DNA from: a virus
Lineage: Duplodnaviria > Caudoviricetes
Strand: one strand, 5' to 3'
DNA: 64,000 nt
Virus record (IMG/VR): IMGVR_UViG_3300047157_000186
The notes under the pieces were generated by a model, which did no database searches, was not told the origin of the DNA, and saw nothing but the letters and a program-made list of their open reading frames with translations. The position numbers and the translations under genes were made by a program. Shown here piece by piece: positions 1-64,000 of the stretch. How positions within the stretch are numbered: position 1 is the first letter of the stretch; every line of letters begins with the position of its first letter.

Positions 1-53
1 AAATCTAAAAACACTAGAAAGAAGAGTAAATAATATAGGAATATTATAATATA

Positions 54-91
54 AAAAAAGGACATTATTAATTAAGATAATGTCCTTTTTT
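54..91 (+). terminator. Rho-independent terminator-like hairpin (possibly bidirectional)
   Basis: AAAAAAGGACATTAT-8 nt loop-ATAATGTCCTTTTTT perfect inverted repeat with A/T tracts. Confidence 0.75.
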
Positions 92-126
92 AGTTTTTAT
101 ACAATAGGCAATATGATAAATACAGT

Positions 127-834
127 ATGAGTATTAAAACTAAAATACCGAAATGGTTTAATGAAGGACCAAATGATATTGAGTATCGCACATATAAATT
201 AAAAAGTGCTGTTTCAAATATTAAGGCTACATTAGAATCAGGTGAATTAATTCCAGCATTGTTTGAAATAGACGATACGTTGGATTACTTATATAGATAT
301 GACGCTGTTAGAATAACACAAAATCCAAATCCAATAGATCAAATAGTAAGTGGATTTGAAATTCCAGGATTAGAGATATTTTTTCCGGAAGAAGATTTAG
401 AAACAGACGATGTATTAGATTCTATATTGGATGAAGCTATTGATGCGTTCGAAGAACTTCATTCAATGTGCAGAGAAAGATGGAGGCTGATTGAAGAAGG
501 AACTTCATGTGTATATGTACCAAGTAAAAAGTACTTCTTAAACGATGGTTTTGTGTTTATTAAAACACCTGATAATATGTTACATGTATATCATTTTGTA
601 AAACCAAATAAATATTTTACTAAAGATTGGAAAAAGTTTAATATGACACATATACAGTCTGAAAAATGGTCAGAAAATATTTATTTTAGTAGAATAGAAG
701 AATTAATATCTAAAGATCCAGATAAAATAATAATCAGAACCGATTGCAAAACAGAAACAATATTAGAAAATAACGCAATAGGTGTAATTAATCAAATGAT
801 ATTTTCTATGCTACATAGAGACTACTCATTTTAA
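127..834 (+). CDS. hypothetical protein (235 aa)
   Basis: Open ORF with GATAAATA at 115-122 just upstream; no recognised motif. Confidence 0.75.
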   Translation: MSIKTKIPKWFNEGPNDIEYRTYKLKSAVSNIKATLESGELIPALFEIDDTLDYLYRYDAVRITQNPNPIDQIVSGFEIPGLEIFFPEEDLETDDVLDSILDEAIDAFEELHSMCRERWRLIEEGTSCVYVPSKKYFLNDGFVFIKTPDNMLHVYHFVKPNKYFTKDWKKFNMTHIQSEKWSENIYFSRIEELISKDPDKIIIRTDCKTETILENNAIGVINQMIFSMLHRDYSF

Positions 835-873
835 CACTGATATATAAACCAAAGAAAAAAACATAATAACAAC

Positions 874-3800
874 ATGCCAACTGTTTCAAATCAAAACTTA
901 ATCGTAGTATTACCAGAATTAGCTAGGATAGTTAGAGGACAATCATCAAGTATTGGAATCACACTACACCAAGACCACGTAGGTAATCAACTAAACATCG
1001 GGGTAACCGATAACGTAATCGTAGATGTTTATAACGCTGAAAATCAATTAATATATTCAGTAAGTAAATCTAATGGTACCTTATTATTTGGTGCTGCAAA
1101 TACTGATTTACGAGGTGCTATATCACTTGAATTTAGTGCAGAACAAACTGCTGCATTACCATTTGGAGATTTAAATTTCCATGGTGCTATTAAATGTAAA
1201 ATCACAGTAGTTAGAGGAATTACACAAACACAACTACCAACATTAAAACTTGCCAACATCTATGATGCTGGTGATAAAATAGGTGATATAGTTGCAAGTA
1301 GATTCACATTACCAGGTGCTGTATATAAAGTTAAGTCTTTAAGTTCTACAGACAAACCTGCAGGAGGAGAATTAGTTGTAAATGATGAAGATCCTAATGG
1401 TGTTACTAAAATTAGAATTGCTTTAACAGACGATAAAGGATATAGAAATAATTATTTAGAGTCTATATTATTAAATAGAATCAATGTTGACGGAGTTAAA
1501 GTTTCTTTATTCTTAACTAACGTAAATAACAATAGTGAATATTCTGTATTTGAAATCAAAAGCTGGTCATATGTAGATGTATTAAATGTTAATCCTAGTA
1601 ATCCAATAAACAACGATTCAAGTGATGCTATTGAATTACAAGTACAATCAGAAGGAAATTCATTTATCCCTGGATCTGATTACAAGATCGGAGTAGGTGA
1701 TGAACTTGGTATATTTAGTGAATCTTATTCTTCACCTTCAGGTATTTCAATTATACCACAAGGCGCTGTAGCTATTGACGATGTTAATAGTCTTACGTTT
1801 TCAGGAGGTGCAGTTATTAATAATTTAAATGACGGAAAAGTTGAAGTTGTTTTCCCTTCAGTAACAGTTACAACTTCTGGAACATCTGGTTCTTCAGGAA
1901 TTGATGGTTCTTCAGGAATTGATGGTGCTAAAGGTGATCAAGGTGATGCTGGTGTTCAAGGTGAACAAGGTATAAGAGGATTAGATGGAACTTCAGGTAA
2001 AGATGGTGAAACTGGTGGAACTGGAGCACAAGGTCAAGACGGAACTTCAGGCACTGATGGAACAAGCGGAGTTGATGGAGCGCAAGGTCTAAGAGGATTA
2101 GATGGAACTTCAGGTAAAGACGGTTTAGCTGGAACATCTGGTATTAATGGAATTAACGGTCAAGCTGGAACTTCAGGACTTGATGGTGCTAAAGGTGACG
2201 ATGGAACTTCAGGTATTAACGGAGTTAATGGAGTTAATGGAGTTGACGGTGCTAAAGGTGATCAAGGTGAACAAGGTAATCAAGGACCGCAAGGACCTAA
2301 AGGAGATAAAGGTGACGCTGGAGCTAAAGGTGATATAGGTAATGCTGGAACATCTGGTATTAGTGGAACATCAGGAATTAATGGAACATCAGGAATTGAT
2401 GGAACAAGCGGAGTTAATGGAGTTGACGGTGTACAAGGTCTTAAAGGTGATCAAGGTGCAAGAGGTAATGACGGAACATCAGGTAAAGATGGAGCCAATG
2501 GAGTTGATGGAAACCATGGAACTTCAGGAGTTTCAGGTTCTTCAGGAGTTGATGGAACATCAGGTAAAGATGGAATAAACGGAAACGATGGAGCTAAAGG
2601 TGACAGAGGTGATCAAGGACTTCCAGGAAATAATGGTAACGATGGAACTTCAGGAGTTAACGGAACTTCAGGAGTTAACGGAACAAGTGGAGTTGACGGT
2701 GCTAAAGGTGATCAAGGTAATATTGGTAACAATGGTGTAGACGGAACTTCAGGAATTAGTGGAACATCTGGTATTGACGGAACTTCAGGAGTTAATGGAG
2801 TTGACGGAAACGACGGAACTTCAGGTGTTGATGGAACATCAGGAATTAATGGAGCTAAAGGTGATCAAGGTGATCAAGGACCTAAAGGTGATCAAGGCGA
2901 CGCTGGAGCTAATGGAGTTGACGGAAACAATGGAACTTCAGGAGTTAGTGGAACATCTGGTATTGACGGAACTTCAGGAGTTAATGGAGTTGACGGAAAC
3001 GACGGAACTTCAGGACTTTCTGGAACATCAGGAATTAATGGAACATCAGGAATTGATGGAGTTAAAGGTGATCAAGGTGACGCTGGAACTTCTGGAATTA
3101 ATGGAGTTAAAGGTGATCAAGGTGACGCTGGAACTTCAGGAGTTGATGGAACTTCAGGTGTTGATGGTGGCACTGGAACTTCAGGAGTTGATGGAACATC
3201 AGGAATTAATGGAGCTAAAGGTGATCAAGGTGACGCTGGAACTTCAGGAGTTGATGGAACTTCAGGTGTCGATGGAACTTCAGGTGCCGATGGTGGCGCT
3301 GGAACTTCAGGAGTTGATGGAACATCAGGAATTAATGGAGCTAAAGGTGATCAAGGTGACGCTGGAACTTCAGGAGTTAATGGAACATCTGGAACAAATG
3401 GAACTTCAGGAGTTAATGGAACATCAGGAATTAATGGAGTTAAAGGTGATCAAGGTGACGCTGGAACTTCAGGTATTGATGGTGTTGACGGAGCTAATGG
3501 ATCCACTGGACCACAAGGACCGGAAGGGCCGCAAGGGCCGACAGGAGCATCAGGTGCAAATGGATCTGGAATTGCAGGTGGAGGAACAACAGGACAAGCA
3601 CTTGTTAAATCTTCAAATGTTGATTACGAAGTTGAATGGTCAGACGTTGCAACTGGATCAGGTGGAACTTATTACTGTGTAAGAGCAGAATATACTTCAA
3701 CGCAAGCTTTAGGTGGATGTGAATTTATCGATCCAAGTGGATCAGGTGTATTTGAAACATCTAACGCAACTATAGGAACACGTGCTGGTGATAATCAAGA

Positions 3801-4119
3801 ATTTTCATTCAGTGGTCAAAATCAACCACCAAGAGCAATTCTTGTATATGCATATCAAGCCAACAATTCAAGATACGTTATAACGCATTTAGATGGTGGT
3901 GGTAACAACGCATCATTCTATGCACAAGGTATTACAGAATCTGCACACACATCTAACTTTAGTATTGGTAATCAAGTTACAACTGATTTATTCACTAACT
4001 TCAGTGCAGCTAAAATTAAATTAGATTTAAGTATGGGTAATATTGATGCCATAAGAAATGCTGGTGGATTTGGTCAAACAACTAAAGAAGCTCACGCATT
4101 TATAATATTCAAATTTTAA
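874..4119 (+). CDS. collagen-like (Gly-X-Y) fibre protein with globular N- and C-terminal domains
   Basis: About 570 aa of near-continuous Gly-X-Y (GTS/GVD/GAK/GDQ) flanked by non-repetitive domains; GATATATA at 839-846 upstream. Confidence 0.85.
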   Translation: MPTVSNQNLIVVLPELARIVRGQSSSIGITLHQDHVGNQLNIGVTDNVIVDVYNAENQLIYSVSKSNGTLLFGAANTDLRGAISLEFSAEQTAALPFGDLNFHGAIKCKITVVRGITQTQLPTLKLANIYDAGDKIGDIVASRFTLPGAVYKVKSLSSTDKPAGGELVVNDEDPNGVTKIRIALTDDKGYRNNYLESILLNRINVDGVKVSLFLTNVNNNSEYSVFEIKSWSYVDVLNVNPSNPINNDSSDAIELQVQSEGNSFIPGSDYKIGVGDELGIFSESYSSPSGISIIPQGAVAIDDVNSLTFSGGAVINNLNDGKVEVVFPSVTVTTSGTSGSSGIDGSSGIDGAKGDQGDAGVQGEQGIRGLDGTSGKDGETGGTGAQGQDGTSGTDGTSGVDGAQGLRGLDGTSGKDGLAGTSGINGINGQAGTSGLDGAKGDDGTSGINGVNGVNGVDGAKGDQGEQGNQGPQGPKGDKGDAGAKGDIGNAGTSGISGTSGINGTSGIDGTSGVNGVDGVQGLKGDQGARGNDGTSGKDGANGVDGNHGTSGVSGSSGVDGTSGKDGINGNDGAKGDRGDQGLPGNNGNDGTSGVNGTSGVNGTSGVDGAKGDQGNIGNNGVDGTSGISGTSGIDGTSGVNGVDGNDGTSGVDGTSGINGAKGDQGDQGPKGDQGDAGANGVDGNNGTSGVSGTSGIDGTSGVNGVDGNDGTSGLSGTSGINGTSGIDGVKGDQGDAGTSGINGVKGDQGDAGTSGVDGTSGVDGGTGTSGVDGTSGINGAKGDQGDAGTSGVDGTSGVDGTSGADGGAGTSGVDGTSGINGAKGDQGDAGTSGVNGTSGTNGTSGVNGTSGINGVKGDQGDAGTSGIDGVDGANGSTGPQGPEGPQGPTGASGANGSGIAGGGTTGQALVKSSNVDYEVEWSDVATGSGGTYYCVRAEYTSTQALGGCEFIDPSGSGVFETSNATIGTRAGDNQEFSFSGQNQPPRAILVYAYQANNSRYVITHLDGGGNNASFYAQGITESAHTSNFSIGNQVTTDLFTNFSAAKIKLDLSMGNIDAIRNAGGFGQTTKEAHAFIIFKF
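1879..3585 (+). repeat. 9-bp-unit degenerate tandem repeat encoding Gly-X-Y, with longer near-identical blocks
   Basis: Recurring GGAACTTCAGGA, GGTGATCAAGGT and GGAGTTGATGGA units; a long block near 2740-2820 recurs near 2930-3010. Confidence 0.9.
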
Positions 4120-4132
4120 TAAACTAAACTAA

Positions 4133-4150
4133 GGGCGACTTCGGTCGCCC
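4133..4150 (+). other. GC-rich hairpin with C(UUCG)G tetraloop and no downstream U-tract
   Basis: GGGCGAC-TTCG-GTCGCCC between the 874 and 4175 genes. Confidence 0.7.
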
Positions 4151-4174
4151 AAATAATAATATAGAAAGCAAACT

Positions 4175-6055
4175 ATGTCAACATTTACACCAATAACCTT
4201 AAACGGAACTGTATCCTCAATTAGTGGCCAATTGGCTTATGGAGAAAACGATGGAACAGGAATGTCTTTACAGAATCAAACTTATAACATAACGATTTCT
4301 GTAAATGCACAATCAACTGGAGATGGTTCCTCTAGAAAAGCAAATGAATATAATGGTATCGATGTTTCTGAAGGAATGTGGATGTCAGATGCTCAAGGTC
4401 AAACAATCTTAAGAATTAAATCAATCTCAGCTAAAACTGAAGGTATTGTAGAATTAATTGCAGAAGATGTAGATATGTTATCTTTTAGATTAAATAACAT
4501 TAATTCTTTTGCACAAGGTGGAGGTATTATTGTATTTAGTAATAATTCTGAAGGAGAAGCAATCATTACTGATACTAGTGCATTTGCTGCAGGAGGTTTA
4601 GATAAAGTACAAAGTAGATTTGTTGTAAACGAAGCTGACGATAGAGTTAAATTTTCACATACTTCTGCACCTGCTGTTGACAAAGGTGATGTAGTAACAA
4701 TTAATGCAAGTGGAGATTTAGTAAAATTTGGAGCAGTTGGTGCTATAAATCAAAAATTAGGTACGGTATTAGATAGTATCAGAAGTGGTAAAGATGTATT
4801 CGTAAAACCATTTAACGATATTATTAGAAATTATAAAAATCCAGAAGCATTAACAGGTTCACCAGGTTCTATTTATTATACAGACTTAAATAATCCAGGT
4901 GAAATCACAACAGTTACTGGAGGTAAAGCAAGTTATTTACAATTAAATAATAAAATAGCTTCTTCTAAAATAGTAGGAACTGCACTTCCAGGATCTAATG
5001 ATGTTGTTATTATTAATGGTAATACTGTACACAACGGTCCTAATGGAGATAGTGTAGCTTCTATTAATGATTTTAAAACAAATATCAATAATCTTGGATT
5101 AGATGTTACTGCGACTGCATCAGCAACTCCAGTAAGTATTCAAGGTGGTGATTTTGAACCTAACTATGCAAGTAATGATTATTATGCTGTAAGTGATTCT
5201 TATATTGTAACAGGTATACAAGGACAGACTCCTGCAATTGGTGAAATTACAATAGGTGATGGTGTAAATCCACCACAGACTATCTTATTTGATAATCCAG
5301 ATGATACATTAAACTTAGGGGATACTTACGATGTAATTTCTCCAACTGCAATATTAGCTAAATTTCAAGCGGCTATTAATGCAGGTGGTTTAGATCTTGT
5401 AGCTGGATTAGTAACTATGTCTGCATATGATGGACAAACTGTAAAAATCTCAACAACGGGATCAGCTACTCAAGTTATTTTAACTAATGTAAATCCAGCA
5501 GCATTTGGTAATAATGTTGTAGGTGCTAACTCATGGACAGGAATTGGAATGTCAGCTACTGTTGGTTCTCCAGTTTTAACTTTGAACAGAGCAGCTGGTG
5601 GTCCAATTGAAATTACTGGTTCACCTATTACTGGTGGATGGATTAATTCTAATGGAGCGGTTTCTTCAAATTCAGGTAGAGTTCCTTATTTATTATTAAT
5701 CGAATCAAGCGGAGGTTCAACAGGATCAACTGCACGTGGTGTTAATACATCTACAGATTTAAATAAAACATCTAATGTTACAGCTAATGATGGAGATTCA
5801 ACAGGAATTAATATAACATATACTCCATTTGATGATTCAGTAGTAACTATTAAAGTAAATGGTATGGAAATTAATTTAGGTGACGGAGTTAAAACAGAAG
5901 CATCTTATTTTTCAAATGACGGTGGAACATCTGCAAGATTAATTGCAGATATTGAAGCTGGAGATACTCTTTACTGGAACGGCTCGATAGCGGGATATGA
6001 GTTAGATGCAACCGATGATATTGACGTTGGATATGAAAAATCTAGCTTAGATTAA
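4175..6055 (+). CDS. putative virion structural / fibre-associated protein (626 aa)
   Basis: Gly/Ser/Thr/Asn-rich composition typical of beta-rich virion proteins; lies among fibre genes. Confidence 0.6.
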   Translation: MSTFTPITLNGTVSSISGQLAYGENDGTGMSLQNQTYNITISVNAQSTGDGSSRKANEYNGIDVSEGMWMSDAQGQTILRIKSISAKTEGIVELIAEDVDMLSFRLNNINSFAQGGGIIVFSNNSEGEAIITDTSAFAAGGLDKVQSRFVVNEADDRVKFSHTSAPAVDKGDVVTINASGDLVKFGAVGAINQKLGTVLDSIRSGKDVFVKPFNDIIRNYKNPEALTGSPGSIYYTDLNNPGEITTVTGGKASYLQLNNKIASSKIVGTALPGSNDVVIINGNTVHNGPNGDSVASINDFKTNINNLGLDVTATASATPVSIQGGDFEPNYASNDYYAVSDSYIVTGIQGQTPAIGEITIGDGVNPPQTILFDNPDDTLNLGDTYDVISPTAILAKFQAAINAGGLDLVAGLVTMSAYDGQTVKISTTGSATQVILTNVNPAAFGNNVVGANSWTGIGMSATVGSPVLTLNRAAGGPIEITGSPITGGWINSNGAVSSNSGRVPYLLLIESSGGSTGSTARGVNTSTDLNKTSNVTANDGDSTGINITYTPFDDSVVTIKVNGMEINLGDGVKTEASYFSNDGGTSARLIADIEAGDTLYWNGSIAGYELDATDDIDVGYEKSSLD

Positions 6056-6090
6056 CATATTATAAAATAGTATAAATAAAATTAAAAATT

Positions 6091-6125
6091 GCGCCGGACA
6101 TAACTAAAAATGTTCGGCGTTTTTT
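6091..6125 (+). terminator. Rho-independent terminator
   Basis: GCGCCGGACAT...ATGTTCGGCGT followed by a T-tract. Confidence 0.7.
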
Positions 6126-6183
6126 ATATATAATATCAAGAGGACAATAATGTCCTTAGGCCTAAAAATAACACATATAAAAC

Positions 6184-7452
6184 ATGGCACAATTAAAAGT
6201 AAAACAAATTTCTGATTTCGTATCTGCAGTTGCGGCTGTACATAACGGAGCAATCGGAACGGATACCGTAACGGGTATTTCAGTTGCAAAATCTGAAGCA
6301 ATTTCATCTGCAGTTTCTGCGGATGTTGTAATTCTTTCTTCTGCAAAGTCTTACGCTGACGTTGCTGAAGCTGACGCAATTTCTACTGCTGCTGGTGATG
6401 CAACAACAAAAGCTGACGCTGCATTAGCATCTGCTAAAACTTACGCTGATCAAGCTGAACTAGATGCTGAAGCTGAAGCTGGAAGATTGGATGCAATCGT
6501 TCTTTCTTCTGCAAAGTCTTACGCTGATGTTGCTGAAGCTGATGCAATTACTGAAGCTGGAAGATTAGATGCTGTAGTTCTTTCTTCTGCAAAGTCTCAC
6601 TCTAACTTACAAAAAGATAGAATTGATGCATTATTATTGGATTCTGACTCTACGTTAGATACATTTGCTGAGATTAAGTCTTTCGTAGATGGATTAGACA
6701 CTAGTGATGTTGACGGATTATCTGCTGCAATTTCAACAGGTGATTCTACAGCAATTTCAACTGCAGTTTCTGCGGATGCTGTTGTTCTTTCTTCTGCTAA
6801 GTCTTACGCTGACGTTGCTGAAGCTGACGCAATTTCTGCTGCTGGAACAGCTGCTGTAAATTACGCTGATGGTTTAGCTGGAAACTATGATGCTGCTGGC
6901 TCTGCCGCTGCTGCATTAGCTTCTGCTAAAACTTATGCTGACACTGCTGAATCAGATGCAATCGCTTCTGCTAATACTGAAGCTGCAAGATTAGATGTAA
7001 TCGTTCTTTCTTCTGCTAAGTCTTACGCTGACGTTGCTGAAGCTGACGCTGTATCTACTGCTGCTGCTGATGCAACATCAAAAGCTAACGCTGCACAATC
7101 TGCTGCTGAAACAAATGCTGCTGCTGATGCAACATCAAAAGCAAACAGTGCATTAGTTGATGGAAAGTCTTACACTGATGGTAGAGAAACTAGTATTTTA
7201 TCTACATTAAGAGGTGAAATTTCTGGACTTGCTGGAACTGATAAGCTTGAGCAAACTGGAACATTTGGTAGTACAACTACGTTTAGTGTTGCAACTGAAA
7301 TCGACTTAGACAATGACGATATCTTAGTATTCGTTAACGGTTTACAGATTACAGATTACACAACTACAGATGGTGAAAACTTCACTGTTTCTGGTTTAGG
7401 TTATGACTTAGAAAACTCTGATGACATTATCGTTATCGGTGTTGCTGAGTAA
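6184..7452 (+). CDS. Ala-rich repetitive coiled-coil fibre protein
   Basis: Repeated LSSAKSYADVAEADA blocks (DNA copies at 6334, 6502, 6787, 7006; partial at 6580) and a small C-terminal beta domain (ILVFVNGLQ). Confidence 0.7.
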   Translation: MAQLKVKQISDFVSAVAAVHNGAIGTDTVTGISVAKSEAISSAVSADVVILSSAKSYADVAEADAISTAAGDATTKADAALASAKTYADQAELDAEAEAGRLDAIVLSSAKSYADVAEADAITEAGRLDAVVLSSAKSHSNLQKDRIDALLLDSDSTLDTFAEIKSFVDGLDTSDVDGLSAAISTGDSTAISTAVSADAVVLSSAKSYADVAEADAISAAGTAAVNYADGLAGNYDAAGSAAAALASAKTYADTAESDAIASANTEAARLDVIVLSSAKSYADVAEADAVSTAAADATSKANAAQSAAETNAAADATSKANSALVDGKSYTDGRETSILSTLRGEISGLAGTDKLEQTGTFGSTTTFSVATEIDLDNDDILVFVNGLQITDYTTTDGENFTVSGLGYDLENSDDIIVIGVAE

Positions 7453-7493
7453 TAACTCAATCTACAATACTTAATTTAAGTATTAATTATTTT

Positions 7494-7523
7494 AAAGGCT
7501 CGCCCAATCGGGCGGGCCTTTTT
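7494..7523 (+). terminator. Rho-independent terminator
   Basis: AAAGGCTCGCCC-AATC-GGGCGGGCCTTTTT. Confidence 0.85.
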
Positions 7524-7560
7524 AATTAAATCTAATATATAATAAAAACCAAATATCGAT

Positions 7561-8772
7561 ATGAACATAGGAATTACTATAAGCTTAGGGTCAGAGAATG
7601 AAAGTCTTTGGATAAATGGTATAAAGTTAAACGCACTTTATTTATTAAAAGCCCTGAAAGAAATAGGATATAATGCATATTTATTAAATGCAAGTGAGGT
7701 CAAAGCTCCTTATGAAAACAAAGTAACATGGGACATTGAACAATTTCCAATATATGATTATTATGACAAGTATGCAGATACAGATCTTATGATTTGGTTG
7801 GGTGCAACTTATGGAGATAAAACTATAGAAGAGTTCAAGAAAACTGGTTATGGTAAAAAGGTAGTCAAGTATATTTGTGGTAATAATTATATGAATGATT
7901 TAGAAGGTTCTATGTTTAATAGTGGGCCAAATGCTACAGGATATAATCAATTATTAGATGAAGCGTGGTATGTTCCACAGCAAGGAGAATTAAACATTGA
8001 ATATTATAGAGTAATGCACAATTTACCAGCAAATAAAGTAAGGCCAGTTCCTTTTATATGGGATCCTATATTTTTAGATGATACTTGTCAAGTCTATAAT
8101 AACCCAAAAACAGTAATTGAAAATAGACCAATTCCAGTGTATGTTCCTGGAAAAGAAAATAAAGACAAACAAATTGCATGTTTTGAACCTAATATTGGCA
8201 CACAAAAATGGCACTTTATAAATTTATTAATAGCAGAAGAGTATCATAATAATGGAGGTAAATTTAAAAAATTAAATATCATGTGCGGCGAAGACATGTT
8301 AAAAAACAAATATTATCAATCTTTATTAACTCACCTTTCATTGTATAAATTATCAGGAACAAAAGATCATAAGCTATCATATCTTCCTAGATTAAGGGCT
8401 ATTGATGCCATGGCACAATTAACAGATATAGTTATTGCACATCAATATGACAATCCATTAAATTATTCATATTTAGATGCACTCTATTTACAGTTTCCAT
8501 TAGTACATAACGCAACTATGATTAAAGACGCCGGATATTATTATGATGGTAATTTAATTGGACAGGGTTCTCGACAACTTAAACAGGCTATCGAAAATCA
8601 TGACAATAACATAGAATCATATAATGAAAATAGTGAAAGAGTTTTAACTAGATATACTGTGTTTAATGATGGTTTAATAGAAACTTATAAACAATTAATT
8701 GAAACTACAATGGGAATTAAAGATCATAAATTAAGTGCTATGTATGATTGGAAAACAAATCTATATAAGTAA
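7561..8772 (+). CDS. DUF2827-like protein, probable GT-B glycosyltransferase fold
   Basis: N-terminal MNIGITI...SLWINGIKLN and C-terminal VIAHQYDNPLNYSYLDALYLQFPLVHN resemble DUF2827 proteins as I recall them. Confidence 0.55.
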   Translation: MNIGITISLGSENESLWINGIKLNALYLLKALKEIGYNAYLLNASEVKAPYENKVTWDIEQFPIYDYYDKYADTDLMIWLGATYGDKTIEEFKKTGYGKKVVKYICGNNYMNDLEGSMFNSGPNATGYNQLLDEAWYVPQQGELNIEYYRVMHNLPANKVRPVPFIWDPIFLDDTCQVYNNPKTVIENRPIPVYVPGKENKDKQIACFEPNIGTQKWHFINLLIAEEYHNNGGKFKKLNIMCGEDMLKNKYYQSLLTHLSLYKLSGTKDHKLSYLPRLRAIDAMAQLTDIVIAHQYDNPLNYSYLDALYLQFPLVHNATMIKDAGYYYDGNLIGQGSRQLKQAIENHDNNIESYNENSERVLTRYTVFNDGLIETYKQLIETTMGIKDHKLSAMYDWKTNLYK

Positions 8773-8775
8773 CAT

Positions 8776-9381
8776 ATGTCTATTGATCCTAACAAAATAA
8801 TTTTTAAAAGATTAATTAGAGAGTATGAATTTTTATTAGAAGATTTAGAAGATATAAAAACTGCTAATTCTGAAATAAAAAATAAATTTATGCAAGAACT
8901 TTCAGAGATTGATAATGATGGTATATTAGAATCTGAAGAAATGGAAACAGCTGCAGATTCATGGGCAAGTAGCAAGAAAGAAGAAGAGTCTTTAGAAAAA
9001 GAAACTAATAAACACCCAGATTTTAAAAAATTATTTAGAAAGGCGGTTGTAAAATGCCACCCTGATAAATTAACACAAGATATTACTCAAGATAAAAAAG
9101 ATAAATACAAAAAGATATATGAGGATTTGGTAGATGCCAATGAAACTGAAGATTGGGCAAGTTTAATAACATGTGCAGTTAAATTAGAAATAGAATTACC
9201 TTCTTCGGCATATGATCAAATTAAATCTATAGAAAAAAGTATATTAAAACTAAAAAATAAACAAGAAAATATATTAAACTCAACACCATGGAACTGGTAT
9301 AAAACGATAAACAATGATTCAAAATTAGATATATTAAAACAGCATCTTAATTTTATGTCATTATTAACACGAAAAAAATAA
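8776..9381 (+). CDS. J-domain-containing co-chaperone
   Basis: FKKLFRKAVVKCHPDKL (HPD motif) within a helical protein. Confidence 0.7.
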   Translation: MSIDPNKIIFKRLIREYEFLLEDLEDIKTANSEIKNKFMQELSEIDNDGILESEEMETAADSWASSKKEEESLEKETNKHPDFKKLFRKAVVKCHPDKLTQDITQDKKDKYKKIYEDLVDANETEDWASLITCAVKLEIELPSSAYDQIKSIEKSILKLKNKQENILNSTPWNWYKTINNDSKLDILKQHLNFMSLLTRKK

Positions 9382-9466
9382 TTTTTTTTGTTAGTTTTTC
9401 CCAGGGACTAATAAGTTGGTACATTAACAAGATATATAATATAACGTAAAAAAGAATAAATCATTC

Positions 9467-12190
9467 ATGTCTCAATTGAAACTAAAACAAATACTTGACT
9501 TTTTATCTTCTTCACCAACAACAGGTGAGGTATTGTCATATAATTCAAGTACCGGAAAGTATGAAAACCAACAATTACCAAACACGTTTGGTCTTCCTTA
9601 TGTTTATAATAGCGCAACAAATCCCACGACAGTTTCTTCTGGTGATTTAGCGTTTGATAATCCTAGTAATCCTAGTAAAATAATTATAAGTGAAACTAAT
9701 GCTAGAGGTGGTTCTGCAACTGTAACATTAAATGCTGCAGTCGCTTCATCGAATAATTATAAATCTATTATTGTATTAGCAAAATCAACTGACGGTAATG
9801 CAAATAAATCATTCTATGTAACAGGAAACACAACTGCTTCTGGACAAAGAACATTTAGCTTACAACCTATTTCAAGTTCTAATTGGAACAATGTTAGTGA
9901 TAATGATTCTTTGTTTATGTTTATCCAACCTATCGGTGATGTTGGAACATCAGGAACTTCAGGATCAAATGGTTCAAGTGGAAGTTCAGGAACTAATGGA
10001 ACGAGCGGTGTAAGTGGAACTTCAGGTTCTTCAGGAACTAATGGATCAAGTGGATCTTCAGGAACTAATGGAACTTCAGGAACTGATGGAACTAGCGGAT
10101 CTTCAGGTTCAAGTGGAAGTTCAGGAACAGATGGAACTTCAGGAACGAATGGAACTTCAGGTACTAATGGATCAAGTGGATCTTCAGGAACTGATGGAAC
10201 AAGTGGAGTTAAAGGTGATCAAGGTGATAATTATAGTGGAGCAACTTTATCTGGGAATAATTTAATATTGACGCATTCTGTCAATGGAGCTGAAAATGTA
10301 GGTAGAGTAGTATATGTTGGAACTTCAGGAACTGATGGTTCAAGCGGAAGTTCAGGTTCAAGCGGATCTTCAGGAATTACAGGTACAATTGCAGTAGGAA
10401 CAGTATCTACTGGTTTAGAAAATACTCCAGTAAGTGTTACTAATACTGGAACATCAACTGCAGCAGAATTTGATTTTACTATTCCTGTTGGTGCAACTGG
10501 AGCAAAAGGTGCTCCTGGAACTCCAGCTATTAATGGAACTAGTGGATCTTCTGGATCTAGTGGTGTTAAAGGAGACAAAGGAGCTCCAGGTACAAGTGGT
10601 ACTGATGGAACTTCAGGAACTAACGGAAGTTCAGGAACTGACGGTTCAAGTGGAAGTTCAGGTTCAAGTGGAAGTTCAGGAACTGATGGAACTTCAGGAA
10701 CGAATGGAACTTCAGGAACGAATGGAACTTCAGGAACTGATGGATCAAGTGGTTCTTCTGGAACTGATGGAAGTTCAGGAACTGACGGAACTTCAGGAAC
10801 GAATGGAACTTCAGGAACGAATGGAACTAGCGGATCTTCAGGTTCAAGTGGAAGTTCAGGTACTGATGGAACTTCAGGAACTAATGGAACTTCAGGAACG
10901 AATGGAACTAGTGGAACTAATGGAAGTTCAGGTTCTTCAGGAACTGACGGAACTAGTGGAACTAACGGAAGTTCAGGAACTGATGGAACTTCTGGTACAA
11001 ATGGTACAAGTGGAACGAATGGAACAAACGGAAGTTCAGGTTCTTCAGGAACAAATGGAACAAACGGATCTTCAGGATCAAGTGGATCTTCAGGTGCACA
11101 AGGTAATCCAGGTTGGGGTGTTTCAATGCAAGGACAAGTAGCTACATCATCAAATTTACCAACATCTGGTAATTCAGATGGTGATGCATATATAGTACAA
11201 TCAGACGATTCTCTTTGGGTATTTACACAAGCAGACGGTTGGATTGGCGGTGGTTCTATTCAAGGACCAGCTGGTTCTTCAGGAACTAATGGAACAAATG
11301 GAAGTTCAGGTTCTTCAGGAACTGATGGAACTTCAGGATCAAGTGGAAGTTCAGGTACTGATGGAACTTCAGGAACGAATGGAACAAGTGGAACTGATGG
11401 AACTTCAGGATCAAGTGGATCAAGTGGAAGTTCAGGTACTGATGGAACTTCAGGAACGAATGGAACAAGTGGTACTGATGGAACTTCAGGATCAAGTGGA
11501 TCAAGTGGAAGTTCAGGTACTGACGGAACCTCAGGAACGAATGGAACTTCAGGTTCTTCAGGAACTGATGGAACAAGTGGAACTAATGGAACTTCAGGAT
11601 CAAGTGGATCAAGCGGAACTTCAGGAACGAATGGAACTAGTGGAACGAATGGAACTTCAGGAACGAATGGAACTTCAGGAACGAATGGAACTTCAGGTTC
11701 TTCAGGAACGAATGGAACAAACGGATCTTCTGGATCGAGTGGTTCTTCAGGTTCTTCAGGTCTAAAAGGTAATACTGGTACTTCTAATACCTATGCAACT
11801 GCGATGAATCAACATACAAAAACAGATTCAAATGTTGAGCATCATGATTTATATTTAACAGGTGCTTTAAAAAGAGATTTTATATCTGTTAACGGTGTTG
11901 GCGGTGTTTATGACATCAAACCTGATCAAGGTGACGCATTCGTATTTACAGCAACTGGTTTAATTGATATCACAATGTCTAATATAGGTTCTGACAACGT
12001 AGGTCAATCTGGAACTATAGTAATCATAAACGGTGCAGGTGCAGGATACAATGCATTACCATCTTATATGAAAACACCTTCAGGTGCTGACATTCAATGG
12101 GTAACTACTCAAGGTGCAGTATCTATTATATCGTATATTATAATAGATGTTGACGCTGTATTAGTTAACTACATTGGAAATTTTGCGTAA
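9467..12190 (+). CDS. Gly-X-Y repeat (collagen/polyglycine-like) fibre protein
   Basis: Four Gly-X-Y segments dominated by GTS/GTN/GTD/GSS, separated by short globular inserts; GATATATA at 9431-9438 upstream. Confidence 0.85.
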   Translation: MSQLKLKQILDFLSSSPTTGEVLSYNSSTGKYENQQLPNTFGLPYVYNSATNPTTVSSGDLAFDNPSNPSKIIISETNARGGSATVTLNAAVASSNNYKSIIVLAKSTDGNANKSFYVTGNTTASGQRTFSLQPISSSNWNNVSDNDSLFMFIQPIGDVGTSGTSGSNGSSGSSGTNGTSGVSGTSGSSGTNGSSGSSGTNGTSGTDGTSGSSGSSGSSGTDGTSGTNGTSGTNGSSGSSGTDGTSGVKGDQGDNYSGATLSGNNLILTHSVNGAENVGRVVYVGTSGTDGSSGSSGSSGSSGITGTIAVGTVSTGLENTPVSVTNTGTSTAAEFDFTIPVGATGAKGAPGTPAINGTSGSSGSSGVKGDKGAPGTSGTDGTSGTNGSSGTDGSSGSSGSSGSSGTDGTSGTNGTSGTNGTSGTDGSSGSSGTDGSSGTDGTSGTNGTSGTNGTSGSSGSSGSSGTDGTSGTNGTSGTNGTSGTNGSSGSSGTDGTSGTNGSSGTDGTSGTNGTSGTNGTNGSSGSSGTNGTNGSSGSSGSSGAQGNPGWGVSMQGQVATSSNLPTSGNSDGDAYIVQSDDSLWVFTQADGWIGGGSIQGPAGSSGTNGTNGSSGSSGTDGTSGSSGSSGTDGTSGTNGTSGTDGTSGSSGSSGSSGTDGTSGTNGTSGTDGTSGSSGSSGSSGTDGTSGTNGTSGSSGTDGTSGTNGTSGSSGSSGTSGTNGTSGTNGTSGTNGTSGTNGTSGSSGTNGTNGSSGSSGSSGSSGLKGNTGTSNTYATAMNQHTKTDSNVEHHDLYLTGALKRDFISVNGVGGVYDIKPDQGDAFVFTATGLIDITMSNIGSDNVGQSGTIVIINGAGAGYNALPSYMKTPSGADIQWVTTQGAVSIISYIIIDVDAVLVNYIGNFA

Positions 12191-12215
12191 TAATAGAATA
12201 AATTAGAGGAACAAT

Positions 12216-15200
12216 ATGAAGAATATAGGATTTTCAAGAATCGACTTTTGGAGTACCGGAAGTGCACAGAATACATCTAAGGGTACACTTGTAGCTAAGA
12301 ATACTACTTGGGCTACTTCTAAAACTACATCTGAAAATAGAAATACTTCGAGAACTACTGAAAAGGTACGTAATACTAGTCAATCTACAACAACAACGTG
12401 GATAACTACATGGTCAACTAGTAAATCAACTACAACAACTTTCAATACATCTCGTAGTACTAGTACTGTATATGCAACTTCAAGATCAACGACAACATCA
12501 TGGACAACATCATGGAACACATCTAGAGAAACATCTTTAGAAACTGATAGAACTACAACAACAACATGGTCGACTTCTAAAAACACGTCGCAATCAACTG
12601 AGAGAACTACAACTACTACATGGACAACTAGTTGGACAACTAGTCAATCTACATTGTACCCTGTTGAAACTACTTGGAACACAAGTCAATCCACATCTAG
12701 AACGACAACTACAGTATACACTACATATTGGACCACTTCTTGGAATACAAGTAAATCAACGATTACTTCTTATATTACTACATATACAACAACGTGGTCA
12801 ACTACTAGAGCTACGACAACGTCATATAATACAACTTGGACAACTAGTAAATCGACAACTAGATCTACTAGTCGTGACACTACAACAACTTTTAATACAA
12901 ATCAGTCAACGTCTAGAAGCACAACGACTGTATATAATACAACTTGGATTACAAGTCAGACAACGTCTAGAAGTACTGAACATTCAACAATAACTAAATT
13001 TAGTACAAGTCAGTCAACGTCTCATTCGACAACGACCGTATATAATACAACTTGGATTACAAGTCAGACAACAAGTAGAGGAACAGAACATTCGACAACG
13101 ACTACGTTTAATACAAGTCAGTCAACTACTAAATCTACGACGACTACATTTACAACAACATGGTCAACTAGCAAATCAACTTCTAGATCTACTACTAAAT
13201 CGACAACGACAACGTTTAATACAAACCAATCGACAAGTAGATCCACTAAAACAACATGGACTACTACTTGGTCGACTAGTAAATCAACATCTAAAGGAAC
13301 TACAAGAAATACCACAACAACATGGGTAACAAGTAGACCAACTGAACATACAACGACAACTACATTTAATACGACGTGGTCAACTAGTAAATCGACAACT
13401 ACTACTTTTAACACTACATGGAAAACTTCATGGAACACAACTAGAAGTACTAATCGTTCTACAACAACTACATTCAATACTAGTCAATCAACTTCGCATT
13501 CTACAACAACTGCGTGGACAACTACTTGGGTGACAAGTCAAGGAACTAGTAGAGAAACAAGTAAGAATACAACAACTAGATTTATTACTAGTAGAAGTAC
13601 AGAACATGTCACTACTACGACGTTTAATACAACATGGGCAACTAGTAAATCTACTACAACTTCATGGACTACAACTTTTGGTACAACTTTCAATACAACT
13701 AGATCTACTAATAAAAGTACAACGACTACGTTTAATACAACATGGTCAACTAGTAGAGCAACAACAACTTCATGGACAACTTCATGGAACACAACTGTAC
13801 TGACTTCCAGATCTACTTATAAAAACACAACGACTACGTTTAATACAACATGGTCAACTAGCAGATCGACAACGACAACGTTTAATACGACTAGATCAAC
13901 TACGACTACATTTAATACAAGTCAATCAACTAATAAGAATACAACAACTAGTTGGAATACGACTAGATCAACGACAACGACTTGGAACACAACTAGGGCT
14001 ACGACGACTGTATATAATACATCATGGAATACAACTAAGTCAACGACGACTACGTTCAATACAACTAGGTCAACAACAACGACGTTTAATACAAATAAGT
14101 CAACGACAACTGTATTTAATACATCTTGGAATACAACTAGATCTACTACAACTACATTTGCAACCAGTAAATCGACAACAACAACATTTGTAACTAGTAG
14201 AGGTACAGAACATTCGACAACAACAACTTATAATACAACTAGATCTACATCAACTAGTTGGAATACAACTAAGTCAACAACGACTGTGTATAATACTTCA
14301 TGGAATACAACTAAGTCAACGACAACAACGTTTTCAACTAGTAAATCGACGACAACAACGTTTTCAACTAGCCAATCAACTAATAAGAATACGACAACAA
14401 CGTTTAATACGACTAGATCTACATTAACTACATGGATTACAAGTAGATCAACTGAACGTGTGACAACAACAACATGGAATACAACGCGTTCAACAACGAC
14501 TACGTTTAATACAACGCGTTCAACAACGACTACGTTTGCAACTAGTAAATCTACAACGACTACGTTTAATACATCTTGGAATACAAGTAAGAATACAACA
14601 ACAACGTTTGCAACGAGTAAATCCACTAGAACTACTTGGACAACTTCATGGAACACTGCGCGAAATACAACGACAACATGGAATACAACTAAGTCAACGA
14701 CAACTACGTTTGCAACAAGTAGAGGTACATCACGTGCTACGACAACAACATGGATAACTAGTAAGAATACAACGACAACGTTTGCAACTAGTAAATCTAC
14801 AACGACAACGTTTGCAACTAGTAAATCTACGACAACAACATATAAAACAAGTTGGAATACTGCAATATCAACGACAACAACATTTGCCACGTCTAGAGTA
14901 ACTGATAGAAATACTAGTAAATCGACAACAACAACGTTTAATACTGGATACTCTAGATCAACAACTAAATCAACATCATGGAGTACATTAGTTCCTGCAG
15001 ATAATAGTTCAGGTGGAGGTGCAGGTGTTTTGACTTATTGGAACACAACAGTTACATATAACACATCTTTTTCAACCGCGTTATACGTCAATACATCTAG
15101 AGGAACTTCTAGAAACACTGTTGAAGAATGTATAGTTGAAGGAACACTAGTTCATATTGCCGAAGGTGAACAAAGACTAGTTGAAACTTTAGTACATGGT

Positions 15201-15665
15201 CAAAGTATTTTAACTATGGATGGATCGTTTAATGTAGATAACGTTAGTGATTTAAGTCTTATCAGAGAAGAAGAAGTATACACGAATTCATTATCTAATG
15301 AACATACTGCTGTAAATATTTGGAGAGCAGATGTTATAGGAACGGTTAATATAAATGACGGACAATTAAGAACTACCATGGGACACATACACATCATAAA
15401 AAGAGATGGTGAGTGGCAAGCAAGGACAGCGGATCAGTTAGAAATTGGTGATGTTATGTTTAAGCTTGACTATGGAGAATTTTTGATAGAGTCTTTAGAA
15501 ATGGATGAAGTTAATCAATATACAGTTTATAAATTAGACGTAGAACCTAACGATACATTCTTTGCAAATGGAATTTTAACACATAATAAAAAAGATGCAT
15601 TATGTTCACACGAGGATAAATGTACGCGAGGGCATCCATGTGAGGATAGATTTTACCCTTGTTAA
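12216..15665 (+). CDS. giant Thr-rich repeat protein with C-terminal Hint (intein-like) domain
   Basis: About 900 aa of STTTT(F/W)NT(T/S)(R/K)-type repeats, then CIVEGTLV...TTMGH...VYKLDVEPNDTFFANGILTHN and a 25-aa Cys-rich tail. Confidence 0.85.
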   Translation: MKNIGFSRIDFWSTGSAQNTSKGTLVAKNTTWATSKTTSENRNTSRTTEKVRNTSQSTTTTWITTWSTSKSTTTTFNTSRSTSTVYATSRSTTTSWTTSWNTSRETSLETDRTTTTTWSTSKNTSQSTERTTTTTWTTSWTTSQSTLYPVETTWNTSQSTSRTTTTVYTTYWTTSWNTSKSTITSYITTYTTTWSTTRATTTSYNTTWTTSKSTTRSTSRDTTTTFNTNQSTSRSTTTVYNTTWITSQTTSRSTEHSTITKFSTSQSTSHSTTTVYNTTWITSQTTSRGTEHSTTTTFNTSQSTTKSTTTTFTTTWSTSKSTSRSTTKSTTTTFNTNQSTSRSTKTTWTTTWSTSKSTSKGTTRNTTTTWVTSRPTEHTTTTTFNTTWSTSKSTTTTFNTTWKTSWNTTRSTNRSTTTTFNTSQSTSHSTTTAWTTTWVTSQGTSRETSKNTTTRFITSRSTEHVTTTTFNTTWATSKSTTTSWTTTFGTTFNTTRSTNKSTTTTFNTTWSTSRATTTSWTTSWNTTVLTSRSTYKNTTTTFNTTWSTSRSTTTTFNTTRSTTTTFNTSQSTNKNTTTSWNTTRSTTTTWNTTRATTTVYNTSWNTTKSTTTTFNTTRSTTTTFNTNKSTTTVFNTSWNTTRSTTTTFATSKSTTTTFVTSRGTEHSTTTTYNTTRSTSTSWNTTKSTTTVYNTSWNTTKSTTTTFSTSKSTTTTFSTSQSTNKNTTTTFNTTRSTLTTWITSRSTERVTTTTWNTTRSTTTTFNTTRSTTTTFATSKSTTTTFNTSWNTSKNTTTTFATSKSTRTTWTTSWNTARNTTTTWNTTKSTTTTFATSRGTSRATTTTWITSKNTTTTFATSKSTTTTFATSKSTTTTYKTSWNTAISTTTTFATSRVTDRNTSKSTTTTFNTGYSRSTTKSTSWSTLVPADNSSGGGAGVLTYWNTTVTYNTSFSTALYVNTSRGTSRNTVEECIVEGTLVHIAEGEQRLVETLVHGQSILTMDGSFNVDNVSDLSLIREEEVYTNSLSNEHTAVNIWRADVIGTVNINDGQLRTTMGHIHIIKRDGEWQARTADQLEIGDVMFKLDYGEFLIESLEMDEVNQYTVYKLDVEPNDTFFANGILTHNKKDALCSHEDKCTRGHPCEDRFYPC
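15129..15587 (+). other. Hint / bacterial intein-like domain, no homing endonuclease
   Basis: Cys1, block B TxxH (TMGH), block F (VYKLDVEPNDTFFANGI) and terminal His-Asn; about 153 aa. Confidence 0.85.
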
Positions 15666-15724
15666 TAGAGAATAATCTAGAAGATAAAGAAATGAAATAT
15701 ATAAAAAAATAACAGAGATAGAAA

Positions 15725-18649
15725 ATGCCTACTACTTATTTTAATACAACATGGTTAACTGCTGGCTCTAGAAATACGTACGTATCTACTACAAAGACTA
15801 GGTCTACTTCCAGATACACGTCATATAATAGGGTAACTTCGAGAAATACGGCGAAGACTACATATTGGAACGTAAGTACAAGTAAGGCAACGACAACATC
15901 ATGGACTACTAAAGTTACTACTTCATGGAACACAACTAGGGGAACAACGACATCGAGAAGCACAAACCAACAAACATCTCATGCAACAACAACTACATGG
16001 AATACAACTAGAGCTACAACGACTACATGGAATACAACTAGAACAACCGAAACAAAATGGAACACAACTAAGTCAACGACTACATCATTTAATACATCTT
16101 GGAATACAACTCGAGCTACAACTACAACGTTTGCAACTAGTAAGGCAACGGCAACAACATTTAGTACAAGTCAGTCAACTGCTAAAGACACAACGACAAC
16201 ATGGAATACAACTAGAGCAACATTAACAACATGGGTCACAAGTAGATCAACTGAACGTGCTACGACAACAACATGGAATACAACTCGAGCTACGACAACA
16301 ACGTTCAATACAACTCGTGCAACGACAACTACATTTGCAACTAGTAAATCGACAACGACTGTATTTAATACATCTTGGAATACAAGTAAGAATACGACTA
16401 CTACATTTGCAACTAGTAAATCCACTAGAACTACTTGGACAACTTCATGGAATACAACTCGAGCTACAACTACAACGTTTAATACAACTCGAGCTACAAC
16501 TACCACGTGGTCTACAAGTCAGTCAACGTCTCATTCGACAACGACTACGTTTGTAACTAGTAAAAATACAACGACTACGTTTAAAACTAGTAAATCAACG
16601 ACTACATCGTATAACACATCTTGGAATACAACTAGGTCAACGACAACAACGTTTAATACTTCCAAGTCAACAACGACTACGTTTATAACTAGTAGGTCAA
16701 CAGAGCGTGTTACTACAACTACATGGGCAACTAGTAAATCTACGACTACTACATTTGCAACAAGTAAATCTACTACAACAACATTTGTAACTAGTAGAGG
16801 AACAGAACATTCCACGACTACTACATTTGCAACTAGTAAATCGACAACAACTACGTTTATAACTAGCCAGTCAACTAGAACTACTTGGACTACAACATGG
16901 TCAACTAATAGATCAACGACAACAACGTTCAATACAACTCGTGCAACGACAACTACATTTAACACAAGTCAATCGACAAGTAAATCCACTAAAACAACAT
17001 GGACAACTTCTTGGAATACTGTCAGAGGAACTAGTAAAGTAACTAGTAAATCGACAACGACTACGTTTAACACAAGTCAATCGACGAGTAGAGCAACTAC
17101 AACAACATGGACTACTACTTGGGCAACATCAAGAAATACAACTAGAGGAACTAGTAAAACGACAACGACTACGTTTAACACAAGTCAATCGACTGAAAGA
17201 GAAACGACTACTGTTTATAACACGTCATGGAACACAACGAGAACTACGATAACTTCATACACTACTTCATGGACTACTTCATGGAATACAAGTAGAGGCA
17301 CATCGAAAACTACAACAACAGTTTATAATACATCATGGTCAACTAGTAAATCAACTGTAACTACATTCAATACTACTTGGATAACAAATCAGAATACAAC
17401 GAGATCTACTTCTAGAACAACAACTACTACTTTTAATACAAGTCAGTCAACTTCTAGAACAACGACTACGTCGTATAACACATCTTGGAACACTACAAGA
17501 TCCACTGAAACTGCATGGACTACTTCATGGGTGACAACGTTTAATACAAACAGGTCAACGTATAAAAATACAACGACTACGTTTACAACAACATGGTCAA
17601 CTAGTAAATCTACAACGACTACGTTTACAACTACGTTCACAACAACGTTTAATACTAATCAGTCAACAAGTAAATCTACAACGACTACATTTAATACAAC
17701 GTGGTCAACTAGTAGAGCAACGACTACGAGTTATACAACTTCATGGACTACTTCATGGAACACAACTAGAGGAACAGAACATGTGACTACTACTGTTTAT
17801 AACACGTCATGGAACACAACTAGATCGACAACTACAGTTTACAATACTTCATGGACAACTTCATGGAACACAACTAGAGGAACAGAACATTCGACTACGA
17901 CTACGTTTACAACAACATGGTCAACTAGTAAATCAACTGTAACTACGTTCAACACTACTTGGACTACGTCATGGAACACAACTTATGGAACGTCTCATTC
18001 AACTACGACAACGTTTAATACGTCTCAGTCTACAAATCATGGAACGTCTCATTCGACAGTAACTATATGGAGTACATCTAGAGGAACTAACAAAGGAACA
18101 GAACACGCAACGACAACTGCATGGACAACGACTTGGGAAACTAGTAGAATTACGAACTATTCACGTACGACATCATGGACTACGCAATATCAAACTAGTC
18201 AGTCAACGGTAACTACATTTAACACAACGTGGTTAACAACATTTAATACCAATCAGTCAACAACAACTGCATGGGTGACATCGTGGGTGACAACATTTAG
18301 TACGTCTCAAACAACGTCTAAAACGACAACGACTACATTTAACACAAGTCACTCGACAACGACAACGTTTAATACGACTAGATCAACTACGACTACATTC
18401 AATACGAATGCAGCTACATCTAAATCGACAACGACAACGTGGTCAACTATTTATAGTGTTACTACTTCGTGGAATACTGCATGGAACACAACAACAACGT
18501 GGAACACGACGAGATCTACAACAAGTGCTATTACTACAACGTGGAGTACAGATTACGAAGTGCAAGAAACTTGGTATTCAACTAACGCACCATTAGATGT
18601 TTATAATACAAATAGACAATGGAGAGTAAACAGTTATAACGGTAACTAG
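15725..18649 (+). CDS. giant Thr-rich repeat protein, paralogue of 12216..15665
   Basis: Same 10-residue-type Thr/aromatic/basic repeat over nearly the whole 974 aa; AATATATA at 15696-15703 upstream. Confidence 0.85.
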   Translation: MPTTYFNTTWLTAGSRNTYVSTTKTRSTSRYTSYNRVTSRNTAKTTYWNVSTSKATTTSWTTKVTTSWNTTRGTTTSRSTNQQTSHATTTTWNTTRATTTTWNTTRTTETKWNTTKSTTTSFNTSWNTTRATTTTFATSKATATTFSTSQSTAKDTTTTWNTTRATLTTWVTSRSTERATTTTWNTTRATTTTFNTTRATTTTFATSKSTTTVFNTSWNTSKNTTTTFATSKSTRTTWTTSWNTTRATTTTFNTTRATTTTWSTSQSTSHSTTTTFVTSKNTTTTFKTSKSTTTSYNTSWNTTRSTTTTFNTSKSTTTTFITSRSTERVTTTTWATSKSTTTTFATSKSTTTTFVTSRGTEHSTTTTFATSKSTTTTFITSQSTRTTWTTTWSTNRSTTTTFNTTRATTTTFNTSQSTSKSTKTTWTTSWNTVRGTSKVTSKSTTTTFNTSQSTSRATTTTWTTTWATSRNTTRGTSKTTTTTFNTSQSTERETTTVYNTSWNTTRTTITSYTTSWTTSWNTSRGTSKTTTTVYNTSWSTSKSTVTTFNTTWITNQNTTRSTSRTTTTTFNTSQSTSRTTTTSYNTSWNTTRSTETAWTTSWVTTFNTNRSTYKNTTTTFTTTWSTSKSTTTTFTTTFTTTFNTNQSTSKSTTTTFNTTWSTSRATTTSYTTSWTTSWNTTRGTEHVTTTVYNTSWNTTRSTTTVYNTSWTTSWNTTRGTEHSTTTTFTTTWSTSKSTVTTFNTTWTTSWNTTYGTSHSTTTTFNTSQSTNHGTSHSTVTIWSTSRGTNKGTEHATTTAWTTTWETSRITNYSRTTSWTTQYQTSQSTVTTFNTTWLTTFNTNQSTTTAWVTSWVTTFSTSQTTSKTTTTTFNTSHSTTTTFNTTRSTTTTFNTNAATSKSTTTTWSTIYSVTTSWNTAWNTTTTWNTTRSTTSAITTTWSTDYEVQETWYSTNAPLDVYNTNRQWRVNSYNGN

Positions 18650-18667
18650 AAATAACTCAATTAATTT

Positions 18668-18697
18668 AAAAAGCATACTTCGGTATGCTTTTTTTTT
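18668..18697 (+). terminator. Rho-independent terminator with UUCG loop
   Basis: AAAAAGCATAC-TTCG-GTATGCTTTTTTTTT. Confidence 0.9.
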
Positions 18698-18771
18698 GCT
18701 CTAAAATAAATGAGATAAATAATTAAACAAACACAGATTATTGTGTATAACTATTAAATTACTTTTTATAT

Positions 18772-19683
18772 ATGGAAATGTTTAACAAAAAGGTTCTAGA
18801 TGAAAGAATTGGGCCTCTAAAGAAAAACACAAAATTAGAACCGCTTGAACAAGTAGAGCGATACGTTTTAAGAAAATGTAGAGAACTTGGATTAGAACAC
18901 AGTTATGATGTTATAGCAGAAGAAATGCCATACTTCAAAACAATGGGATATACAGAATATGCCACTTGTTTTTTACTGCAACCACTAAACCTTAAAATGA
19001 GAAGAGAACAAGTAGCCGACGCTTTAGCACATGATGTCGAACACGTTTCTGATTGGGTATCTTATTTTAGAGAAAACATAGAAAAAGACCAAGCTAATAA
19101 ATATCAAAAGCGCAACAAAGACTTCGACAGATATGAAGATAAAAGCACTTTGGTTATTTTACCAGGTTCAAATAAGCTTAAAGAAAACTGTTGTTTAAAT
19201 AAATTAATTGAAGTTGCTGATAAACACAAAGGTGATGTTTATTTTAAACCACATCCTATTACTACACATGCAGTCATAGGCGAAATTAAAGATTTATTTG
19301 GTGAAGAATCTATTTTACCTAGAGACATAGATCTTTATTACTTTTTACAAAAAGCTAAAACAGTATATAGCACACATATTAGTGAAAGCGCATTATATTC
19401 TGTTGTCCTTGAAAAAGAAGTTTATCCAATGGATGTGTGGAATAATATAAGTAGAGGATCTTTTTATACTATAAACTCCAGTCTTTATGATAATAAAGAA
19501 AGAGGCGCAGAATGGATTAATCAAGTATTTTCTAGTTACAAATCTGGAATTATAAATCCAGCTATTGATGAAGATTGGAAAGGTAAAGTAGATGATTACA
19601 TGAATTATATGTATGAAAAAAGAGAATATTACAAAGGTTGGTTTATAGACGCTCCACCTAAAGTTAAAAGAAATAAGAACTAA
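18772..19683 (+). CDS. capsule polysaccharide biosynthesis (KpsS/KpsC-like) GT-B protein
   Basis: VYFKPHP motif followed by LYYFLQKAKTVYSTHISESALYSVVLEKEV, the pattern of a GT-B C-terminal Rossmann domain. Confidence 0.5.
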   Translation: MEMFNKKVLDERIGPLKKNTKLEPLEQVERYVLRKCRELGLEHSYDVIAEEMPYFKTMGYTEYATCFLLQPLNLKMRREQVADALAHDVEHVSDWVSYFRENIEKDQANKYQKRNKDFDRYEDKSTLVILPGSNKLKENCCLNKLIEVADKHKGDVYFKPHPITTHAVIGEIKDLFGEESILPRDIDLYYFLQKAKTVYSTHISESALYSVVLEKEVYPMDVWNNISRGSFYTINSSLYDNKERGAEWINQVFSSYKSGIINPAIDEDWKGKVDDYMNYMYEKREYYKGWFIDAPPKVKRNKN

Positions 19684-19693
19684 ATTATAAATT

Positions 19694-19720
19694 AAACCTA
19701 CACTCGTGTGGGTTTTTTTT
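19694..19720 (+). terminator. Rho-independent terminator
   Basis: AAACCTACAC...GTGTGGGTTT plus a T-tract. Confidence 0.7.
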
Positions 19721-19732
19721 GCTACATTAATA

Positions 19733-20752
19733 ATGAGAATATTATTTTATGCGGGCTATCAAAAGAATAAATTTGATGGTGATACAAATGAAGGATTAGC
19801 AGGAACTGAAATTGCTATAATTAATATAGCCGAAGAGATGGTTAAATTTGGTTATAAGGTTGTGGTTTCTGGTGAAGTAAAAGATTCTGGTTTAATTAAT
19901 GGAGTAGAATGGATATCAACACATGAATTACATGAAAAATATTTTGATCAGTTTGATTATATTATATCTGCAAGTTATATTCATTTTTTAAAAGAGTTTG
20001 AAAAATATTCAGCAAAGAAAGTATTTTGGGCACATAATACACATCATCACCCATGGTGGAATCACGAAGTGTTAGAAGACGCAAACCTTTTAACACAACA
20101 AGTTGATCATACAATTTGTTTGACTAATTGGCATAAGAATCACTGGGCACATACATATAATATACCTTTAAATAAAATCTCGGTGATTGGTAATGCCATT
20201 GATCCTTCAACATTTAGTGGTACTCCTGAAAAAGTTAAAGGTAAATTCATATATAGTTCTGCACCCGAACGTGGCTTATTGGAATTATTAAAAAACTGGC
20301 CAAAGATAAAAACTATAATGCCACATGCAACACTAGACATTTATTCTCCTGGATATTCTATAGCAAATCATACTGACTATTCATTTAATAAGTTTAAAGA
20401 AGTAACATGTCACGGTAGTGTAGATCAAAAAACATTACATAATGCCATGCTACGTGCAGAATATTGGTGTTATATAACTGATTATGAAGAAACATATTGT
20501 ATAACTGCACTTGAAATGCAATATGCCAAAGTATTACCTATTGTTACTAAAGTTGCTGCATTAAAAGAAACTGTAAATAGTGGAGTTATCTTAGAAAGAA
20601 ATGAAACAAATTGGAATCAGGCTATACAAATACTAGGTACACTAAGTAGTGGACTTAAGGATAAATCAATTAATGATGCATATAAATGGTCTAAACAACA
20701 AACATGGAATGTTAGATCATATGATTGGAAAAACATATTAGAATCTATATGA
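19733..20752 (+). CDS. GT-B glycosyltransferase (GT4-like)
   Basis: FIYSSAPERGL and EETYCITALEMQ (E-x7-E); ATG 19733 preferred over GTG 19706, which lies inside the terminator. Confidence 0.85.
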   Translation: MRILFYAGYQKNKFDGDTNEGLAGTEIAIINIAEEMVKFGYKVVVSGEVKDSGLINGVEWISTHELHEKYFDQFDYIISASYIHFLKEFEKYSAKKVFWAHNTHHHPWWNHEVLEDANLLTQQVDHTICLTNWHKNHWAHTYNIPLNKISVIGNAIDPSTFSGTPEKVKGKFIYSSAPERGLLELLKNWPKIKTIMPHATLDIYSPGYSIANHTDYSFNKFKEVTCHGSVDQKTLHNAMLRAEYWCYITDYEETYCITALEMQYAKVLPIVTKVAALKETVNSGVILERNETNWNQAIQILGTLSSGLKDKSINDAYKWSKQQTWNVRSYDWKNILESI

Positions 20753-22083
20753 AAATAGATAAAATTTATATTATAAGCTTGAACGCTGGAGATCCAAGCA
20801 TTCAAAGAAGTATTGCCGAGAGGGTAGATCAACTTGGTATGCCATATTCTGTAGCGTGGGAAATAGTTCAAGGTTTTGATGGAACTTCAGGCAATTTATT
20901 AGATGGACACAGTGTATATAATTTATGGAATTTAGGATCTGATTCATGGAATGATTGGTGGAAAAGAGATGTTACTGGCGGAGAAGCAGGTTGTGCAATT
21001 AGTCACTTAAATATATGGAAAAATATAATAGAAGACAATATCAATTGTGCATTAATACTAGAAGATGATTTTGTTTCAGTAGCTCCACTTACAAATCCAG
21101 TTATTCCAAACACAGAATGGGATATTGCATTTTTAGGTAGAAATGCTATATGTCCTAAGGATGAAAAAAGAATTGATGTAAGTAATAAATGGGTAACAGC
21201 ACTTAGTAGTTATAATACACATGCATATGTAATTAAAAGAGACGCTGCGAAAACGCTAGTCAATGATTACAACTTTCAACAAAATCTAATTGCGCCCGAT
21301 GAATTCTTAACGGCAACATATACAGATCATAGAAGACAAGATATTAATATACTGTTTCCACCAAAACTTAAAGCGATAGCTCCAGTTAATAATTGGATAG
21401 AACAAAATAGACCACACGAAAAATCCACGACAGAACCAAATGATGCCAATATTAATTTATTGAAAAAACAACCTTATTTCGAAATACTAGATGACAGTGA
21501 TTGGGATTCATGGAAATCAAAGTATGTAAACGAAACAGTGGCTAAGGGTGAATATGATTTAATGATAGATGATATAGGAAATAATATATATGAATTTCCA
21601 TTATTTACCGAAAAGTTCTGTAAAGAAGCAGTTGCTTTAGCAGAGGTTATGAATAAGTGGACAAAAGATAGACATGAATTTTATCCAACAAATGATGTCT
21701 TATTACCAGAAATAGGATTAGATAATATTTATAATAGAGTTATAAAAGAAATAGTTTCCCCACTTTGTATACATTTATGGGAATTAGAAGGTGCAGGTTG
21801 GGATAATATGAATACCGAAAACTTTATGGTAAGATATACTACTGATAGACAATCTCATTTAAGTTTACATCATGACTTTAGTCATATTACAATGGTAGTA
21901 AAATTAAATGATGAGTTTGATGGTGGCGGCACGTGGTTTCCAAAATATAAAATATTAGCAAATCCAAAATTAGTAGGTACTGCAACTATTCACCCTGGAA
22001 TGATCACACATAAACATGGTGCCAGACCAATACATAGTGGGAAAAGATACATCAACGTATCATTTATGAGAAAGAATAATTAA
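20749..22083 (+). CDS. GT25-family glycosyltransferase fused to a PLOD-type 2OG-Fe(II) lysyl hydroxylase domain
   Basis: N-terminal IYIISLN, GEAGCAISHLNIWKNI, ALILEDD; C-terminal FMVRY...LHHDFS...GGGTWF...HPGMITHKHG...RYINVSF; ATGA overlap with the upstream gene. Confidence 0.85.
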   Translation: MKIDKIYIISLNAGDPSIQRSIAERVDQLGMPYSVAWEIVQGFDGTSGNLLDGHSVYNLWNLGSDSWNDWWKRDVTGGEAGCAISHLNIWKNIIEDNINCALILEDDFVSVAPLTNPVIPNTEWDIAFLGRNAICPKDEKRIDVSNKWVTALSSYNTHAYVIKRDAAKTLVNDYNFQQNLIAPDEFLTATYTDHRRQDINILFPPKLKAIAPVNNWIEQNRPHEKSTTEPNDANINLLKKQPYFEILDDSDWDSWKSKYVNETVAKGEYDLMIDDIGNNIYEFPLFTEKFCKEAVALAEVMNKWTKDRHEFYPTNDVLLPEIGLDNIYNRVIKEIVSPLCIHLWELEGAGWDNMNTENFMVRYTTDRQSHLSLHHDFSHITMVVKLNDEFDGGGTWFPKYKILANPKLVGTATIHPGMITHKHGARPIHSGKRYINVSFMRKNN

Positions 22084-22097
22084 CAAAACAAAACAAT

Positions 22098-22526
22098 ATG
22101 AAAAAAGAGATTACGTTTAACGAGATCATTGGAGATGACGGGCATTTAGTGTCACCTGTCTTAAAAAATGGCGCTAAGAATTATTTAATTGATATTGACG
22201 GTACAATTACTGATGATGTACCAAATGAAGAACCAGAAAGAATGTCAGTAGTTTTACCATATACTGGTGCTGTAGAAACACTTAACAGATGGTTTGACGA
22301 AGGACATGTAGTTACATTCTTTACATCAAGAACCGAAGAAGTTAGAGATATCACAGAAACTTGGCTAAATAAACATGGTTTTAAATATCATGGTCTATTA
22401 ATGGGTAAACCAAGAGGTGGAAATTATCATTGGGTTGATAACCACATTGTCAAGGGTACAAGATATGAAGGTAAGTGGGCAGATTTAGTTAGAGAAGAAA
22501 GAACGATAGAAGTGTTTCCTTCGTAG
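22098..22526 (+). CDS. HAD-superfamily phosphatase (capless)
   Basis: LIDIDGT motif I, FFTSR motif II, MGKP and DN motifs. Confidence 0.8.
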   Translation: MKKEITFNEIIGDDGHLVSPVLKNGAKNYLIDIDGTITDDVPNEEPERMSVVLPYTGAVETLNRWFDEGHVVTFFTSRTEEVRDITETWLNKHGFKYHGLLMGKPRGGNYHWVDNHIVKGTRYEGKWADLVREERTIEVFPS

Positions 22527-22537
22527 ATATATATTAA

Positions 22538-23470
22538 ATGAGAAGCATATACACATTTGAAGATTTTCTTTTAGAAGCTGATGAAACTGATCAGCTTAAA
22601 AAAATCTGTATCGCAGTTTCTGTAGAAATGCCAGATAATAAGTATGTATATGATTCTAAATATAACGTCTCTAAGGTATTTGAATTATTAGATAAAAATA
22701 AAAAAGCAGAACCTTCTGAAACACCAGTTCTTAATTATGCCAATTGGAAAATTGAGAAAATGATAAAAGACGGATGGGATTCTAAATTTATTTATAATTC
22801 AATTGAAGCTAAACAAAGAGTTTCTTCCAAAGTAAAATGGTGCAAAACTCATGAAGAATCTGAGCATACACCTAAAGTAGTTTTTGATAAATCAAATTTA
22901 AAAGAACTTAAATATCCTATCATAGCTAAACCAGATAATAGATATAGTGGACAGGGTATTATGGTTTTTAAAGAAGAAAAGGATTTAGAAGGTGTTGATT
23001 TAGATCAGTTTTCAGTTTTCTCAGAAAAGATAAATATCGTAGATGAACTTAGAATTTATTGTTGGAAAGGAAAACCTTTGATGCTAGTACATAGAGTGCC
23101 TGCAAATGAAGAAACAAAAAATCTATCTAAAAAAGCAGATGATAAACTGGTATTTAATTACGAATTATCAAAGTCACCTATAACAGAAAATTTAGTTAGT
23201 GTTGTTGAAGAATTTTCAAAAGAACATAATGATTTAGATTTTTATTCGGTAGATATTGTTATAGATGATAAAGATCATCCTTATGTTATTGAAATGTCAT
23301 CAGAACCTGGACCAGTTTTCGGTGTTATGGGACATGTATATAAAGAAATGTATAAGGACTATTATGGAGAAGATGTTTCGGATAAAACTAATAAAATAAT
23401 TGACGCTTATATAGAAGAGGACATTAATACAACGATTGCTTCAGATGAATCTAGATTCAAAAGAAGATAA
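22538..23470 (+). CDS. ATP-grasp (RimK-like) ligase with N-terminal leader motif
   Basis: YPIIAKPDNRYSGQGIMV, ELRIY, FYSVDIV...PYVIEMSSEPG; N-terminus MRSIYTFEDFLLE. Confidence 0.75.
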   Translation: MRSIYTFEDFLLEADETDQLKKICIAVSVEMPDNKYVYDSKYNVSKVFELLDKNKKAEPSETPVLNYANWKIEKMIKDGWDSKFIYNSIEAKQRVSSKVKWCKTHEESEHTPKVVFDKSNLKELKYPIIAKPDNRYSGQGIMVFKEEKDLEGVDLDQFSVFSEKINIVDELRIYCWKGKPLMLVHRVPANEETKNLSKKADDKLVFNYELSKSPITENLVSVVEEFSKEHNDLDFYSVDIVIDDKDHPYVIEMSSEPGPVFGVMGHVYKEMYKDYYGEDVSDKTNKIIDAYIEEDINTTIASDESRFKRR

Positions 23471-23515
23471 ATCGAATAAATAAAAAGATAAATAGAAAGA
23501 ATTAAAAATAGAATT

Positions 23516-23758
23516 ATGGCAGAACCTAATATGAACTGTATGATTATTAATGTGTGGATACATCACATGCAAATAGATGAACTATTCGATTTCTTGAATA
23601 TGAGAATAGATCGTGCACCATTTTATTGGTTAAATGAAGCATCAGTGCCTACATCAATCACGGGTGGTTATGTTATGATTTCGTTAACTTATGATTCTTA
23701 TTCTCATTTATCTTCTAACAGAAACTGGGACGAAGCTCCTGGTTGGATAAAACAATAA
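23516..23758 (+). CDS. hypothetical protein
   Basis: Open ORF with GATAAATA at 23487-23494 upstream. Confidence 0.65.
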   Translation: MAEPNMNCMIINVWIHHMQIDELFDFLNMRIDRAPFYWLNEASVPTSITGGYVMISLTYDSYSHLSSNRNWDEAPGWIKQ

Positions 23759-23759
23759 T

Positions 23760-23870
23760 ATGAAAAAACAAACAAACATGAAAGCGTTTCTTTTAAATTA
23801 TAAAGGAACGAAGTACAAAGCGAACACCCTTATTGGTGTTATTTGGAAGTTTATTACTAAGAAGAAATAA
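23760..23870 (+). CDS. small basic hypothetical protein (36 aa; not in the ORF track)
   Basis: ATG 1 nt after the previous stop; MKKQTNMKAFLLNYKGTKYKANTLIGVIWKFITKKK; ends just before a terminator. Confidence 0.4.
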   Translation: MKKQTNMKAFLLNYKGTKYKANTLIGVIWKFITKKK

Positions 23871-23896
23871 ACAAATCCTAAAAAGAGAGTATAAAG

Positions 23897-23924
23897 AACG
23901 TCTAGATTAATCTAGGCGTTTTTT
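23897..23924 (+). terminator. Rho-independent terminator
   Basis: AACGTCTAGAT-TA-ATCTAGGCGTT plus a T-tract. Confidence 0.7.
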
Positions 23925-23941
23925 AGGATTAAAACAAATAT

Positions 23942-24685
23942 ATGTATACACTAAGCGAACTTCAACAGATGATCTTCATTGACATCGAAACTAGTACACA
24001 AAAAGAAACATTCCAGGAGATCATAGATGATAACCCTGCTCTTGAAGAGTATTGGAATATAAAATCTACGCAACTTATTGAAAGTCAGCCAGAAACTCTT
24101 AAAGACTTTACTGATCCACATAAAATGTGGTCTCGTATGGCAGGACTTTATCCAGAATGGGGTAAAATAGTTTGTATTTCTGTAGGTCAATTAAAGTTTG
24201 ATGAGACTGGATTTCCTAATGACTTTAAAGCAATGTCATTTAGTGGAACAGATGAGGCTCAGGTTCTTAAAGACTTTTCACAAACTGCTGCCAAGATTAT
24301 GCAGAAATATCCTAAAATGAAATGGGTCGGCCATAATATTAAAGGATTTGATTTACCTTATATTATTAAGAGATCATTAATCAATGAGATACAGGTTCCT
24401 TCTGCATTTCATTTACACAAACAAAAACCATGGGAAAACTGTTTACTAGACACACAAGATGTTTGGAAATTTGGCGGATGGAACTCTGCTAAATTAGGTT
24501 TAATTTCAGAACTCTTAGGTATTCCATCTCCTAAAGATGCAATGTCAGGTCCAGAAGTAAATGAATATTATTGGAACGATAGGTTAGAAGAAATAAAAAC
24601 ATATTGTGAAAAAGATATTCAAGCGACCGCTAACATTATGTTAAAAATGAGTGGTATGCCAATTATAGAAGCTCTTCCATTTTAA
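23942..24685 (+). CDS. PolB-type 3'-5' exonuclease (DEDD), standalone
   Basis: IFIDIET (ExoI), VGHNIKGFDLPYI (ExoII), YCEKDI (ExoIII). Confidence 0.85.
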   Translation: MYTLSELQQMIFIDIETSTQKETFQEIIDDNPALEEYWNIKSTQLIESQPETLKDFTDPHKMWSRMAGLYPEWGKIVCISVGQLKFDETGFPNDFKAMSFSGTDEAQVLKDFSQTAAKIMQKYPKMKWVGHNIKGFDLPYIIKRSLINEIQVPSAFHLHKQKPWENCLLDTQDVWKFGGWNSAKLGLISELLGIPSPKDAMSGPEVNEYYWNDRLEEIKTYCEKDIQATANIMLKMSGMPIIEALPF

Positions 24686-24808
24686 AATGACAACATGTCA
24701 TTTAATTTGTAAAATATATGACACTAAGTCTTAATGCTTAGTTTGGTATAATATTTTCAGTATACTATACGAGCACGTTGCTCAAATAATTATAAAAAAA
24801 ATTAAACT

Positions 24809-25168
24809 ATGTTTTACACAACAAACGACCACATTGACAACATTTTCAGGGGAATACAAGAACCTCTATGGAAAACTGGAAAATTAATAAGCGATCATCT
24901 TACTGATTTTCATTACGAAGACGGAGTATTTACTATGGCACTTCCTGGATTTTCTAAAAAAGATTTAGACATTGAAATGGAAGGATCTACATTAAAGATC
25001 TCTGCAGACATTAAAGAAAAAGATGAAACGCTATATAAGAAATCATTTGAAAAGAAATTTAGAGCATCTAATATTGATGTTGAAAGTGTTACAGCAAACA
25101 TGTCAGACGGTATCCTAACTATTATGTTAGATAAGAAAGTTAATCCAAAGAAGATTAAAGTAATATAA
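24809..25168 (+). CDS. small heat shock protein (Hsp20 / alpha-crystallin domain)
   Basis: MALPGFSKKDLDIE...SFEKKF...VTANMSDGILTI. Confidence 0.9.
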   Translation: MFYTTNDHIDNIFRGIQEPLWKTGKLISDHLTDFHYEDGVFTMALPGFSKKDLDIEMEGSTLKISADIKEKDETLYKKSFEKKFRASNIDVESVTANMSDGILTIMLDKKVNPKKIKVI

Positions 25169-25170
25169 TT

Positions 25171-25195
25171 AAAGCGGCTTATGCCGCTTTTTTTT
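25171..25195 (+). terminator. Rho-independent terminator
   Basis: AAAGCGGC-TTAT-GCCGCTTT-TTTTT. Confidence 0.9.
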
Positions 25196-25210
25196 GAAAA
25201 TAAATCACCC

Positions 25211-25258
25211 AGATTTTTTTATGTCATTTATTTGTGGTATATTAGCAGTATAATTAAA
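25211..25258 (+). promoter_or_regulatory. 48-bp conserved early-promoter-like element, copy 1
   Basis: AGATTTTTTTATGTCATTTATTTGTGGTATATTAGCAGTATAATTAAA, 10 nt before an ATG; near-identical copies at 30116, 31151 and 31830. Confidence 0.8.
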
Positions 25259-25268
25259 CACATAAGAT

Positions 25269-25463
25269 ATGATAAATTTAGATTACGCTAAGATTAGCGA
25301 CGTAGAAGTAGACGGAATAGACACCGCAGATTATCCAGATTTTTGTGATGCATTTATTGCATACGCAGAATATGATGGTAAAGAAATGACAGATGAACAA
25401 TTAGATGCGTTAAACGAAGACGGCGATTTTGTTTATGAAGCTGTACAAAATTATTTATTTTAA
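25269..25463 (+). CDS. acidic hypothetical phage protein
   Basis: Open ORF directly behind promoter copy 1; DGIDTADYPDFCDAFI. Confidence 0.75.
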   Translation: MINLDYAKISDVEVDGIDTADYPDFCDAFIAYAEYDGKEMTDEQLDALNEDGDFVYEAVQNYLF

Positions 25464-25473
25464 TATATAATAC

Positions 25474-25785
25474 ATGAAAGAAGACGATTTCAATTTTGAT
25501 GAATTTATGGAAAATAGCAATAGTGATTTCGAAATGAAACTTGAAGAATACAAGGATCGTATGATTCGATTAGCTATTGAAACTAATTATGCACAAATAG
25601 AAAAGAACGGTATTAATGATTGGCATCTTAGGCATATGGATCCTGCAGAATTAATTTCATTAAACGGAACTTTTAAAATGATGCTTGATTATTTTGAAGA
25701 AAATGAAGAGTACGAGAAGTGTGCTAATATCATGAAACAATTAAATACTATAGATTCTATTATGTCTCCAAAGCGAGATATATAA
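25474..25785 (+). CDS. hypothetical protein with C-terminal UVR-like helical motif
   Basis: MLDYFEENEEYEKCANIMK; paralogous motif in 27049 and 27605. Confidence 0.7.
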   Translation: MKEDDFNFDEFMENSNSDFEMKLEEYKDRMIRLAIETNYAQIEKNGINDWHLRHMDPAELISLNGTFKMMLDYFEENEEYEKCANIMKQLNTIDSIMSPKRDI

Positions 25786-25788
25786 AGT

Positions 25789-26046
25789 ATGAAGTATATA
25801 AAATTATTTGAAGAGGATAGGGTAGATCTTAAAAACGAAAATCCTCTTTTAATTAAAATAAGGCATTTTGGTGGAAGTGTTAAAAGCCTAGATGATTGGT
25901 TACGATCAAAGATAGGTGAAACAAATCCGTACAAAGACACTATAATGGTAAACGGTCCACATATGGGAAAGAAAGATAAATCTTTGCCATATCAAGATTT
26001 CCAAAATGGAGAATCGGATTTAGTAAAGAATAATCATGGAAGATAA
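25789..26046 (+). CDS. hypothetical protein with MKYIKLFEE leader
   Basis: Shared N-terminal motif; GATATATA at 25777-25784 upstream. Confidence 0.7.
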   Translation: MKYIKLFEEDRVDLKNENPLLIKIRHFGGSVKSLDDWLRSKIGETNPYKDTIMVNGPHMGKKDKSLPYQDFQNGESDLVKNNHGR

Positions 26047-26266
26047 AATAGCAAAAGAAATAGCGGTTCAATTAAAAAGAATAGCAGACGCATTAGAAAA
26101 ATCTAATAAAAATTCAGAAACATCTGAAAAAAGAAATGCTGTTATTGGTAAACTTCAAGAAAAAAATCTAAAAGCAGATCTAAGAGAAAAACTTAATTTA
26201 GATCAAGCAGATTACACGCCACATCCTAATTCTCCTAGATTTAAAACAGATGATGGATCCTTATAG
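26036..26266 (+). CDS. hypothetical protein
   Basis: Open ORF overlapping both neighbours in operon fashion. Confidence 0.65.
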   Translation: MEDKIAKEIAVQLKRIADALEKSNKNSETSEKRNAVIGKLQEKNLKADLREKLNLDQADYTPHPNSPRFKTDDGSL

Positions 26267-27056
26267 TGTATTAGGTGTCGATAAAACATCTTCACAAGAT
26301 GACATTAAAAAAGCATATAGGAAACTAGCCAAAGAATATCATCCTGATAAAAACGATGGCAATGACGAAAGATTTAAAGAGATTGCTGACGCTTATGAAA
26401 AAATAGGCGATGATTCTTCGAGGCAAAAATATGACTCAGCTTCTAACTTTCAAAATTTTAACGGATTTGGTGATGGAAATATTAACATGTCAGATCTTTT
26501 TGATCAAGTATTTGGTAATGCATTTGGATCCAGACAATCATCTAAGGGCCAAGATTTAAGATTAGATTTACATTTAAGTTTTGATGAAGCTTACGCTGGA
26601 ACTTCTAAAAAGTTTGCAGTTAATGGTCAAGATATTAAAGTTGATTTTAAAGCTGGACTTAAAACAGGAATGAAACTAAGAGTCGCAGGAAAGGGACAAC
26701 CTCATCAATATAATTCTACACTACCAAACGGCGATCTAATTATTCACATACATGTGATGCATAATAGTAATTGGATTTTACAAGACAATGATATTTGGTT
26801 AGATTTAAATTTATCATGGGAAGATATATTTTTAGGAACTAAAATAAATGTAAATACACCTGAAGGTCCACTTTATATTAATGTACCTAAGAATAGTTAT
26901 CCTGGAAAAGTTCTTAGAATCAGAGATCGAGGATATCCAATATATGGCACCGAAAAAAAAGGTGCACTTTTATGTAAATTAAATGCTTCTTATTTTGAAC
27001 TTAATTCCGAACAACTGGAATATATAAAGAAAGTAAAGAGCATAAAAGATGAATGA
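26250..27056 (+). CDS. dnaJ: DnaJ-class chaperone lacking the zinc finger (CbpA-like)
   Basis: DPYSVLGV...IKKAYRKLAKEYHPDKN J-domain, G/F-rich linker and C-terminal substrate-binding domain (GDLIIHI, LRIRDRGYP). Confidence 0.9.
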   Translation: MMDPYSVLGVDKTSSQDDIKKAYRKLAKEYHPDKNDGNDERFKEIADAYEKIGDDSSRQKYDSASNFQNFNGFGDGNINMSDLFDQVFGNAFGSRQSSKGQDLRLDLHLSFDEAYAGTSKKFAVNGQDIKVDFKAGLKTGMKLRVAGKGQPHQYNSTLPNGDLIIHIHVMHNSNWILQDNDIWLDLNLSWEDIFLGTKINVNTPEGPLYINVPKNSYPGKVLRIRDRGYPIYGTEKKGALLCKLNASYFELNSEQLEYIKKVKSIKDE

Positions 27057-27312
27057 TTACACATTTAGCGACGATAGTAAAAAATGGTTTAGAATATTCG
27101 ATGGACTCATAGTTAATAATGAGGACATGTTTTTCAATGCATTGTATATGGCCATCACACATCATCCAACTTATGTAATTGCTTCAGATTTAGAAGACGA
27201 GCGCAAGATCACTATTTTAGGTGCAATGTTAAAGCACTTTGAAGAAAAAGAAGAATTCGAAAAATGCGCCAGTATTTATAACATTAAAAAACAGATTAAA
27301 ACAATATGCTAA
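27049..27312 (+). CDS. hypothetical protein with C-terminal UVR-like motif
   Basis: MLKHFEEKEEFEKCASIYNIK. Confidence 0.7.
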   Translation: MNDYTFSDDSKKWFRIFDGLIVNNEDMFFNALYMAITHHPTYVIASDLEDERKITILGAMLKHFEEKEEFEKCASIYNIKKQIKTIC

Positions 27313-27491
27313 TAATAGAAGTAGATAAGGGAAATATAGAGAAGGCACTGAAACAATATAAAAGAAAGGTTAGAAATACTAAACAAATAAATCACTTAAG
27401 AGATCAACAAGATTTCACCAAGCCATCAGCAAAGAAACGTCTTAAGATGCAAAAAGCCAAGTACTTACAATCTAAAAATCAACCGGAATGA
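27306..27491 (+). CDS. rpsU: ribosomal protein bS21 (phage-encoded)
   Basis: MLII.V..GNIEKALKQYKRK...LR....FTKPSAKKR...QKAKYLQ matches the Bacteroidia-type bS21 pattern. Confidence 0.9.
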   Translation: MLIIEVDKGNIEKALKQYKRKVRNTKQINHLRDQQDFTKPSAKKRLKMQKAKYLQSKNQPE

Positions 27492-27604
27492 TATATTAAT
27501 AAATTATCCTAATATATTGATTCAATTTCTATATTAGGTAAATCGTATATTAATATATACAAAGGAGCAACTAAGTTGCAACTAAAAACAAAAGGTAATT
27601 TAAG

Positions 27605-27865
27605 ATGGCAGGCTTTATTTCAAGTTCAGATAAAGATAGTTTGATGAGAGCTAGTTATTACCAGATAACTAGAAATTTTACTAAGACAGTAAATAGATTC
27701 ATCGCATTCAAGGATACAGATCGTATCGTTGAAATTCCTCATGGAATAAAACAGCGTTCTAAATTTATTGACCTAATGATCAAATACTTCGAATCATTAG
27801 AAGAGTACGAAAAATGTACTAAGCTGGTAAAACTAAAAGAACTTGTCATAATGGCAGGGGATTAA
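27605..27865 (+). CDS. hypothetical protein with C-terminal UVR-like motif
   Basis: MIKYFESLEEYEKCTKLVKLK. Confidence 0.7.
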   Translation: MAGFISSSDKDSLMRASYYQITRNFTKTVNRFIAFKDTDRIVEIPHGIKQRSKFIDLMIKYFESLEEYEKCTKLVKLKELVIMAGD

Positions 27866-27884
27866 TTATAAAAACAATTATTAA

Positions 27885-28592
27885 ATGAGTAGAGGAACAG
27901 AAAAGCAAACAAGACAATCTAAAAACGGAACAATAGATTCCGGATTAAAACGAGTTACACTTAGACAATCCCAACATAAATACGTAAAACAAATAGAAGA
28001 AAACGAAATAACATTTTGCTACGGTCCAGCAGGAACATCAAAAACATTTACGGCATGTTTCGTAGCACTTAAATTACTACAAGAAAAGAAAATAAAAGAA
28101 ATTATCCTTTGTAAACCAATACAAGAAGCAGGTGAAAAGTTAGGATTTTTACCAGGAACAAAAGAAGAAAAGATCGACCCTTATATGAATTCGTATATTT
28201 CGAATATCACTAAAATAGTAGGAGGTCAACAAGCAAAATATTTATTTGATAGCAAAACAATTAGATTTGAGCCACTTGCATACATGAGAGGTGATACGTT
28301 TGATGATGCTCTTATGGTTTTAGATGAAGCACAAAATGCAACATTTAAACAATTAATGTTATTTGTAACTAGAATGGGTAAATCAAGTAAAGTTGTAGTT
28401 ACAGGTGATGTCAGCCAACATGATATTGCTAAACAACATGTAGGTTTACCAGGATTCATAGAGATTATGCAGGGTGTAAAAGGAATTGGTGTACATATAT
28501 TTAGTAATAAAGATATTGTAAGAGCTAAGATCTTACAGGAAGTTGTACAGAGATACGATGAATGGAAATCAAAAAACGAAAACAAATTTTAG
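27885..28592 (+). CDS. phoH: PhoH-family ATPase
   Basis: GPAGTSKT Walker A, GEKLGFLPG, PLAYMRG, LDEAQN, GDVSQHD. Confidence 0.95.
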   Translation: MSRGTEKQTRQSKNGTIDSGLKRVTLRQSQHKYVKQIEENEITFCYGPAGTSKTFTACFVALKLLQEKKIKEIILCKPIQEAGEKLGFLPGTKEEKIDPYMNSYISNITKIVGGQQAKYLFDSKTIRFEPLAYMRGDTFDDALMVLDEAQNATFKQLMLFVTRMGKSSKVVVTGDVSQHDIAKQHVGLPGFIEIMQGVKGIGVHIFSNKDIVRAKILQEVVQRYDEWKSKNENKF

Positions 28593-28636
28593 AAACATTT
28601 TAATGATTCCGTATATAAGTACTAAACATACTATAT

Positions 28637-29272
28637 ATGGAATCATATCAAATCTTATTAAAGCACAGCCACTCAGGAAATCCAGACATAACTGAAATCG
28701 GATTAGACGAAGCTGGAAGAGGTGCTTTATCAGGGCCAGTAACCGTAGCAGCATGTATCATGCCATATGGATTTCAACACGAACTTGTTAAAGACTCAAA
28801 ATTATTAAGTGAGCCCCAAAGAGTAGCTGCAAGACAATTGGTTTTAGATAACTGTATTGCATACTCTATTAAACACGTCAGTGTTGAAGACATTGAAAAT
28901 ACTAATATTTTAAAAGCAACATTAGAAGGTATGCGCAGGTGCCTAGAAGATGTAAAGGATAATTTAATTGATTTTGATTTTATTCTTGTAGACGGAGATC
29001 AATTCCATGGATTTGATGGAATTCCATTTGAAACAGTAGTAGGTGGAGATAATACATATGTATCAATTGCTGCGGCTTCTATTCTGGCCAAAACAGAAAG
29101 AGACTTGCTTATGAAAGAATTAAGCACTGATTTTCCAGCATATGGTTGGGGGTCAAACAAAGGATATGGTACTAAACAACATAGAGATGCTATATTAAGT
29201 GAAGGTGCTACACCTCATCATAGAAATTCCTTTATAAGCCATATGTTAACTAAAACCAACACATTATTTTGA
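28637..29272 (+). CDS. rnhB: ribonuclease HII
   Basis: GLDEAGRGALSGPV, VKDSKLL, LVDG, SIAAASILAK, NKGYGT..H. Confidence 0.95.
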   Translation: MESYQILLKHSHSGNPDITEIGLDEAGRGALSGPVTVAACIMPYGFQHELVKDSKLLSEPQRVAARQLVLDNCIAYSIKHVSVEDIENTNILKATLEGMRRCLEDVKDNLIDFDFILVDGDQFHGFDGIPFETVVGGDNTYVSIAAASILAKTERDLLMKELSTDFPAYGWGSNKGYGTKQHRDAILSEGATPHHRNSFISHMLTKTNTLF

Positions 29273-29613
29273 GAGGATTATTAATAGGAATGTTATTGTT
29301 CCTTGGTGGACAAACATTAATTTGGTTTCAAACAAACGGTCAATTTATAAATCCTTGGATGAAGAAAAATCCACTAGCGATCAGTATCTTGGGAGGTACA
29401 ATTATTAGTTATATGTTTATTAAAGCAACTGCACTAATTGCGGGTTATTATGACGGAGCGTTATGGCCAGGAAGATTTATAGGATTTTCAATGGGCATAA
29501 CATCATTTGCGTTTTTAACATGGTACTTTTTAAATGAAGGTATTAATATTAAAACTGCAGTTTCTTTGTGTTTAGCATTCGCACTTATTTCAGTACAATT
29601 ATTCTGGAAATGA
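29269..29613 (+). CDS. small multi-pass membrane protein
   Basis: About four hydrophobic segments in 114 aa. Confidence 0.7.
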   Translation: MRGLLIGMLLFLGGQTLIWFQTNGQFINPWMKKNPLAISILGGTIISYMFIKATALIAGYYDGALWPGRFIGFSMGITSFAFLTWYFLNEGINIKTAVSLCLAFALISVQLFWK

Positions 29614-29864
29614 AGAAATTAAAATTACCTTGGTTAGAAAATGATAAACCTACAAATGTAGTAGTTTATAGAAAACAAAAGAATAGTAGCACATACTATA
29701 TGATTGTCACCAATATTCACGTTGACGTTATTAATAACGGAAGAGCAACGAAACCAATCGTAGATCATAAATATGAAATTGTAGAATTAGGAATAGGTTT
29801 TAATTTCATAGAGGAATGGGCTAGAAAATATAATATAAAAACCCCAAAGGTTTTAGTTAAATAA
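29610..29864 (+). CDS. hypothetical protein
   Basis: ATG 29610 overlapping the upstream TGA (ATGA) is preferred over the track start at 29568. Confidence 0.65.
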   Translation: MKKLKLPWLENDKPTNVVVYRKQKNSSTYYMIVTNIHVDVINNGRATKPIVDHKYEIVELGIGFNFIEEWARKYNIKTPKVLVK

Positions 29865-29869
29865 ATTTT

Positions 29870-30097
29870 ATGAAAAGATCAATTAATATTATTAGCACTT
29901 GGATAGGTGTATTGTTAGGATTAGTTATAATAGCAACTGTATTAACAATACCAACACAATATTTATGGAACACGTGTTTAGTTCCAGCAATAGATGGCAT
30001 AAATGCTATAGGATTTTGGCAGGCATTAGGACTTAATGTGTTATCTACTATCTTATTTAAGGGTTCGGGTACTCCTAAAACTAATCCTGAAAAATAA
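29870..30097 (+). CDS. small membrane protein
   Basis: Two hydrophobic segments; IGFWQALGL motif. Confidence 0.65.
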   Translation: MKRSINIISTWIGVLLGLVIIATVLTIPTQYLWNTCLVPAIDGINAIGFWQALGLNVLSTILFKGSGTPKTNPEK

Positions 30098-30115
30098 ATT
30101 AAAAAAAGTGCTCTC

Positions 30116-30163
30116 AGATTTTTTTATGTCATTTATTTGTGGTATATTAGTACTATAATTAAA
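30116..30163 (+). promoter_or_regulatory. 48-bp conserved early-promoter-like element, copy 2
   Basis: AGATTTTTTTATGTCATTTATTTGTGGTATATTAGTACTATAATTAAA. Confidence 0.8.
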
Positions 30164-30174
30164 AAGCGAAAGAT

Positions 30175-30435
30175 ATGAGTTACACAAGATTTGACAGACA
30201 TAGCTGTTTTACTTCAGAAATGAGAACTATGACAATGGACATTATCAATGCCACTGAAAACGACGAGTTTACAAACATGGCCTATGGGCTTTTTGATGGA
30301 TATTTATATGATGCTCTTTTACCTAAAGCTATAAAATTAGGTGTGAGTAAAGATATAGAAAACAAAATCAAAGGCTTGATCAAAGCCATTGAGATGTATT
30401 TACTTTTAACAAAACCAACAATAAAAACCACATAA
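30175..30435 (+). CDS. hypothetical protein
   Basis: Open ORF directly behind promoter copy 2. Confidence 0.7.
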   Translation: MSYTRFDRHSCFTSEMRTMTMDIINATENDEFTNMAYGLFDGYLYDALLPKAIKLGVSKDIENKIKGLIKAIEMYLLLTKPTIKTT

Positions 30436-30436
30436 T

Positions 30437-30892
30437 ATGGCAACAAAGAAAATAATGTACTTGGATATGGACGGAGTATTAGTCGATATATTTAAAGCGT
30501 GCGAAACAAAATATGGTAAAGACTTAGTTCCAAATATAGGTGAAATTCTAGATGCAGATCCTGAATTATTCTATGAAGCTGAGCCAATTCCTGGAGCTAT
30601 TGAAGCTTTTAATAAATTAGTAGAAGTATTCGACGTTTATTTATTGACGACTGCACCATGGGAAAGTTTAGGTTCTGTTAAAGCAAAAAGATTATGGGTT
30701 AGAAAATACTTAGGTAAACCTGCTTATAAGAGAATTATAACTAGTCATCATAAAAACTTAATGATTGGCGATTATTTAATCGATGATAGAACTGCAAATG
30801 GTGCAGGAGAATTCAAAGGAGAATTAATTCAATTTGGTACAGAAAAATTCCCGAACTGGGAAGTTGTATTAGATTATTTAAAAGTTAACTAA
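30437..30892 (+). CDS. 5'(3')-deoxyribonucleotidase (NT5C, HAD family)
   Basis: YLDMDGVL, LTTAPW, KRLWVRKYLG, GDYLIDDR. Confidence 0.9.
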   Translation: MATKKIMYLDMDGVLVDIFKACETKYGKDLVPNIGEILDADPELFYEAEPIPGAIEAFNKLVEVFDVYLLTTAPWESLGSVKAKRLWVRKYLGKPAYKRIITSHHKNLMIGDYLIDDRTANGAGEFKGELIQFGTEKFPNWEVVLDYLKVN

Positions 30893-30893
30893 A

Positions 30894-31136
30894 ATGATAT
30901 TTAAAGAAAACACAGACGTGTTGTTTGACACACACAAAAAAACAAATAAGATTACATTATCTTGTACTAACGAAGTACAAATTGAAGGTGCTAGGAATTT
31001 CATAGAAAATTTTAGAAGTTGGTTATCATGTTTCGAATGTGAAGATGAAGTACAAACAGATTTATTAAAACAAATAATAGATGATGTTGAAATTACTTTT
31101 AGAAAGAAGTACCAGGAAATTGTTCGTAACTTTTAA
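30894..31136 (+). CDS. hypothetical protein
   Basis: Open ORF tightly coupled to the upstream gene. Confidence 0.6.
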   Translation: MIFKENTDVLFDTHKKTNKITLSCTNEVQIEGARNFIENFRSWLSCFECEDEVQTDLLKQIIDDVEITFRKKYQEIVRNF

Positions 31137-31150
31137 AAATAAATCACACC

Positions 31151-31198
31151 AGATTTTTTTATGTCAAATATTTGTGGTATATTAGTAGTATAATTAAA
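31151..31198 (+). promoter_or_regulatory. 48-bp conserved early-promoter-like element, copy 3
   Basis: AGATTTTTTTATGTCAAATATTTGTGGTATATTAGTAGTATAATTAAA. Confidence 0.8.
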
Positions 31199-31208
31199 AG
31201 TTAAAAAT

Positions 31209-31607
31209 ATGAATAAATTTAATGTAAATGAAGTAAGGTGTAACGGAGTCGGTGGCTCAGGTTACCAAGCAGTTCTTAAACACAAAGACGCAATCCAAGG
31301 GATTTGTCAAGATGTTAGAGATCTTATAGGTATTGAAAAACTATGGGAACTAGCAACGGCAGAACCTAATGTTGATTATCATCAAGGAACAAGATTTAAT
31401 TCTGTAGAAGATAATGCGTATAGACTTATTACTGGAATTGCAAACCACGTCTCGGAATACATTCCAACAAGTGAATTGATCGAGATGCACGTAGGAGCTA
31501 TTTTACCGATGTTAACTATGGAAGAAAAGGTAACACTTGTTGCTGATGCATGTAGAGATTGCGCTAGCGCAGATCATTGGTACACTTTCGAAAAAGATTG
31601 GGGATAA
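31209..31607 (+). CDS. hypothetical protein
   Basis: Open ORF directly behind promoter copy 3. Confidence 0.7.
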   Translation: MNKFNVNEVRCNGVGGSGYQAVLKHKDAIQGICQDVRDLIGIEKLWELATAEPNVDYHQGTRFNSVEDNAYRLITGIANHVSEYIPTSELIEMHVGAILPMLTMEEKVTLVADACRDCASADHWYTFEKDWG

Positions 31608-31608
31608 G

Positions 31609-31821
31609 ATGACTATTGAAGAAAGATACGATCGTATAGACTCTGCACCATACGTTATATTTCAAGACGATAAAACAGTACACACTGTTGAAAGTATAGA
31701 AATATTTGAAGACATGGTTATTGTAGAAACAAATACAGGTTGGTTATTTAACGATATGGATTTATTTACCCTAGAGGAAATGGTAGATATCGAAGAAAAA
31801 ATAAAAGATTTATTAAAATAA
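31609..31821 (+). CDS. hypothetical acidic protein
   Basis: ATG 31609, 1 nt after the upstream stop, is preferred over the track start at 31537. Confidence 0.65.
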   Translation: MTIEERYDRIDSAPYVIFQDDKTVHTVESIEIFEDMVIVETNTGWLFNDMDLFTLEEMVDIEEKIKDLLK

Positions 31822-31829
31822 ACGCACAA

Positions 31830-31877
31830 ATACTTTTTTATGTCAAATATTTGTGGTATATTAGTAGTATAATTAAA
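31830..31877 (+). promoter_or_regulatory. 48-bp conserved early-promoter-like element, copy 4 (5' end diverged)
   Basis: TTTTTTATGTCAAATATTTGTGGTATATTAGTAGTATAATTAAA. Confidence 0.8.
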
Positions 31878-31887
31878 AGCAAAAGAA

Positions 31888-32355
31888 ATGAAAAAAGTAA
31901 TATTTGATTTAGACGGAACTTTGGCTCTCATCGATAAGCGAAGAGCTATTTCTACAAAAGACAATGGAAAAATAGATTGGGATACATTCTTTGATCCTAA
32001 GAACATTGATCTTGACCAACCACATGATGCTGTAATTAAGATGGCACAAATGTTAGATGCAGCTGGACACATGATTGTTATTTTTAGTGGAAGATCTAAA
32101 GCCACTAAAGATGCTACTACAGCTTGGTTAAAAAAGTTTGATGTACCATTTAATGTATTGAAAATGAGACCAACTGGTAAAGATTTTAAGTTTATGCCAG
32201 ACGATGATCTTAAAAAGAAATGGTTTAACGACTTATTTCCAACACAAGATCATGTTGACGATGTAGTTTGTGTATTTGACGATAGACAAAAAGTAGTTGA
32301 TATGTGGAGAGATATGGGTTTAACTTGTATGCAAGTTGCACCTGGTAATTTTTAA
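31888..32355 (+). CDS. HAD phosphatase resembling the 3'-phosphatase domain of T4 polynucleotide kinase (PseT)
   Basis: VIFDLDGTLA, IFSGR, LKMRP...DDDLKK, VFDDRQKVVDMWR. Confidence 0.85.
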   Translation: MKKVIFDLDGTLALIDKRRAISTKDNGKIDWDTFFDPKNIDLDQPHDAVIKMAQMLDAAGHMIVIFSGRSKATKDATTAWLKKFDVPFNVLKMRPTGKDFKFMPDDDLKKKWFNDLFPTQDHVDDVVCVFDDRQKVVDMWRDMGLTCMQVAPGNF

Positions 32356-32366
32356 AATAAAACAAT

Positions 32367-32651
32367 ATGAAATTCAAAGATTTAAAATTTAAGAAACAAC
32401 ATCACGGTGGCATCGGAGCTACTGCAAAATTTAAAGATGTTACAGTAAGTATTCAAGCTGGTAAGTTTGTTTACAGTACTCCACGCGAGGACTTAAGTAG
32501 TGCTAGTAAATTCAGTTCATTCGAAGTTGCTATATGGGAGAATTCTGAGGAAGGAAGTTTTGTCACTGATAAGTTTTTAGACACTAATGACGAAGTTGCT
32601 GGATGGACTGGTAAAGATGACATCGATAATCTTTTACAGAAACTAAGTTAA
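32367..32651 (+). CDS. hypothetical protein
   Basis: Open ORF; FEVAI...EVAGW pattern typical of small phage proteins. Confidence 0.7.
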   Translation: MKFKDLKFKKQHHGGIGATAKFKDVTVSIQAGKFVYSTPREDLSSASKFSSFEVAIWENSEEGSFVTDKFLDTNDEVAGWTGKDDIDNLLQKLS

Positions 32652-32881
32652 TGGGAATAGAAGGATTATTTTTAACAATTTTCTTAGGAGCATTTGCATT
32701 CGTAATGGGATGGATGAAAGGATGTGAAGACGAGCAATCGAGAATTAGAGAAGCTTTCAGATCTGAGGACTACACATATAGTGGGTTTTTAGATGTTCTA
32801 GAAAAATACGAACAAGAGAAAGAAGCTGCTAGATATTGGGCTAAACACGAAAAAAAGAAAAGAAAAAGAAAAAACAAATAA
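32651..32881 (+). CDS. hypothetical protein with N-terminal transmembrane segment
   Basis: Hydrophobic N-terminus, basic C-terminus. Confidence 0.65.
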   Translation: MGIEGLFLTIFLGAFAFVMGWMKGCEDEQSRIREAFRSEDYTYSGFLDVLEKYEQEKEAARYWAKHEKKKRKRKNK

Positions 32882-32882
32882 T

Positions 32883-33245
32883 ATGATTAAGGATATACAA
32901 CCTCAAATTCCCTTAACCAAAGACGAAAGGGGTAATTTACAAATTGACAACGAATTCGTAGATCTTTTTTATAAAGAAACCGAAAGAAATTGGAAACTAG
33001 TAAGAGAGCGAGATGGTATGACTAAGTATTCGAGAGATGTATTATGGGTGGAGTGGCAAGAAGATGGTACATTTAAGGAGCAGTTTAAGGAGATTGCAAT
33101 AGGAAGAAGTTTGATTATGTCACCATTCAATGAATATTATACGTGGATGACAACAGTGTTAACAGAGATTTTAGGATCTGATGAAACTTTTGTTAAATTT
33201 AGAACTAACAATTCAATATACACATTATACAAAACAAATGAGTAG
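32883..33245 (+). CDS. hypothetical protein
   Basis: Open ORF in operon context. Confidence 0.7.
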   Translation: MIKDIQPQIPLTKDERGNLQIDNEFVDLFYKETERNWKLVRERDGMTKYSRDVLWVEWQEDGTFKEQFKEIAIGRSLIMSPFNEYYTWMTTVLTEILGSDETFVKFRTNNSIYTLYKTNE

Positions 33246-33831
33246 ACAATTTACATGGTGGCGCAGATTTCACGGAGTTGTTAAATTGCCCAAGAAATAT
33301 TTATTTAAAGGTGCAAGTGAGCTTCAACAAAGAATAGAATTTGGTGAATATGAATTCAATCATTTGGGCAGAGAAGTATACTTAGAAGAAAGTATTTACG
33401 AAGCTAAAGTTGAGGCTATTAAAAAGGAAAGTCCTTGGTTAAATGGTGAAACTTTAATTGAAGCTATAGATTATGATAGAAAACAATATAATAAGCGTAA
33501 AGCTATTATGATGAAAAATCATTTAGAAACAGAGCAAAAACTTCTTTGGAAATTGGCTGAAGATTTAGCCAAGGAATTTGACATGACAAAAGAAGAAGTG
33601 TCAGATATAATGGAAATATTTGATGGCAGCACTAGAGATTTATATTTTAAATGTAAAAGTATTGCGTTAGGTAAAAAGTTTGATCCAGAAAAAATGCAAA
33701 GATTTGTCAACGAGCAACCTCGACACATTCTAAAACCTAAAGAAAGAAAATACATTAAGCTTTGGACTAAATTAATTAAAGAACATAATTGGAAAAGGTA
33801 TTTAAACTGGGAACAATTAAACAATTCATAA
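33238..33831 (+). CDS. hypothetical protein
   Basis: ATG 33238 overlapping the upstream gene end is preferred over 33181. Confidence 0.7.
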   Translation: MSRQFTWWRRFHGVVKLPKKYLFKGASELQQRIEFGEYEFNHLGREVYLEESIYEAKVEAIKKESPWLNGETLIEAIDYDRKQYNKRKAIMMKNHLETEQKLLWKLAEDLAKEFDMTKEEVSDIMEIFDGSTRDLYFKCKSIALGKKFDPEKMQRFVNEQPRHILKPKERKYIKLWTKLIKEHNWKRYLNWEQLNNS

Positions 33832-33849
33832 AAACCACATATAACTTAA

Positions 33850-34053
33850 GTGACTATTAACACACTTTCATATTATCTTTTATTTGGTGTCATTGTAAAT
33901 GCACTATATGATTTCTTAATTTCTACAATAGACAGAGAGGATTTAAGATTTAATATGCTAGAAAGAATTTTAGTGGGTCTCTTTTGGCCAGCATATTTGG
34001 TACTACTTACTATTAACTTTATAATAAACTATATAAATGGAAAAAACAAATAA
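33850..34053 (+). CDS. small membrane protein
   Basis: GTG start; two hydrophobic segments. Confidence 0.6.
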   Translation: MTINTLSYYLLFGVIVNALYDFLISTIDREDLRFNMLERILVGLFWPAYLVLLTINFIINYINGKNK

Positions 34054-34969
34054 TTACGGATATTGTTGTATCAATACTACTTTACAGAAATCTGAAAAAG
34101 TTACTACTAATCGTAGCATGATTAAACGTACGTTTGCAGCTAAAGGTATTGAGTATGCATCAGAGCTTGCATTATTAAATGTAAAAGATTTAGTTAAAGT
34201 AATTAATTGGAATAATCGTAATGGCATCAAACTCTTTCGTATTAGTTCTGACATGTTTCCATGGATGAGCGAGTATGAATTGTCTGATTTACCAGATTAC
34301 AATAAAATTGTGAATGTTCTTAAAGGTGCTGGTAAAATTGCAATGGATAATGGCCAACGTTTGACATTCCACCCTGGCCCATTCGATGTATTGGCATCGC
34401 TTACACAACGAGTAGTTGACAAATGTATTATTGATCTCAACAAACATGGTGAAATTATGGATTTACTTGGTTTACCAAGAGATCACTCTGCACCAATCAA
34501 TATACATGTCAATACCACACAAGGTGGTAAAGAAGAAGCAATGCAAAGATTTGTGGATAATTTCAAATTACTTGACGATTCTGTACGTACTCGATTAGTT
34601 GTAGAAAACGATGACAAAGAAAGTCAGTACACGACTGAAGATCTATACGAAGGCGTATTCAGTAAAGTTGGTGTTCCTATCACATTTGATTATCATCACC
34701 ATTGGTGCCATCCAGGTGTATTATCGCAAGAAGAAGCACTTAAACTTGCAGCTAAATCATGGCCAAAAGGTATCAAACAATTAGTACATTATTCTTCATG
34801 TCAACAATTACATGAAGACGAGACTCAAACGAATAAGCGTGCGCATGCAGATTATATTTATGAGTATATAGAAACATATGGCCTGTATCTGGATATTGAG
34901 TTAGAAGTAAAAGCAAAAGAATTGGCTCTACAAAAATATTTGAAACAATATCAATTAGAGTTAGTATAA
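34037..34969 (+). CDS. uvsE: UV damage endonuclease UvsE/UVDE
   Basis: GYCCIN, LFRISSD.FPW, RLTFHPGPFDVLAS, INIH, RLVVENDD, FDYHHH, HYS, HAD, ELEVKAKE. Confidence 0.95.
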   Translation: MEKTNNYGYCCINTTLQKSEKVTTNRSMIKRTFAAKGIEYASELALLNVKDLVKVINWNNRNGIKLFRISSDMFPWMSEYELSDLPDYNKIVNVLKGAGKIAMDNGQRLTFHPGPFDVLASLTQRVVDKCIIDLNKHGEIMDLLGLPRDHSAPINIHVNTTQGGKEEAMQRFVDNFKLLDDSVRTRLVVENDDKESQYTTEDLYEGVFSKVGVPITFDYHHHWCHPGVLSQEEALKLAAKSWPKGIKQLVHYSSCQQLHEDETQTNKRAHADYIYEYIETYGLYLDIELEVKAKELALQKYLKQYQLELV

Positions 34970-34988
34970 CCATTATAAAAATTAGTAT

Positions 34989-35195
34989 ATGAAAAAAATT
35001 AAAAATGTATTGAGAAAATTGTCTAACAGAGCAGTTGGTGTACAAGGAACATTATTCTTGGTATTTGCCATTGTATCATTAATTGCGGGCCAAGAATCTA
35101 CTAGATTTTGGATGTTTATGATAGCATCAATCGTATTTAGTGCATTACAGACAATCATTGATCAATTAAAAGAATTAAATAACAACAAATTATGA
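34989..35195 (+). CDS. small membrane protein
   Basis: Two hydrophobic segments. Confidence 0.6.
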   Translation: MKKIKNVLRKLSNRAVGVQGTLFLVFAIVSLIAGQESTRFWMFMIASIVFSALQTIIDQLKELNNNKL

Positions 35196-35437
35196 GTTTA
35201 AAAGTAGACGCTCTTAGAGCTAAGTATGTCGCTATGAGATTAGAGGCAATTGCAACATTAGAAGTGTATTCTAAAAATGCAGTGGGAATTGGTGAACACC
35301 CACAAGTCATTGAAGAAATGGATAAATTAGTAAGAACAGTAGCCGATGCAAATGGGTATATAGAAGTTCTAGATCAAATTTTCGTTGATAGCGATGAAGG
35401 TACACAAGTAGGCAAAACCGGTCAAGTAAACGGTTAA
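35192..35437 (+). CDS. hypothetical protein
   Basis: Helical protein with VGIGEHPQVIEEMDK. Confidence 0.7.
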   Translation: MSLKVDALRAKYVAMRLEAIATLEVYSKNAVGIGEHPQVIEEMDKLVRTVADANGYIEVLDQIFVDSDEGTQVGKTGQVNG

Positions 35438-35456
35438 CAAAGTCTCAACTAACCAT

Positions 35457-35489
35457 GAAAATGAGGTTCTAACGAACCTCATTTTTTTT
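35457..35489 (+). terminator. Rho-independent terminator
   Basis: AAAATGAGGTTC-TAAC-GAACCTCATTTT-TTTT. Confidence 0.9.
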
Positions 35490-35527
35490 GCTTTAAAGTG
35501 CAGTTAAATTTAAATGATATATAATAC

Positions 35528-36226
35528 ATGAAACATATTAGAACATATGAAAGTTTTATTGGTGAAGGAAGATCTGCATATGACGGATTAGCTTCTAAAT
35601 TAACTAAAGCTATATTCAATAAATGGGTTAAATCATATAAAGGCGGGAACGCTACAATAAATTATGGAGACCAAATTGAAGAGAGAGGTTTAGAGTTTGA
35701 TATTGAAGCTACTATTGATATTGATAAAAAATATGAAGGATTTCAAGTATTAGATTCAACAGGTGCCGATGGCAGAGACGATGATGATCACGGTGACTTT
35801 CAAACACCTTATATTATTATAGACTTTGCTTTAAATCCTGAGTGGATTCCAGGAGAATGGTCAACAGTATATTTTCATTTAGCGGATGTTGTTCGCCATG
35901 AAATGGAACATATTACACAAGATGGGATTGACACTGGAAATTACAGAAACGGCAAACCTAATGAAGACGATAGTGAACTAAGAGCCTATATAAAAATGGG
36001 ACTTTTACCAAAATCTCAATATCTAATGTTACCTAAAGAGGTAGATGCTAATTTACAAGGATTAAGATATGAGGCTAAGAAGAGAAAAGAAAACATGAGT
36101 GATACTGTTCGTAGATATTTAGATACGCAACAGGAACAGGGTGTTATTAACGACGAAGAAAGAGAACAAGTATTAGATCTTTGGAGACGAAGAGCAGCAA
36201 AAATAGGAGGTATACCTAAATTTTAA
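35528..36226 (+). CDS. zincin-like (HExxH) protein with N-terminal leader
   Basis: VVRHEMEHITQ and a downstream E (PKEVDA); N-terminus MKHIRTYESFIGE; GATATATA at 35516-35523. Confidence 0.65.
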   Translation: MKHIRTYESFIGEGRSAYDGLASKLTKAIFNKWVKSYKGGNATINYGDQIEERGLEFDIEATIDIDKKYEGFQVLDSTGADGRDDDDHGDFQTPYIIIDFALNPEWIPGEWSTVYFHLADVVRHEMEHITQDGIDTGNYRNGKPNEDDSELRAYIKMGLLPKSQYLMLPKEVDANLQGLRYEAKKRKENMSDTVRRYLDTQQEQGVINDEEREQVLDLWRRRAAKIGGIPKF

Positions 36227-36227
36227 T

Positions 36228-36683
36228 ATGAAATACATAAAACTATTCGAAGAGTTTACAGCAAACAAGGTATCTTGTGATAACTGTGGTTGGTCTTGGG
36301 AAATAGAAGACGGTGGACACGATGTGTTTATTTGTCATAAATGTAATCATGATAATACACCTATTTTAGGAGAACAATTTATCTTACAGGAATTAGAAGA
36401 TCAATTCAATATAGAATTAGATTTATATGATAACGGTAAATACTTACAACTTAGTAAAATAAAAATACAAAAAGAGGACCGAAATAAAGGAATCGGTTCT
36501 AAGGTTATGTCAAGAATTACTGACTATGCCGACACACAAAATTTAAAAATATATCTAACACCTTCTAAAGATTTTGGAGCAACTTCTATTTCTAGATTAA
36601 ATAAGTTTTATAAAAACTTTGATTTTGTCAAGAATACAGATAAAAGCCAAACTAAAGATACTATGGTTAGATTACCAAAATAA
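36228..36683 (+). CDS. Zn-ribbon plus GNAT acetyltransferase with N-terminal leader
   Basis: MKYIKLFEEF; CDNC...CHKC; IKIQKEDRNKGIGSKVM (acetyl-CoA motif A) and LNKFYKNFDF. Confidence 0.75.
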   Translation: MKYIKLFEEFTANKVSCDNCGWSWEIEDGGHDVFICHKCNHDNTPILGEQFILQELEDQFNIELDLYDNGKYLQLSKIKIQKEDRNKGIGSKVMSRITDYADTQNLKIYLTPSKDFGATSISRLNKFYKNFDFVKNTDKSQTKDTMVRLPK

Positions 36684-36693
36684 TAAAAACAAC

Positions 36694-39654
36694 ATGAGCA
36701 ATTTTAACGATTTCCTAGGAATGCAAGCCGCAAAACTAAACATGACAAGAGAAGAGTATACTGCATACTATTTGTCAGAAGCAAAACCTGGTCCAAAACC
36801 ATATCACAGAGGATTAGATGACGATGAGATTGAAGATAAAAAAGATCAGATAAAAAAACAATCAGACATGGATGACGATGATTCTAGTGCATATAAAGAA
36901 ATGCCAGGTGATAAAGAAGCTAGAGAAAAAGGTGAAGTTAAAACATCTAAGCATGTAAAGAAATATCATGAATTATATGGTGATAAAAAAGATGAGTCAG
37001 TGGATGAAGCAACATTCAGACCAAACTCAGGTACTATGAGTGGAGGTACATATACTTTAGATAATAGAAAATATAAATTAAAAAAAGATATTGAAGGTGT
37101 TCAAATTGGTAATTATACAAATATAGTGTTACCAAAGGGAACTATTATATACAACATTCCGGGCGGTGTGTTTGCAGATCACCCTTCATTAAAAAGATAC
37201 GAGAACGGAAACAACAAATATTTTAACAAACCAACATTTAAGGGAATTTCTATTATAAGAAAAGAGGAAACTATCTTTTCAATAGATAAAAATTCAAAGA
37301 TATTAGAATCAGTAGTTACTGAAGCTAAAGCATATAAGTTAAAAGCTTCTGAATTCGGTGGAGATACACACTCAGCACCGTACAACGTAAAGGGCGAACC
37401 TACATGGAGAGTTCATAGTACTTATGCTATTGATCAAGTATCTGGAGAAAATGATGCAAGTGAAAGAGACGTAGTTTTCTTTGAAGCAATGCCTATTAAT
37501 AATGACATATACATTAAGATTGGTGGAATCAATAACCTTAAAAGAACTAATGGTTCTACATACGGTAATAACTTTGGCACTACTATTGAAGAATGGAAAA
37601 AGGATCCAAAGAGAATTGCAAAAGAAGCTTCCGAGTTTCTTACTGATGCAACGCATCTTAAATGGATAAACAAAAAAGCAAGAAGTCAGGGTCAAACAAT
37701 TAAATGGGCTTTGAAGGACGATTACTCTAGTGTGATTGTAGATCTAGTTAATAAATCATTAGGTCTTACTGAATCTCAAGTTAATGAGTTTTATTTTGAG
37801 AAAGATGAAGAAGAAAGATTACAAAAATTTGTAGATCAACTTTCTTTTGGAGATGAACTAGAATACAGAGATGGTTTTTCTACAGGTCGTGGAAGCTTTC
37901 CAAATACAAGACAACTTAAAAATGAATTAGATTCTAATTTTCAATTATTACTAACTCAAAAATCAGGTAGAAATTGGGATCTTTATGTTGGTAGTGATGA
38001 TTTAGTTTTTCTTATACAGCCAGATTTAGGTGCAAAGAATTATATGCAAGTTTCAATAAGTAGTACTAAAGAACAATGGAACGATGAGTCTAGTGTTTTT
38101 GCTAGATCCAATGGATATTCAGTATATGAATCAGTAGTTAACGAAAGAGCTAAACACACATCAACTGATTTTTCTAAACCAGGTAATGATGGTGATATTT
38201 ACTTTTCAAAAAGAGAAGGTGATGCCGTCGGCGTTAGATTAGGAGATAAATTACAAATGATTTATGTTTTTCAAGAAGAACCTAAATTAGGAAGAATTCA
38301 AAAAACTGATAAACGTTGGGAAAACATGGGTCCAGCTTCTGAAGAACTTTTAATTGATTTAAGAGGTAGAGAAGAAGGTAAAATATTATTTGACTTTGTT
38401 TCAACTCTTGAAGAATCAGTAGTTAATGAAGAAAAGATTAAATATGCTAAAGGAAAAACATATCAATCTTCTGGTCATTGGACTGTACAAGTTGATAGTA
38501 ATTCAAGTATGTGTGATATTAGAGTAAATCATTCAGCTGGTTGGAGATTAGATCCACATGATGATAGAGAAGAAACTTGGGAATTATTAGATAATGGAAG
38601 ACAAAGAGCTACAATATATTTTAAATCTGGTAATATTGATAAGTTTGCTAAACAGATGTTTGATCTTAATGATAGAACAACTTGGGGTAATAAAACAAAA
38701 TTAACTGCTAAAGATTATGCAGATATTATTAGAGTTTGGATCGATATGAAAATGGCTAATGAAGGTAATTATAACTTAGAAGATATTTATGATTTAATAG
38801 CACATCACAGATTTGATAAAGATTATAAAAAACTTTCTTCTAAAGACAGAGAGTGGATAGAGAATGATGCTGAAGAAAGAGGATTCGTAGAATCTTTATC
38901 ACCCAGATTTTTTAATTCTTTATTAGTAAAGTTAAACGAAGATTTAATTACAGAAAGTAAAGTGCCTAATTTTAAATTCGGTATGAAAAAACAATATGAC
39001 GCTGATGATATTAATCAAATGTATGGTTTTTGGGGAACTCTAGATGTTCATATGGACACTTATGAAATTGAAGAAATATGGAACGATGTATGGGGAATAT
39101 TGACAAGGGGTTGGAAGTTCTCAGATGCTGGAGCGCTATATTATCTAAACGCAAAAGCTGGTAGATGGTTAGCAGATAAAGTATGGAACGATATTAATTC
39201 TCAGATTTCTCAACCAGATGCCATTGATATGATTTTATCTGATTATGCTAGACCATCTAAATGGAAGGCATGGTCAAAAGAATATAATACATTTGCTCAG
39301 GAAGAATTGGCAGAATGTGTTATTCTAGAAAAGGCTGAAGGCGATAGAGGTCCAATCAGTGATCCTAAAATTGAAAAAGCACTTAAGACAAAATCAGAAG
39401 AAACTGGTGTGCCAATTGGTATCATTAGAATTATTATGAGAAGAGGAATGGCAGCATGGAAAACTGGTCATAGACCTGGTGCAACTGAACAACAATGGGG
39501 ATATGCTCGAGTAAATGCATTTTTAACAAAAGGTAAAGGAACTTGGGGAGATGCTGATAAAGATGTCGCTAAAGAAGTTAGAGATGAAGGTCATGATGAC
39601 GGGTTAAAGGAACAGAATTACTTTGATCAATCACACAGAAAACAAAATATATAA
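36694..39654 (+). CDS. modular ~990-aa putative head-cargo polyprotein
   Basis: Unrelated-looking modules joined by ESVDEA/ESVVTEA/ESQVNE/ESVVNE/LNE-type linkers; ATG 36694 preferred over 36619. Confidence 0.7.
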   Translation: MSNFNDFLGMQAAKLNMTREEYTAYYLSEAKPGPKPYHRGLDDDEIEDKKDQIKKQSDMDDDDSSAYKEMPGDKEAREKGEVKTSKHVKKYHELYGDKKDESVDEATFRPNSGTMSGGTYTLDNRKYKLKKDIEGVQIGNYTNIVLPKGTIIYNIPGGVFADHPSLKRYENGNNKYFNKPTFKGISIIRKEETIFSIDKNSKILESVVTEAKAYKLKASEFGGDTHSAPYNVKGEPTWRVHSTYAIDQVSGENDASERDVVFFEAMPINNDIYIKIGGINNLKRTNGSTYGNNFGTTIEEWKKDPKRIAKEASEFLTDATHLKWINKKARSQGQTIKWALKDDYSSVIVDLVNKSLGLTESQVNEFYFEKDEEERLQKFVDQLSFGDELEYRDGFSTGRGSFPNTRQLKNELDSNFQLLLTQKSGRNWDLYVGSDDLVFLIQPDLGAKNYMQVSISSTKEQWNDESSVFARSNGYSVYESVVNERAKHTSTDFSKPGNDGDIYFSKREGDAVGVRLGDKLQMIYVFQEEPKLGRIQKTDKRWENMGPASEELLIDLRGREEGKILFDFVSTLEESVVNEEKIKYAKGKTYQSSGHWTVQVDSNSSMCDIRVNHSAGWRLDPHDDREETWELLDNGRQRATIYFKSGNIDKFAKQMFDLNDRTTWGNKTKLTAKDYADIIRVWIDMKMANEGNYNLEDIYDLIAHHRFDKDYKKLSSKDREWIENDAEERGFVESLSPRFFNSLLVKLNEDLITESKVPNFKFGMKKQYDADDINQMYGFWGTLDVHMDTYEIEEIWNDVWGILTRGWKFSDAGALYYLNAKAGRWLADKVWNDINSQISQPDAIDMILSDYARPSKWKAWSKEYNTFAQEELAECVILEKAEGDRGPISDPKIEKALKTKSEETGVPIGIIRIIMRRGMAAWKTGHRPGATEQQWGYARVNAFLTKGKGTWGDADKDVAKEVRDEGHDDGLKEQNYFDQSHRKQNI

Positions 39655-39657
39655 TAC

Positions 39658-40344
39658 ATGAAGTATATTAAATTGTTTTTAGAATCTGAAGTCAGAGATG
39701 ACGATACTTACAGCGATTATCCAGAAGCGGCAAAGAAAAATGCTCAAATGGCAATCGATTGGAAAGAAAAGTATGGTCGCGAAGAAGTGGACGCTGGAAC
39801 TGCAGTTGGTTGGGCAAGAGCACATCAATTAGCTAAAGGTGAAAACATATCTGGAGATACAGTAAAACGTATGGCTTCATTTAATAGACATAGAAAAAAT
39901 TCATCTATTAAACCTGAATTAAAAGAAACTCCATGGAAAGATAAAGGTTATGTTTCTTGGTTAATATGGGGTGGAGATGAAGGAGTTGATTGGGCAATGG
40001 AACTATCTAAAAAGATGAGTAAAGTTGAAGAAATGGTTAGTGTTTTATCTTTAGATCAATTTATTCTAGAGAAAAAGAAAAGTAAACCAAAAACAGATAA
40101 AGAAAAAATAAAAGATCTTTCTAAAAAACAAAAGAGTTTATCTAAGAAAAACAAAGATTTTATTGAGAAAATAAATAAGATGTCTAAAGATAAATCAAAA
40201 GAACCAGCTGATAAAATAGAAACGGCATTGTTAAAATCACAAATGCAACAAACTTCTGTTGATGGCATGAAAATAGCTGTTCAAAAAAACCAATTAGCTT
40301 TGAAAGCAAAGCTAAAGACGATTAAAAAAAGATCAAAGGCATAA
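39658..40344 (+). CDS. putative virion head-associated protein, two modules
   Basis: MKYIKLFLESE leader; YSDYPEAAKKNA...GWARAHQLA...WLIWGG domain; internal SLDQFILEK before a Lys-rich helical part. Confidence 0.6.
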   Translation: MKYIKLFLESEVRDDDTYSDYPEAAKKNAQMAIDWKEKYGREEVDAGTAVGWARAHQLAKGENISGDTVKRMASFNRHRKNSSIKPELKETPWKDKGYVSWLIWGGDEGVDWAMELSKKMSKVEEMVSVLSLDQFILEKKKSKPKTDKEKIKDLSKKQKSLSKKNKDFIEKINKMSKDKSKEPADKIETALLKSQMQQTSVDGMKIAVQKNQLALKAKLKTIKKRSKA

Positions 40345-40348
40345 TAAT

Positions 40349-40831
40349 ATGAAATATATTAAATTATTTGAATCATTTGTAAATGATAAAGAGATCAAGG
40401 ACTGGGAAAAAGATAACGGTAAACTACCGATTCCCAAGAAGATCATAGAGATATCTAAGGATATGGCAAAGGAAGGTTTTATTAGAAAAGATACTAAGGC
40501 GGTTCAAGCTAAATTATGGATTGGATTAGAAGGAATTTCATGGATAGAAATGAAGCAAAAGTTTGGAGATATAGTAGGTAAATTTTATGGTGGAGAATTC
40601 TATAATGCTATGACAAACCCTATGGCAGAAAAATCAGCCTATTATGCATATGAAGTTTCGAAGCATGTTAGTGATATGGTTGCTAATGAAGAATCAGTAG
40701 AACCTGCTTACTATCTAATGAAAAATTATTTTAATTCATTTGGATTAAATATTAACAGAAATAAACTTTTCGACAGAGCAGAAAGAGAACTAGATGCATG
40801 GATGAAAAACAACAAAATAGAAACGTTATAA
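40349..40831 (+). CDS. hypothetical protein with MKYIKLFESF leader
   Basis: Shared N-terminal motif. Confidence 0.7.
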   Translation: MKYIKLFESFVNDKEIKDWEKDNGKLPIPKKIIEISKDMAKEGFIRKDTKAVQAKLWIGLEGISWIEMKQKFGDIVGKFYGGEFYNAMTNPMAEKSAYYAYEVSKHVSDMVANEESVEPAYYLMKNYFNSFGLNINRNKLFDRAERELDAWMKNNKIETL

Positions 40832-40867
40832 TATATTAAGATATATAATAAAAATCAACAACACAAC

Positions 40868-41563
40868 ATGGACAAAAAAATATTATCATTCGAAGAGTAT
40901 GCTGCTAATAAAAATCTAGCAAATACTGACAAATTGGCTGAAGACGAAATCGAAATCAAAGTAGACGGAGAGTATGAAATCGAAGTAGAAAAAGAAGACG
41001 AAGACGAAAAAGAAGCGGAAACTGAAGAAACTGAAGAAAAAGTTGAAGAGGCTGAAGAGGTTGATGAAGATTTTGAAAAAAAATTCAATTCGGCAATGGA
41101 TTCTGTGGATGATGTTCGTACAGAAATTGAAATGACATTAGAAGACACACCTCAGTTAAAATCATTCTATACAGTAGATGCCCAATTAGATAAAGCACTA
41201 GGAAGTTATAGAAAAAAAATTAAGCGTATATTAAGTGCAGTTTCGGAATCAACTAATGAAGCAGAAGAAACTGAAGAGGTTGCAAAAGCGGTTTCAGAAA
41301 TGATGACAGAGGCATATGAATCTGCCGTCAAAGAAGCATGTGAATATGACAAAGATGACTATCCTGACCACACTGTAGAATCATACCTTAAAGAAAACGC
41401 AACATTAGCTGCAACATTAGTTGCTCAATCAGCAGAAGATGCGAACGCTGAGATACATGGAGAAGGACTTACTAAAGAAATGTACGAAGCATGTCTAAAC
41501 GGTATTAAAGAAGCTTATAATAAAAAGATTGATGAGCTTAAAGAAATGTACGAAGCAAAATAA
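40868..41563 (+). CDS. very acidic helical protein, possible scaffold/core component
   Basis: Glu/Asp-rich; MDKKILSFEEY leader; internal ESTNEA; GATATATA at 40840-40847. Confidence 0.55.
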   Translation: MDKKILSFEEYAANKNLANTDKLAEDEIEIKVDGEYEIEVEKEDEDEKEAETEETEEKVEEAEEVDEDFEKKFNSAMDSVDDVRTEIEMTLEDTPQLKSFYTVDAQLDKALGSYRKKIKRILSAVSESTNEAEETEEVAKAVSEMMTEAYESAVKEACEYDKDDYPDHTVESYLKENATLAATLVAQSAEDANAEIHGEGLTKEMYEACLNGIKEAYNKKIDELKEMYEAK

Positions 41564-41610
41564 TCCAAGTATCATCGGATTAAACTTTTTAAAGGGTTCA
41601 TGTATAATAC

Positions 41611-42144
41611 ATGGACCCTTTTTATTTAAGAGACAATATGCCTAGAATTCCAGTAGAATTAATATACATGCAAATGGCTTACCAAATAGCCAAATTATCT
41701 TACGCTAAACGTAGACGCGTTGGATGTATTATTGTAAAAGATACTCAGATTATATCAACGGGTTACAATGGTACGCCATATGACTTTGATAATGACTGTG
41801 AAGAGGAACAAATCAGATATGTAGACAATCCTGATCATATGCAAATTCTAATAGAGAAGGGATATGAATGTGAAGGTGTTTGTTGTTCTAAAGAGGTAAC
41901 TAAACGAGAAGTATTGCATGCAGAATCAAATGCGTTGGCAAAAATCAGTAAATCTACACTTTCTTCTGAGGGTGCAGATATGTACGTGACCACATGTCCA
42001 TGCTTTGACTGCGCAAAATTAATTATTCAATCAGGTATTAAGCGAGTATTTTATTCAGAAGACTATAGAGATATGGGCGGAGTAGAATTATTAAAGAAAG
42101 CTGGTATCGAAGTAAATGAAGTTATATGTTGGAACGATCTATAG
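41611..42144 (+). CDS. dCMP deaminase
   Basis: VGCIIVKD, GYNGTP, LHAESNAL, TTCPCFDCAK. Confidence 0.95.
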   Translation: MDPFYLRDNMPRIPVELIYMQMAYQIAKLSYAKRRRVGCIIVKDTQIISTGYNGTPYDFDNDCEEEQIRYVDNPDHMQILIEKGYECEGVCCSKEVTKREVLHAESNALAKISKSTLSSEGADMYVTTCPCFDCAKLIIQSGIKRVFYSEDYRDMGGVELLKKAGIEVNEVICWNDL

Positions 42145-43856
42145 ATCAAATTATTCAAAAAACATTAGACGAAAATGTATTTGGAGAATCTTTTACATTT
42201 AGAAAAGGACAAAGAGAAATTGTTACTAAGATATGTGAAACATATTTAGAGGATCCAAAATCAACATTAGTCATTGATGCACCCACTGGTGCTGGTAAAT
42301 CACTTATAGCTATGTGGTCAGCACATGTATTAAAAGAACTTGGTAATAGAGGCTATATGGTAACTAGTGACCTGAGTCTCCAGGATCAATATGAGTCTGA
42401 CTTTTATAAATATGGATTACGATGGCCATCAATTAAGGGAGTTGATAATTATGAATGTTCTGTTAATGGTCTGCCATTTTCCCTCGGAGATTGTAAACTA
42501 AAAGGAATGGGATATGAACAAGCAGAATCTTTATCATGTTATGGATCATGTGAATATCTTCAAAATAGACGAAGAGCGATAGATCAACCTATCTCTTTAT
42601 TAAATTATTCTTTTTGGTTAATTCAAAGAAATTATGTTGAGGCCAAAATGGAACAAGAAGAAAGAACAGTGCCATTTGAACAACGTGATTTTGTTTTCTT
42701 TGACGAAGCACATAGAGTTGACGATATAGTTCAAAGTCATTTTAGCCCTAGAATAGATCAAACTATTGTAGACAAAATGGTAACTTTAAATAGATTTGCA
42801 AGTAAGCAAGGATTTCAAGAAGCCACATATACAAAAAATAAAATACAACATCTTGTAAATGAAATGATGTCAGGTGACAAACATGATGTGTTTTCGGCTA
42901 TGAGTGAATTTGAAAGAATATTGCACGGTTTTGGTAAAGTCAGAAAGATTGCTAATAAATTAGCTAAAAGAAGATACGGAAATACTGGAGTACCAAAAGA
43001 TTGGCAAACTTCATTTGGACATTTTGATAGACTTAAGGACGTTCATTGTAAAGTTGAAGATTATTTAAGTTTGATCAAAGAAGTTGGAATTGATAAAATG
43101 GTTTTAGATCAAAACGAACATGAAGCAAAATTCATGTGTGTAGAAGAAAGTTTAATGATTAATAAATATCTACATGAGAAGGCTGACTTTAAAGTTTTTA
43201 TGAGTGCAACTATTGGAGATCCTAAGGCATTTGTTAAGATAATGGGAATTAAGAACGCTAAGTTTATCAGAATGGACAATGTGTTTAATTATGATAAATC
43301 TCCTATTGTATTTGTTAATAGACATAAGCTTTCGTTTAGAGAAAGAGAAAAAAGTTTACCTAAAGTTGTAGAAATCTTAGATCAGATTATATCTAAACAT
43401 AAAGGTCAGCGTGGTGTTATACATACTGGATCTTATGCATTTACTAATTTTATAAAACAAAATTCTAAACATACATTTAGACTTATGGATTATGAAAACT
43501 CCAAAGAGAAATCGGTAATGTTAGATTTGTTTAAAAAGAAAGAAGGTGCTGTATTGATGGGACCTTCGTTATTAGAAGGTTTAGATTTAAAGGATGATAT
43601 AAGTAGATTTCAAATATTCTTTAAAGTTCCATACCCATCATTAGGTGATCCTTTAATTAAAGCTAAAATGCAAACGTCAAATGAGTGGTACGATTGGAAA
43701 ACTGGAATTAGCATTATGCAAGGTGTTGGAAGATCTGTAAGAAATGAAAATGATTGGGCAGTGACTTATGTTTTAGATGCATGCTTCAGAAGTTTGATAT
43801 ATAAACCAGGATTCTTCCCTCCAAGTTTCACAGAGAGGGTTAAGACTATAAAATAA
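42126..43856 (+). CDS. DinG/YoaA-like SF2 helicase
   Basis: APTGAGKS, Cys cluster, LLNYS, FDEAH, FMSATI, KVPYP, QGVGRSVR...D.A...LD.CF. Confidence 0.9.
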   Translation: MLERSIDQIIQKTLDENVFGESFTFRKGQREIVTKICETYLEDPKSTLVIDAPTGAGKSLIAMWSAHVLKELGNRGYMVTSDLSLQDQYESDFYKYGLRWPSIKGVDNYECSVNGLPFSLGDCKLKGMGYEQAESLSCYGSCEYLQNRRRAIDQPISLLNYSFWLIQRNYVEAKMEQEERTVPFEQRDFVFFDEAHRVDDIVQSHFSPRIDQTIVDKMVTLNRFASKQGFQEATYTKNKIQHLVNEMMSGDKHDVFSAMSEFERILHGFGKVRKIANKLAKRRYGNTGVPKDWQTSFGHFDRLKDVHCKVEDYLSLIKEVGIDKMVLDQNEHEAKFMCVEESLMINKYLHEKADFKVFMSATIGDPKAFVKIMGIKNAKFIRMDNVFNYDKSPIVFVNRHKLSFREREKSLPKVVEILDQIISKHKGQRGVIHTGSYAFTNFIKQNSKHTFRLMDYENSKEKSVMLDLFKKKEGAVLMGPSLLEGLDLKDDISRFQIFFKVPYPSLGDPLIKAKMQTSNEWYDWKTGISIMQGVGRSVRNENDWAVTYVLDACFRSLIYKPGFFPPSFTERVKTIK

Positions 43857-43867
43857 AATCTATTATT

Positions 43868-44788
43868 ATGAAAAAACTACTTGCAATTATCTCGTTAATT
43901 ATGTTATCATCATGCGGAGCCAGTTGGCAATTGTCTACGCTTAACCATGATCCAATATATGAAGACGAAAATTATATAGTGGTTTCAGATGATGTTAAGA
44001 TAGACACATTAAGTGAATTTCAGTTTAGAAATAAATTAAGAACAGATATAGGTTTTAGATTGGACTTTGCACGATATGCTTTGAGTCAACCGAGATCGTT
44101 TGATTGGAATAATAGATTACTAGGAAGGCGATATGATTCTAGATGGAATAACTATTATTGGAGTTGGAATAGAGATCAGATGTGGAATGATTGGGCTTGG
44201 GGTTATACAGGCTGGAATTCTTGGGGCTCTCCTCATAGATGGTCACCATTTGGATATGATAGATGGGGCTATGGAGTCTACTATGGTTGGAATAATCACG
44301 GTTGGGGATATAACAACTGGATGGGCAATGTTCATTATGGAAATGGTTACTATAATAACTGGGGCTGGAACAATGGGTTCTATAGTAGATATAGAGGTAC
44401 TAACGTGCCATACTATAGAAATAGATCAAATACGGTACGTGTTAATGGTCGAAGAGGTTCAATTAGTAATGAAGTAGTTAATAATAGAAGAGTTAGAACT
44501 AATACCAGAGTCAATACTAACACTAATACTAGGACTAATACAAAACCTAGAGTATATCTAAATCAAAACACACCAGTTAATAACAATACAAAACCTAGGG
44601 TTATTAGAGAGAAGCCGAGAGTACCAGTTATTAGAAACAATAATACAAGACCTAGGAATAATACAAGGCCAGTAATTAGAAACAATAACACAAGACCTAC
44701 ATATAACAATAACACAAGACCCACGAATAATTCTAGACCAACTACGACAACTAGAAAAAGTGGATCTAATACTAGAAGAGGTAACTAA
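43868..44788 (+). CDS. predicted lipoprotein with Trp/Gly/Tyr/Asn-rich and Arg/Asn/Pro-rich low-complexity regions
   Basis: Signal peptide MKKLLAIISLIMLSS-C (lipobox), WG/YG-rich middle and repeated RNNNTRP tail. Confidence 0.75.
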   Translation: MKKLLAIISLIMLSSCGASWQLSTLNHDPIYEDENYIVVSDDVKIDTLSEFQFRNKLRTDIGFRLDFARYALSQPRSFDWNNRLLGRRYDSRWNNYYWSWNRDQMWNDWAWGYTGWNSWGSPHRWSPFGYDRWGYGVYYGWNNHGWGYNNWMGNVHYGNGYYNNWGWNNGFYSRYRGTNVPYYRNRSNTVRVNGRRGSISNEVVNNRRVRTNTRVNTNTNTRTNTKPRVYLNQNTPVNNNTKPRVIREKPRVPVIRNNNTRPRNNTRPVIRNNNTRPTYNNNTRPTNNSRPTTTTRKSGSNTRRGN

Positions 44789-44798
44789 AATAAAATAA

Positions 44799-45029
44799 AT
44801 GGGATTTAACAAATTATGGCTTCCTGAAGTAGAAAGCCTACAAGAACAACTAGAAAAATTAGGTGAAATAGAATTTGGTAAACATTGGCTGAGACGATTT
44901 CAAAAGTCTGATGCCACTATTGGATCAAACGAATCACATATATTTATTAAACCTTTTACAGATTTCGCATATAATGAATACAAACAAATATTTGTAAAAA
45001 ATGAAATGGATACAGATATTAATAAATAA
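44799..45029 (+). CDS. hypothetical protein
   Basis: Open ORF. Confidence 0.6.
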   Translation: MGFNKLWLPEVESLQEQLEKLGEIEFGKHWLRRFQKSDATIGSNESHIFIKPFTDFAYNEYKQIFVKNEMDTDINK

Positions 45030-45033
45030 AATC

Positions 45034-45633
45034 ATGAGTAAAAAAGAGACGAATCAATTTTATGTTTGGGTTAAATCAGAAAGATCAGGTGAAGTTGTAG
45101 AGATATCTGAAATTCAAACAGATAAACAGTGGTTAGAATTTACAGATGGTACTAGATGTAACATAAATGTTGTTACAGAATTTCTACTCCCGGCTTCTGA
45201 TATAGATCAAGCACATCAAATAGCAAAAGATTTTGGTGGAATTGTATCTGAAAACACAGAATCTGCAAGACCAGTAAGACCAAAAAGAGATGCAGAACCT
45301 GAAGCTGCAAGACCAGTAAGACCAAAAAGAGATGCAGAACCAGCAGCTGAGGTTAATGTAATGCAAGAGATGCTCAAAAAAATGAGTGCAAAAAACAAAG
45401 CTTCTATGCCTGTTAAAATTAATATTCCTTCTAAAGAAATATATGCATTGCTTAAAGATCAGATGGACATCACTAAAAAAGACTTGAATGGCCAAATTGG
45501 AGCGCTCGTAGAAGATCAGATAGATAACCTAAGAGAGCAGTTAAAAGAACAAATCGAATCATTTATTAATAATTATTATAATGGAAGAACAAACAACACA
45601 AGCACAAAAGACAGAGACGCAAGCGATTCCTAA
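45034..45633 (+). CDS. hypothetical protein with internal duplication
   Basis: ATG 45034 preferred; ARPVRPKRDAEP occurs twice. Confidence 0.7.
   Translation: MSKKETNQFYVWVKSERSGEVVEISEIQTDKQWLEFTDGTRCNINVVTEFLLPASDIDQAHQIAKDFGGIVSENTESARPVRPKRDAEPEAARPVRPKRDAEPAAEVNVMQEMLKKMSAKNKASMPVKINIPSKEIYALLKDQMDITKKDLNGQIGALVEDQIDNLREQLKEQIESFINNYYNGRTNNTSTKDRDASDS
45263..45341 (+). repeat. 37-bp direct repeat with 42-bp period
   Basis: CTGCAAGACCAGTAAGACCAAAAAGAGATGCAGAACC at 45263 and 45305. Confidence 0.9.
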
Positions 45634-45994
45634 TCGTAGAGAGCGTAGATACAGATTAAAACAACAAGGTGTATTAAAATATCTTAGTAAAAAGAATTTC
45701 TTAGATCCTATTCGTGCAAACTTCAGAGCTGAAAATATGAAAACTGGAGAAAAGATTCAATCTATAAGAAGGGAAGCTATAGATAAACAACTAGAAGCTG
45801 ACTTCATGATTAAATTAGAAAGCATGAAAGAAACATGGTATGAAATTGGATATAACTCTAAAGAAATTGAATTATTAGAAGAGGCTGCAGCTATTCACTT
45901 TGCAAAAGATAAATCTACTTGGAAAGATGATAAAAAAGAAGCAAAAGAATTAAGAAAAAAAGCTAAAGATTCTTTAGCATCTAGAAAACAATAA
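45581..45994 (+). CDS. hypothetical basic helical protein
   Basis: Open ORF; PNRRERRYRLKQ. Confidence 0.7.
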   Translation: MEEQTTQAQKTETQAIPNRRERRYRLKQQGVLKYLSKKNFLDPIRANFRAENMKTGEKIQSIRREAIDKQLEADFMIKLESMKETWYEIGYNSKEIELLEEAAAIHFAKDKSTWKDDKKEAKELRKKAKDSLASRKQ

Positions 45995-45997
45995 TAT

Positions 45998-46321
45998 ATG
46001 TTAAGTATTGGTATTGAGCCCGCAGATAATGGTGTAATAAAAACACTAGTAGATGATAACATCAATGGAGGTGGAGAAGACTTTGAGGCTCGTCAAGTTT
46101 ATGAATTTGAAGGGCCAATGAAAAGATCAAATCAAGTTAAGTTTTTAAAAGATTTAATATTTGATTTAGGAATGGACGTAGGAACTGAATTAGACAATGA
46201 TCTTCTTCAGATATATGTCGGATGGGGTGCACAACACATAAGTACGTCTGACAACGAAATTAAAAATAAAATCCAAATCTTAGAGAAAGAAATCAAAAGA
46301 CTTGGATCCATGTTAAAATAA
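45998..46321 (+). CDS. hypothetical protein
   Basis: Open ORF in operon context. Confidence 0.7.
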   Translation: MLSIGIEPADNGVIKTLVDDNINGGGEDFEARQVYEFEGPMKRSNQVKFLKDLIFDLGMDVGTELDNDLLQIYVGWGAQHISTSDNEIKNKIQILEKEIKRLGSMLK

Positions 46322-46734
46322 TGAATGTAAAAATAGAAGGAGTTTGGTGTAAAACAAGGACAGAGTTTGATAAGTTGTCTAAAAAAGGTGACTATGATTT
46401 GTCAGTGTCTTATTATGATATATTTAATCGTTTGATTAAAAGTGATCCTAATAATGCCGAGCCTTCTAATATTATTATTTCTATATACATTAGAAAAAGT
46501 ATTCAAAAGGTTTTATGGGATTTAGATGAAAAAGAAGAACGCGATGATGTTAAAATTCTTTACATGTTTAAATCCTTAAGTGCAGATACCGTTAATGGTT
46601 TCAGAGACTTTATTAACTCTATGGTTGAAGAAGATTGTGAATTAGATTTACTTGTGGTTAATAGATGCGACTTTCCAAAAACAGGCGTCTTAAGTAAATT
46701 TGACAATGTTCGATTCATAGATAACAATGATTAA
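46321..46734 (+). CDS. hypothetical protein
   Basis: TAATG overlap with the upstream gene. Confidence 0.7.
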   Translation: MNVKIEGVWCKTRTEFDKLSKKGDYDLSVSYYDIFNRLIKSDPNNAEPSNIIISIYIRKSIQKVLWDLDEKEERDDVKILYMFKSLSADTVNGFRDFINSMVEEDCELDLLVVNRCDFPKTGVLSKFDNVRFIDNND

Positions 46735-47326
46735 ACACAAACTCTTTTCTAAGGGTGATCAGATTCATGCCCTTATTTCTACTACACAGCAACCTAACTT
46801 ATTAATTCCTGTTAGGGCTACAATTTATGATGTTAAGTTTGATGACGTAAATCCTCAATATCAACTTAGAATTAAAAAGTTCTATGATCCAGTATATTTC
46901 TTAAAAAAGAATCTTTTTGGTGGACGATTTATTAAAAACTTTGAGGGAAAGGACACTAAAATAAATTTAAAAAGAGGTTTATATTCTACAGTTGCAGATA
47001 TTGAGAACAATATATTCAATGGTGCCAAATGGAAACAATATATGATTGTAGTAGACTCTGTGTTCTGTACGAGAACTCGGGTTGAACAAGAAAATCTTTT
47101 TAATAGAATACAAACCTTCCATGTTGAGATGAAACTGAAAGAGTTATATGAGCTAGTAAATAGATCTTCATATAGAAACGGTGAATTTTATTGGCACACA
47201 AAGGGTGAATACGTAAAATCTTTACAAAAATTTTTAGGAGATAAATATCCTAAAGATGACAAATGGTCTGATAATCTACTATATAGACCTGATACCGATG
47301 AGATGGACAACGTTGAATGGGTATAA
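46727..47326 (+). CDS. hypothetical protein
   Basis: Open ORF overlapping the upstream gene. Confidence 0.7.
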   Translation: MIKHKLFSKGDQIHALISTTQQPNLLIPVRATIYDVKFDDVNPQYQLRIKKFYDPVYFLKKNLFGGRFIKNFEGKDTKINLKRGLYSTVADIENNIFNGAKWKQYMIVVDSVFCTRTRVEQENLFNRIQTFHVEMKLKELYELVNRSSYRNGEFYWHTKGEYVKSLQKFLGDKYPKDDKWSDNLLYRPDTDEMDNVEWV

Positions 47327-47380
47327 ATATATTATCCTACTATAATACGTAGATATATATAAAAAAAGAAATTCATATTT

Positions 47381-49225
47381 ATGTCTGGAATTGGTAATGA
47401 TGCAAATTTTATTTTTAAGAAGGTTTTAAACGTTGTTGATAAAACCACAGGTTTAGAAGTATCTGAATATTTTTATGATGATACTGTAAATGGAAGAGAA
47501 GTTATAACTAGAACACCAAAATCCGGTGCTCTTGATTCTCCTAAACCATCGGCAGCAGACCAGAAAGGAACTGGAAAAACAACTTTAAGTCAAGAAAGTG
47601 TTTTTGGAGAAGCACAAAGCGGAAGTTCAATGTATCCTGAAAAAGGTGTAGATTCCAGAGCATATCCTATAAAATCCGTAGTGAGCGGTGAAAAAGGAGA
47701 CACATATGAAGACAAAGGTGAAACAGTTACTTTTGGAAAAGCTCCTCGAAGTTTATTTAATAATTGGACATTACATAGATATCAAAACAGGGTAGGTACA
47801 GTTTCAGAAGACTCTGGTACAGAATACAATGGTAAAACATATAATAAACCAGTAACTGCTGCATTAGCACAAAACTTACAAAAAAATCCAACAGCAAGAA
47901 ATATTGTAGAGTATTCACAGTCTGTTGGAGGTGCATGCTTCTCTTATAGTTATAGTGATTTTATTCAAATGGAACACTATGGTCAAATATCTAATGATTA
48001 TTTAGTTACACTTAGAAGATTTGCATATCCTGTAGGTGATGACTTATTAAGTCCTAAAACTGCAGGAACCAAAGGTAAAAAGGTAGATTCTTCTGCACCT
48101 GATTTGGCAAGAGCAGTGACGTGGTTATCTCCAGGTTTAGGTAATGATTTAAAAGAAATATTAAAATTCACAACAGGATATCAATGGAAAGAAGCTAAAT
48201 CAGAAATACAAGATGCACAATCAAGACAATCTGATAGAGGTGCAGCTGGAGCCGCAATTGATAATAGTAAATATGGAGCTGCGATTGAATCAGGATTAAA
48301 TGGTTTTACATCGGTTCAAGCTAAAAAACTTAGAAATGCAGGTAACGTAGATCACACTAAAGAAACTTACCCAAATAAAGTATTTGGACCTCTTAATATT
48401 ATAGATAAAGTTCTAGCTAGAGAAAAAGGACTTAAATTTGAACAAGAATTTAAATTATCATTTCATTATGACTTAAAGGCATATCCAGGTACTAGTCCAA
48501 AGGTTGCATTTATGGATACACTAGCCAACGTATTGGCACTTACATATAGTAACGCACCATTTTGGGGAGGAGCTACTAGATTTTCTGGATCTGGTGCAAC
48601 TGGAAAGCCATTCGGTGATACGGCTTTATTAGAGAAAGGTGATTATGCTGGTTATTTAGGTTCTATTGCTGACACTCTTGCAGGTATGGGTGGTAATTTT
48701 ATGGATCAACTTAAGAAAACTGCAAGTAATATTAAAAACGGTGAAGGTATTAATAAAATTCTAGGTGATTCTTCTATTCTTGAAAATATCGTAGGTGGAG
48801 GTTTAATGAAAATGATGGGAGGACCTAGTGGTGGTGATGTAATTAAAGCTTTTTTAACAGGTGATCCTACTGGAAACTGGCATGTGACTATAGGTAATCC
48901 AATGAATCCTATAATGGTATGCGGAAACTTATGTTTAGAAGATACTAATTTTTCATTTGAAGGACCACTCGGTTTTGAAGGATTTCCTACTAAACTGAAA
49001 GTTGAAACTACTTTAAAACCTGGAAGACCAAGAGATAAAACAGATATTGAATCTATGTTTAATGCTGGTCGAGGTAGAATGTATTTACAACCAGAATGGG
49101 GTGAAGGTGAAGGAATAGACATAGATGCAATGTTAAATGTGGATGCATATGGAGATAAATCTGGAAAAGGAAATCTTGCTAATAAACCATATATGAGTAG
49201 ATTATCTGATATGTCTGCTGGTTAA
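47381..49225 (+). CDS. putative baseplate/tail-tube junction structural protein
   Basis: First gene of the baseplate block; GNWHVTIGNPMNPI...P...KVETTLKPGRPRD resembles T4 gp48/gp54-type folds; GATATATA at 47352-47359. Confidence 0.5.
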   Translation: MSGIGNDANFIFKKVLNVVDKTTGLEVSEYFYDDTVNGREVITRTPKSGALDSPKPSAADQKGTGKTTLSQESVFGEAQSGSSMYPEKGVDSRAYPIKSVVSGEKGDTYEDKGETVTFGKAPRSLFNNWTLHRYQNRVGTVSEDSGTEYNGKTYNKPVTAALAQNLQKNPTARNIVEYSQSVGGACFSYSYSDFIQMEHYGQISNDYLVTLRRFAYPVGDDLLSPKTAGTKGKKVDSSAPDLARAVTWLSPGLGNDLKEILKFTTGYQWKEAKSEIQDAQSRQSDRGAAGAAIDNSKYGAAIESGLNGFTSVQAKKLRNAGNVDHTKETYPNKVFGPLNIIDKVLAREKGLKFEQEFKLSFHYDLKAYPGTSPKVAFMDTLANVLALTYSNAPFWGGATRFSGSGATGKPFGDTALLEKGDYAGYLGSIADTLAGMGGNFMDQLKKTASNIKNGEGINKILGDSSILENIVGGGLMKMMGGPSGGDVIKAFLTGDPTGNWHVTIGNPMNPIMVCGNLCLEDTNFSFEGPLGFEGFPTKLKVETTLKPGRPRDKTDIESMFNAGRGRMYLQPEWGEGEGIDIDAMLNVDAYGDKSGKGNLANKPYMSRLSDMSAG

Positions 49226-49239
49226 AATAAACTAATAGG

Positions 49240-50130
49240 ATGGAATTTAAAATATTTGTAAATAAAAAAATAGGAGACGGTAAATTATTTTTAGCTCAAC
49301 CTACTATGCTGTTCGGAAGTTTAAATCCCGAAGATTATGTAATGGTTGCTAAACATATCGTTAAAGATGATGATTTAGTAAGACCTGATAGAATTGCTAC
49401 TGAACACTATGGTACTACTTCAGGATTAGACATTATATTAAAATTCAATGGTATTTCTGATCCTTTTTCTATTAACGTAGGTGAAGAACTTTGGATTCCT
49501 ATGGACACTATTCCTTATTTTAGATTAGAATCTCCACAAATGTATGAGGATAATCCTATTAAGAATCAGTTTATAAAAACTAAACGATTAAGTAAAACTG
49601 ATCAAAGAAGATTAAAGGCACTTAAAAAGAAATATAACAAAGAAAACTTATTGCCACCTAATGTTATTCCAGTTGGTAGAAAAAATTACGAGTTTGATGG
49701 TTCTAACATTAGATTTGGTATGGGACCACAAACGGATGCCGTAGTTGATTCTATATTATCTGATATTAGAAATCAAGATAAATTTGATAATTCTTCAGAT
49801 GAAGAAGCAACTGTAGCTGAGCTTATAATAGATGCAAATGACAATTCACAATTAACAAACAGTAGTGGAAACGGAAGCGGAAGTGGAAACGGAGGCGGAA
49901 GTGGAAAATTATATGAAGATCTTTTATCTGAAAATAGTGGAGTAGTTCAAACTGAACGTGGTAGTGGAACGGGTAGTGGAACAGCTAATGGAACAGGTAG
50001 TGGAAACGGAGGCGGAAGTGGAAGAACAGACACTGCTGATAATGTAGGTGGAGATGAACCCGATGGAACTGCACCTGGAAATGCTGACAACAATCCAACA
50101 AATAACCCAGACGCACCTTGCTCTAAATAA
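49240..50130 (+). CDS. LysM-like baseplate wedge protein (T4 gp53-like) with Gly/Ser/Asn-rich tail
   Basis: HIVKDDDLVRPDRIATEHYG...IILKFNGISDPFSINVGEELWIP. Confidence 0.7.
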   Translation: MEFKIFVNKKIGDGKLFLAQPTMLFGSLNPEDYVMVAKHIVKDDDLVRPDRIATEHYGTTSGLDIILKFNGISDPFSINVGEELWIPMDTIPYFRLESPQMYEDNPIKNQFIKTKRLSKTDQRRLKALKKKYNKENLLPPNVIPVGRKNYEFDGSNIRFGMGPQTDAVVDSILSDIRNQDKFDNSSDEEATVAELIIDANDNSQLTNSSGNGSGSGNGGGSGKLYEDLLSENSGVVQTERGSGTGSGTANGTGSGNGGGSGRTDTADNVGGDEPDGTAPGNADNNPTNNPDAPCSK

Positions 50131-50138
50131 CATACTAT

Positions 50139-52046
50139 ATGGAATTATCTAACAATATATTAGCAGTTGTAGAACCAGCGATTAGGCCAACTGAGATCAA
50201 GATGGATGCACTTGCTGAAGAAAAGAAAGACGAGGCAGAGTACAAGCAATCTACTATGGTTGCAACTCTTAAACCATTTATACTTATTAATGGTTATCAA
50301 TTTGCACCGACTGACGTTATACGTTTTGAGTTAAATTTAATGGGTGATTTACCAGAATGTGAAATTGAATTGAGCGACGAAGCTGGAAAATTTGCAGTTG
50401 GTAGTTATCCAAGAGATGGTGATTTCTTCACAATACTTATAAATTCTAAAAATCAAGAAACATTTAAATCTATTCATATGGATTTTGATATTATAAGCTG
50501 TGAATCCCCAAAAGATGGAAATGTTGGAACTGCTGTATTTGAAATATTTGGAGTTTGTAAAATTCCTAGAATGCAGGCCGAAGATTGTAGAAATTTTGAA
50601 AGTGCAGATTCTTTAACTCATATGGAAGAAGTAGCCCGAGACTTAGAATTGGGTTTAGCAACTAATATTGATGCGGCTGACGATGCACAGTCTAGAATTA
50701 TGGCGTTTGAACCATATCTTAGTTTTATAAAAAAGATAATCAAAGAAAGTTATATAGGTGAAGAATCTTTTCAAAAGTTTTGGATCGATCCATACTACTA
50801 TATGAATTACGTAGATGTAAATGCATTGTTTAATTCACCTAATCCACCGATAGAAGAATTTGCTGAATCATTGGCTTCAGCTGCTGAATCAATGGTGGCT
50901 ACAACTGATGCTGAAAAAAATGCTAAAACAGGAAACGACATTGAGGTACCATTACTATTGACAAATCATGTTGCTTTTATGGGAAATAGTTCATTTATAG
51001 AGAAATCTAATATATTAAATAATTCTGCAAATGTTAGTGCAAAAAACGGATATGCCAGAGAAGTAACTATTTATAATAACAACGGTGATGCTGGTGAGAG
51101 AAAACAAGAATTTAGAATAGAGTCTTTAGGTGGAAATGATTTAAAAGAATTAGAAGAGCCACTAAAGGGTAATAGAAATGATAAAAGACATATTGATCAA
51201 ATCAAATATAAGTATATTGGAAGACAAGAGGCCGGTGATGATGGATTGGGTAACGTACACCCCAATGCTGCATTTTCACAATTGCACAATGCACAAAATG
51301 AGGCTGAAACACAAAAAATGAAATTAGAAGTTACTTTAAATTCATTTAATCCATCTTTATATAAATATCAAAAGATTCCTGTTTTAATGTATATTACTAA
51401 CCCTAAAGCCATACAACAAAACGAAAGAATTAAAGGTGATAAAAAAGAATTAGGCATGGATAAAGATGAGCCTTTTGGATTGGAAGAAGCTAGTGAAGAT
51501 TTAGCAGATGTTGGTAAAAATAGTCCAAGTCAATCTTTAGATTCATTTTTGTCAGGTTATTATATAATTGAAAGTATTATATATGAAGTAGAAGAAGATG
51601 TCACAAAACAAACAATGATACTTCTTAGAAGAGAATGGCCAACAAGAACAGAAAATCTAATTAATCCACCTGGACTTGAAGATGCTACTGATGAAGAAAA
51701 AGCAGATAATGTGGCTGAAAATAGCCCGGAACCAGCACCTGAACCAACTCCAGAACCAACACCAGAACCAACCCCAGAACCAACACCAGAGCCTACACCA
51801 GAGCCTACACCAGAGCCTACACCGGAACCTACACCAGAGTCAACGCCACATGTATATGAAATATTAATAACTGGTAATATGTTGAGAATAGTTGTATTTG
51901 ATGCAAGTGGTGCTGAAGTATATAGAGGTGACCCTAGAATTAGAACAAATACAATATTAGATGAGGGCGGAGTTGTAAATGAAGCTAAAGCATTTTTAGA
52001 TCCATCGAAACAAGACCCTAACGTCCAAAATATGCAAAAAAAATAA
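50139..52046 (+). CDS. putative baseplate hub protein (gp27-like) with Pro-Glu-Pro-Thr linker
   Basis: Lies between the LysM and spike genes; FLSGYYIIESIIY C-terminal barrel motif; (PEPT)n linker. Confidence 0.55.
   Translation: MELSNNILAVVEPAIRPTEIKMDALAEEKKDEAEYKQSTMVATLKPFILINGYQFAPTDVIRFELNLMGDLPECEIELSDEAGKFAVGSYPRDGDFFTILINSKNQETFKSIHMDFDIISCESPKDGNVGTAVFEIFGVCKIPRMQAEDCRNFESADSLTHMEEVARDLELGLATNIDAADDAQSRIMAFEPYLSFIKKIIKESYIGEESFQKFWIDPYYYMNYVDVNALFNSPNPPIEEFAESLASAAESMVATTDAEKNAKTGNDIEVPLLLTNHVAFMGNSSFIEKSNILNNSANVSAKNGYAREVTIYNNNGDAGERKQEFRIESLGGNDLKELEEPLKGNRNDKRHIDQIKYKYIGRQEAGDDGLGNVHPNAAFSQLHNAQNEAETQKMKLEVTLNSFNPSLYKYQKIPVLMYITNPKAIQQNERIKGDKKELGMDKDEPFGLEEASEDLADVGKNSPSQSLDSFLSGYYIIESIIYEVEEDVTKQTMILLRREWPTRTENLINPPGLEDATDEEKADNVAENSPEPAPEPTPEPTPEPTPEPTPEPTPEPTPEPTPEPTPESTPHVYEILITGNMLRIVVFDASGAEVYRGDPRIRTNTILDEGGVVNEAKAFLDPSKQDPNVQNMQKK
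51726..51849 (+). repeat. 12-bp tandem repeat encoding (PEPT)n
   Basis: About ten CCAGA(A/G)CC(A/T)AC(A/T/C) units. Confidence 0.9.
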
Positions 52047-52059
52047 AGATAAATAATAT

Positions 52060-53487
52060 ATGTCAGACTTTAAACATATTAACGAGTTTAGAAAAGGTTC
52101 TGTTTTAAGTAAGATCAGTGAAGATCCAACTTATCTCAGTTTTTTCTTTATGTTTGACGGTGTAGATAGGGAACATTCTCCTTTATTGGCAGGTCCAGCA
52201 GAAGAGTATCTAGAAAAAATGGTAGATGCTAATATGGGTACAACGTATGCCAAAAAATTAGCTAATTTTAGAAAGGTTCTTTTTAAAATCAATAAAGAAA
52301 TGCCATGGTTTTGGCAAAGTGTTACAGGTTTAGAGTTAGTTGAGACTTATGGTAAAATGGATGAGCCATTTAGAGGACAAGAAACTCCTAAGATAGAAAT
52401 AGAATGTTTAGAAGAAAACGTAGAGTTAACTGCAGTTGCATTGATGACACTATATAAGAATGCATGTTATGATTTTAGAAGATATGTAGAAATCTTACCT
52501 AAAAATTTAAGACACTTTAGAGTTTGGACTGTACTTTCAGAAGTTAGGACATTTCAACAAAGTACGGTCGCTAGGGATTTGAACTTATATGGCGCTGAAA
52601 TGCCAGGTAATGAAGCAGGTACTTCTGTTAATCTTATTCCTAGAGCTAAGGGTTATGAAACTGCAGCTGGTAGAAATGCTGGTAAGTTTGATGCTCCATT
52701 AGTTAAACAATATACTGCTGATGCCAAACCACATATTATGTTTGAATTAGGTTTTTGTGAATGGCAAATAGACACAATTGCTGGCATATTTGCAGATCAA
52801 TCTAAAAACCCTGAAAAGAAAAAACCAAAAGTATCATTTACTTGGAATACTGGCTTTATGTCAGGTTCTAAGTTTGGAGAAAACATATCAGAAGAAGAAA
52901 AAAGTCCATTATTTCCGGATGCAAAACCAGATGATGGTTTATATCCTAATCAGCCTTTTAATCCATTAGCGATTGCACAAAATGCAATAAGCGATAAAGT
53001 TAATGGACTTGCAGGTGGTTTAGTAAATAGATTTAATAATTTAAAAAATGGTTTACCAGGATTTGGTAATAATCCTTTAGGTAGAGTTTATCCAGAAGGT
53101 TTAACAGGAGCTGCAGCCTCTTTAGCAAATAGAGGCATGGATGCTGTAAAAGGATTGTTATTAGATAACGTACATGGAAGTACAGGTTTCTTAGGAAGTT
53201 TAAGTGATATTAATAGTGCGCTAGAAGCAGGAAGTGTAAATGCTATTTTAAATTTAGCTGGACAATTAAATCCAAATAATACTAATGTTCCAAGTAATGG
53301 GAATATTACACCGGTTGGTGTATATGATCCAGGAATAGATAGTTCCCCTGATTTTCCAATTAATCAAAAGGTATATGATCCTGTTGCACAAGAACCAGAA
53401 AGTCAAAACATTACACCTGGAAGAATTCATGAACCTGGTGTTGATAGTAGTCCAGATGATAACATTAACGAGAACGTACACTCATAA
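52060..53487 (+). CDS. putative tail/baseplate structural protein
   Basis: Position in the baseplate block; GATAAATA at 52048-52055; no diagnostic motif recognised. Confidence 0.5.
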   Translation: MSDFKHINEFRKGSVLSKISEDPTYLSFFFMFDGVDREHSPLLAGPAEEYLEKMVDANMGTTYAKKLANFRKVLFKINKEMPWFWQSVTGLELVETYGKMDEPFRGQETPKIEIECLEENVELTAVALMTLYKNACYDFRRYVEILPKNLRHFRVWTVLSEVRTFQQSTVARDLNLYGAEMPGNEAGTSVNLIPRAKGYETAAGRNAGKFDAPLVKQYTADAKPHIMFELGFCEWQIDTIAGIFADQSKNPEKKKPKVSFTWNTGFMSGSKFGENISEEEKSPLFPDAKPDDGLYPNQPFNPLAIAQNAISDKVNGLAGGLVNRFNNLKNGLPGFGNNPLGRVYPEGLTGAAASLANRGMDAVKGLLLDNVHGSTGFLGSLSDINSALEAGSVNAILNLAGQLNPNNTNVPSNGNITPVGVYDPGIDSSPDFPINQKVYDPVAQEPESQNITPGRIHEPGVDSSPDDNINENVHS

Positions 53488-53489
53488 GC

Positions 53490-54206
53490 ATGAATGATAA
53501 AGAATTAGTTGAAGATAATCTAAGAGAAACTCATTGGTTAGGAGAAGTTGTAGTAAACGAAGATCCTTTACTTAATGGTAGATGTCGCGTAAAAGTTTAT
53601 GGTAAATTTGATAAACTGACAGATGATGCTATTCCATGGGCAACTCCTATGAATAGAGATCAAATTGGATCACATGCTGTTCCAAGAGTTGGCGATATTG
53701 TTGCAGTTAGATTTGATAACGGAAACATATACCACCCAGAATATTGGTTTCAGATTGATCAAAATCCAGATTTAAAGACAGATATATTGGAAGCATCTGA
53801 TGCACCACATGATGTAATTAGTTTAGTATATGATGCAGAAAGAAATGTTAGAATATATCATTCACCTGAAGATGGCTTAGTTATTACTCGAGGGAGTGGA
53901 GCCAAGGAAAGACCGATGATACAGATAGACGAAGAAGGATTCATTAAAATAAGCACAGATGCGAAGATGTTCTTAGACTGTGGTGATATATTCGTTTCAA
54001 ATGAAGGTGAACCAGGTGCTGATGAAACAGAGCCAGCAGTGAGAGGTCAATCTTTACAAGATTGGTTACAAACATGGTTAGATGATTATAATGCACATAT
54101 TCACCCAACTGGAGTTGGACCATCTGGTCCTCCCATGCCACCTACACCAGCAACCGTAGGTAAATTATCAAGTTCTCATATTAAGTATCAACAAAAGAAT
54201 AAGTAG
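53490..54206 (+). CDS. baseplate central spike (gp5/gpV-like)
   Basis: WLGEVVVNEDPLLNGRCRVKV OB-fold start, VPRVGDIVAVRFDNG...P, and C-terminal HIHPTGVGPSGPP metal-binding apex. Confidence 0.85.
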   Translation: MNDKELVEDNLRETHWLGEVVVNEDPLLNGRCRVKVYGKFDKLTDDAIPWATPMNRDQIGSHAVPRVGDIVAVRFDNGNIYHPEYWFQIDQNPDLKTDILEASDAPHDVISLVYDAERNVRIYHSPEDGLVITRGSGAKERPMIQIDEEGFIKISTDAKMFLDCGDIFVSNEGEPGADETEPAVRGQSLQDWLQTWLDDYNAHIHPTGVGPSGPPMPPTPATVGKLSSSHIKYQQKNK

Positions 54207-54208
54207 TT

Positions 54209-56005
54209 ATGCCTGCACTGTGGCCAACATTCATACCAAATTTAGCAGCTGATATTGCTGGGCGAGAATTTACAAAACCAGGTGGTGCTATAGTTTCATA
54301 TGCTCTTCCAAAGGTTGGTGTTAATCAAGTTCCTATTTTTCCTCCATCTTTAGATCTAATAAAATCTATTAAACCTGGAAATCCACTAAACGTATCATTA
54401 ACAACAGATCCTACTGCAATGATAAATGCTATTAATCTTGCACCTCTAAGTGGAAGATATGATTTTGGTGTAAGAGTTGCTGAAAGATATTTAGAAGCTG
54501 TAAAAGGTTTAGCAATGACACCGTTTGGTGCAACGCATACTAATAATCCTGCTGCTGAATTTCTTTTAAAACAAGGTTATGGCTTAGTATTTGAACGATT
54601 ATTAAAAGAGGGTGATATTCCATTGCAAGATCAATATGATGAAGATGGTAATTTAACTGAAATGGGTAAAGAGTCACATCCTGATTATGCTGATTTTTGT
54701 CCAGATCCAGTTGAGGAACCAGATCCAATTGAGGAACAAAAGAAATTAGATAAGAAATTTAGTAAGTTTATAGACGAGTATAAGAATGATTCTGCTATGG
54801 ATTTAAAAAAGTTTAGATTTTTTGAATTTCCATGTTTAACTGGAGATGAATCGCAAGAGGATTTAGAAAAACTTTTTGCTTCTAGATTATTACAACAATT
54901 TAGCGGTATTACAAACGTAAACACTAAATGGGAATTCTATATTTGGTTAGCATGTCTTGGTTCAGAAAACTATAGTAATTCGAGTGGATTTGGAGGAAAC
55001 TGGTCGGGTTTACCATATCCTAATATTAGTAACGAAACTAGAAGTGATATTGAAGATGCAGGTTATAGTTGGACACAGCTTGCTAATAATGTAAGTAGCA
55101 TATGTGTTGAAGCAATTCATGATGCACATCCAGGTGAAGAATCTGAAAGTGCATTTTTTAACACAAACGCACTAAGACAGAGAATTCAAAAAGATGCCAC
55201 TAATGAAATTGTTTTGCCTATAGAATTAGAATGTCCACTAAATAGGTATAAAATACAGGTTGCATATGATTACGAAACTGATAGTAAAAGACCTAAAATT
55301 TTAACATCACATGTTATTGCGACATTTAGTTGGTATCCTGGTGTAAGAAGCGGATCGTTTAGTGCAAATGCAGAAGGTATTGTTACTAATGCTCCTAAAT
55401 TTACAAAAAATAATAATTGGGTTAAATCAAAGTATAGAGATCAAGAATTAAAAAATGGTTGGCGCAAAATTCCAAATGCAATGAGCAACGCTAGAACACC
55501 TGAACATGTGATTGATATAAACCCAACATCAGGTGGAACTATATTTAAATTTCAAAGACAACAAGTGATCGACGCTAAGGCCGCTGCAGAAGAATGTGAT
55601 GCTGCAGAAGAAGATAGTAATATAGATTATACTTGGCCAGGTGGTGATCCTTATGAAGAAATGGCAGAAATAACTATTGCATATTGGTATGCATGTTTAG
55701 TGAAACCATTTACACCATCTCCATCTGCTTTGCCAGCATTGATTCCTCCTCCACTTACTGGAATTTATATTCCAATTTATTATGGTGGTAAAAAAAGATT
55801 GGCTAAGAATTTAAGAAGAGCATGGAATACCGGGAAAACATTTTCAGTTATTCCTGCTCCAATGCCACCTGCATTAGCAGTTTCAACAGCTGTTGCGGCT
55901 GCGTATATGTTACACTTATTAGAATTTAAATTATTATATCTTGGTGGAATTCCTACACCTGCTGGACCAGTGCCAATGGTTGGAATTGTTCCTGTAGTAT
56001 TCTAA
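54209..56005 (+). CDS. putative baseplate-associated structural protein
   Basis: Follows the spike gene; Pro-rich hydrophobic C-terminus (GGIPTPAGPVPMVG). Confidence 0.5.
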   Translation: MPALWPTFIPNLAADIAGREFTKPGGAIVSYALPKVGVNQVPIFPPSLDLIKSIKPGNPLNVSLTTDPTAMINAINLAPLSGRYDFGVRVAERYLEAVKGLAMTPFGATHTNNPAAEFLLKQGYGLVFERLLKEGDIPLQDQYDEDGNLTEMGKESHPDYADFCPDPVEEPDPIEEQKKLDKKFSKFIDEYKNDSAMDLKKFRFFEFPCLTGDESQEDLEKLFASRLLQQFSGITNVNTKWEFYIWLACLGSENYSNSSGFGGNWSGLPYPNISNETRSDIEDAGYSWTQLANNVSSICVEAIHDAHPGEESESAFFNTNALRQRIQKDATNEIVLPIELECPLNRYKIQVAYDYETDSKRPKILTSHVIATFSWYPGVRSGSFSANAEGIVTNAPKFTKNNNWVKSKYRDQELKNGWRKIPNAMSNARTPEHVIDINPTSGGTIFKFQRQQVIDAKAAAEECDAAEEDSNIDYTWPGGDPYEEMAEITIAYWYACLVKPFTPSPSALPALIPPPLTGIYIPIYYGGKKRLAKNLRRAWNTGKTFSVIPAPMPPALAVSTAVAAAYMLHLLEFKLLYLGGIPTPAGPVPMVGIVPVVF

Positions 56006-56051
56006 AAAATAATAGGATATATATTATGTTACACCTTTAATATAAAAATAA

Positions 56052-57338
56052 ATGAACAACGAAAAAAACAAAAGGATCAGAATTGGGGAAAAGACACCAA
56101 AAGAGACCGTAGTTGAAGAACTAGATGTAAAAATCGAAAACACAGAAATTGAAGAAGATGCTAATCAAGCATTTTATGATGAGAACGGGGAATTCATGTG
56201 GGATGCATATGAGTCTACTTGCCCGTCAAGAACAAGAAAACCAAATCCACACATTAAAACCAAAGACGGCGATAAAGTCTACTCTAGGGAATCTTATGCC
56301 CAAGAAATGTATGACATGCTTACTGCACATGATGCTAGTATTGGACAATTACTGACTGTAATTAATCCTGGTGAAATTCATGAAGGTAAAATTTATGCAA
56401 TTAATTCTGAGTTTATTAGCGTTGATATTGGTTACAGGGAATTGATCTACGTCAAGTATGATAAAGAACCTGCTGAAATTCAATCGCTAAAACCAGGTGA
56501 TGACACCGCTGTACTAATTACACAATTGGGTAAAAACTCACATATTGTTGGTAGTATTAATGGTGGTGTTAAACACAAAGTGTTTATGGATCTTAGAGCT
56601 GCAGTTGAAGAAGGAAACACAGCGTGGGTCGGTACAGTTACAAATATGATTGAAAATGGAGGTTATATGGTAATGGTACAAGGCATAGAATGTTTTATGC
56701 CAGGATCTTTAGCTGGAATTAATAAACTACATGACTTTAGTTCTATTATTGGAACGGAAATGTATGTAGTTCCTGTTAGTTTCTCACCGGATAGAGGTAC
56801 GTTAGTAGTTTCTCATAGAAAATATTTACAAGCTTTAATACCTGGAGAAATTGAAAACTTAAAACAAACACAAGGTGAAACAGTGACTGGAAATGTTACG
56901 GGTACTGCAAAATACGGAGTATTTGTAGAATTTAATAAGTGTTTAACTGGTATGATTCATAATAATGATTTAGATGAAGATACATTAGCCAAGTTTAGAG
57001 CCAGAGAAATTAAACCAGGTGATGAAATTTCATTTATGGTTAAAGATATTATAAGTAATACTAAAATAACATTAACTCAAAAGGCAAATATAGTTGTTAA
57101 TCCATGGGTAGATATTATTTCTAGATATCAAATTCCTTCTGTGGTACAAGCTACTGTTAAAACTAAAAAGGATTACGGATTATTTATCACAATAGAAGAT
57201 GGAGTGACTGGTTTGCTACATGTTAGCGAATTAAGTGAAGAAGTAATGAGCGTATTTAAAGCTGGTGACCCAATCACGGTACAGATTACAAGAATCGATG
57301 TTGATTCGATGAAAGTCTTTTTAAAGATGCCGCAATAA
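56052..57338 (+). CDS. rpsA: ribosomal protein bS1-like protein with four S1 domains
   Basis: IECFMPGSLA, TLVVSHRK, KYGVFVEF...GMIH, DYGLFITIEDGVTGLLHVSELS; N-terminal EFMWDAYE resembles Bacteroidota bS1. Confidence 0.85.
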   Translation: MNNEKNKRIRIGEKTPKETVVEELDVKIENTEIEEDANQAFYDENGEFMWDAYESTCPSRTRKPNPHIKTKDGDKVYSRESYAQEMYDMLTAHDASIGQLLTVINPGEIHEGKIYAINSEFISVDIGYRELIYVKYDKEPAEIQSLKPGDDTAVLITQLGKNSHIVGSINGGVKHKVFMDLRAAVEEGNTAWVGTVTNMIENGGYMVMVQGIECFMPGSLAGINKLHDFSSIIGTEMYVVPVSFSPDRGTLVVSHRKYLQALIPGEIENLKQTQGETVTGNVTGTAKYGVFVEFNKCLTGMIHNNDLDEDTLAKFRAREIKPGDEISFMVKDIISNTKITLTQKANIVVNPWVDIISRYQIPSVVQATVKTKKDYGLFITIEDGVTGLLHVSELSEEVMSVFKAGDPITVQITRIDVDSMKVFLKMPQ

Positions 57339-57391
57339 CTATTGCAACGAGAGTGTGATATATAATCAAACGGTAATATCATAATCTTAGT

Positions 57392-58702
57392 ATGCAAAAA
57401 TTAACTATAGATTCTCCGAGAGAATCAATCCTAAACGCAGCACTCATGGGTGTTGAGTTTGAGTTCTATTCTAACCTCGATCTAGAAGTAACCAGAAAAG
57501 CTCTGGAAAAACTTCTAGATCGAAAGATTAGATTAGAAGATAAAGCCCATTCTGATTTTGTACCATCTGCTGAAGAATTTAAAATTGAGCCAGATATGTC
57601 TGGTGGTAAAGGATTAGCAGAGTTGGTTACGGGACCTATCTCGTATAGAAATGCCAGATTAGTGGTTATTAAGATGTTAAAATGGATATCTGAAAATGGA
57701 TATACTAATGACAGAGCATCAATTCATATAAATTTATCTTTCGATAAAAAGTATCTCGAAGATAAAGATCTTGTTTCTAAAATGAATGTTCTTAAATTTA
57801 TTTTAGAATTTGATGAAAAACAAATCTATAAGTTTTTCCCTGAACGTGAAAATTCTACATATGCAAAGAGTGTAAAATGGGTAATGCCAAAAATTGAAGC
57901 ATTTCATTTTGATGGTAATCATATAGCGTCAAACAATTTTAAATTTGCTGACACAAAATATTATGGAATTAATTTTTCCAAAAAAGAAAAGAATTACTTA
58001 GAATTTAGGTATATTGGTGGAGCTGATTATGAGAAAAAATCAGATGATATTCTTTATTTAACTGAAAGATTTTTAATGCAAATGTGGAATTCGTGTAATG
58101 ACTCCAGGTTTAATGATGAGAATAAAATAGAATTACAGAGAATTTTAAATAAAAATAAACCTATCTCAGATATACTAAAGGACTACTCTAAGGTATCTGA
58201 ACATTATCCCGACATAACTATATTGGTAGATTTAGTAGATAACCCAGTCATTATTAAATTGCAATGGGAAAGGTTTAAGAATAGAGTAGTAGATCTTATA
58301 GTAAATGGATCTATGACTGCCGGCTTAATTAATTATGATTCTAATTATGGAGCCACACAAATAAAAGATGGAAAGTTTCCAACTGTTTATCAATTAGAAG
58401 ATTTTGAATTTATAGATTGTGAAATAGCTGGGAATGTAACTAATTCTAGTTTTTATGGGTGTGAAATAACTGGGTCTGCTATCATGTATGGTAGTTTATA
58501 CAAAGGCACTAAGGTAAAAGAATCAAAAGTAGAATCTAGTTATACACATGGTAGTTGTGAATTAATAAACTGTTATGTTGCGGGTAGAGATACTATGTTT
58601 AAAGGTAAAATGATTGGAGGTATATTCAGAGAGGGTTTCAAAACAAAAGATGCCAGATTTGAAGATACTGAGATTGTTGTAAGTAAAAAAATAAGAGAAT
58701 AA
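57392..58702 (+). CDS. putative amidoligase (carboxylate-amine ligase fold) with beta-helix-like C-terminus
   Basis: GVEFEF, IEPDMSG...ELVT, SIHINLS, KYYGINF, YLEFR. Confidence 0.75.
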   Translation: MQKLTIDSPRESILNAALMGVEFEFYSNLDLEVTRKALEKLLDRKIRLEDKAHSDFVPSAEEFKIEPDMSGGKGLAELVTGPISYRNARLVVIKMLKWISENGYTNDRASIHINLSFDKKYLEDKDLVSKMNVLKFILEFDEKQIYKFFPERENSTYAKSVKWVMPKIEAFHFDGNHIASNNFKFADTKYYGINFSKKEKNYLEFRYIGGADYEKKSDDILYLTERFLMQMWNSCNDSRFNDENKIELQRILNKNKPISDILKDYSKVSEHYPDITILVDLVDNPVIIKLQWERFKNRVVDLIVNGSMTAGLINYDSNYGATQIKDGKFPTVYQLEDFEFIDCEIAGNVTNSSFYGCEITGSAIMYGSLYKGTKVKESKVESSYTHGSCELINCYVAGRDTMFKGKMIGGIFREGFKTKDARFEDTEIVVSKKIRE

Positions 58703-58703
58703 A

Positions 58704-59546
58704 ATGAGTGAAATTAGAAGCGGTTCAAACCAAGATTTAACTTCTGGTAGAAATTTCGATCCAAATTGTCTAAATACTTTTTTAGAAGAAATAGGTGATG
58801 ATATTACTGGGGCATGTATGGTACCTATTAATTTGCCACAAAAAGAGATTGTTAATATAATTAAAAGAGCCAAAAAATGGTTTTATAAAAAATATGAATA
58901 TTCTGTAAAAGAAAATTTATACCATATTCCAAATAGTGTATTTAGTACATCACACTTTAAAAGCCACAGAGCACTTACGTTGCCTGGGCCAAGTGCAGAC
59001 GGAGGTGGAGGTGTATATTCAGTATATGGTTTATATGACTTAGCTTCAGGTTGGAATGGAGGCGGAGGCGGAATGGATGTGAGATTCCAAGGTGGTTCTG
59101 ACTTTTCAATGGAGCGAATGTTATTTAGAGGAATGTATGAAGGTTCTGGTATGGCTGAAGCCGCAGAAGAACTACAGTATTATGTATTGAACGCTTCTAT
59201 GGCAGATTTGTCTAGACAAATACTTGAAAACCCTATTTCATTTCATTATTCTAGTTTAACTGGAGAATTAAAATTTATGGGTGATACACCAAAGGGTGAT
59301 GTTATTTTAGAGATATATGAAACTATCCCTGATTGTGCATTATATTCAGATGAAATATTCTTTAGATATGTGAGTGCAAAAATAAAACAATCTATTGGTT
59401 CTAAATTAGCAATTTTTAAATTTGCCCTTCCTGGTAATGTTGATTTTGATTATGATGCCATTAAAAGTATGGGTGATGATGAGCTATCAGAGATTAACGA
59501 AGAGATTCAAGGAGACGAAGGTGTTGATTGGATGATGCATTCATAA
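58704..59546 (+). CDS. putative neck / head-completion protein (T4 gp13-like)
   Basis: C-terminal YVSAKIKQSIGSKL.IF...LPGNV.FD...I...G..E..EI pattern. Confidence 0.65.
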   Translation: MSEIRSGSNQDLTSGRNFDPNCLNTFLEEIGDDITGACMVPINLPQKEIVNIIKRAKKWFYKKYEYSVKENLYHIPNSVFSTSHFKSHRALTLPGPSADGGGGVYSVYGLYDLASGWNGGGGGMDVRFQGGSDFSMERMLFRGMYEGSGMAEAAEELQYYVLNASMADLSRQILENPISFHYSSLTGELKFMGDTPKGDVILEIYETIPDCALYSDEIFFRYVSAKIKQSIGSKLAIFKFALPGNVDFDYDAIKSMGDDELSEINEEIQGDEGVDWMMHS

Positions 59547-59568
59547 ATAAAAGAAGATAAATAAATAA

Positions 59569-59925
59569 ATGGAATTATATATAAAATATCCTAGCGATCC
59601 TAATTACGACGAAGATCAAGTTCAGACTAATGGTGAAATAGAAATGTTGATCACACAGATTCAAACAATTTTATTCACTAATAGTGGTGAAGTTATGGGG
59701 GATCATAAGTTTGGATGTGATTTAGAAACACTTATATATGATTTCAATTCTAGTGAACATAATATTAAATCAGTGATAGTAGATCAGATTAATGCATATT
59801 GCCCATTAGCATCAAAATACAATGTTCAAGTGAACATTGACTTTGTTCGAGGTGAAGTTAGAGATATTGCGTTCATAGATATTACGATAGATAGTAGATA
59901 TGCTATAAAAATAAGCATGCTATAA
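59569..59925 (+). CDS. baseplate wedge protein (gp25/GPW-like)
   Basis: QIQTILFTNSGEVMGDHKFGCDLETLIY. Confidence 0.85.
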   Translation: MELYIKYPSDPNYDEDQVQTNGEIEMLITQIQTILFTNSGEVMGDHKFGCDLETLIYDFNSSEHNIKSVIVDQINAYCPLASKYNVQVNIDFVRGEVRDIAFIDITIDSRYAIKISML

Positions 59926-59942
59926 AAAAGTATACATAAATA

Positions 59943-61772
59943 ATGGCAGAATTAAAATTTTTAAGTACAATTAGAACGGGAGCAGAGTCTATTAAGGCTG
60001 ATGCTAGAACTTATATTTCTAGGGTATACAATAGAGCTAACACTTTGTTTACTTTAGCTTCACCGTTTGCACAAATAATAGCTGTACTATCAGAAATGAT
60101 GGATCTTATTATGTATTATATTGAGGATTCTGTAGTAGAACAAAACATATATACTGCACAGCAACCAGAATCAATATATGGTATGTCAAGATTGACAGGT
60201 CATGATGCGACAAGAGGATTTGCTTCTACTGGTGAAATTATATTTAGATGGAAACCTGGTGCTGATATGGCAAAAATAGCAGGAAGTTTATTAAATATTA
60301 ATGGTAGATCAGAAATTAAATTTGATGCTAACGGAATGACGTATACTTTATTAAATTCTGTTGAATTATTTAAATTAGAAAAAACAAATTATAATGCATT
60401 TAAAAGTGCAATAATTCAAGGTAAATTTGAATCACAAACTGTGACTTCTAATGGTGAAAAATTACAATCATTTAACATTAATACTGGTGGAATCACTGAT
60501 CATAGTAAAGTTACTGTAAGTGTTAATGGTGAGCAATGGACAAAGCATGAATCTCTTTATGATCTATTATCTGATGAGAAAGCATATTTAATTAAAACTG
60601 GTATTAGCGGAGGTTTAGATCTTTATTTTGGAAATGGAAGTTTTGGAATGGTGCCACCAAATGGTGCTAGTATTAAAGTGGAATATGTAAAACATTCTGG
60701 AATTGCTGGTAATTTAGATGATTCACCTGATCTAACTATTAAGTGGGATGCAACTGGTTATGATTCTAATGGAACAGAACATGATTTAAATGAATTCTTA
60801 GATGTAACTGTTACTTCATCTCCAAAAATGGGTAGTGATAGAGAGAATACTCAATTTACAAAAATAATGACACCACTTGCAAGTAAATCATTTGTATTAG
60901 CTACACCTGATAACTATGAATACTTTTTGTCAAGATATAATATGTTTTCTTACATAGATGCATATAACACTACTGACGATCAATATTTAGATGATGATAA
61001 TGTTATTTATATTTTTGCGGTGCCAGATGTTAATAAAAAATTAGCTAAAAATCAAGATTACTTTACTGTACCACAAGAAGAAATGTTCTTTGATCAAGGT
61101 GAGTATGATGCAATGCATAAGGTTTTAGAAGATAGCGGCCAACAAATGGTAACAACTGAAGTTGTTTTTGTTAAGCCACAGATAAGAAAATATAGTATTG
61201 ATATTAATATTAGATTCTTTGAAGGTTATACTAAGGATGAAATTTACACAGCTGTAAGAGAGAGAATGTCAACATACTTATTAAATATAACAAGAAGAGA
61301 TAAACTGCCTAAGTCTGATATTATTTATATCTTAGAAGAAGTAGCAGGTATTGACGCTGTAAATGTTAGGTTCATTTCAGAGACAGAAGAAACAGCAAGA
61401 AGACTTGGTTATTATGAATCAATTACTACTACCGTGGTTCCACAAGAACCAGTAACACTGGAAACTGTAGGAAATGGAAAACAAAAATATGTTTTCTTTA
61501 AGAAAATAGAGGATGTAAAGGTGGTTCCAGTTGATGAAAATACTGTTATTCCTCCTAAGGTAAAAGGATTAGATCAGTGGGGTGATATTATAATGGAAAA
61601 AGAAGAAGTTGCTGTTTTTAGAGGCGGATGGTTAGATAGAGATGGTGACGTTATGGAAGATGATGTGTTAATTAACGCTGAAGCTGCGGTAAGTATAAAC
61701 TTTGAAGCAGATCCTGTGCCTAGAACAATATACACTAGAGTACAAGCTGGAAATAGAAAGGCACTTAAATAA
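59943..61772 (+). CDS. baseplate wedge protein (T4 gp6 / baseplate J-like)
   Basis: LYFGNGSFGMVP..GASIKVEY, G.D.E, VLATPDNYEYF, RRDKLPKSDII. Confidence 0.85.
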   Translation: MAELKFLSTIRTGAESIKADARTYISRVYNRANTLFTLASPFAQIIAVLSEMMDLIMYYIEDSVVEQNIYTAQQPESIYGMSRLTGHDATRGFASTGEIIFRWKPGADMAKIAGSLLNINGRSEIKFDANGMTYTLLNSVELFKLEKTNYNAFKSAIIQGKFESQTVTSNGEKLQSFNINTGGITDHSKVTVSVNGEQWTKHESLYDLLSDEKAYLIKTGISGGLDLYFGNGSFGMVPPNGASIKVEYVKHSGIAGNLDDSPDLTIKWDATGYDSNGTEHDLNEFLDVTVTSSPKMGSDRENTQFTKIMTPLASKSFVLATPDNYEYFLSRYNMFSYIDAYNTTDDQYLDDDNVIYIFAVPDVNKKLAKNQDYFTVPQEEMFFDQGEYDAMHKVLEDSGQQMVTTEVVFVKPQIRKYSIDINIRFFEGYTKDEIYTAVRERMSTYLLNITRRDKLPKSDIIYILEEVAGIDAVNVRFISETEETARRLGYYESITTTVVPQEPVTLETVGNGKQKYVFFKKIEDVKVVPVDENTVIPPKVKGLDQWGDIIMEKEEVAVFRGGWLDRDGDVMEDDVLINAEAAVSINFEADPVPRTIYTRVQAGNRKALK

Positions 61773-62056
61773 TGGGTTTATTTACAAATTTATTTAACTA
61801 TAGACAACGTAGAAGATATGATTCTGCTAAATCTAGAAAGGATGATAGATTACACACGGGATTTAACTACGATGATGAGTTGGCTCCAGGAGAATTTATT
61901 AGTAAGTCTTTGTCTGGTCACATTCAAAGAAATCAAACTATGCAACATTTTTTAATATTCTTAGATGACGCATTAAAGAATTTATTAAAGGGTGCAAGAT
62001 ATTTAAATAATTTTAAAAATTACACCGTTGACGAAAACACAAAGAAAACTAAATAA
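61772..62056 (+). CDS. hypothetical baseplate-region protein
   Basis: TAATG overlaps with both neighbours. Confidence 0.65.
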   Translation: MGLFTNLFNYRQRRRYDSAKSRKDDRLHTGFNYDDELAPGEFISKSLSGHIQRNQTMQHFLIFLDDALKNLLKGARYLNNFKNYTVDENTKKTK

Positions 62057-64000
62057 TGTACGATAATTTAAGATTTTTTAAAGGATTAGAATATGATTTA
62101 AACTTCGTAAAGGATAACTCTGATGTTTATCAGGGAACTGTGCATTTATCTGAGGTTTCTGCTGGTTTATATGAAACTATTAATTTATTTATATTAGAAG
62201 AGTGTGAATTATTCGGAGACCCTATTATAAATTTCCCAGTATCTGAAACACCAGATAACGATAAATTTATATTTGAATGGAGTGAAGATACTAGATTTGG
62301 TAGTAAAGATATTACACTATATAATATAGATCATTCTGGAAATCTTCCAGTAATTAAAGAATTAAAATCTCAAACTATTGATCTAATAGATTTTAGTAAA
62401 GTTGCGGTATTTAATGATGGTACTAAGGCGTTGTGGGAACAAGATAGTACCGCTATTCAAATTAATATAGCGTTAAATTCATTAAAAGCTGGACCACATG
62501 TTAGAAACTTGCACATTTATCATAGCGCAGCGGGTGTAAAAACACTTATAGCAGATATTGAAGTTTATGGTGAAGTAGTTGCTGAAGATGAAAGAACCAA
62601 AATTCTTCTTCAAAACTTTGGAGCTACATTAGATGAATCTGATTTTATGTTATTTAAAGATCATGACATTAGTGAAATGTCACCTGATTATAAATTACTG
62701 AATAAGAAAAGAAAGGAATTACTTTTAGAATTACACAACATAAAACCATTTGTTGGTACATATAAAGCAATATTGAATGCAATAGATTTCTTTGGTTATG
62801 ACAAAATAACACTTAAGGAATATTGGTTAAATGTTAATAATTCTGTTAAGAACTTTGGTAAATTATTTGCAGTTCCAGTTCCTAACTCTTCTGTTAGGGG
62901 TGAAAACACTAGAAAGAAATTAGCGTTTAAACTGCCTTCTAGTACAATGAAAAAAACTAGTAAGTTTAGTCTTGTATATAGATTAAACGAGCCGAATGGA
63001 ACATTTGATCATTGGGATATTCCTAATGTTGATGAGGTTTTTGATTATACACCAGAAGAAGTACTTATTAAACTATATGGTTTAAAGGCAAAGTTACAAA
63101 AAGATTATTTACCGCTTCAAGCAAAAATTATAGATATTACTGCCGAAGGAGATTACTTCTCTCAAAGAAATATAAATGTATGGAATATTCAAAATGGCAT
63201 TGATTTCTTTAGTGAAGGACATGATATTAAGTTTAATGTATTTCCTAACGATAGACAGTTATTTATAGAAGATATGTCAATGGTTTTAAAACCATCGCTT
63301 AATCAAGATGATGATTCTAATAACTATAATTTATTCTTAAATACTAAAAGCGGACAAGAACATACATTAACCCCAAATAATAGAACAGAATTAAAGAGTA
63401 TATTTAGAGAGTTTTATGAAACATATCATAATCAAGAATTATATTCTTATAACCCTAACATTCCAATTGGATGTCCTGTATTATTAGACGGTACAGAATC
63501 ATTTGATGATATTTGGGATGAAGCTAAATTTACTTGGGAAGATGCTCACAATCCAAACGATACTTTGTTAATTACATGGAACGATTGGTGGAAAGCATGG
63601 GTTTATGAAATAGAATGGATTATTACAAGTAAAAATAAAGGGTATGATCAGACTTATAGGGGTGCGATAGATGATTATTTGATTCTTCCATTGATATTAC
63701 CACATGATGACATATATACTGTCGAGATGAGAACATATGATCTCTTTGGGCACAGATCTCATTATAGAATGAAAGATCTAATAGATGTAAAACTTAAAAA
63801 TCTAGAATTATACGGTATTTATAAGTGGTTAGAAGATGATTCATGGGATAATAAAAATCTACCGTGGCAAAAATCAGGTGGTTATTGGAATCAACCTCAA
63901 GATAATGTAACAACTATCGATGATGATATTGCTACTCTTTATTTAACATTAGATAGAGCAAATTACATTCACTTTGAAGAAGATCAAGGAGTTAGATTTT
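62056..64000 (+). CDS. large baseplate wedge-like protein, 3'-truncated by the window edge (absent from the ORF track)
   Basis: Read by hand from ATG 62056 (MYDNLRFFKGLEYDL...) with no stop to 64000; VGTYKAILNAIDFFGY resembles the gpI/gp7 wedge motif. Confidence 0.8.
   Translation, partial: MYDNLRFFKGLEYDLNFVKDNSDVYQGTVHLSEVSAGLYETINLFILEECELFGDPIINFPVSETPDNDKFIFEWSEDTRFGSKDITLYNIDHSGNLPVIKELKSQTIDLIDFSKVAVFNDGTKALWEQDSTAIQINIALNSLKAGPHVRNLHIYHSAAGVKTLIADIEVYGEVVAEDERTKILLQNFGATLDESDFMLFKDHDISEMSPDYKLLNKKRKELLLELHNIKPFVGTYKAILNAIDFFGYDKITLKEYWLNVNNSVKNFGKLFAVPVPNSSVRGENTRKKLAFKLPSSTMKKTSKFSLVYRLNEPNGTFDHWDIPNVDEVFDYTPEEVLIKLYGLKAKLQKDYLPLQAKIIDITAEGDYFSQRNINVWNIQNGIDFFSEGHDIKFNVFPNDRQLFIEDMSMVLKPSLNQDDDSNNYNLFLNTKSGQEHTLTPNNRTELKSIFREFYETYHNQELYSYNPNIPIGCPVLLDGTESFDDIWDEAKFTWEDAHNPNDTLLITWNDWWKAWVYEIEWIITSKNKGYDQTYRGAIDDYLILPLILPHDDIYTVEMRTYDLFGHRSHYRMKDLIDVKLKNLELYGIYKWLEDDSWDNKNLPWQKSGGYWNQPQDNVTTIDDDIATLYLTLDRANYIHFEEDQGVRF

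What the first reader, a model, noticed from the sequence alone, without database searches (positions are those of the whole stretch)
12216..18649. Pair of ~1000-aa Thr-rich proteins with a strict two-faced repeat code
Seen: roughly half of the residues are Thr, and Pro, Gly and Asp are nearly absent from the repeats. In the core 10-mer T-T-T-T-F-N-T-T-R-S, large residues (F/W/Y and R/K/H/Q/E) recur only at even spacings of 4 or 6. They therefore fall on one face of a beta-strand, leaving the other face as T/S/N only. Synonymous codons vary widely, so selection acts on the protein rather than on a DNA repeat. Established: flat regular Thr arrays form the ice-binding faces of insect and bacterial antifreeze/ice-nucleation beta-solenoids, whereas mucin-like regions are Pro-rich and irregular. 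Inference: a new beta-fibre with an aromatic/cation core and a Thr surface, possibly ice-binding or a glycan scaffold.
Basis: partly seen in the sequence, partly recalled or inferred. Interest (0 to 1): 0.85.

Follow-up and report, generated by a model that had tools for sequence, protein, structure and literature searches.

The report
Mirror-coded two-gene phage fibre duplex
Two adjacent genes of a marine phage encode threonine-rich proteins that match each other residue by residue when one is read backwards (aromatic opposite basic, Thr opposite Thr, over about 930 positions without a gap), which points to a previously undescribed way of building a long two-chain fibre.

Summary
Both ORFs (1149 and 974 aa) are 45% Thr, with almost no Pro, Gly or Asp. 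Large residues keep one parity over about 900 residues.

The main result is new. P1 and P2 are complementary in antiparallel register. At i+j=962, with no gap, 187 of about 212 possible aromatic-to-basic pairs form, against 7 like-with-like pairs, and Thr faces Thr 309 times (unit-shuffle null 46±5, z=26). A finer code holds: H pairs only with Y, Q only with W, and F with R/K.

Sixteen A/B gene pairs from IMG/VR phages show the same complementarity. The cognate partner is best in 15 of 16. Repeat lengths are matched (r=0.975). Indels are compensated at mirrored sites (24↔24 and 10↔10 aa versus L038). Single-gene relatives are self-complementary hairpins with the turn at mid-protein.

Gene A ends in a self-cleaving domain at the inferred distal tip: Hint here, Peptidase_S74 in a sister clade. 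The cassette always follows a fibre gene.

Best reading: a phage fibre shaft built as an antiparallel two-chain beta ribbon. The ice-binding and mucin readings are not supported. No 3D model succeeded. An earlier scan note on other DNA (e1-5378796) had seen the intramolecular form.

The parts
9467..12190 (+). Collagen-like fibre protein (907 aa). Its C-terminal domain ends in ...VLVNYIGNFA. This is the conserved fibre gene that precedes gene A.
   Evidence: Pfam Collagen E 7e-70 and tail-fibre PHROGs. A protein ending in NY(I/V)G(N/D)F lies directly upstream of gene A in 16 of 18 pairs. No terminator-like site lies between its end and P1.
12216..15131 (+). Gene A (P1), residues 1-972 up to the Hint cysteine. 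It has the N-terminal motif MKNIGFSRIDFW, then the Thr-rich mirror-coded strand. Residues 1-961 face P2 residues 961-1.
15129..15587 (+). Hint (bacterial-intein-like) self-processing domain of P1, residues 972-1124. It has Cys1, the TxxH histidine and a terminal THN. The +1 residue is Lys.
   Evidence: A 32-sequence profile hits PDB 6y75/6tmm at E 7e-17, 2lwy 'bacterial intein-like domain' at 1e-9, and inteins. The key residues are invariant. 656 homologues were found, with the domain almost always at the extreme C-terminus.
15588..15665 (+). 25-residue tail of P1 after the Hint domain, with four Cys, plus the stop codon.
   Evidence: The tail is conserved in the closest relatives (P0027, P0028, P0029).
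15725..18649 (+). Gene B (P2, 974 aa), the complementary Thr-rich strand, with no extra domain.
14463..16324 (+). Mosaic patch, about 75% nt identity to the nearest relative against 93-100% elsewhere in the two genes. It covers P1 residues ~750-1149 and P2 residues 1-200, which include the two segments that face each other in the duplex.
   Evidence: with the register.
18668..18693 (+). Terminator-like hairpin (11-bp stem, then a T run) just after P2.
18772..19683 (+). 'MEMFN' protein (303 aa, phrog_26179), the invariable downstream partner of the cassette. Its function is unknown.
   Evidence: 42 distinct copies occur in the loci fetched by the Thr motif. It lies downstream of gene B in 18 of 18 pairs. 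555 homologues with no Pfam annotation among those listed. A 25-26% identical homologue sits in the same position in Caulobacter phages Lullwater and Cr30.

Best explanation
P1 (gene A) and P2 (gene B) are the two strands of one long phage fibre shaft.

Shown from sequence: read antiparallel at the single register i+j=962, P2 is the class complement of P1 over about 930 residues without a gap. Aromatic faces basic, Thr faces Thr, and small faces small.

Inferred:
- The two chains lie side by side as an extended antiparallel beta ribbon. One face alternates aromatic-cation pairs (F-R/K, W-K/R/Q, Y-H) with Thr-Thr pairs. The other face carries only small polar residues and probably packs against further ribbons.
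- The N-terminus of A and the C-terminus of B sit at the virion-proximal end, probably docked on the C-terminal knob of the collagen-like fibre protein encoded just upstream.
- The C-terminus of A and the N-terminus of B form the distal tip. The Hint domain of A sits there and removes itself after assembly. A Peptidase_S74 intramolecular chaperone does this at the same position in a sister clade.

By analogy only: three such duplexes form a six-stranded shaft, as the partner proteins are trimeric. The shaft would be up to about 300 nm long and strongly cationic, and would make first contact with anionic surface glycans of a marine host.
For: Complementarity in the window pair:
- 187 aromatic-basic pairs, 6 aromatic-aromatic, 1 basic-basic and 309 Thr-Thr at i+j=962.
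- The second-best offset gives 101 and the best parallel offset 56.
- Unit-shuffled P2 gives 46.4±5.4 (maximum 70), so z=26.

Pair-type code: Y-H 17, W-Q 28, W-K 33, W-R 32, F-R 48, F-K 23, chi-square p=2e-36. The same rules hold in other clades.

Family-wide covariation:
- All 16 A/B pairs are complementary, 0.36-0.93 of the maximum.
- The cognate partner is best in 15 of 16 rows. Non-cognate pairs score about 0.2-0.5, apart from close relatives.
- Repeat lengths of A and B correlate at r=0.975 over 443-1149 aa.
- Block order is mirrored.

Compensatory changes:
- Against L038, the 24-aa and 10-aa indels in A are matched by 24-aa and 10-aa indels in B at mirrored places.
- Against L006, T886F is matched by T76R, and coincident class changes have p=0.004.

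Hairpin topology: single-gene relatives are self-complementary with the turn at mid-protein. So are the C-terminal ~570 residues of DLP_6-type baseplate-wedge proteins.

Fibre context:
- The cassette follows a fibre gene ending in NY(I/V)G.F.
- In the sister clade, the C-terminus of A is Peptidase_S74 in 10 of 10 members, best E 5e-6, and matches tail-fibre PHROG C-termini.
- The IMC of T5 and K1F trimerises at the distal tip and is removed by autoproteolysis (PMC10579305).
- The Thr module is fused to baseplate or virion N-terminal domains in P0008, P0023 and P0024.

Real genes: dN/dS 0.28-0.29, and identical contigs occur in marine RNA libraries.
Against: - No structure supports it. AF2 on a P1 slice with a pseudo-alignment gave pLDDT 42. 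Its weak model is a meander of 7-residue strands, not an extended strand.
- The pairing is inferred from sequence statistics only. It does not tell an edge-to-edge beta ladder from face-to-face packing of two sheets.
- A ~300-nm two-stranded ribbon has no precedent that I know of.
- Stoichiometry, trimer formation, presence in the virion and the docking site are untested.
- Three pairs (L013, L056, L057) reach only 0.36-0.53 without gaps and need small register steps, some of them odd.
- One RNA-library contig lacks one 10-residue unit of P1 (30 nt at 14768), with no matching gap seen in P2.
- The A/B pairs are not all phylogenetically independent; I estimate about 10 lineages.
Confidence: 0.7

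Rival explanations
1. Ice-binding or ice-nucleating beta-solenoid with a flat Thr array.
For: The proteins are 45% Thr, and T-x-T motifs are everywhere. The only Foldseek PDB row is an Antarctic ice-binding protein, but at E=3.4 and TM 0.13, which is not a match.
Against: - The unit lengths are irregular (4, 10, 14, 18), so there is no constant coil.
- The invariant Thr residues share their face with Trp, Phe, Arg and Lys.
- There is no family or fold hit.
- The module is always in a fibre cassette.
- The phage is seen in marine runs from 19 studies. Relatives of the module occur in phages of Caulobacter and Stenotrophomonas.
- This reading does not explain the A/B complementarity.
Confidence: 0.02
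2. Extended, largely unfolded, heavily O-glycosylated mucin-like or serine-rich-repeat-like scaffold, modified by the neighbouring glycosyltransferases.
For: - Thr plus Ser make up 60% of the repeats.
- GT4, GT25-2OG and DUF2827 genes lie nearby in the window.
- The conserved MEMFN protein has two weak leads to CMP-sugar transferases: polysialyltransferase at E 0.019, and a feature-search link to Capsule_synth clusters at 0.95.
Against: - The repeats hold 10-12% conserved aromatic residues and almost no Pro.
- Length is fixed between relatives, with no indels at 90% identity.
- A residue-level pairing code with compensatory indels implies a defined structure.
- The GT genes are absent from most cassettes.
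- PF05159 does not match the MEMFN gene of G001 even at E 10. Profile searches of MEMFN found nothing.
- Glycosylation of the small face on top of a folded duplex remains possible.
Confidence: 0.08
3. Each protein folds on its own as a beta-meander or solenoid, as in the weak AF2 model. The mirror relation between A and B is a by-product of repeat evolution, not a physical contact.
For: The AF2 model of a P1 slice is all-beta, with strands at TTTTFNT and turns at T(R/K)S. Neighbouring repeats on DNA tend to resemble each other.
Against: - The model has pLDDT 42.
- DNA proximity cannot explain why the N-terminus of A matches the C-terminus of B.
- It cannot explain class swapping (aromatic to basic) rather than similarity, or partner exclusivity (H with Y, Q with W).
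- It cannot explain cognate specificity or equal-size indels at mirrored sites.
- There is no inverted DNA repeat: all blastn matches between the genes are on the same strand.
Confidence: 0.07
4. The A/B duplex is real but is not a virion fibre. It could be, for example, a polycationic injected or nucleic-acid- or surface-binding protein.
For: pI is 10-12 and the net charge is up to +71 per chain. There are no virion proteomics.
Against: The position after fibre genes is constant. An S74 chaperone sits at the C-terminus of A in the sister clade. The module is fused to baseplate-wedge and virion-protein N-terminal domains.
Confidence: 0.08

Closest known systems
Needle domain of the T4 long tail fibre tip gp37 (Bartual et al. 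2010, as described in PMC9659904)
   Same: [quoted passage not shown] The single-gene relatives here have the same out-and-back topology by sequence.
   Different: From memory, the T4 needle is short (about 15 nm) and held by HxH iron sites, and it is one gene. Here no H-x-H motif is visible in the repeat sequences. Instead there is a repeat code of aromatic-cation and Thr-Thr pairs over about 930 residues, split over two genes. Sequence searches found no solved relative.
Tail fibres and spikes capped by a C-terminal intramolecular chaperone (Peptidase_S74; T5 pb1 4UW8, K1F endosialidase 1V0E; PMC10579305)
   Same: A self-cleaving domain sits at the distal C-terminus of the fibre chain. The sister clade of gene A carries a true S74 domain.
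   Different: In the window that position holds a Hint domain instead. The shaft is not a known triple beta-helix sequence type.
Bacterial intein-like (BIL) and Hedgehog-type Hint domains (PDB 2LWY; 6Y75/6TMM)
   Same: Cys1, the TxxH histidine and the terminal His-Asn are present, with profile E values of 1e-9 to 7e-17.
   Different: There is no +1 nucleophile, so splicing is not expected. Its use as the end cap of a phage fibre protein is a context I know no report of.
Cross-strand aromatic-cation pairs in designed beta-hairpins (my own recall, not checked here)
   Same: The chemistry proposed for the large-residue face is the same.
   Different: Those are peptides of 12-16 residues. Here the pairs recur about 190 times between two natural proteins.
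Silk fibroin (GAGAGS)n two-faced beta strands (my own recall)
   Same: There is strict two-residue periodicity, which gives two chemically different sheet faces.
   Different: The composition is different. Silk has no partner-specific register code and is not a two-gene complementary pair.
Insect and bacterial ice-binding or ice-nucleation beta-solenoids
   Same: They are Thr-rich and carry T-x-T motifs.
   Different: They have a constant coil length and a pure Thr/Ser flat face. Neither is met here.

Membership tests
Hint / bacterial intein-like domain (C-terminal domain of P1) | N-terminal Cys or Ser nucleophile | tested here: met
   Cys972 of P1. The cysteine is nearly invariant in the 32-sequence alignment.
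Hint / bacterial intein-like domain (C-terminal domain of P1) | Block B TxxH and terminal His-Asn | tested here: met
   TTMGH and THN are present. The block B His and the terminal His-Asn are invariant. Profile hits to 2lwy at 1e-9 and 6y75 at 7e-17.
Splicing intein | Cys, Ser or Thr at +1 after His-Asn, and an extein to be joined | tested here: not met
   The +1 residue is Lys here. Among 150 relatives it is almost never Cys, Ser or Thr, and most end 1-10 residues after HN.
Peptidase_S74 intramolecular chaperone | S-D-x-x-x-K cleavage motif and a match to PF13884 | tested here: not met
   It is absent from P1. It is present in gene A of the sister clade (FSDRRLKKNI...GVMADEV), with 10 of 10 members matching, best E 5e-6, and at least one above the gathering score.
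Ice-binding / ice-nucleation beta-solenoid | Constant coil period that puts T-x-T in a flat array | tested here: not met
   Units of 4, 10, 14 and 18 residues occur in irregular order. Thr shares its face with W, F, R and K.
Ice-binding / ice-nucleation beta-solenoid | Family or fold match | tested here: not met
   No Pfam, PDB-sequence or Foldseek match.
Ice-binding / ice-nucleation beta-solenoid | Ice activity | not testable with these tools
   This needs thermal hysteresis or nucleation assays.
Mucin-like / serine-rich-repeat glycoprotein | Disordered Pro/Ser/Thr-rich repeats of variable number, with a dedicated glycosyltransferase | tested here: not met
   Pro is 0.1-0.2% and conserved aromatic residues 10-12%. 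Lengths are identical in relatives. The GT genes are not conserved in the cassette.
T4 gp37-type out-and-back fibre needle | Chain runs to the tip and returns antiparallel | tested here: inconclusive
   Sequence complementarity with i+j constant was found in two-chain and one-chain forms. No structure is available.
T4 gp37-type out-and-back fibre needle | HxH metal sites; sequence similarity | tested here: not met
   His is about 1% of the repeats and pairs with Tyr. No H-x-H motif is visible in the repeat sequences. No PDB sequence hit.
Phage tail-fibre cassette (fibre gene, then accessory or distal component) | Position directly after a fibre gene, in a structural module | tested here: met
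   Upstream are collagen-like and tail-fibre PHROG proteins. The arrangement is conserved in 16 of 18 pairs. Lullwater gp40 'tail fiber protein' is followed by Thr-rich gp41 and the MEMFN homologue gp42.

The most novel reading that the evidence does not exclude
This would be a new class of fibrous protein architecture: a protein 'duplex'. Two chains, or the two arms of one chain, recognise each other through a positional residue code (Thr-Thr, F-R/K, W-K/R/Q, Y-H, and on the other face N-S and E-N). The irregular sequence of unit lengths acts as an address that sets a single register over up to about 1100 residues and makes each phage's A and B specific for each other.

A further step: in the Hint clade, the thioester formed at Glu971-Cys972 lies next to the N-terminus of P2. 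It could be resolved by that amine, joining A to B into one closed hairpin. That would be a natural protein ligation used for fibre assembly.
Probability: 0.45. Interest if true: 0.95.

Novelty: categorically new. Interest (0 to 1): 0.9.

Why it matters
Fibrous proteins are understood through a few sequence codes, such as the coiled-coil heptad, the collagen triplet and the solenoid coil. A code that pairs two different chains residue by residue in one register over hundreds of residues would be a new entry in that list. The partner rules are simple enough to read from sequence, so it could become a design principle for long, addressable protein ribbons.

For phage biology, it defines a widespread and so far unannotated fibre module. 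It occurs in about 100 IMG/VR contigs. Its partner protein has more than 555 homologues, many in marine data. Relatives exist in cultured Stenotrophomonas and Caulobacter phages, where it can be tested.

It also gives a role to C-terminal Hint domains, as an alternative to the S74 chaperone. And it explains why the two genes must recombine and gain or lose repeats together.

Tried and rejected
- AF2 of P1 900-1149 as a single sequence gave pLDDT 30 and was unusable.
- AF2 of P1 560-759 with a pseudo-alignment of internal repeats gave pLDDT 42 and pTM 0.36, so no topology was taken from it.
- Foldseek with that model against PDB and BFVD found nothing at E≤0.001.
- Complex prediction on three copies of P1 560-759 gave no verdict (score 0.00, pLDDT 29). 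In hindsight this was the wrong partner.
- tblastn of P2 against the phage collection found no match.
- megablast of 20 kb of the window found no match.
- The nearest huge phage by helicase, LR756500.1, has no P2 match.
- PDB sequence searches with a P2 slice and with P0008 found nothing.
- The function of the MEMFN protein stays open. The PDB profile search, Pfam scans of 23 members and PF05159 against G001 were all negative. Only two weak leads to CMP-sugar transferases remain.
- A PDB profile search with the sister-clade C-terminal domain was not significant. Pfam S74 was.
- Literature searches for Thr-rich phage fibres, cation-pi hairpin fibres and DLP6 found no description of this module. 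The library lacks most subscription journals, so prior description is not excluded.
- A DNA-level palindrome as a trivial cause was rejected. All blastn matches between the two genes are same-strand, and by the codon table the reverse complement of Thr codons does not encode Thr.

Full report
**Setting**

The window is phage DNA. All genes lie on the + strand and GC is about 31%. It carries a baseplate wedge gene, a helicase and collagen-like tail-fibre genes. The helicase is closest to a 462-kb uncultured phage (46% aa) and to the Lak megaphages (31%).

The genome itself is not held. The nearest record, G001 (IMGVR_UViG_3300025870_001343), carries the same locus. The flanking genes are found in 20 seawater, marine and viral metagenome or metatranscriptome runs from 19 studies. 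Contigs from two RNA libraries match parts of both genes without a difference, which shows presence in those libraries but not transcription.

**The observation**

P1 (12216-15665, 1149 aa) and P2 (15725-18649, 974 aa) are 45% Thr in their repeat parts, with almost no Pro, Gly or Asp.

Large residues keep one parity:
- 79-82% of nearest-neighbour spacings are even, against 43% in shuffles.
- The phase never slips over about 900 residues.

The grammar is ([aromatic or basic]-x-T-x)n followed by T-T. This gives units of 4, 10, 14 and 18 residues, with Thr invariant two residues after the aromatic that opens each unit. The units build super-repeats of 24, 34, 36 and 58 residues.

Synonymous sites among units are close to random (0.42 against about 0.37 expected). 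dN/dS against the nearest relative is 0.28-0.29.

**What the proteins are attached to**

P1 ends in a Hint domain, residues 972-1124:
- Cys1, the TxxH histidine and the terminal His-Asn are invariant.
- The profile hits a solved bacterial intein-like domain at 1e-9 and another Hint domain at 7e-17.
- There is no +1 nucleophile.
- A 25-residue four-Cys tail follows.

The 656 relatives of this domain sit at the very C-terminus of proteins of many kinds. The closest ones again carry Thr-rich repeats and the N-terminal motif MKNIGFQKIxxWNT.

Distant hits of P2 are Thr-rich modules fused to phage baseplate-wedge or virion-protein N-terminal domains. They include the 1288-aa 'baseplate wedge subunit' of Stenotrophomonas phage DLP_6.

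**A conserved cassette**

A DNA pattern for one 10-mer plus the next aromatic found 111 stretches in about 100 IMG/VR contigs. Nearly all encode ORFs of 200-1700 aa with 40-54% Thr, about 10% aromatic residues, almost no Pro and the same parity.

The gene order recurs:
1. A fibre protein ending in ...NY(I/V)G(N/D)F.
2. Thr-rich gene A.
3. Sometimes one small ORF.
4. Thr-rich gene B.
5. A 300-aa protein starting MEMFN, which is window 18772-19683.

Gene A ends in one of three ways:
- a Hint domain (window, L035, L038);
- a Peptidase_S74 intramolecular chaperone, in 10 of 10 members, with the motif FSDRRLKKNI...GVMADEV;
- a Gly-run followed by Cys.

S74 domains trimerise at the distal tip of fibres and then cut themselves off (PMC10579305). 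Two different self-cleaving domains thus occupy the same place.

Minimal versions of the cassette exist in cultured phages:
- Caulobacter phage Lullwater: gp40 'tail fiber protein', gp41 (216 aa, Thr-rich), gp42 (MEMFN homologue).
- Caulobacter phage Cr30: gp253, gp254, gp255.

In the window, no terminator-like site lies between the end of the collagen-like gene and P2. A strong one follows P2.

**The main result: A and B are complementary**

An earlier scan note on another genome (e1-5378796) described an intramolecular 'mirror code', so I tested P1 against reversed P2.

At i+j=962, without any gap, over residues 1-961:
- 88 aromatic residues of P1 face basic residues (R/K/H/Q) of P2, and 99 basic residues face aromatic ones.
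- That is 187 pairs of about 212 possible.
- There are only 6 aromatic-aromatic pairs and 1 basic-basic pair.
- Thr faces Thr 309 times.
- The next best offset gives 101 and the best parallel offset 56.
- Shuffling the units of P2 gives 46±5, so z=26.

The partners are specific: His pairs only with Tyr (17), Gln only with Trp (28), and Phe with Arg or Lys (71). The chi-square p is 2e-36. On the small face, Asn faces Ser and Glu faces Asn. At registers shifted by ±2, every large residue faces a Thr.

**Covariation across the family**

- The orthologous pair in L006 has the same register, with 185 pairs.
- All 16 A/B pairs are complementary in antiparallel. The cognate B is the best partner of A in 15 of 16 cases, at 0.64-0.93 of the maximum for most pairs. 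Unrelated pairs reach about 0.2-0.5.
- Three pairs need small register steps.
- The repeat lengths of A and B track each other from 443 to 1149 residues: r=0.975, ratio 0.97±0.06.
- The order of repeat types in B mirrors that in A at both ends.
- A and B of one phage share their spectrum of unit lengths.
- Against L038, P1 has a 24-aa and a 10-aa window-only segment. P2 has a 10-aa and a 24-aa one. By i+j=962 these map onto each other.
- Against L006, a T-to-F change in P1 faces a T-to-R change in P2. Seven changes remove large residues that had no partner.
- The one strongly diverged patch between the window and L006 covers the C-terminal part of P1 and the first 200 residues of P2. These segments include the two stretches that pair, and they are adjacent on the DNA.

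**Hairpin relatives**

Single Thr-rich genes are self-complementary with the turn at mid-protein, for example:
- L048: 759 aa, 63 complementary pairs against 1 like pair.
- L053: 67 pairs.
- L088: 75 pairs.

The turn is either short or holds an inserted tip domain. In nine DLP_6-type proteins the last ~570 residues form such a hairpin around ...YTNPGLS.... The two-gene form is therefore a hairpin split at its tip, with the tip domain and the self-cleaving cap on the C-terminus of A.

**Reading**

Shown: a residue-level antiparallel complementarity under selection, inside a fibre cassette.

Inferred:
- The chains form an extended antiparallel beta ribbon. The composition is made of strong beta formers, and side chains at i and c-i lie on one face of an antiparallel pair (textbook knowledge).
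- The small face packs, and the large face is exposed. Each chain carries +62 to +71 net charge with under 2% acidic residues.

By analogy: the bundle is threefold, because the upstream collagen-like protein and the S74 domain are trimeric. This would give a six-stranded shaft like the T4 gp37 needle (PMC9659904), but up to about 300 nm long.

Function as a polycationic, aromatic-rich adhesion fibre is a guess.

**What is not supported**

Ice binding is not supported. There is no constant coil and no pure Thr face. No family or fold hit was found. The module is also widespread outside any obvious cold setting.

A disordered mucin-like scaffold is also not supported. Glycosylation of the small face cannot be excluded. 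The role of the MEMFN protein stays open.

**Limits**

No confident 3D model was obtained. The literature library is incomplete.

Noticed in passing
window 18772-19683: The 'MEMFN' protein (303 aa, phrog_26179) follows gene B in every cassette. Copies are about 40-75% identical to the window protein across very different phages, with many invariant His, Asp, Glu and Cys residues (for example FKPHPxTTH). It has 555 homologues, many from marine and Tara data, with no Pfam annotation among those listed. There are only weak leads to CMP-sugar glycosyltransferases. It could be an enzyme or an assembly factor for the duplex.
   Followed up: partly
window 20725-22083, 19706-20752 and 7561-8772: GT25 plus 2OG-oxygenase fusion, GT4 and DUF2827 genes lie next to collagen-like fibre genes. 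They may form a collagen-type modification set. They are not part of the conserved Thr-rich cassette in other phages.
   Followed up: no
L040:2830-3396 and L066:3784-4812 (sister clades): The ORF between gene A and gene B (about 188 aa or about 350 aa) has weak similarity to SAM-dependent methyltransferases or spermidine synthase (E 0.004-0.006). No such gene lies between P1 and P2 in the window.
   Followed up: partly
window 14768 (P1 residues ~851-860): One metatranscriptome contig lacks exactly 30 nt, which is one 10-residue unit. Another contig of the same run covers the mirrored part of P2 without a gap. This is either a strain mixture, an assembly collapse in a repeat, or an uncompensated variant.
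   Followed up: no
L052, L066 and L080 (gene A C-terminus): A third clade of gene A ends ...GGGGGGC(S/F)RGC(I/Q), exactly where the Hint clade has its Gly-run and Cys1. An overlapping ~350-aa ORF follows. This may be a remnant or a replacement of the Hint cap.
   Followed up: no
window 15588-15662: The 25-residue tail after the Hint His-Asn has four Cys (CSHEDKCTRGHPCEDRFYPC). It is conserved in the closest relatives (P0027-P0029). It could be released by Asn cyclisation. Its role is unknown.
   Followed up: no
window 9467-12190, last ~100 aa: The C-terminal domain of the collagen-like protein (...VLVNYIGNFA) resembles by eye the C-termini of Lullwater gp40 and Cr30 gp253. It is the likely docking site for the proximal end of the duplex. 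No Pfam or PHROG family matches it.
   Followed up: partly
window 874-4119 and 9467-12190: Two long collagen-like proteins are built mostly of GTS, GSS, GTN and GTD triplets with very little Pro.
   Followed up: no

Follow-up and report, generated by a model that had tools for sequence, protein, structure and literature searches.

The window analysed here, 64,000 nt of DNA from an uncultured marine jumbo phage, encodes a Thr-rich, fibre-like protein that carries a genuine intein-like Hint domain at its C-terminus, with a short Cys-containing tail behind it. The features referred to below are listed with the evidence for each.

9467..12190, + strand: collagen-like (Gly-X-Y) fibre protein, directly upstream of the Thr-rich gene (ORF listing)
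12216..15665, + strand: Thr-rich repeat protein with Hint domain and Cys tail, 1149 aa (ORF listing, translation)
12216..15128, + strand: N-extein, aa 1-971, starting MKNIGFSRIDFW and ending ...NTVEE (composition)
15129..15587, + strand: Hint domain, aa 972-1124, 153 aa, BIL type A-like (profile, AlphaFold, Foldseek, dN/dS)
15129..15131, + strand: Cys972 (Cys1), predicted thioester-forming nucleophile, with Glu971 at -1 (invariant in alignment A2)
15375..15386, + strand: block B, T1054-M-G-H1057 (His invariant, Thr the majority residue in A2)
15582..15587, + strand: block G, His1123-Asn1124, predicted Asn-cyclisation site (invariant in A2)
15588..15662, + strand: 25-aa tail with Cys at 1130, 1136, 1142 and 1149, spaced C-x5-C-x5-C-x6-C (translation, composition)
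15588..15593, + strand: Lys1125-Lys1126 (+1, +2), candidate acyl acceptor (Lys conservation)
15725..18649, + strand: second Thr-rich protein, 974 aa, without Hint and without Cys tail (ORF listing)

The N-extein is built of repeats with ~44% Thr and 17% Ser, has W/F/Y at regular spacing and contains no Cys. Its N-terminal motif, MKNIGFSRIDFW, is kept in relatives. No match to the N-extein was found in Pfam or PHROG, and homologous-protein searches with its non-repetitive end (aa 905-975) and its N-terminus (aa 1-60) returned nothing. Likewise, the protein atlas held no look-alike of the tail or the Thr-rich part above lead level, and a megablast search of phages with 20 kb of the window gave no match. 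The same architecture of Thr-rich part, Hint and Cys tail was recovered in relatives at 82% identity and at 37 metagenome loci. A paralogue of the upstream collagen-like gene, at 874-4119, matches many tail-fibre PHROGs, and it is from the collagen-like neighbours that a fibre role for the Thr-rich protein is suggested. A profile search of all six frames found one Hint only in the 64-kb window.

The Hint domain and its nearest structures

The first-pass annotation had described a Hint domain capping the Thr-rich protein C-terminally, and the translation reads as it quoted, with profile, AlphaFold and Foldseek results in agreement. Its reading of the active site also holds: Cys1 (Cys972), TxxH (T1054-x-x-H1057, within TTMGH at residues 1053-1057, 15372-15386) and His-Asn (H1123-N1124, closing the sequence ...GILTHN) are intact in the translation, and the +1 residue is Lys1125 rather than Cys, Ser or Thr, with a further Lys at +2. 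The endonuclease is absent, as it had stated, since a domain of only 153 aa has the size of a mini-intein and leaves no room for a homing endonuclease. In an alignment of 104 relatives of the Hint domain (A2), Cys1, the block B His and His-Asn are all invariant.

The AlphaFold model of the Hint, built on the 104 relatives, reached a pLDDT of 87.6 and a pTM of 0.82. Foldseek with this model gave a probability of 1.0 to the bacterial-intein-like (BIL) domains BIL2 and CthBIL (Clostridium thermocellum), to many inteins and the Hedgehog Hint (1AT0), and the A2 profile matched BIL and intein structures in the PDB with E-values of 4e-19 to 1e-7. The best profile match was BIL2 (6TMM/6Y75, E 4e-19), also top by Foldseek, and CthBIL (2LWY) gave a profile E-value of 1.5e-12 and a Foldseek TM-score of 0.85 normalised to the target. 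Inteins in the PDB came behind the BIL domains (profile E 3e-8 or weaker), in the same order by Foldseek. The Hint beta-fold, the N-terminal Cys and the block B TxxH place the domain in the Hint superfamily, and its assignment is more than a chance motif match. It has the type A BIL combination of Cys1 and C-terminal His-Asn with no +1 nucleophile, and BIL domains are nearer to it than inteins in both sequence profile and structure; as Pfam has no BIL model, this class carries no curated threshold. Pfam Intein_splicing scored 21.8 bits on the Hint of the Thr-rich protein alone, below its cutoff of 35.8. Such a domain would be predicted to cleave or ligate its flanks autocatalytically.

Several other assignments were considered and rejected. 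A canonical class 1 intein does not agree with Lys1125 at +1, where a Cys, Ser or Thr nucleophile is lacking, nor with a Hint that is C-terminal instead of inserted and that is missing from no intact allele among 26 distinct relatives. Hedgehog-type sterol transfer was set aside for want of a sterol-recognition region and in view of the invariant His-Asn; Hedgehog PF01079 gave weak matches in 16 of the 104 relatives only. For a polymorphic toxin (PT-HINT), the 25-aa tail is too small and no immunity gene is present, the next gene encoding the 974-aa Thr-rich protein; PF07591 matched 57 of the 104 relatives weakly and left the Thr-rich protein's own sequence unmatched. A decaying intein remnant is at odds with a dN/dS of 0.22-0.27 and invariant catalytic residues. 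A Peptidase S74 chaperone with a Ser-Lys dyad found no such match in Pfam or PHROG.

Conservation of the Hint, the flanking Lys and the Cys tail

The Hint belongs to a large family. Exhaustive HMMER searching returned 699 representatives at E<=1e-3 and 156 at E<=1e-10, most of them located at the very end of phage proteins, on the C-terminal side; in viral metagenomes the representatives number in the hundreds. Some relatives have two Hint-capped virion genes on one contig. The terminal Asn is present in all 162 family domains and His-Asn in 158 of them. Lys occupies +1 or +2 in 146/162, against a Lys background of 3.8%, and Ser or Cys stands at +1 in only three. Tails are mostly 1-10 aa long (median 6 aa), with 1-2 aa in 27 of 127. 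In a neighbouring lineage (L093), a separate ORF holds a degenerate Hint half without Cys1 and without His-Asn. Among 50,697 phage records, tblastn with the Hint and tail gave no match, a more typical family member gave one weak match, to an annotated large intein, and no cultured phage with the Hint-tail module was found.

The Thr-rich protein's own family comprises 26 distinct sequences, and Hint and tail are present in every intact copy. The tails of this clade are 25-50 aa long, compared with 1-10 residues for most members of the Hint family, and contain 2, 4 or 6 Cys. Lys is found at +2 in 26/26 members, and an acidic residue, Asp or Glu, occupies -1 in 22/26, where most of the Hint family has Gly. 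Purifying selection acts on the Hint (dN/dS ~0.22-0.27). Hint-less, or 'empty-site', alleles were sought in viral and metagenome contigs via the conserved N-terminus, and none was found intact: the Hint-less copies are truncated at a contig end or run into an apparent frame shift in the repeats, the exceptions being L148 and L111, the latter of which breaks off within the Hint.

The 25-aa four-Cys tail noted in the first-pass annotation is a conserved element, a tail being present in all intact relatives. Its last residue, Cys1149, is also the last of the protein (stop at 15663-15665), and the whole protein contains five Cys, C972 and the four of the tail (C1130, C1136, C1142 and C1149). Given a Cys background of 0.6% in the window's long + strand ORFs, the probability of at least four Cys in 25 residues is ~1.6e-5. 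The tail is modelled by AlphaFold at low confidence (pLDDT 60-69); two disulfides would probably form in it once the virion is in oxic seawater. Outside its Cys, the tail diverges much faster than the Hint. Compared with one relative (L010), identity is 35% in the tail and 83% in the Hint, the Cys framework being kept while other positions have diverged, and dN is 0.66 and 0.11, respectively, with synonymous sites saturated. Two distant members (P0043 and P0068) have a tail paralogous to the Cys module just upstream of their Hint, and in L029 and L033 the same Hint directly precedes a tail with the motif SDRRLKKNI, which we take to be that of S74-type self-cleaving chaperone domains. The tail looks as though it is swapped as a cassette. 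In some family members the whole tail is a single Lys, which was counted against tail ligation, as it leaves little for ligation to achieve.

Proposed maturation of the fibre end and comparison with known systems

A genuine Hint and a Cys-framed tail in every relative make it probable that the fibre end is matured by thioester chemistry. Based on these data, we propose a mechanism in which the Hint excises itself and transfers the tail onto the fibre end, which we favour over plain cleavage, if tentatively and at somewhat under an even chance. First, Cys972 would attack the Glu971-Cys972 peptide bond to form a thioester. The acyl group, which is the entire Thr-rich protein, would then move to an amine of the tail. 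This could be an epsilon-amine, that of the conserved Lys1126 or else of Lys1125, on the model of Tetrahymena BIL2, or, on that of type A BILs, the alpha-amine released in the third step. In that third step, Asn1124 cyclisation would cut the His-Asn|Lys bond, so that the 153-aa Hint departs and the short, fast-evolving tail becomes the new fibre end. On this reading, the last 178 residues would be a domesticated, type A BIL-like autoprocessing module in a virion fibre-like protein. More doubtfully, such fibres may have a built-in, ATP-independent ligase, a BIL-type Hint that moves a disulfide-framed, apparently swappable tip peptide onto the C-terminus via a thioester and the flanking Lys and removes itself in the process.

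The tail-transfer reading draws on the BIL domains as nearest relatives, the invariant catalytic residues, the constrained Hint and the conserved +1/+2 Lys, and on a tail with 2, 4 or 6 Cys that is always present behind an N-extein without Cys. Selection on the terminal Asn, a residue needed for C-terminal cleavage only, suggests that this cleavage matters. Taken together, the comparative data argue against the tail as a mere by-product: the Asn is kept even where 1-2 residues follow, the +2 Lys and the tail accompany every intact Thr-rich family member, and P0043 and P0068 repeat the upstream Cys module in the tail. However, the conserved Lys could have a role in catalysis or folding instead of serving as acceptor. 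A further point against tail transfer is the acidic -1 residue, Glu in the protein studied here, since in inteins acidic residues at this position tend to favour N-terminal cleavage by hydrolysis.

That same residue speaks for an account in which the Hint only cuts, a distinct possibility that we rate clearly below an even chance. The Hint would then be a self-removing cap, as in the first-pass annotation but without its ligation step: the thioester is hydrolysed, the mature fibre ends in ...VEE, and the Hint is discarded with the tail attached, or the tail is cut free as a 25-aa peptide. Consistent with this, the tail varies far more than the Hint does, in the manner of a cassette, and the Hint precedes the SDRRLKKNI tail, with its presumed S74 link, in L029 and L033. 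In polymorphic toxins, HINT domains act as the peptidases that release the variable C-terminal module directly behind them (Zhang et al. 2012, PMC3482391), and type A BILs mainly cleave in vitro (PMC4031507), which also tells against tail transfer. Cleavage alone leaves unexplained, however, why the terminal Asn is conserved where almost nothing follows it, why Lys is nearly universal at +1/+2, and why a tail that is thrown away keeps an even-numbered Cys framework in 26/26 relatives. Resolution of the thioester by an outside nucleophile, the idea favoured in the first-pass annotation, is improbable. It would couple the fibre end covalently to a small molecule, to a host-surface amine or to a different virion protein, through a Lys or the N-terminus of, for instance, the 974-aa Thr-rich protein encoded next door. 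Two adjoining Thr-rich genes with a Hint on one only, relatives with a pair of Hint-capped virion genes per contig, and the transfer of the BIL2 N-extein to Lys of different substrates (PMC8616854) agree with such capture; no acceptor can be named, and a conserved Lys in cis at the active site makes an intramolecular reaction kinetically simpler. We consider it just as improbable that no processing takes place and that the Hint stays on the virion as a knob with a structural or binding role, or is what remains of a decaying selfish mini-intein. The degenerate L093 half indicates that Hint-derived domains can persist without catalysis, but the catalytic residues of the family are all invariant, dN/dS is low, the endonuclease is absent, and the Hint is found in every intact family member and always C-terminally, unlike sporadic mobile inteins.

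Hint/BIL chemistry as such has already been described in inteins, in Hedgehog, in toxins of bacteria and in a ubiquitin-like system of a ciliate; our literature searches returned no paper in which it serves to mature the virion fibres of phages. If the Hint ligates, it would be a natural Lys-directed protein ligase and a new post-translational route to build and diversify fibre ends, of interest for protein engineering and, because the most variable part would then sit at the fibre end, for phage host range. The Thr-rich clade is the best test case, its Cys tail of 25-50 aa being large enough to follow by mass spectrometry.

The premise of the first-pass annotation, that Hint domains without a +1 nucleophile cleave and do not splice, is incomplete, as the two closest systems illustrate. 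In Tetrahymena thermophila, BIL2 resolves the thioester on a Lys epsilon-amine to give an isopeptide (Chiarini et al. 2021, cited via PMC8616854), an acceptor reminiscent of the conserved +1/+2 Lys of the phage family. BIL2, from the BUBL1 polyubiquitin-like locus (6TMM, 6Y75), is likewise a mini Hint without endonuclease; it is eukaryotic and lies between ubiquitin-like domains, whereas the phage Hint, known from sequence and model, is terminal, with a 971-aa Thr-rich cargo and a 25-aa Cys tail as C-flank, and the two share only ~15-17% identity. Type A BILs (Amitai 2003; Dassa 2004; Aranko 2013; cited via PMC4031507) share Cys1, the block B His and a C-terminal His-Asn and likewise lack a +1 nucleophile; they cleave at both ends and can also ligate by aminolysis, the amine freed by Asn cyclisation attacking the thioester. 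They were described in bacteria, in proteins that are secreted or variable and in which a real domain usually follows on the C-terminal side, whereas the phage Hints cap virion proteins and have tails of mostly 1-10 aa, the +1/+2 Lys and, in the Thr-rich clade, the Cys-framed tail.

Hedgehog/Hog proteins share the layout of N-terminal cargo and C-terminal Hint, with a thioester that an outside nucleophile can resolve. In Hedgehog, the Hint must be followed by a region that recognises sterol, Asn cyclisation does not occur, and a terminal His-Asn is not conserved; the phage domain has an invariant His-Asn, and its 25-aa Cys tail is no such sterol-recognition region. The order of stalk, HINT and variable C-terminal module is common to PT-HINT proteins (Zhang et al. 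2012, PMC3482391) and the phage protein. Peptidase S74 of tailspikes and fibres is unrelated in fold and chemistry, with a Ser-Lys dyad, no thioester and no sequence similarity, and the analogy is one of function, that of a C-terminal fibre domain removing itself after assembly; if the Hint only cuts, phages would have arrived at a self-removing fibre cap a second time and independently.

Domain identity and setting

Translation of the ORF at 12216-15665 gave a Thr-rich protein that carries the only Hint domain in the window. Its features and neighbours are as follows.

12216-15665, + strand: gene for the Thr-rich protein, 1149 aa by ORF translation
Residues 1-971, + strand: N-extein, low-complexity repeats
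Residues 972-1124 (nt 15129-15587), + strand: Hint domain, 153 aa
Residues 1125-1149 (nt 15588-15662), + strand: tail, 25 aa
874-4119 and 9467-12190, + strand: genes for collagen-like or other fibre-like proteins, same block as the Hint-capped gene
15725-18649, + strand: second Thr-rich protein, same block
19706-22083, + strand: glycosyltransferase or hydroxylase genes, same block
59943-61772: baseplate wedge gene

The N-extein is 44% Thr and 17% Ser, has W/F/Y at regular spacing and contains no Cys. All motifs quoted in the first-pass annotation reappeared on translation: Cys972 directly after NTVEE, T1054-M-G-H1057, and His1123-Asn1124 followed by Lys-Lys, which puts Lys at +1. The domain is too short to hold a homing endonuclease, and the first-pass annotation had seen none. 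The four-Cys peptide described after it is also present, with the spacing C-x5-C-x5-C-x6-C and Cys as the final residue of the protein; these four and Cys972 are the only Cys in the protein. With Cys at 0.6%, its frequency in the window, four Cys in 25 residues would arise by chance with P of about 1.6e-5.

On its own, the window's sequence matched Pfam Intein_splicing and Hint_2 below threshold and PDB sequences weakly. Exhaustive HMMER searching of 1.84 billion representatives recovered 699 proteins at E<=1e-3, of which 156 reached E<=1e-10; an alignment of 104 of these relatives is invariant at Cys1, the block B His and the terminal His-Asn and in no other column. The profile of this alignment matched the bacterial-intein-like (BIL) domains Tetrahymena BUBL BIL2 (6TMM/6Y75; 4e-19) and C. 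thermocellum BIL (2LWY; 1.5e-12) ahead of inteins (3e-8 and weaker). AlphaFold with the alignment gave pLDDT 87.6 and pTM 0.82, with the tail region at just 60-69; the confident model depends on the alignment, as pLDDT was 31 without it. Foldseek ranked BIL2 and 2LWY top (TM 0.85, target-normalised), then inteins and Hedgehog 1AT0, with probability 1.0 throughout, and BFVD holds many phage proteins of the same fold, auto-named 'Hint domain containing protein'. The earlier assignment is thus borne out: residues 972-1124 form a genuine Hint domain, closest among characterised domains to the BILs.

The Thr-rich protein has no Pfam or PHROG match, and we infer solely from its gene neighbourhood that it is a fibre. 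Glycosyltransferase genes lie 3' of Hint-capped fibre genes both here (19706-22083) and at the unrelated locus of the Hint-family protein P0037 (L005:7971-13037), where the enzymes are a GlcNAc transferase, an HtrL/YibB-like protein and an epimerase; this hints at O-glycosylation of Thr- or PT-rich fibre proteins. The phage itself is uncultured. Its helicase (42126-43856) is closest to that of an uncultured 462-kb metagenomic phage (LR756500; 46% identity) and shares 31% with Prevotella Lak megaphages, a kinship that points to a jumbo phage rather than a T4-like one, with a host possibly in Bacteroidota. CheckV completeness of related contigs (12% for one of 47 kb, 53% for one of 150 kb) likewise indicates a jumbo genome.

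The Thr-rich family and its tails

Through its conserved N-terminus (MKNIGFSRIDFW...), the Thr-rich family was retrieved from 6 viral and 55 metagenome loci. Hint is present in 37 of the 55, giving 26 distinct Hint-plus-tail sequences. The +2 residue is Lys in 26/26, +1 is K or R in 23/26, and -1 is Asp or Glu in 22/26. The N-extein is Cys-free in 25/26 and a second Cys within Hint is absent in 24/26, while the tail Cys count is always even (six in 16, four in 9, two in 1). These tails share one framework, whose common six-Cys form reads C..C-x5-C-Y-D-P-C..G-C-x3-C and whose short four-Cys variant is the window's tail. The even counts, and the oxic seawater into which virions are released, suggest that the tail forms disulfides; alternatively, the four Cys and two His of the window's tail could bind Zn.

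No intact Hint-less allele was found among the 6 viral and 55 metagenome loci, neither one that stops at the N-extein nor one in which the tail directly continues it. L111 and L148 apart, Hint-less copies reach a contig end or finish in what looks like the repeats read in another frame; in L111 the sequence stops inside Hint. The early ends of four such metagenome copies (L103, L105, L115, L141) probably come from frameshifts that assembly or sequencing introduced into the repeats, real phase variation being a possible alternative. On a related contig, a 353-aa ORF between two Thr-rich genes (L093:7246-8307) joins an unrelated N-terminal domain, methyltransferase-like by eye, to what looks like a degenerate Hint half with a block B-like motif and without Cys1 and His-Asn.

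Against the related loci L008 and L010, the window's Hint has a dN/dS of 0.22-0.27. Between the window and L010, Hint is 83% identical (dN 0.11) and the tail 35% (dN 0.66, synonymous sites saturated), with all four tail Cys retained. From about 10 synonymous sites, the tail looks to have been swapped as a cassette rather than to have diverged by point changes. In P0043 and P0068, which are distant members, Hint is flanked by two copies of one Cys module, the tail being a paralogue of the module immediately upstream (E 1e-4 and 4e-5, over short segments).

The wider Hint family

Relatives are encoded on 94 IMG/VR stretches, with collagen-like, PT-linker, FN3-like or Thr-rich N-terminal parts; on each of the larger related contigs, two genes are Hint-capped. 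Searching the records of cultured phages gave essentially no match to the module, and our literature searches turned up no account of phage fibres with a Hint cap. Where the domain is complete (127 proteins), the tail has a median of 6 aa (<=10 aa in 101, 1-2 aa in 27, >=20 aa in just 15). Every family domain retains the terminal Asn. Of the 162 domains whose C-terminal end is intact, only 3 have C or S at +1, and 146 (90%) have Lys at +1 or +2, the background frequency of Lys being 3.8%. The commonest -1 residue across the family is Gly.

Several arrangements depart from a single C-terminal cap. Tandem Hints, two to three per protein (P0009, P0066, P0090, P0148, P0151; L066, L071, L078, L087), are separated by 'exteins' of one to five residues that usually include Lys (K-G-G, K-F, I-K-P-P-P). 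Three IMG/VR loci (L053, L064, L073) encode giant proteins of intein-like configuration, with an internal Hint, Ser at +1, then a stretch of poly-Gly and more than 1400 aa of Cys-rich C-extein. Two ORF ends (L029:4001-4456 and L033:4001-4456) run from Hint through His-Asn-x-Lys into ~85 aa with SDRRLKKNI, which we take to be a motif of S74, the intramolecular chaperone that cleaves itself off phage tailspikes; on that reading, one fibre end would carry two unlike self-processing modules in a row. In the other Hint-capped gene of the related 150-kb contig (L098, G002:C1:63779-67276), a short collagen-like segment is followed by a PT-rich linker and a run of six Gly, then by Cys1...VHN and a 13-aa tail without Cys and without Lys at +1/+2, so that the Cys tail goes with the Thr-rich protein, not the genome. 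Many tails end in G-[I/M/L]-[R/K/Q] or G-F-E, even between subfamilies with no other relationship in the tail (including L136, L125, L154, L123, P0004, P0011, P0033, P0038 and P0109); the window's does not.

Cleavage or ligation

BILs have no +1 nucleophile. Cleavage predominates in type A BILs, those with a terminal His-Asn, but their flanks can be ligated when the amine from Asn cyclisation attacks the N-terminal thioester (PMC4031507), and Tetrahymena BIL2 joins the N-extein C-terminus by an isopeptide to a Lys epsilon-amine and can serve different acceptors (PMC8616854). The first-pass premise of cleavage in place of splicing therefore holds only in part; the first-pass observation stands, and the interpretation is partly supported.

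If the tail were waste, four patterns would be hard to explain: the terminal Asn is kept in domains with just one or two residues after it, Lys at +1/+2 is near-universal, all intact members of the Thr-rich family have a tail, and its Cys count is even. These favour, tentatively, a reading in which Hint would excise itself and the tail would be joined to the end of the fibre by Lys1126, by Lys1125 or by the alpha-amine that is set free. Plain cleavage comes second as a serious possibility, in line with BIL behaviour in vitro, the acidic -1 residue and the analogy of self-cleaving fibre chaperones. Intermolecular capture seems improbable, as does a protein that is not processed at all.

In polymorphic toxins, a HINT peptidase frees a variable C-terminal module (PMC3482391). 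In the phage protein, the cysteine-framed tail renders the question of cleavage or ligation experimentally tractable. The module is a BIL-type Hint domain in a phage virion setting, in this case with a cysteine-framed tail common to all relatives.

Follow-up and report, generated by a model that had tools for sequence, protein, structure and literature searches.

A bacteriophage gene fusing GT25 glycosyltransferase and lysyl hydroxylase domains, a candidate modifier of collagen-like fibres

Introduction

The hydroxylation and glycosylation of collagen lysines are regarded as a hallmark of the extracellular matrix of animals, to which mimivirus is the sole exception among viruses. In humans, LH3 (PLOD3) and COLGALT1 (GLT25D1) form the "KOGG" complex (PDB 8zgc, 6fxk, 9evj; PMC11897130, PMC12987934), and in COLGALT1 roles have been assigned to D436/D437, to D522/E523 and to the acceptor residues K470 and the "YW" pair Y494/W495, which hold Hyl-Gly (PMC12987934). 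The mimiviral protein L230 combines the activities of a collagen lysyl hydroxylase and a glucosyltransferase (Luther et al. 2011, as reported in PMC5802723 and PMC9546862); roles have been described for its iron triad, for the 2-oxoglutarate C5-carboxylate ligands R887 and Y814, and for an LH-specific tail-to-tail dimer lock in which L873 enters a Tyr pocket formed by Y798, Y801 and Y831 (PMC5802723). Reviews present bacteriophage collagens as short and prokaryotic collagens as mostly unmodified (PMC8968730), and E. coli is a poor expression host for the human enzymes, though not for mimiviral R699 (PMC9546862). Our literature search returned no paper on a system of this kind, lysyl hydroxylase (LH) with glycosyltransferase acting on collagen, in phages; the descriptions found of this chemistry concern only animals and giant viruses. 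Here we analyze a 64,000-nucleotide stretch of caudoviricete DNA from a large marine bacteriophage (IMG/VR record IMGVR_UViG_3300047157_000186; hereafter the window), for which an earlier note had proposed that the phage encodes both steps in a single polypeptide directed at its own fibres.

Results

The gene at issue and its two domains are as follows.

20749..22083, + strand: GT25-LH fusion gene encoding the 444-residue protein P0001 (translation, Pfam, phmmer against the PDB, structure model, Foldseek)
20749..21438, + strand: GT25 (GT-A) domain of P0001, about residues 1-230 (PF01755, COLGALT1 alignment)
21496..22080, + strand: LH-type Fe(II)/2-oxoglutarate dioxygenase domain of P0001, about residues 250-444 (L230 alignment)

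On sequence comparison, P0001 joins a GT25 glycosyltransferase to an LH domain of the PLOD/L230 type, much as the earlier note had it: PF01755 is matched from residue 4 onward at E 2e-16, with 60.8 bits where the cut-off is 24, the L230 LH domain is matched at E 2e-29, and to judge from the Pfam and phmmer scores the motifs of the protein lie far beyond chance. We place its start at ATG 20749, rather than at the upstream TTG 20725, because all homologues share that first Met. The structure model has a mean pLDDT of 89, with a low-confidence linker at residues 235-239, and Foldseek ranks LH3, the L230 LH domain and COLGALT1 above all other folds. The gene has no blastn match among cultured phages.

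Whether the C-terminal domain sides with PLOD/L230 or with prolyl 4-hydroxylases (P4Hs) is answered alike by sequence and by fold. With phmmer against the PDB, the L230 LH domain is recovered at E 2e-29 and human LH3 at E 6e-23, the best P4H match having E 0.18; in Foldseek, the domain model lies on L230 (6ax6) with TM 0.85, rmsd 2.4 Å and 36% identity, P4Hs reaching about E 1e-7. The motifs that had been singled out are all present: HHD occupies residues 374-376 (21868-21876), THKHG contains H423 (22015-22017), and R433 (22045-22047) follows H423 by exactly 10 residues. The Fe triad H374, D376 and H423 aligns with L230 H825, D827 and H877, and the 2-oxoglutarate ligands Y363 and R433 with Y814 and R887, each of them invariant in 60 homologues. 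At the dimer-lock positions, L230 L873 corresponds to I419 (consensus Val), Y798 to an invariant W344, Y801 to E347 and Y831 to I380. In the LH-domain tree, 54 of the 128 inner branches have below 80% support; owing to this poor resolution, no origin or donor is read from it.

Two other identities were considered for the oxygenase. That of a P4H is rejected on the difference between E 0.18 and 2e-29. As for an oxygenase acting on DNA or a small molecule, P0001 matches at E 6e-10 a PHROG family that carries the label "DNA endonuclease", far below the LH matches; the label comes without domain support.

The N-terminal domain, where the reported GC..SH..IW and LILEDD (E105-D107) motifs were found again, is of the GT25 type, with the COLGALT1 catalytic domain nearest, ahead of bacterial LOS galactosyltransferases. 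COLGALT1 is retrieved from the PDB with P0001 at E 7e-10 and with the GT25 half at E 2e-10, versus 2e-4 for a bacterial beta-1,4-galactosyltransferase; by fold, the corresponding values are E 4e-15 (9evk, rmsd about 3 Å) and 6e-8. At the UDP/Mn site, E105-D106-D107 (21061-21069) align at COLGALT1 D436/D437, with D106 and D107 equivalent to that pair, and the catalytic-base "DE" motif, D184-E185 (21298-21303), equals D522/E523. D184 is invariant, and E185 and D107 occur in at least 90% of the 60 homologues; the catalytic residues of P0001 as a whole are invariant or nearly so. By alignment, the residues for Fe, 2-oxoglutarate and UDP/Mn are all conserved, as is the catalytic base, and two COLGALT1 acceptor residues are changed: W495 is replaced by N156 and K470 by N132, with Y155 kept. 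The acceptor motif follows the subgroup, GT4-linked enzymes showing "SYNxHAY" and PLOD-GT-linked phage enzymes retaining "YW". Given the changes at W495 and K470, the acceptor or the sugar may differ from those of COLGALT1. By Pfam and alignment, the N-terminal non-catalytic UDP-Gal-binding GT domain of COLGALT1 is absent ahead of the GT25 domain, and Pfam finds no PLOD-type GT-A glucosyltransferase domain (PF25342) in P0001.

A second glycosyltransferase gene adjoins the fusion gene, whose ATG overlaps its stop codon by 4 bases (ATGA).

19733..20752, + strand: GT4/GT1-type (GT-B) glycosyltransferase gene (Pfam PF13439, PF13692, PF00534)

This GT4 gene lies directly upstream of GT25-LH in 12 of 12 related loci, and the two form one fused gene in L163 and L165 as well as in 23 of the 150 top-ranking LH-domain cluster representatives; among the same closest 150, 64 are fused to GT25, GT4 or PLOD-GT domains. 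GT4 is probably the partner enzyme of GT25-LH and may add a further sugar. That it belongs to the enzyme module is a point absent from the earlier note. A phmmer search of the GT4 protein against the PDB gave no meaningful match, and a complex prediction for GT25-LH with GT4 scored 0.00, which weighs neither way.

Further sugar-related genes occur at the locus, namely DUF2827, a HAD phosphatase and a weak polysialyltransferase-like ORF. Together with GT4, and with the Pfam name of GT25 ("LPS biosynthesis protein") echoed in the automatic annotations of homologues, they would suit an auxiliary host-takeover enzyme whose GT25 half, in the manner of bacterial GT25 enzymes, modifies a glycan (lipo-oligosaccharide of the host, or a capsule, for example) and whose oxygenase acts on a small molecule or something unrelated. 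We regard this as very unlikely: the GT25 half is nearer to COLGALT1 than to the bacterial galactosyltransferase in sequence and fold alike, the oxygenase half is specifically LH-like, and unrelated roles are hard to reconcile with a covalent fusion because the human counterparts share a target residue and one complex (PMC11897130).

The candidate substrates under the collagen-modification reading are two long Gly-X-Y proteins.

874..4119, + strand: collagen-like fibre protein, 1081 aa, candidate main substrate (188 uninterrupted Gly-X-Y triplets, 16 G-X-K-G sites)
9467..12190, + strand: collagen-like fibre protein, 907 aa, second candidate substrate (168 Gly-X-Y triplets, 5 G-X-K-G sites)

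Both match Pfam Collagen (E 4e-82 and 7e-70, respectively), and a recount of the G-X-K-G sites, previously put at about 16 and about 5, gave exactly these numbers. In the first protein the collagen domain spans residues 336-899. Lys takes the Y position 16 times and the X position 4 times in this protein, and 5 and 0 times in the second, whose triplets are mostly G-T/S-S/N/D and which occupies the fibre slot that comes after DUF2827 in relatives. Between the enzyme and the nearest collagen gene, whose end is 8.5 kb upstream, lie two Thr-rich repeat genes, specific to the window's clade, and another ORF. Lys-in-Y density is 6% in the window collagens, a value within the control range, 2% in L004 and about 18% in relatives. 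The window collagens stand at the Lys-poor end of the family, which the earlier note did not mention.

Across genomes, the tie between enzyme and collagen is close. Collagen was found on 7 of 9 IMG/VR contigs bearing the fusion, the contig end cutting off the upstream side in the remaining 2. In all related loci with enough flank, in each of three architectures (GT4 | GT25-LH, GT4-GT25-LH and GT25-PLODGT-LH), a collagen-like gene is near the enzyme gene, the cultured phages S-CAM9 and CRP-6 included, and in most loci one adjoins, immediately 5' either of the enzyme itself or of the preceding GT4. The Lys-in-Y pattern is common to the three architectures, and Lys-in-Y collagen is the conserved neighbour across at least 15 loci. 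In enzyme-linked collagens Lys stands 1128 times in Y and 25 times in X; the corresponding counts for 90 random viral collagen loci, gathered by scanning IMG/VR for a Gly-codon DNA pattern, are 259 and 111. The median Lys-in-Y density is 18.5% in the linked set and 2.7% in the random set (Mann-Whitney p 8e-7). Positional bias alone is weak evidence, because unlinked viral collagens already favour Lys in Y (70%). Two cultured, unrelated phages carry related enzymes, both annotated "hypothetical protein" and both of GT25 + PLOD-GT (PF25342) + LH composition, Synechococcus phage S-CAM9 gene 031 (AOV60634.1) and Roseobacter phage CRP-6 gp58 (QBQ72782.1); their collagens have 22 and 26 Lys in Y, respectively, and 0 in X. 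A tblastn search of phage records with the collagen segment returned 4 Salmonella phage matches only, the low-complexity filter masking most of the query. In a blind control, 26 random collagen contigs were searched for LH, and the sole strong match (E 4e-60) fell on the one extreme Lys-in-Y outlier (229 of 442 triplets); LH was absent from several nearly complete control contigs with moderate Lys-in-Y collagens. The co-occurrence of the fusion with Gly-X-Lys collagens, which the earlier note had put forward as a check, is seen in related and unrelated phages, and collagen composition led blindly to an enzyme contig. In addition, wherever the collagens are rich in Pro, the module is joined by a P4H-like gene, which is missing only in the window's clade, where the collagens are Pro-poor; this covariation of enzyme and putative substrate counts in favour of collagen as the target.

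Thiotrichaceae chromosomes contain stand-alone LH-like genes, 47% identical, that are surrounded by housekeeping genes and have no collagen gene inside 10 kb; the one collagen that turned up in that genome carries Lys in X alone. The LH domain is therefore not tied to collagen everywhere, a point likewise absent from the earlier note.

These bacterial genes would fit a P0001 that modifies some other phage or host protein (perhaps the Thr-rich repeat proteins, another fibre that is not collagen-like, or a surface or translation protein of the host), with the collagens as bystanders, and so would the Lys-poor window collagens, the two Thr-rich fibre genes lying nearer to the enzyme and the replaced acceptor residues. 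Yet the Thr-rich genes are limited to the window's clade, whereas the Lys-in-Y neighbour is shared by all three architectures, and the enzyme could be recovered from collagen composition alone; such a target seems unlikely to us, and we favour the phage's own collagen-like chains.

The gene 20749..22083 is under purifying selection: comparisons with orthologues give a dN/dS of 0.10-0.15 for the whole, and between clade members the LH domain has a value of 0.05. Four metatranscriptome runs contain near-identical contigs of the gene; as DNA carry-over is possible, this indicates presence in RNA libraries only. Both observations, the second with that proviso, speak against the module being a relic in the window's clade, with little or no function left to LH-GT25 after the collagens drifted to Ser/Thr-rich, Lys- and Pro-poor sequences and the P4H-like gene was lost. 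The low Lys-in-Y densities of the window and L004 relative to relatives, and the clade-restricted absence of the P4H-like gene, are what such decay would leave; but the catalytic residues are all intact and 16 G-X-K-G sites still stand in 874..4119, and we find a relic scarcely probable.

Discussion

Our comparisons establish what the domains are, that the catalytic residues are conserved, that the gene is under purifying selection, and that it is tightly tied in the genome to Lys-in-Y collagens over several lineages and architectures. They support the collagen-modification reading of the earlier note, on a basis of comparison and not of biochemistry. We suggest, with a probability of roughly 0.7, that P0001 is a cytoplasmic two-step enzyme modifying the phage's own collagen-like fibre chains before triple-helix folding. 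From these comparisons we infer which substrate is modified, in what order, with which sugar, and what the phage gains. The LH domain, with Fe(II), 2-oxoglutarate and O2, would hydroxylate the Y-position Lys of Gly-X-Lys-Gly; GT25, an inverting GT-A enzyme using a UDP-sugar and Mn, with D184 as base, would then place a hexose on the new hydroxyl; and GT4 would probably serve this pathway too, the simplest role being extension of the sugar. For the phage, the gain could lie in helices that are stable without hydroxyproline, in resistance to proteases, or in fibre surface or receptor properties.

A compact phage enzyme family that shares the two or three catalytic domains of the known systems and is encoded beside long Lys-rich collagen fibres would change the picture of collagen modification, and it prompts us to ask how modified fibres might serve adsorption or stability at sea. 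More tentatively, and as something we think rather less probable than its opposite, Hyl-linked collagen glycosylation might be a widespread marine phage and bacterial module (LH + GT25 + GT4 or PLOD-GT, in shuffled fusions) decorating fibres in the bacterial cytoplasm, and not an animal or giant-virus invention, animal PLOD and COLGALT descending from a prokaryotic/viral pool; the phage family would offer a testable route to the evolutionary origin of both. If this is true, compact phage enzymes would be ready tools for hydroxylated, glycosylated recombinant collagen in bacteria, and could supply an activity adapted to the bacterial cytoplasm.

Comparison with known systems

Of the described systems, L230 is like P0001 in being viral and in joining a C-terminal LH domain to a glycosyltransferase, the LH domains being about 36% identical (TM 0.85), with their Fe and 2-oxoglutarate residues in common. 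L230 is a protein of about 890 aa from a giant virus of a eukaryote, whereas P0001 has 444 aa and belongs to a bacteriophage; the GT half of P0001 is GT25, with no PF25342 match; and the dimer-lock Leu is Ile in P0001, the Tyr pocket being only partly kept. Mimivirus's own collagen-like proteins are the substrate of L230, and P0001 would likewise target its phage's own fibres. Human LH3 and COLGALT1 have the same catalytic domain types (LH, GT25), acting sequentially on the Y-position Lys of Gly-X-Lys-Gly, and the COLGALT1 UDP/Mn site and "DE" base are conserved in P0001. The human proteins, however, are separate, secreted ER proteins in non-covalent association, whereas P0001 is one polypeptide, predicted to be cytoplasmic, without the N-terminal non-catalytic GT domain of COLGALT1 or the GlcT and accessory domains of LH3, and with COLGALT1 acceptor W495 and K470 replaced; the second transferase is the GT-A domain of LH3 in humans and probably GT4 (GT-B) for P0001. 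S-CAM9 031 and CRP-6 gp58 are, like P0001, phage GT25 + LH enzymes with a collagen-like tail fibre, Lys only in Y, one or more genes away; yet they are only 28-30% identical to P0001, keep the COLGALT1 "YW" and carry an extra LH3/R699-type glucosyltransferase domain, this PLOD-GT standing in place of the GT4 with which P0001 pairs. The P0001 fusion is a single-chain mirror of the non-covalent human LH3-COLGALT1 complex (PMC11897130).

The Fusion Enzyme and Its Locus

The GT25-LH gene belongs to a locus that opens with a collagen fibre gene, and every large ORF of the window is on the + strand.

Genes of the locus, in order
874-4119: collagen fibre, first in the locus (Pfam Collagen, E 4e-82)
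next, before DUF2827: two unknown ORFs
7561-8772: DUF2827 (E 6e-77)
between DUF2827 and the second collagen: 201-aa ORF
9467-12190: collagen fibre (Pfam Collagen, E 7e-70)
12216-18649: two Thr-rich repeat proteins of about 1000 aa each, without Pfam or PHROG match
18772-19683: 303-aa ORF (phrog_26179; weak polysialyltransferase-like match, E 0.02)
19733-20752: GT4, directly upstream of GT25-LH
20749-22083, + strand: GT25-LH, stop-free translation of 444 aa (P0001)
22098-22526: HAD phosphatase, just after GT25-LH
after the HAD phosphatase: ATP-grasp enzyme, last in the order

The window is about 32% G+C and carries baseplate and replication genes; its source is a large marine tailed phage, with a host that is probably, by inference, a member of the Bacteroidota. 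A Flavobacteriaceae MAG includes a binned contig (L029) with a copy of the enzyme locus at 57% identity. Among deposited phages, the helicase (42126-43856) is closest to those of a 462-kb uncultured phage (46%) and the Prevotella Lak megaphages (31%).

P0001 joins a GT25 domain to a lysyl hydroxylase (LH) domain of the PLOD/L230 type, L230 being the mimivirus collagen lysyl hydroxylase/glycosyltransferase. Its start is ATG 20749, because all 60 aligned homologues begin at the same Met-x-Ile-Asp-Lys; TTG 20725, which would open a longer frame, was rejected on that ground (60/60). Start codon and stop codon of the preceding GT4 gene overlap by 4 bases (ATGA). The motifs from which the earlier note had guessed at a phage GT25 and LH fusion are all in place: HHD at residues 374-376 (codons 21868-21876), THKHG including H423, and R433 ten residues on, together with GC..SH..IW and LILEDD of GT25. 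Pfam recognizes GT25 (PF01755) at aa 4-108 (E 2e-16; 60.8 bits against a cut-off of 24) and an OGFOD2-like region at aa 269-345, preceding the oxygenase core. Compared with all PDB sequences, aa 253-440 fall on the lysyl hydroxylase side, matching the L230 LH domain at E 2e-29 and human LH3 at E 6e-23, whereas the best prolyl 4-hydroxylase (P4H) reaches just E 0.18. The N-terminal half is likewise GT25: human COLGALT1 matches it through its catalytic GT25 domain (E about 2e-10), ahead of a GT25 galactosyltransferase from bacteria (2e-4) and mimivirus R655 (7e-3). With the AlphaFold2 model (60 homologues; mean pLDDT 89; linker 235-239 disordered), a Foldseek search of the PDB ranked full-length LH3 on top (E 9e-24), followed by the L230 LH domain (36% identity, rmsd 2.4 A, TM 0.85 by target) and COLGALT1 (E 4e-15, rmsd about 3 A), with R655, bacterial GT25, and P4Hs at lower ranks, all at E 1e-7 or worse. 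In a viral structure library the best match was the Megavirus L230 orthologue. The enzyme is under purifying selection in the window's clade (dN/dS 0.10-0.15; 0.05 for the LH domain).

Residue roles were read from L230 for the LH domain (PMC5802723) and from COLGALT1 for GT25 (PMC12987934).

Table. Active-site residues and their P0001 counterparts
L230 H825, D827, H877; Fe(II) triad; P0001 H374, D376, H423
L230 Y814, R887; 2-oxoglutarate ligands; P0001 Y363, R433
L230 A879; P0001 A425
L230 L873; dimer lock; P0001 I419
COLGALT1 D436, D437; UDP/Mn pair; P0001 D106, D107
COLGALT1 D522, E523; catalytic-base 'DE' motif; P0001 D184, E185 (D184 invariant)
COLGALT1 Y494; acceptor cleft; P0001 Y155 (kept)
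COLGALT1 W495; acceptor cleft; P0001 N156 (changed)
COLGALT1 K470; acceptor cleft; P0001 N132 (changed)

The five LH catalytic residues are invariant across the 60-sequence alignment, and in P0001 the Tyr pocket that would receive the dimer lock is kept only in part. In the acceptor cleft, GT25 domains differ systematically with their partner enzyme: GT4-associated GT25 domains read 'SYNxHAY', and 'YW' is retained in those associated with a PLOD-type GT, as in phage S-CAM9. Judged from the retained UDP/Mn pair and 'DE' motif, donor chemistry is conserved with the human enzyme, and the altered cleft suggests that acceptor contacts, perhaps the sugar too, may differ.

Related Loci and Enzyme Architectures

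Full-length homologues are plentiful in marine metagenomes: 365 matches have identities as low as about 50%, and their contigs reach 250 kb. Automatic annotation already labels some of the homologues, for example as 'procollagen-lysine 5-dioxygenase [uncultured Caudovirales phage]' or 'collagen beta-1,O-galactosyltransferase'. Relatives at 57% identity share the order DUF2827, two collagens (about 1000 aa), small ORF, P4H-like 2OG-FeII_Oxy_3, GT4, GT25-LH, HAD, and ATP-grasp. GT4 lies immediately 5' of GT25-LH in 12/12 loci, including fusions merely 40% identical, and on other contigs (L163, L165) GT4 and GT25-LH form a single polypeptide. The LH domain alone, searched against 1.84 billion cluster representatives, gave 1919 matches at E <=1e-3 and 83 at <=1e-30.

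Table. Architectures among the best 150 of 1919 LH-domain matches
GT4-GT25-LH; 23
GT25-LH; 17
GT25-PLODGT-LH; 16
PLODGT-LH; 4
other GT-fused forms; 4 (GT4-LH 3, PLODGT-GT25-LH 1)
LH with a P4H-like match; 1
LH alone; 85, many fragmentary

The window thus holds the split version of a common three-enzyme module. Two of the triple fusions are at L163:1-2082, on a contig shared with collagen L151:2661-9362, and at L165:6213-12376, with a Lys-in-Y collagen directly upstream (X and Y being the second and third positions of Gly-X-Y triplets); in the collagens that share a contig with them, Lys makes up 52-63% of all Y positions. The fusion is followed in L163 by a sulfotransferase gene, and in L165 by another GT25, then a P4H-like gene and a protein of 982 aa with GT1, methyltransferase, and GT9 parts.

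Two cultured phages carry the other, three-domain form (GT25, PLOD-type GT, LH-like), annotated as hypothetical, with GT25 and LH3/R699-type glucosyltransferase domains: S-CAM9 gene 031 (AOV60634.1; L028:11911-13752; 613 aa), which also aligns with the L230 LH domain (E 1e-8), and CRP-6 gp58 (QBQ72782.1; L027:10130-11899; 589 aa), whose LH region gives a weak 2OG-oxygenase match. In both, a collagen-like tail-fibre gene whose Lys are all in Y lies nearby, and these phages are ready systems for experiment.

The HAD phosphatase is 87-97% identical in amino acids where GT25-LH is 57% and ATP-grasp about 40% identical; it is missing from more distant loci and is therefore probably a core gene with a role of its own. 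Relatives also keep DUF2827 ahead of their fibre genes. The 303-aa ORF is confined to the window's clade, where it takes the place of the relatives' P4H-like gene. DUF2827 and this ORF may be additional glycosyltransferases.

Association with Collagen

The earlier note proposed that the phage modifies its own Lys-Gly-bearing fibres, and its site numbers proved exact. The collagen at 874-4119 has 188 uninterrupted Gly-X-Y triplets with 16 G-X-K-G sites (Lys 16 in Y, 4 in X), and that at 9467-12190 has 168 with 5 (Lys 5 in Y, 0 in X); most triplets are G-T-S, G-S-S, and G-T-N. Collagen genes occur on 7/9 IMG/VR contigs carrying the fusion, and the other two end where the upstream fibre genes are expected. 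Over 15 linked loci of three architectures, collagen Lys falls 1128 times in Y and 25 in X, at a median Lys-in-Y density of 18.5% of triplets.

Table. Lys positions in four linked collagens
CRP-6; Y 26, X 0; 99 triplets
S-CAM9; Y 22, X 0; 59 triplets
L165; Y 113, X 0; 178 triplets
L166; Y 61, X 0; 135 triplets

As a control, IMG/VR was scanned for nine glycine codons (GGN) one triplet apart, a pattern blind to X/Y content, which yielded 119 loci, 91 with collagen ORFs. With one outlier set aside, control collagens place 259 Lys in Y and 111 in X (70% Y; median density 2.7%), a large difference from the linked set (Fisher odds ratio 19, with related sequences counted more than once; Mann-Whitney p 8e-7 on per-locus densities). 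The outlier, L151, has Lys in Y at 229/442 triplets, and an LH-domain search of 26 control contigs returned one strong match, L151's own (47% identity, E 4e-60): a GT4-GT25-LH triple fusion, then a sulfotransferase. Collagen composition by itself therefore predicted the presence of the enzyme. The P4H-like 2OG-FeII_Oxy_3 gene (L024:8223-8837, with equivalents in L006-L011, L029, L028, and L165) points the same way: it accompanies the module wherever collagens are Pro-rich (Pro in X 23-165 in most relatives' larger collagens) and is missing, among module-bearing loci, from the window, L002, and L004 alone, the window's Pro-poor clade (7 and 1 in the window's collagens). This co-variation agrees with collagen as the substrate.

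The Lys-in-Y pattern is weakest in the window's own clade, whose density (6%; L004, 2%) lies within the control range, and the position adjoining the enzyme genes is taken by Thr-rich repeat proteins, not collagen. Such genes were not seen in the 57%-identity relatives, whose two Lys-rich collagens adjoin the enzyme genes upstream; with the extra 303-aa ORF, they suggest that part of this clade's fibre set has shifted, perhaps toward Ser/Thr O-glycosylation. Moderate Lys-in-Y collagens also occur, with LH absent, in some control phages that are nearly complete, so such collagens do not require the enzyme. A Thiolinea collagen-like protein of (G-K-D)n type (L034), unlinked to GT-LH, has 64 Lys in X and 0 in Y, which shows that Lys in Y is not general to prokaryotic collagens. 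Chromosomes of Thiotrichaceae/Thiolinea contain stand-alone LH-like genes (L031:9866-10597, L030, L032, L033) with 47-48% identity to aa 250-444; their neighbours are housekeeping genes (rsmE-like methyltransferase, recA, ilvD, K+ channel), and collagen is absent within 10 kb. An LH tree of poor resolution puts them in a separate, supported clade, and the window's domain groups with mostly GT25- or GT4-fused members.

Near-identical, almost complete DNA of 18700-23500 recurs in seawater and viral metagenomes from >12 studies. The region is partly represented in six metatranscriptome runs, four of which have contigs spanning the GT25-LH gene at 95-100% identity, often breaking near gene borders; these are compatible with expression and also with DNA carry-over.

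Discussion

We suggest that P0001, lacking a signal peptide, would act in the cytoplasm of the infected cell, on unfolded fibre chains; in animal collagen, lysine modifications are impossible once the triple helix has formed (one review, PMC8968730). By homology, the LH domain would hydroxylate Lys in Y, and GT25 would then place a hexose from a UDP-sugar on the new hydroxyl group, the donor of its human homologue being UDP-Gal. Given its invariant adjacency and its fusion to GT25-LH in relatives, GT4 would work on the same substrate, most simply as a glycan extender.

In our literature search, no paper turned up that describes a lysyl hydroxylase or glycosylated hydroxylysine in bacteriophages, whose collagens are described in reviews as short and unmodified (PMC8968730); Iyer et al. 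2010 (PMC2938197) predicted that collagen-like proteins of bacteria are hydroxylated and sulfated, via other oxygenase families. Among characterized systems, mimivirus L230 (along with R699 and R655) and the LH3/COLGALT1 pathway of humans come closest. P0001 has the defining features of an LH-type domain and of a GT25 catalytic domain, yet it is neither a full-length COLGALT orthologue, since the N-terminal GT domain is absent and the acceptor residues are changed, nor an enzyme of L230/LH3 architecture, since the PLOD GT domain is absent. In the human LH3-COLGALT1 'KOGG' complex two proteins meet, whereas in the phage the corresponding domain types are in one chain (PMC11897130).

Follow-up and report, generated by a model that had tools for sequence, protein, structure and literature searches.

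The window, the whole stretch of 64,000 nt that was analysed, comes from an abundant uncultured marine jumbo phage of a lineage of marine relatives of PAU/PTm1/Lak-type phages, the hosts of which are probably Bacteroidota. Eight ORFs on its + strand begin with related N-termini, all of which are present at the positions given in a preliminary description of this DNA. That description recognised an MKYIKLFE(E/S)F-type leader; the shared start is real but the unit is longer, extending over 13 residues, M-x-x-Φ4-x-x-[F/Y]7-x-x-F10-[I/L/V]11-x-E13 (consensus MKHIKLFEQFINE), and closing in [ILVM]-x-E. The stretch is amphipathic, with a helical moment of 1.1-1.6, and hydrophobic or aromatic residues occupy positions 4, 7, 10 and 11. 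Within the window, the full form is present only at 22538 (FLLE↓A) and 35528 (FIGE↓G; arrows mark the boundary after the closing residue) and the other six copies are eroded, with the canonical cut site absent from 6 of the 8. Canonical leaders are present on orthologues of all six eroded copies, and the orthologues show all eight window N-termini to be derivatives of one 13-residue leader. For the six altered copies, either the erosion is tolerated or some are nonfunctional by now. On the coding strand of the window, a loose form of the leader pattern matched four ORF starts and a single internal site of linker-like form; the opposite strand had no matches.

The gene at 22538..23470 (+) encodes a 310-aa ATP-grasp protein (R2K-type) behind the full 13-residue leader MRSIYTFEDFLLE↓A. 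Its orthologue in G008, a relative with 83% amino acid identity to the baseplate wedge of the window, begins MKRIKFFEDFLNE↓A. An 85-aa protein with an eroded leader (MKYIKLFEE...) is encoded at 25789..26046 (+); the G008 orthologue begins MKYIKLYEDFASE↓N, and in L060 the same module lies at the C-terminal end of a 220-aa protein with a leader. The genes from 35528 to 41563, all on the + strand, form one unit between strong intrinsic terminators, with a RATATATA motif at its head. One terminator (35457..35486, 13-bp stem and T-run) closes the upstream unit and the other (41591..41621, 14-bp stem) closes this island of leader genes. The first island gene (35528..36226) encodes the full leader MKHIRTYESFIGE↓G and, behind it, a 232-aa domain in which an HExxH is invariant. 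In the second (36228..36683), MKYIKLFEEF is followed by a Zn-ribbon, a second half-leader (GEQFILQE↓L) and a GNAT domain. The Zn-ribbon is inserted ahead of the second half-leader; a GNAT of this type lies directly behind the leader in G008 and L168, and a Zn-ribbon of this type is followed by GESVNE↓A in L035. The polyprotein encoded at 36694..39654, 986 aa long, has a DUF5824 domain at its C-terminus, and its leader is degenerate (MSNFNDF...YYLSE↓A). The next ORF (39658..40344) has a phrog_2859-type domain, an internally deleted leader (MKYIKLFLESE↓V) and an internal leader-like sequence, SLDQFILE↓K (40033-40071), with a Lys-rich tail after it; its orthologues either start MKYIKLFEEFVSE↓A (L036) or lie inside polyproteins after ESVLNE↓ (L074). 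The 160-aa product of 40349..40831, which has no assigned family, has the leader MKYIKLFESFVND, with a VND ending in which D takes the place of E13; orthologues are present in L025, L039, L042 and L101, and in L074 this module is the C-terminus of a 1248-aa frame. The last gene (40868..41563) encodes a very acidic 231-aa protein (pI 4.2) with a diverged leader, MDKKILSFEEY, and in orthologues further removed the leader reads MAKLKSFEQFLSE↓M or MAKLKSFEQYVAE↓K.

The (G/A)ATATATA motifs described earlier upstream of five leader genes are all real: GATATATA is present at 22526..22533 (12 nt 5' of the 22538 ATG), at 25777 upstream of 25789, at 35516..35523 (12 nt 5' of the 35528 ATG, where it opens the transcription unit of the island) and at 40840 upstream of 40868, and AATATATA at 39646 upstream of 39658, all on the + strand. 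The motif is, however, a general one, which weakens the promoter argument drawn from it. RATATATA occurs 17 times on the + strand of the window versus twice on the - strand, is also found ahead of tail and baseplate genes, and is not significantly enriched per gene on leader genes in three genomes (p = 0.17, 0.06 and 0.73). We presume it to be a late promoter, a timing that is deduced. Contigs from metatranscriptomes, which are no proof of transcription, its timing or 5' ends, span the island and break at ~35450-35550, the upstream terminator/promoter gap, in 4 of 4 RNA libraries. With the spacing fixed as RATATATA-N4-ATG, the motif precedes five window genes, of which four have a leader, and, among the matches listed, 11 of the 134 leader genes from IMG/VR. 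These occurrences, together with the AT-rich codons of the leader, are what might be expected if the conserved unit were a nucleic-acid element with no peptide signal, either a promoter/start cassette that had been duplicated or a translation enhancer rich in A and T. The upstream motif is absent from most leader genes, and the conserved signal runs to residue 13 and reappears inside ORFs as linkers, so that such an element is a most improbable explanation. Where leaders have identical residues, the same codon is used in 0.687 of pairs, versus 0.619 expected from codon usage, with the residues fixed, and the DNA-cassette or translation-enhancer reading is largely refuted. Selection on the leader is shown by this codon comparison to act on the peptide rather than on the DNA, because synonymous codons vary approximately as genome usage predicts while the residues stay fixed.

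A search of IMG/VR with a DNA pattern for M-K-[H/Y]-I-K-L-F-E-x-F returned at least 148 matches at no fewer than 120 loci, nearly all at ORF starts, and the reversed pattern returned none. The same pattern in 596 Gb of cellular genomes was found in 11 stretches, all within metagenome bins, and most of these lie on low-GC contigs resembling mis-binned phage. Among the matches listed, [ILVM]-x-E, an extension that lay outside the search pattern (residues 1-10 only), is present at residues 11-13 in 76 of 131 non-redundant leader ORFs (58%), as compared with 1.7% elsewhere in those proteins; in the same set I/L/V occupies P3 in 86 of the 131, and conservation ends sharply at E13. The conclusion that the downstream domains are unrelated, reached earlier for the window, is borne out. 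In the window the cargos are an ATP-grasp R2K, a Zn-ribbon plus GNAT and a DUF5824 protein, with four assigned to no family, and most are acidic or near neutral in charge; among the matches listed, BLAST groups 128 IMG/VR cargos into 91 clusters, with Pfam matches that include GNAT, 2H/Acb1, LRR, AAA_28 and DUF5824. The relative genomes examined have 13-19 leader-tagged genes each, and relatives with an 88% identical orthologue of the 35528 protein differ in gene content between conserved flanks. Public sequencing runs belonging to 15 studies are listed as containing near-identical copies of the leader island of the window. In the nearest record, the 47-kb fragment G001 that overlaps window positions 1-32867, the additional 12 kb upstream contain no further leader gene. 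The uncultured LR756500 has nine leader-pattern matches, in the form MKYIKEYEEF; the cultured phages PTm1, pT24, SCTP-2 and immuto have none, though all have an S77 protease, and no cultured tag-bearing relative was found in these checks.

The presence of ATP-grasp and GNAT enzymes among the tagged genes brings to mind the recognition leaders of RiPP-like systems, in which one maturase can use shared leaders, and a co-encoded ATP-grasp, GNAT or other enzyme might similarly use the tag to recognise and modify the proteins that bear it. Here, however, the ATP-grasp and GNAT proteins are themselves tagged, are variable cargo and are missing from many islands, whereas the S77 protease is the sole component shared by nearly all complete genomes. 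Modification of this kind is therefore very unlikely.

The 35528 protein provided a set of orthologues gathered independently of the tag. Among its 390 homologues, 109 are full-length, and these conserve E13 (108/109), F10 (107), [ILVM]11 (108) and [F/Y]7 (107), with I/L/V at P3 in 108 of the 109, while the remaining leader positions vary. An AF2 model of this protein (pLDDT 89, pTM 0.86) is confident from residue 15 on, and residues 1-14 are the sole segment with pLDDT <50; the leader is thus, in the model, disordered on a confident fold. The model has a short helix at residues 7-12 and gives the tag no confident contact with its own cargo, a neutral point as regards docking. The protein has no Pfam match, and comparison of the model with the PDB (Foldseek) gave no match at E <= 0.001. 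VIA-align returned weak matches, over ~130 residues, to M1 aminopeptidase/gluzincin catalytic domains (Z 4.8-4.9), and the HExxH domain is possibly zincin-like.

The leader also has an internal counterpart. The 986-aa protein encoded at 36694 has six linkers of the form [LIV]-x-E-x-[FVLQ]-[IV]-x-E (+ strand; 37300, 37765, 38122, 38407, 38932 and 39307), and the sequence between its modules, in the form ESVVNE, corresponds to the last eight residues of the leader. At least seven modules make up this protein, of which DUF5824 alone has a family name. They are recombined in relatives, their boundaries coincide with standalone or otherwise combined homologues, and in L073 and L108 modules of the 986-aa protein are positioned directly behind a leader. 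Conversely, modules of the 39658, 40349 and 35528 types are found inside polyproteins, in L074 and in Flavobacterium phage immuto, directly after [ILVM]-x-E. One and the same module is therefore a leader-tagged gene in some relatives and an internal polyprotein module in others, always with Glu at the module boundary. On these sequence grounds, the tag is shown to be interchangeable with the internal linkers of polyproteins.

This equivalence bears on the idea of an uncleaved docking helix, an amphipathic N-terminus that is retained and binds a common partner (a host protein, or a component of a phage factory or scaffold), so gathering the proteins that bear it. The hydrophobic periodicity (positions 4, 7 and 10/11), the helical moment, the short modelled helix and the several window copies that have no Glu are all in keeping with such a helix. 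A docking surface does not account for Glu13 in all but one of the full-length 35528 orthologues, nor for the equivalent position being an [ILVM]-x-E joint within polyproteins, and retention of the helix is quite improbable.

A more serious alternative is that leader and linkers are processing signals only, with pro- and polyproteins matured in the cytoplasm of the infected cell by the S77 protease or the HExxH protein encoded at 35528, and the products acting there late in infection, unpackaged. That leader and linker are the same reveals a shared boundary signal, and no destination. The conserved HExxH domain is the first in the island and, in phage immuto, is built into a polyprotein; among the peptidases of polyvalent proteins the zincin-like ones are the most frequent, and they have been proposed to carry out the autoprocessing of these proteins (PMC5512222). 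The zincin assignment is, however, weak (Z below 5), and a standalone protein has little evident need of a removable 13-residue stub that has no prior role. Moreover, only at N-termini are positions 4 and 7, which precede the 8-residue linker motif, conserved, along with a fixed spacing from Met1 to Glu13.

The head module of relatives argues further against processing alone. A match to PF03420 (S77) is present in five of six near-complete leader-bearing records, with no S77 match in the sixth; of 47 further records, mostly fragments, 24 have one. The S77 ORF, which is 686 aa long in G008, combines the protease with ~15 YSEYLAENxDK repeats, which provide many L-A-E sites; by its sequence it is a T4-type prohead protease fused to a YLAE-repeat scaffold. 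In G008 and G027 the gene order is portal, a leader-tagged protein of 112/130 aa, protease and MCP, which matches the T4 order 20-67-68-21-22-23, and places the small leader-tagged protein, between portal and protease, in the slot of the T4 core proteins gp67/gp68. The MCP N-terminus in the head module of relatives contains LLNE↓A, IISE↓A and GINE↓S. This protease and head module are those of relatives. A tagged protein is thus located within the head module, and a cut after Glu with I/L/V at P3 follows the rule of T4 gp21, which cleaves after Glu with I/L/V at P3. With these points set against it, processing without packaging is unlikely.

In T4, the capsid-targeting sequence (CTS) of IPI, IPII, IPIII and Alt is removed by the prohead protease gp21. 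Like the leader described here, the T4 CTS, MKTYQEFIAE (doi 10.1101/2021.01.19.427310), is a short N-terminal peptide common to unrelated, polymorphic proteins and ends in [L/I]-x-Glu; the ends, YQEFIAE and FEQFINE, respectively, are alike in kind, the peptides being too short for a homology test. T4 and the relatives of the window phage both have an S77 protease of the gp21 type and a similar order of head genes, and the variable cargo islands of close relatives resemble the polymorphic T-even IP loci. There are also differences. The leader has 13 residues, versus ~10 in the T4 CTS, with its own invariant skeleton at positions 4, 7, 10, 11 and 13; there are 13-19 tagged genes per relative genome and only a handful in T4; and, unlike the T4 CTS, its last eight residues double as linkers in multi-module polyproteins. 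The cargos, here read from sequence alone, are often enzymes and are acidic or near neutral, whereas the T4 IPs are basic.

Two other systems invite comparison. In the phiKZ-like phages phiKZ, 201phi2-1 and SPN3US, many internal head proteins are cleaved after Glu, often at more than one site, by a prohead protease related to that of T4, and the propeptides are believed to direct proteins into the prohead (PMC5694885). Those propeptides are mostly >100 residues, protein-specific and cut at an S/A/G-x-E motif (PMC5694885), whereas the leader has I/L/V at P3, is 13 residues long and is common to many families. Polyvalent proteins (Iyer et al. 2017, PMC5512222) are strings of shuffled effector-type domains (GNAT, 2H, ParB-like, peptidase), present solo or fused, and their entry into the host together with the DNA has been predicted. 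Unlike the system described here, they have not been described with a common N-terminal tag or cleavable linker (PMC5512222), and none of their hallmark families was detected in the proteins of the window. A literature search for the leader string gave no match among the papers covered, a search for 'capsid targeting sequence' gave nothing on marine jumbo phages among the matches listed, and surveys of jumbo phages and of polyvalent proteins (the latter PMC5512222) make no mention of such a tag.

The leader is probably a detachable tag for both address and cleavage, of the same kind as the T4 capsid-targeting sequence, and, because it ends in a T4-type head-protease cut site, the tag most likely loads proteins into the capsid. 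The comparison with T4 capsid targeting, already made in the preliminary description, is consistent with every test that was run, namely boundary, cut motif, peptide selection, linker equivalence, disorder and the S77/head module. By analogy with T4, we infer that tagged proteins may be taken into the head, shed the tag inside it and be injected. Tagged proteins and tagged polyproteins would be produced alongside the virion proteins, the tag would draw them into the scaffold core of the prohead, and the head protease would cleave after Glu13 and after every internal linker. The released modules would then remain in the head and reach the host along with the DNA.

More tentatively, and with a chance we would place a little short of even, the 13-residue tag and its 8-residue form might together be the code for an 'injectome' of this clade, with dozens of modules per genome, enzymes and inhibitors, addressed to the capsid, cut at linkers by the head protease and exchanged at those linkers. 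Acb1-like 2H nucleases, GNAT, ATP-grasp and the HExxH domain are candidates for injected modules. Proteins that enter with phage DNA work ahead of any phage gene expression, and co-delivered proteins are prime candidates for acting against host defences because they are active before that expression. In T4, few such proteins are known, and these were recognised by their shared targeting peptide. If the injectome code holds, the proteins delivered before gene expression could be listed from sequence alone, and a tag this distinct would allow likely pre-packed effectors, mostly of unknown function, to be catalogued from raw metagenomic data. The tag, linker and protease would, if this is true, also constitute a natural toolkit for loading foreign proteins into large capsids, and the equivalence of tag and linker suggests that the arsenals of these phages evolve through in-frame module exchange.

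All eight N-terminal leaders that the preliminary description had placed in the window, at 22538 (ATP-grasp), 25789, 35528 (HExxH domain), 36228 (Zn-ribbon and GNAT), 36694 (a 986-aa polyprotein), 39658, 40349 and 40868, were found where it had put them. A degenerate DNA pattern for M-K-[H/Y]-I-K-L-F-E-x-F gave at least 148 matches at no fewer than 120 loci in IMG/VR, nearly all a few codons past an upstream stop and so at ORF starts; the reversed pattern had no match in IMG/VR. In 596 Gb of cellular genomes, the pattern matched 11 stretches, all in metagenome bins. Most of these contigs, including one assigned to Pseudomonas, have a low GC content (0.20-0.38) and appear to be mis-binned phage; one match lies on a 4.3-Mb chromosome with 44% GC. 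Leader positions 11-13 were outside the search pattern, and hence free to vary, and among the matches listed [ILVM]-x-E occupies them in 76 of 131 non-redundant ORFs, as against 1.7% at other positions in the same proteins, with conservation dropping off sharply past Glu13 (E13). Orthologues of the 35528 protein provide an unbiased sample. In 109 full-length homologues, E13 is present in 108, F10 in 107, [ILVM]11 in 108, [F/Y]7 in 107 and I, L or V at position 4 in 105, with positions 2, 3, 5, 6, 8, 9 and 12 variable, which defines the leader unit as M-x-x-Φ-x-x-Ar-x-x-F-Φ-x-E. That this unit is a DNA-level element, one of the smaller alternatives, is largely excluded by codon choice: where two leaders have the same residue, the codon is also the same in 0.687 of pairs, compared with the 0.619 that codon usage predicts, so selection acts on the leader peptide rather than on a DNA cassette.

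The downstream cargo domains are mutually unrelated, as had been claimed, with 128 cargos falling into 91 BLAST clusters among the matches listed. Within the same IMG/VR matches, Pfam families are scarce, limited to GNAT, 2H/Acb1, LRR, AAA_28, DUF5661, DUF5824 and a few others. Tagged cargos at three loci in relatives (L050, L085 and L101) have Pfam matches to Acb1 (anti-CBASS) and to the 2'-5' RNA ligase (2H) superfamily, and are candidates for pre-packed nucleases directed against cyclic-nucleotide defence signals. The 35528 protein was modelled with AlphaFold2 from 57 homologues, at a mean pLDDT of 89 and a pTM of 0.86; residues 1-14 are the sole segment below 50, placing the tag outside the fold. 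The tag might alternatively remain uncleaved as a docking helix, or serve as a RiPP-like recognition leader, both smaller possibilities. The H-E-x-x-H motif of the domain is invariant. Foldseek found no match for the model in the PDB, and the widest VIA-align matches, to catalytic domains of M1 aminopeptidases and other zinc peptidases (Z 4.8-4.9), are too weak to name the fold. With 390 homologues, the domain is abundant in marine metagenomes. The cultured Flavobacterium phage immuto has it in a fusion with a nucleotidyltransferase, an NMNAT-like domain and a second HExxH domain.

The window is AT-rich (~31-33% GC), has all its genes on the + strand, and is part of a large phage genome that encodes collagen-like and Thr-rich fibres, baseplate proteins and many small proteins. 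Relatives of the baseplate wedge protein, at 27-40% identity, occur in uncultured 460-735-kb phages, Lak phages, Tenacibaculum phages pT24 and PTm1, Sphingomonas phage PAU and others. Window positions 1-32867 are ~95-97% identical to G001, a 47-kb fragment and the nearest record, and the closest large relative, G008, has 83% amino acid identity in the baseplate wedge; contigs of close relatives are 254-271 kb. Fifteen studies of seawater, marine and viral metagenomes have public sequencing runs in which near-identical DNA is listed; six of these runs are recorded as RNA.

Within the window the complete tag is present only at 22538 (…FLLE/A, a slash marking the proposed cut after Glu) and 35528 (…FIGE/G). 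The remaining six leaders are eroded, their origin from the tag being visible in orthologues. At 39658, MKYIKLFLESE/VRDDDTYSDYP corresponds to MKYIKLFEEFVSE/AEDTYTDYP in L036; the G008 orthologue of 25789 has MKYIKLYEDFASE/N; …YYLSE/AKPGPKPY at 36694 has the L108 counterpart MKHVKLFETFITE/KKPGPDPY; and more distant orthologues of 40868 begin MAKLKSFEQFLSE/M. At 36228, MKYIKLFEEF is followed by the Zn-ribbon and a second half-tag, GEQFILQE/L, and in G008 and L168 the tag is directly on the GNAT module. The 39658 protein also contains, at 40033-40344, a leader-like SLDQFILE/K followed by a 90-residue Lys-rich tail that may form a basic, DNA-binding product of its own, closer to the T4 internal proteins. 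A small acidic protein (25474-25785) that starts MKEDDFNFDEFMEN and is preceded by AATATATA-N4-ATG could belong to the set as another, highly diverged member. In the cultured 440-kb Salicola phage SCTP-2, gp459 (L130:2877-3266) is a homologue of the 39658 domain whose start, MKINDFTSTKLFEDEG, contains KLFEDE and is perhaps a remote version of the tag; this phage could be grown for proteomics.

In the 986-aa protein, [LIV]-x-E-x-[FVLQ]-[IV]-x-E occurs six times (ILESVVTE, LTESQVNE, VYESVVNE, LEESVVNE, LNEDLITE and LAECVILE), a pattern that leader residues 6-13, LFEQFINE, also follow. Judged by their occurrence elsewhere, the segments between these linkers behave as independent modules. Residues 197-356 are a standalone 165-aa protein in L073, with the start MKHIKLYEEFVNE/A; residues 15-106 and 861-975 are directly fused in L108 and L062; and further pieces are present in L080 and L091, preceded by ESVNE or FIGE joints. 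A 1248-aa open frame in L074 has 39658 and 40349 as internal or terminal modules, with ESVLNE/ replacing the leader, and in a 907-aa protein of immuto the 35528 domain is the C-terminal module after …VMAE/GRYD, which aligns with …FIGE/GRSAYD in the window. In all of these comparisons, homology starts at the Glu, and by these alignments leader and linker are one signal, interchangeable at identical module boundaries. In contigs from four metatranscriptome libraries, strain variants between 37300 and 38430 become unrelated or drop a whole module precisely at ESVV(N/T)E linkers, for example with a joint from 38142 to 38428. An identical 13-nt stretch, GAATCAGTAGTTA, is common to three linkers, and with this strain variation the linkers look like points of in-frame recombination and exchange.

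RATATATA occurs 17 times on the + strand and twice on the - strand of the window, 12-36 nt upstream of many gene starts, fibre and baseplate genes included, with a similar strand bias in relatives (47/6 and 66/3), and is presumably a late-type promoter element comparable to T4 TATAAATA. The motif does precede five of the eight leader genes, as the preliminary description stated, but its enrichment per gene is not significant; the other three lie downstream in units that have one. In five window genes, four of them leader genes, it ends exactly 4 nt before the ATG (motif starts 22526, 25462, 25777, 35516 and 39646), a spacing present in 11 of 134 IMG/VR leader genes among the matches listed. 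mRNAs with this spacing would be leaderless or almost so if RATATATA acts as a -10-like late promoter. The island of leader genes, 35528-41563, has a strong terminator on each side. RNA-library contigs span it, and in each of the four runs they are interrupted at the terminator/promoter gap (35457-35527), which fits a unit boundary and proves nothing beyond that. A 28-nt intergenic cassette, TTTATGTCAwwTATTTGTGGTATATTAG, followed by TATAAT and then ATG, precedes four non-leader small genes (25218-25245, 30123-30150, 31158-31185 and 31837-31864), is absent from shuffled sequence, and resembles an early-promoter cassette. In G001, 2.1 kb of additional sequence lies exactly at the 25.2-kb copy, so these cassettes may be gene-exchange points.

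PF03420 (Peptidase_S77), the family of T4 gp21, is present in five of six leader-bearing IMG/VR records with an estimated completeness of 90% or more and in 24 of 47 others, mostly fragments; none of 14 control genomes had a match over the family cut-off. The match sits in a 600-750-aa ORF (L121-L126; G008 L148:11307-13364) in which the protease domain precedes ~15 tandem 11-residue YSEYLAENxDK repeats, coiled-coil-like and rich in L-A-E sites, and an acidic tail. This ORF appears to be a protease-scaffold fusion, itself degraded, with a candidate cut site in each repeat. In G008 the head genes encode, in order, a DNA-end protector, the portal (phrog_213), a tagged 112-aa protein (start MKIIKTFEDFITE/D, with GATATATA upstream), the protease (phrog_207), the major head protein (phrog_138), with LLNE/A, IISE/A and GINE/S at its N-terminus, and a tagged 522-aa protein (start MKLKSKLKLYEQFVNE/N); this order recurs in the complete 256-kb G027. 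The T4 order is portal, gp67, gp68, gp21, gp22, gp23, with head proteins that likewise begin with short [L/I]-x-E peptides, and a leader-tagged protein thus occupies the position of the T4 prohead core proteins gp67/gp68. PTm1, pT24, SCTP-2, immuto and LR756500 also encode the S77 protease; of these five the leader pattern matches LR756500 alone, making the tag an elaboration inside one branch of phages with T4-type heads.

The principle of a capsid targeting sequence (CTS) is familiar from T4. There, the CTS MKTYQEFIAE brings IPI-III, or any fused protein, into the scaffold core and is then removed by gp21, leaving ~1000 protein molecules in the head (doi 10.1101/2021.01.19.427310; PMC3012670; PMC5694885). 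The window tag resembles the CTS in kind of peptide, cut rule, protease family and place in the head module, and by this analogy the 13-residue tag probably works as an address and cleavage signal. The main alternative, less likely, is that it directs processing alone, with products acting in the producing cell. As an address, the tag extends the T4 system in being found on far more protein families and in having a C-terminal half that doubles as a polyprotein joint. A text search of a library of papers did not find the leader motif. This case adds a tag and a linker of distinct sequence, found in marine relatives of PAU, PTm1 and Lak phages; a tagged protein in the gp67/gp68 position; an apparent protease-scaffold fusion; and a direct demonstration of tag-linker interchange at the same module boundaries. 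With half of the tag serving as the joint, a single address could import a whole chain of modules into the head, where the head protease would then separate them at the linker Glu.
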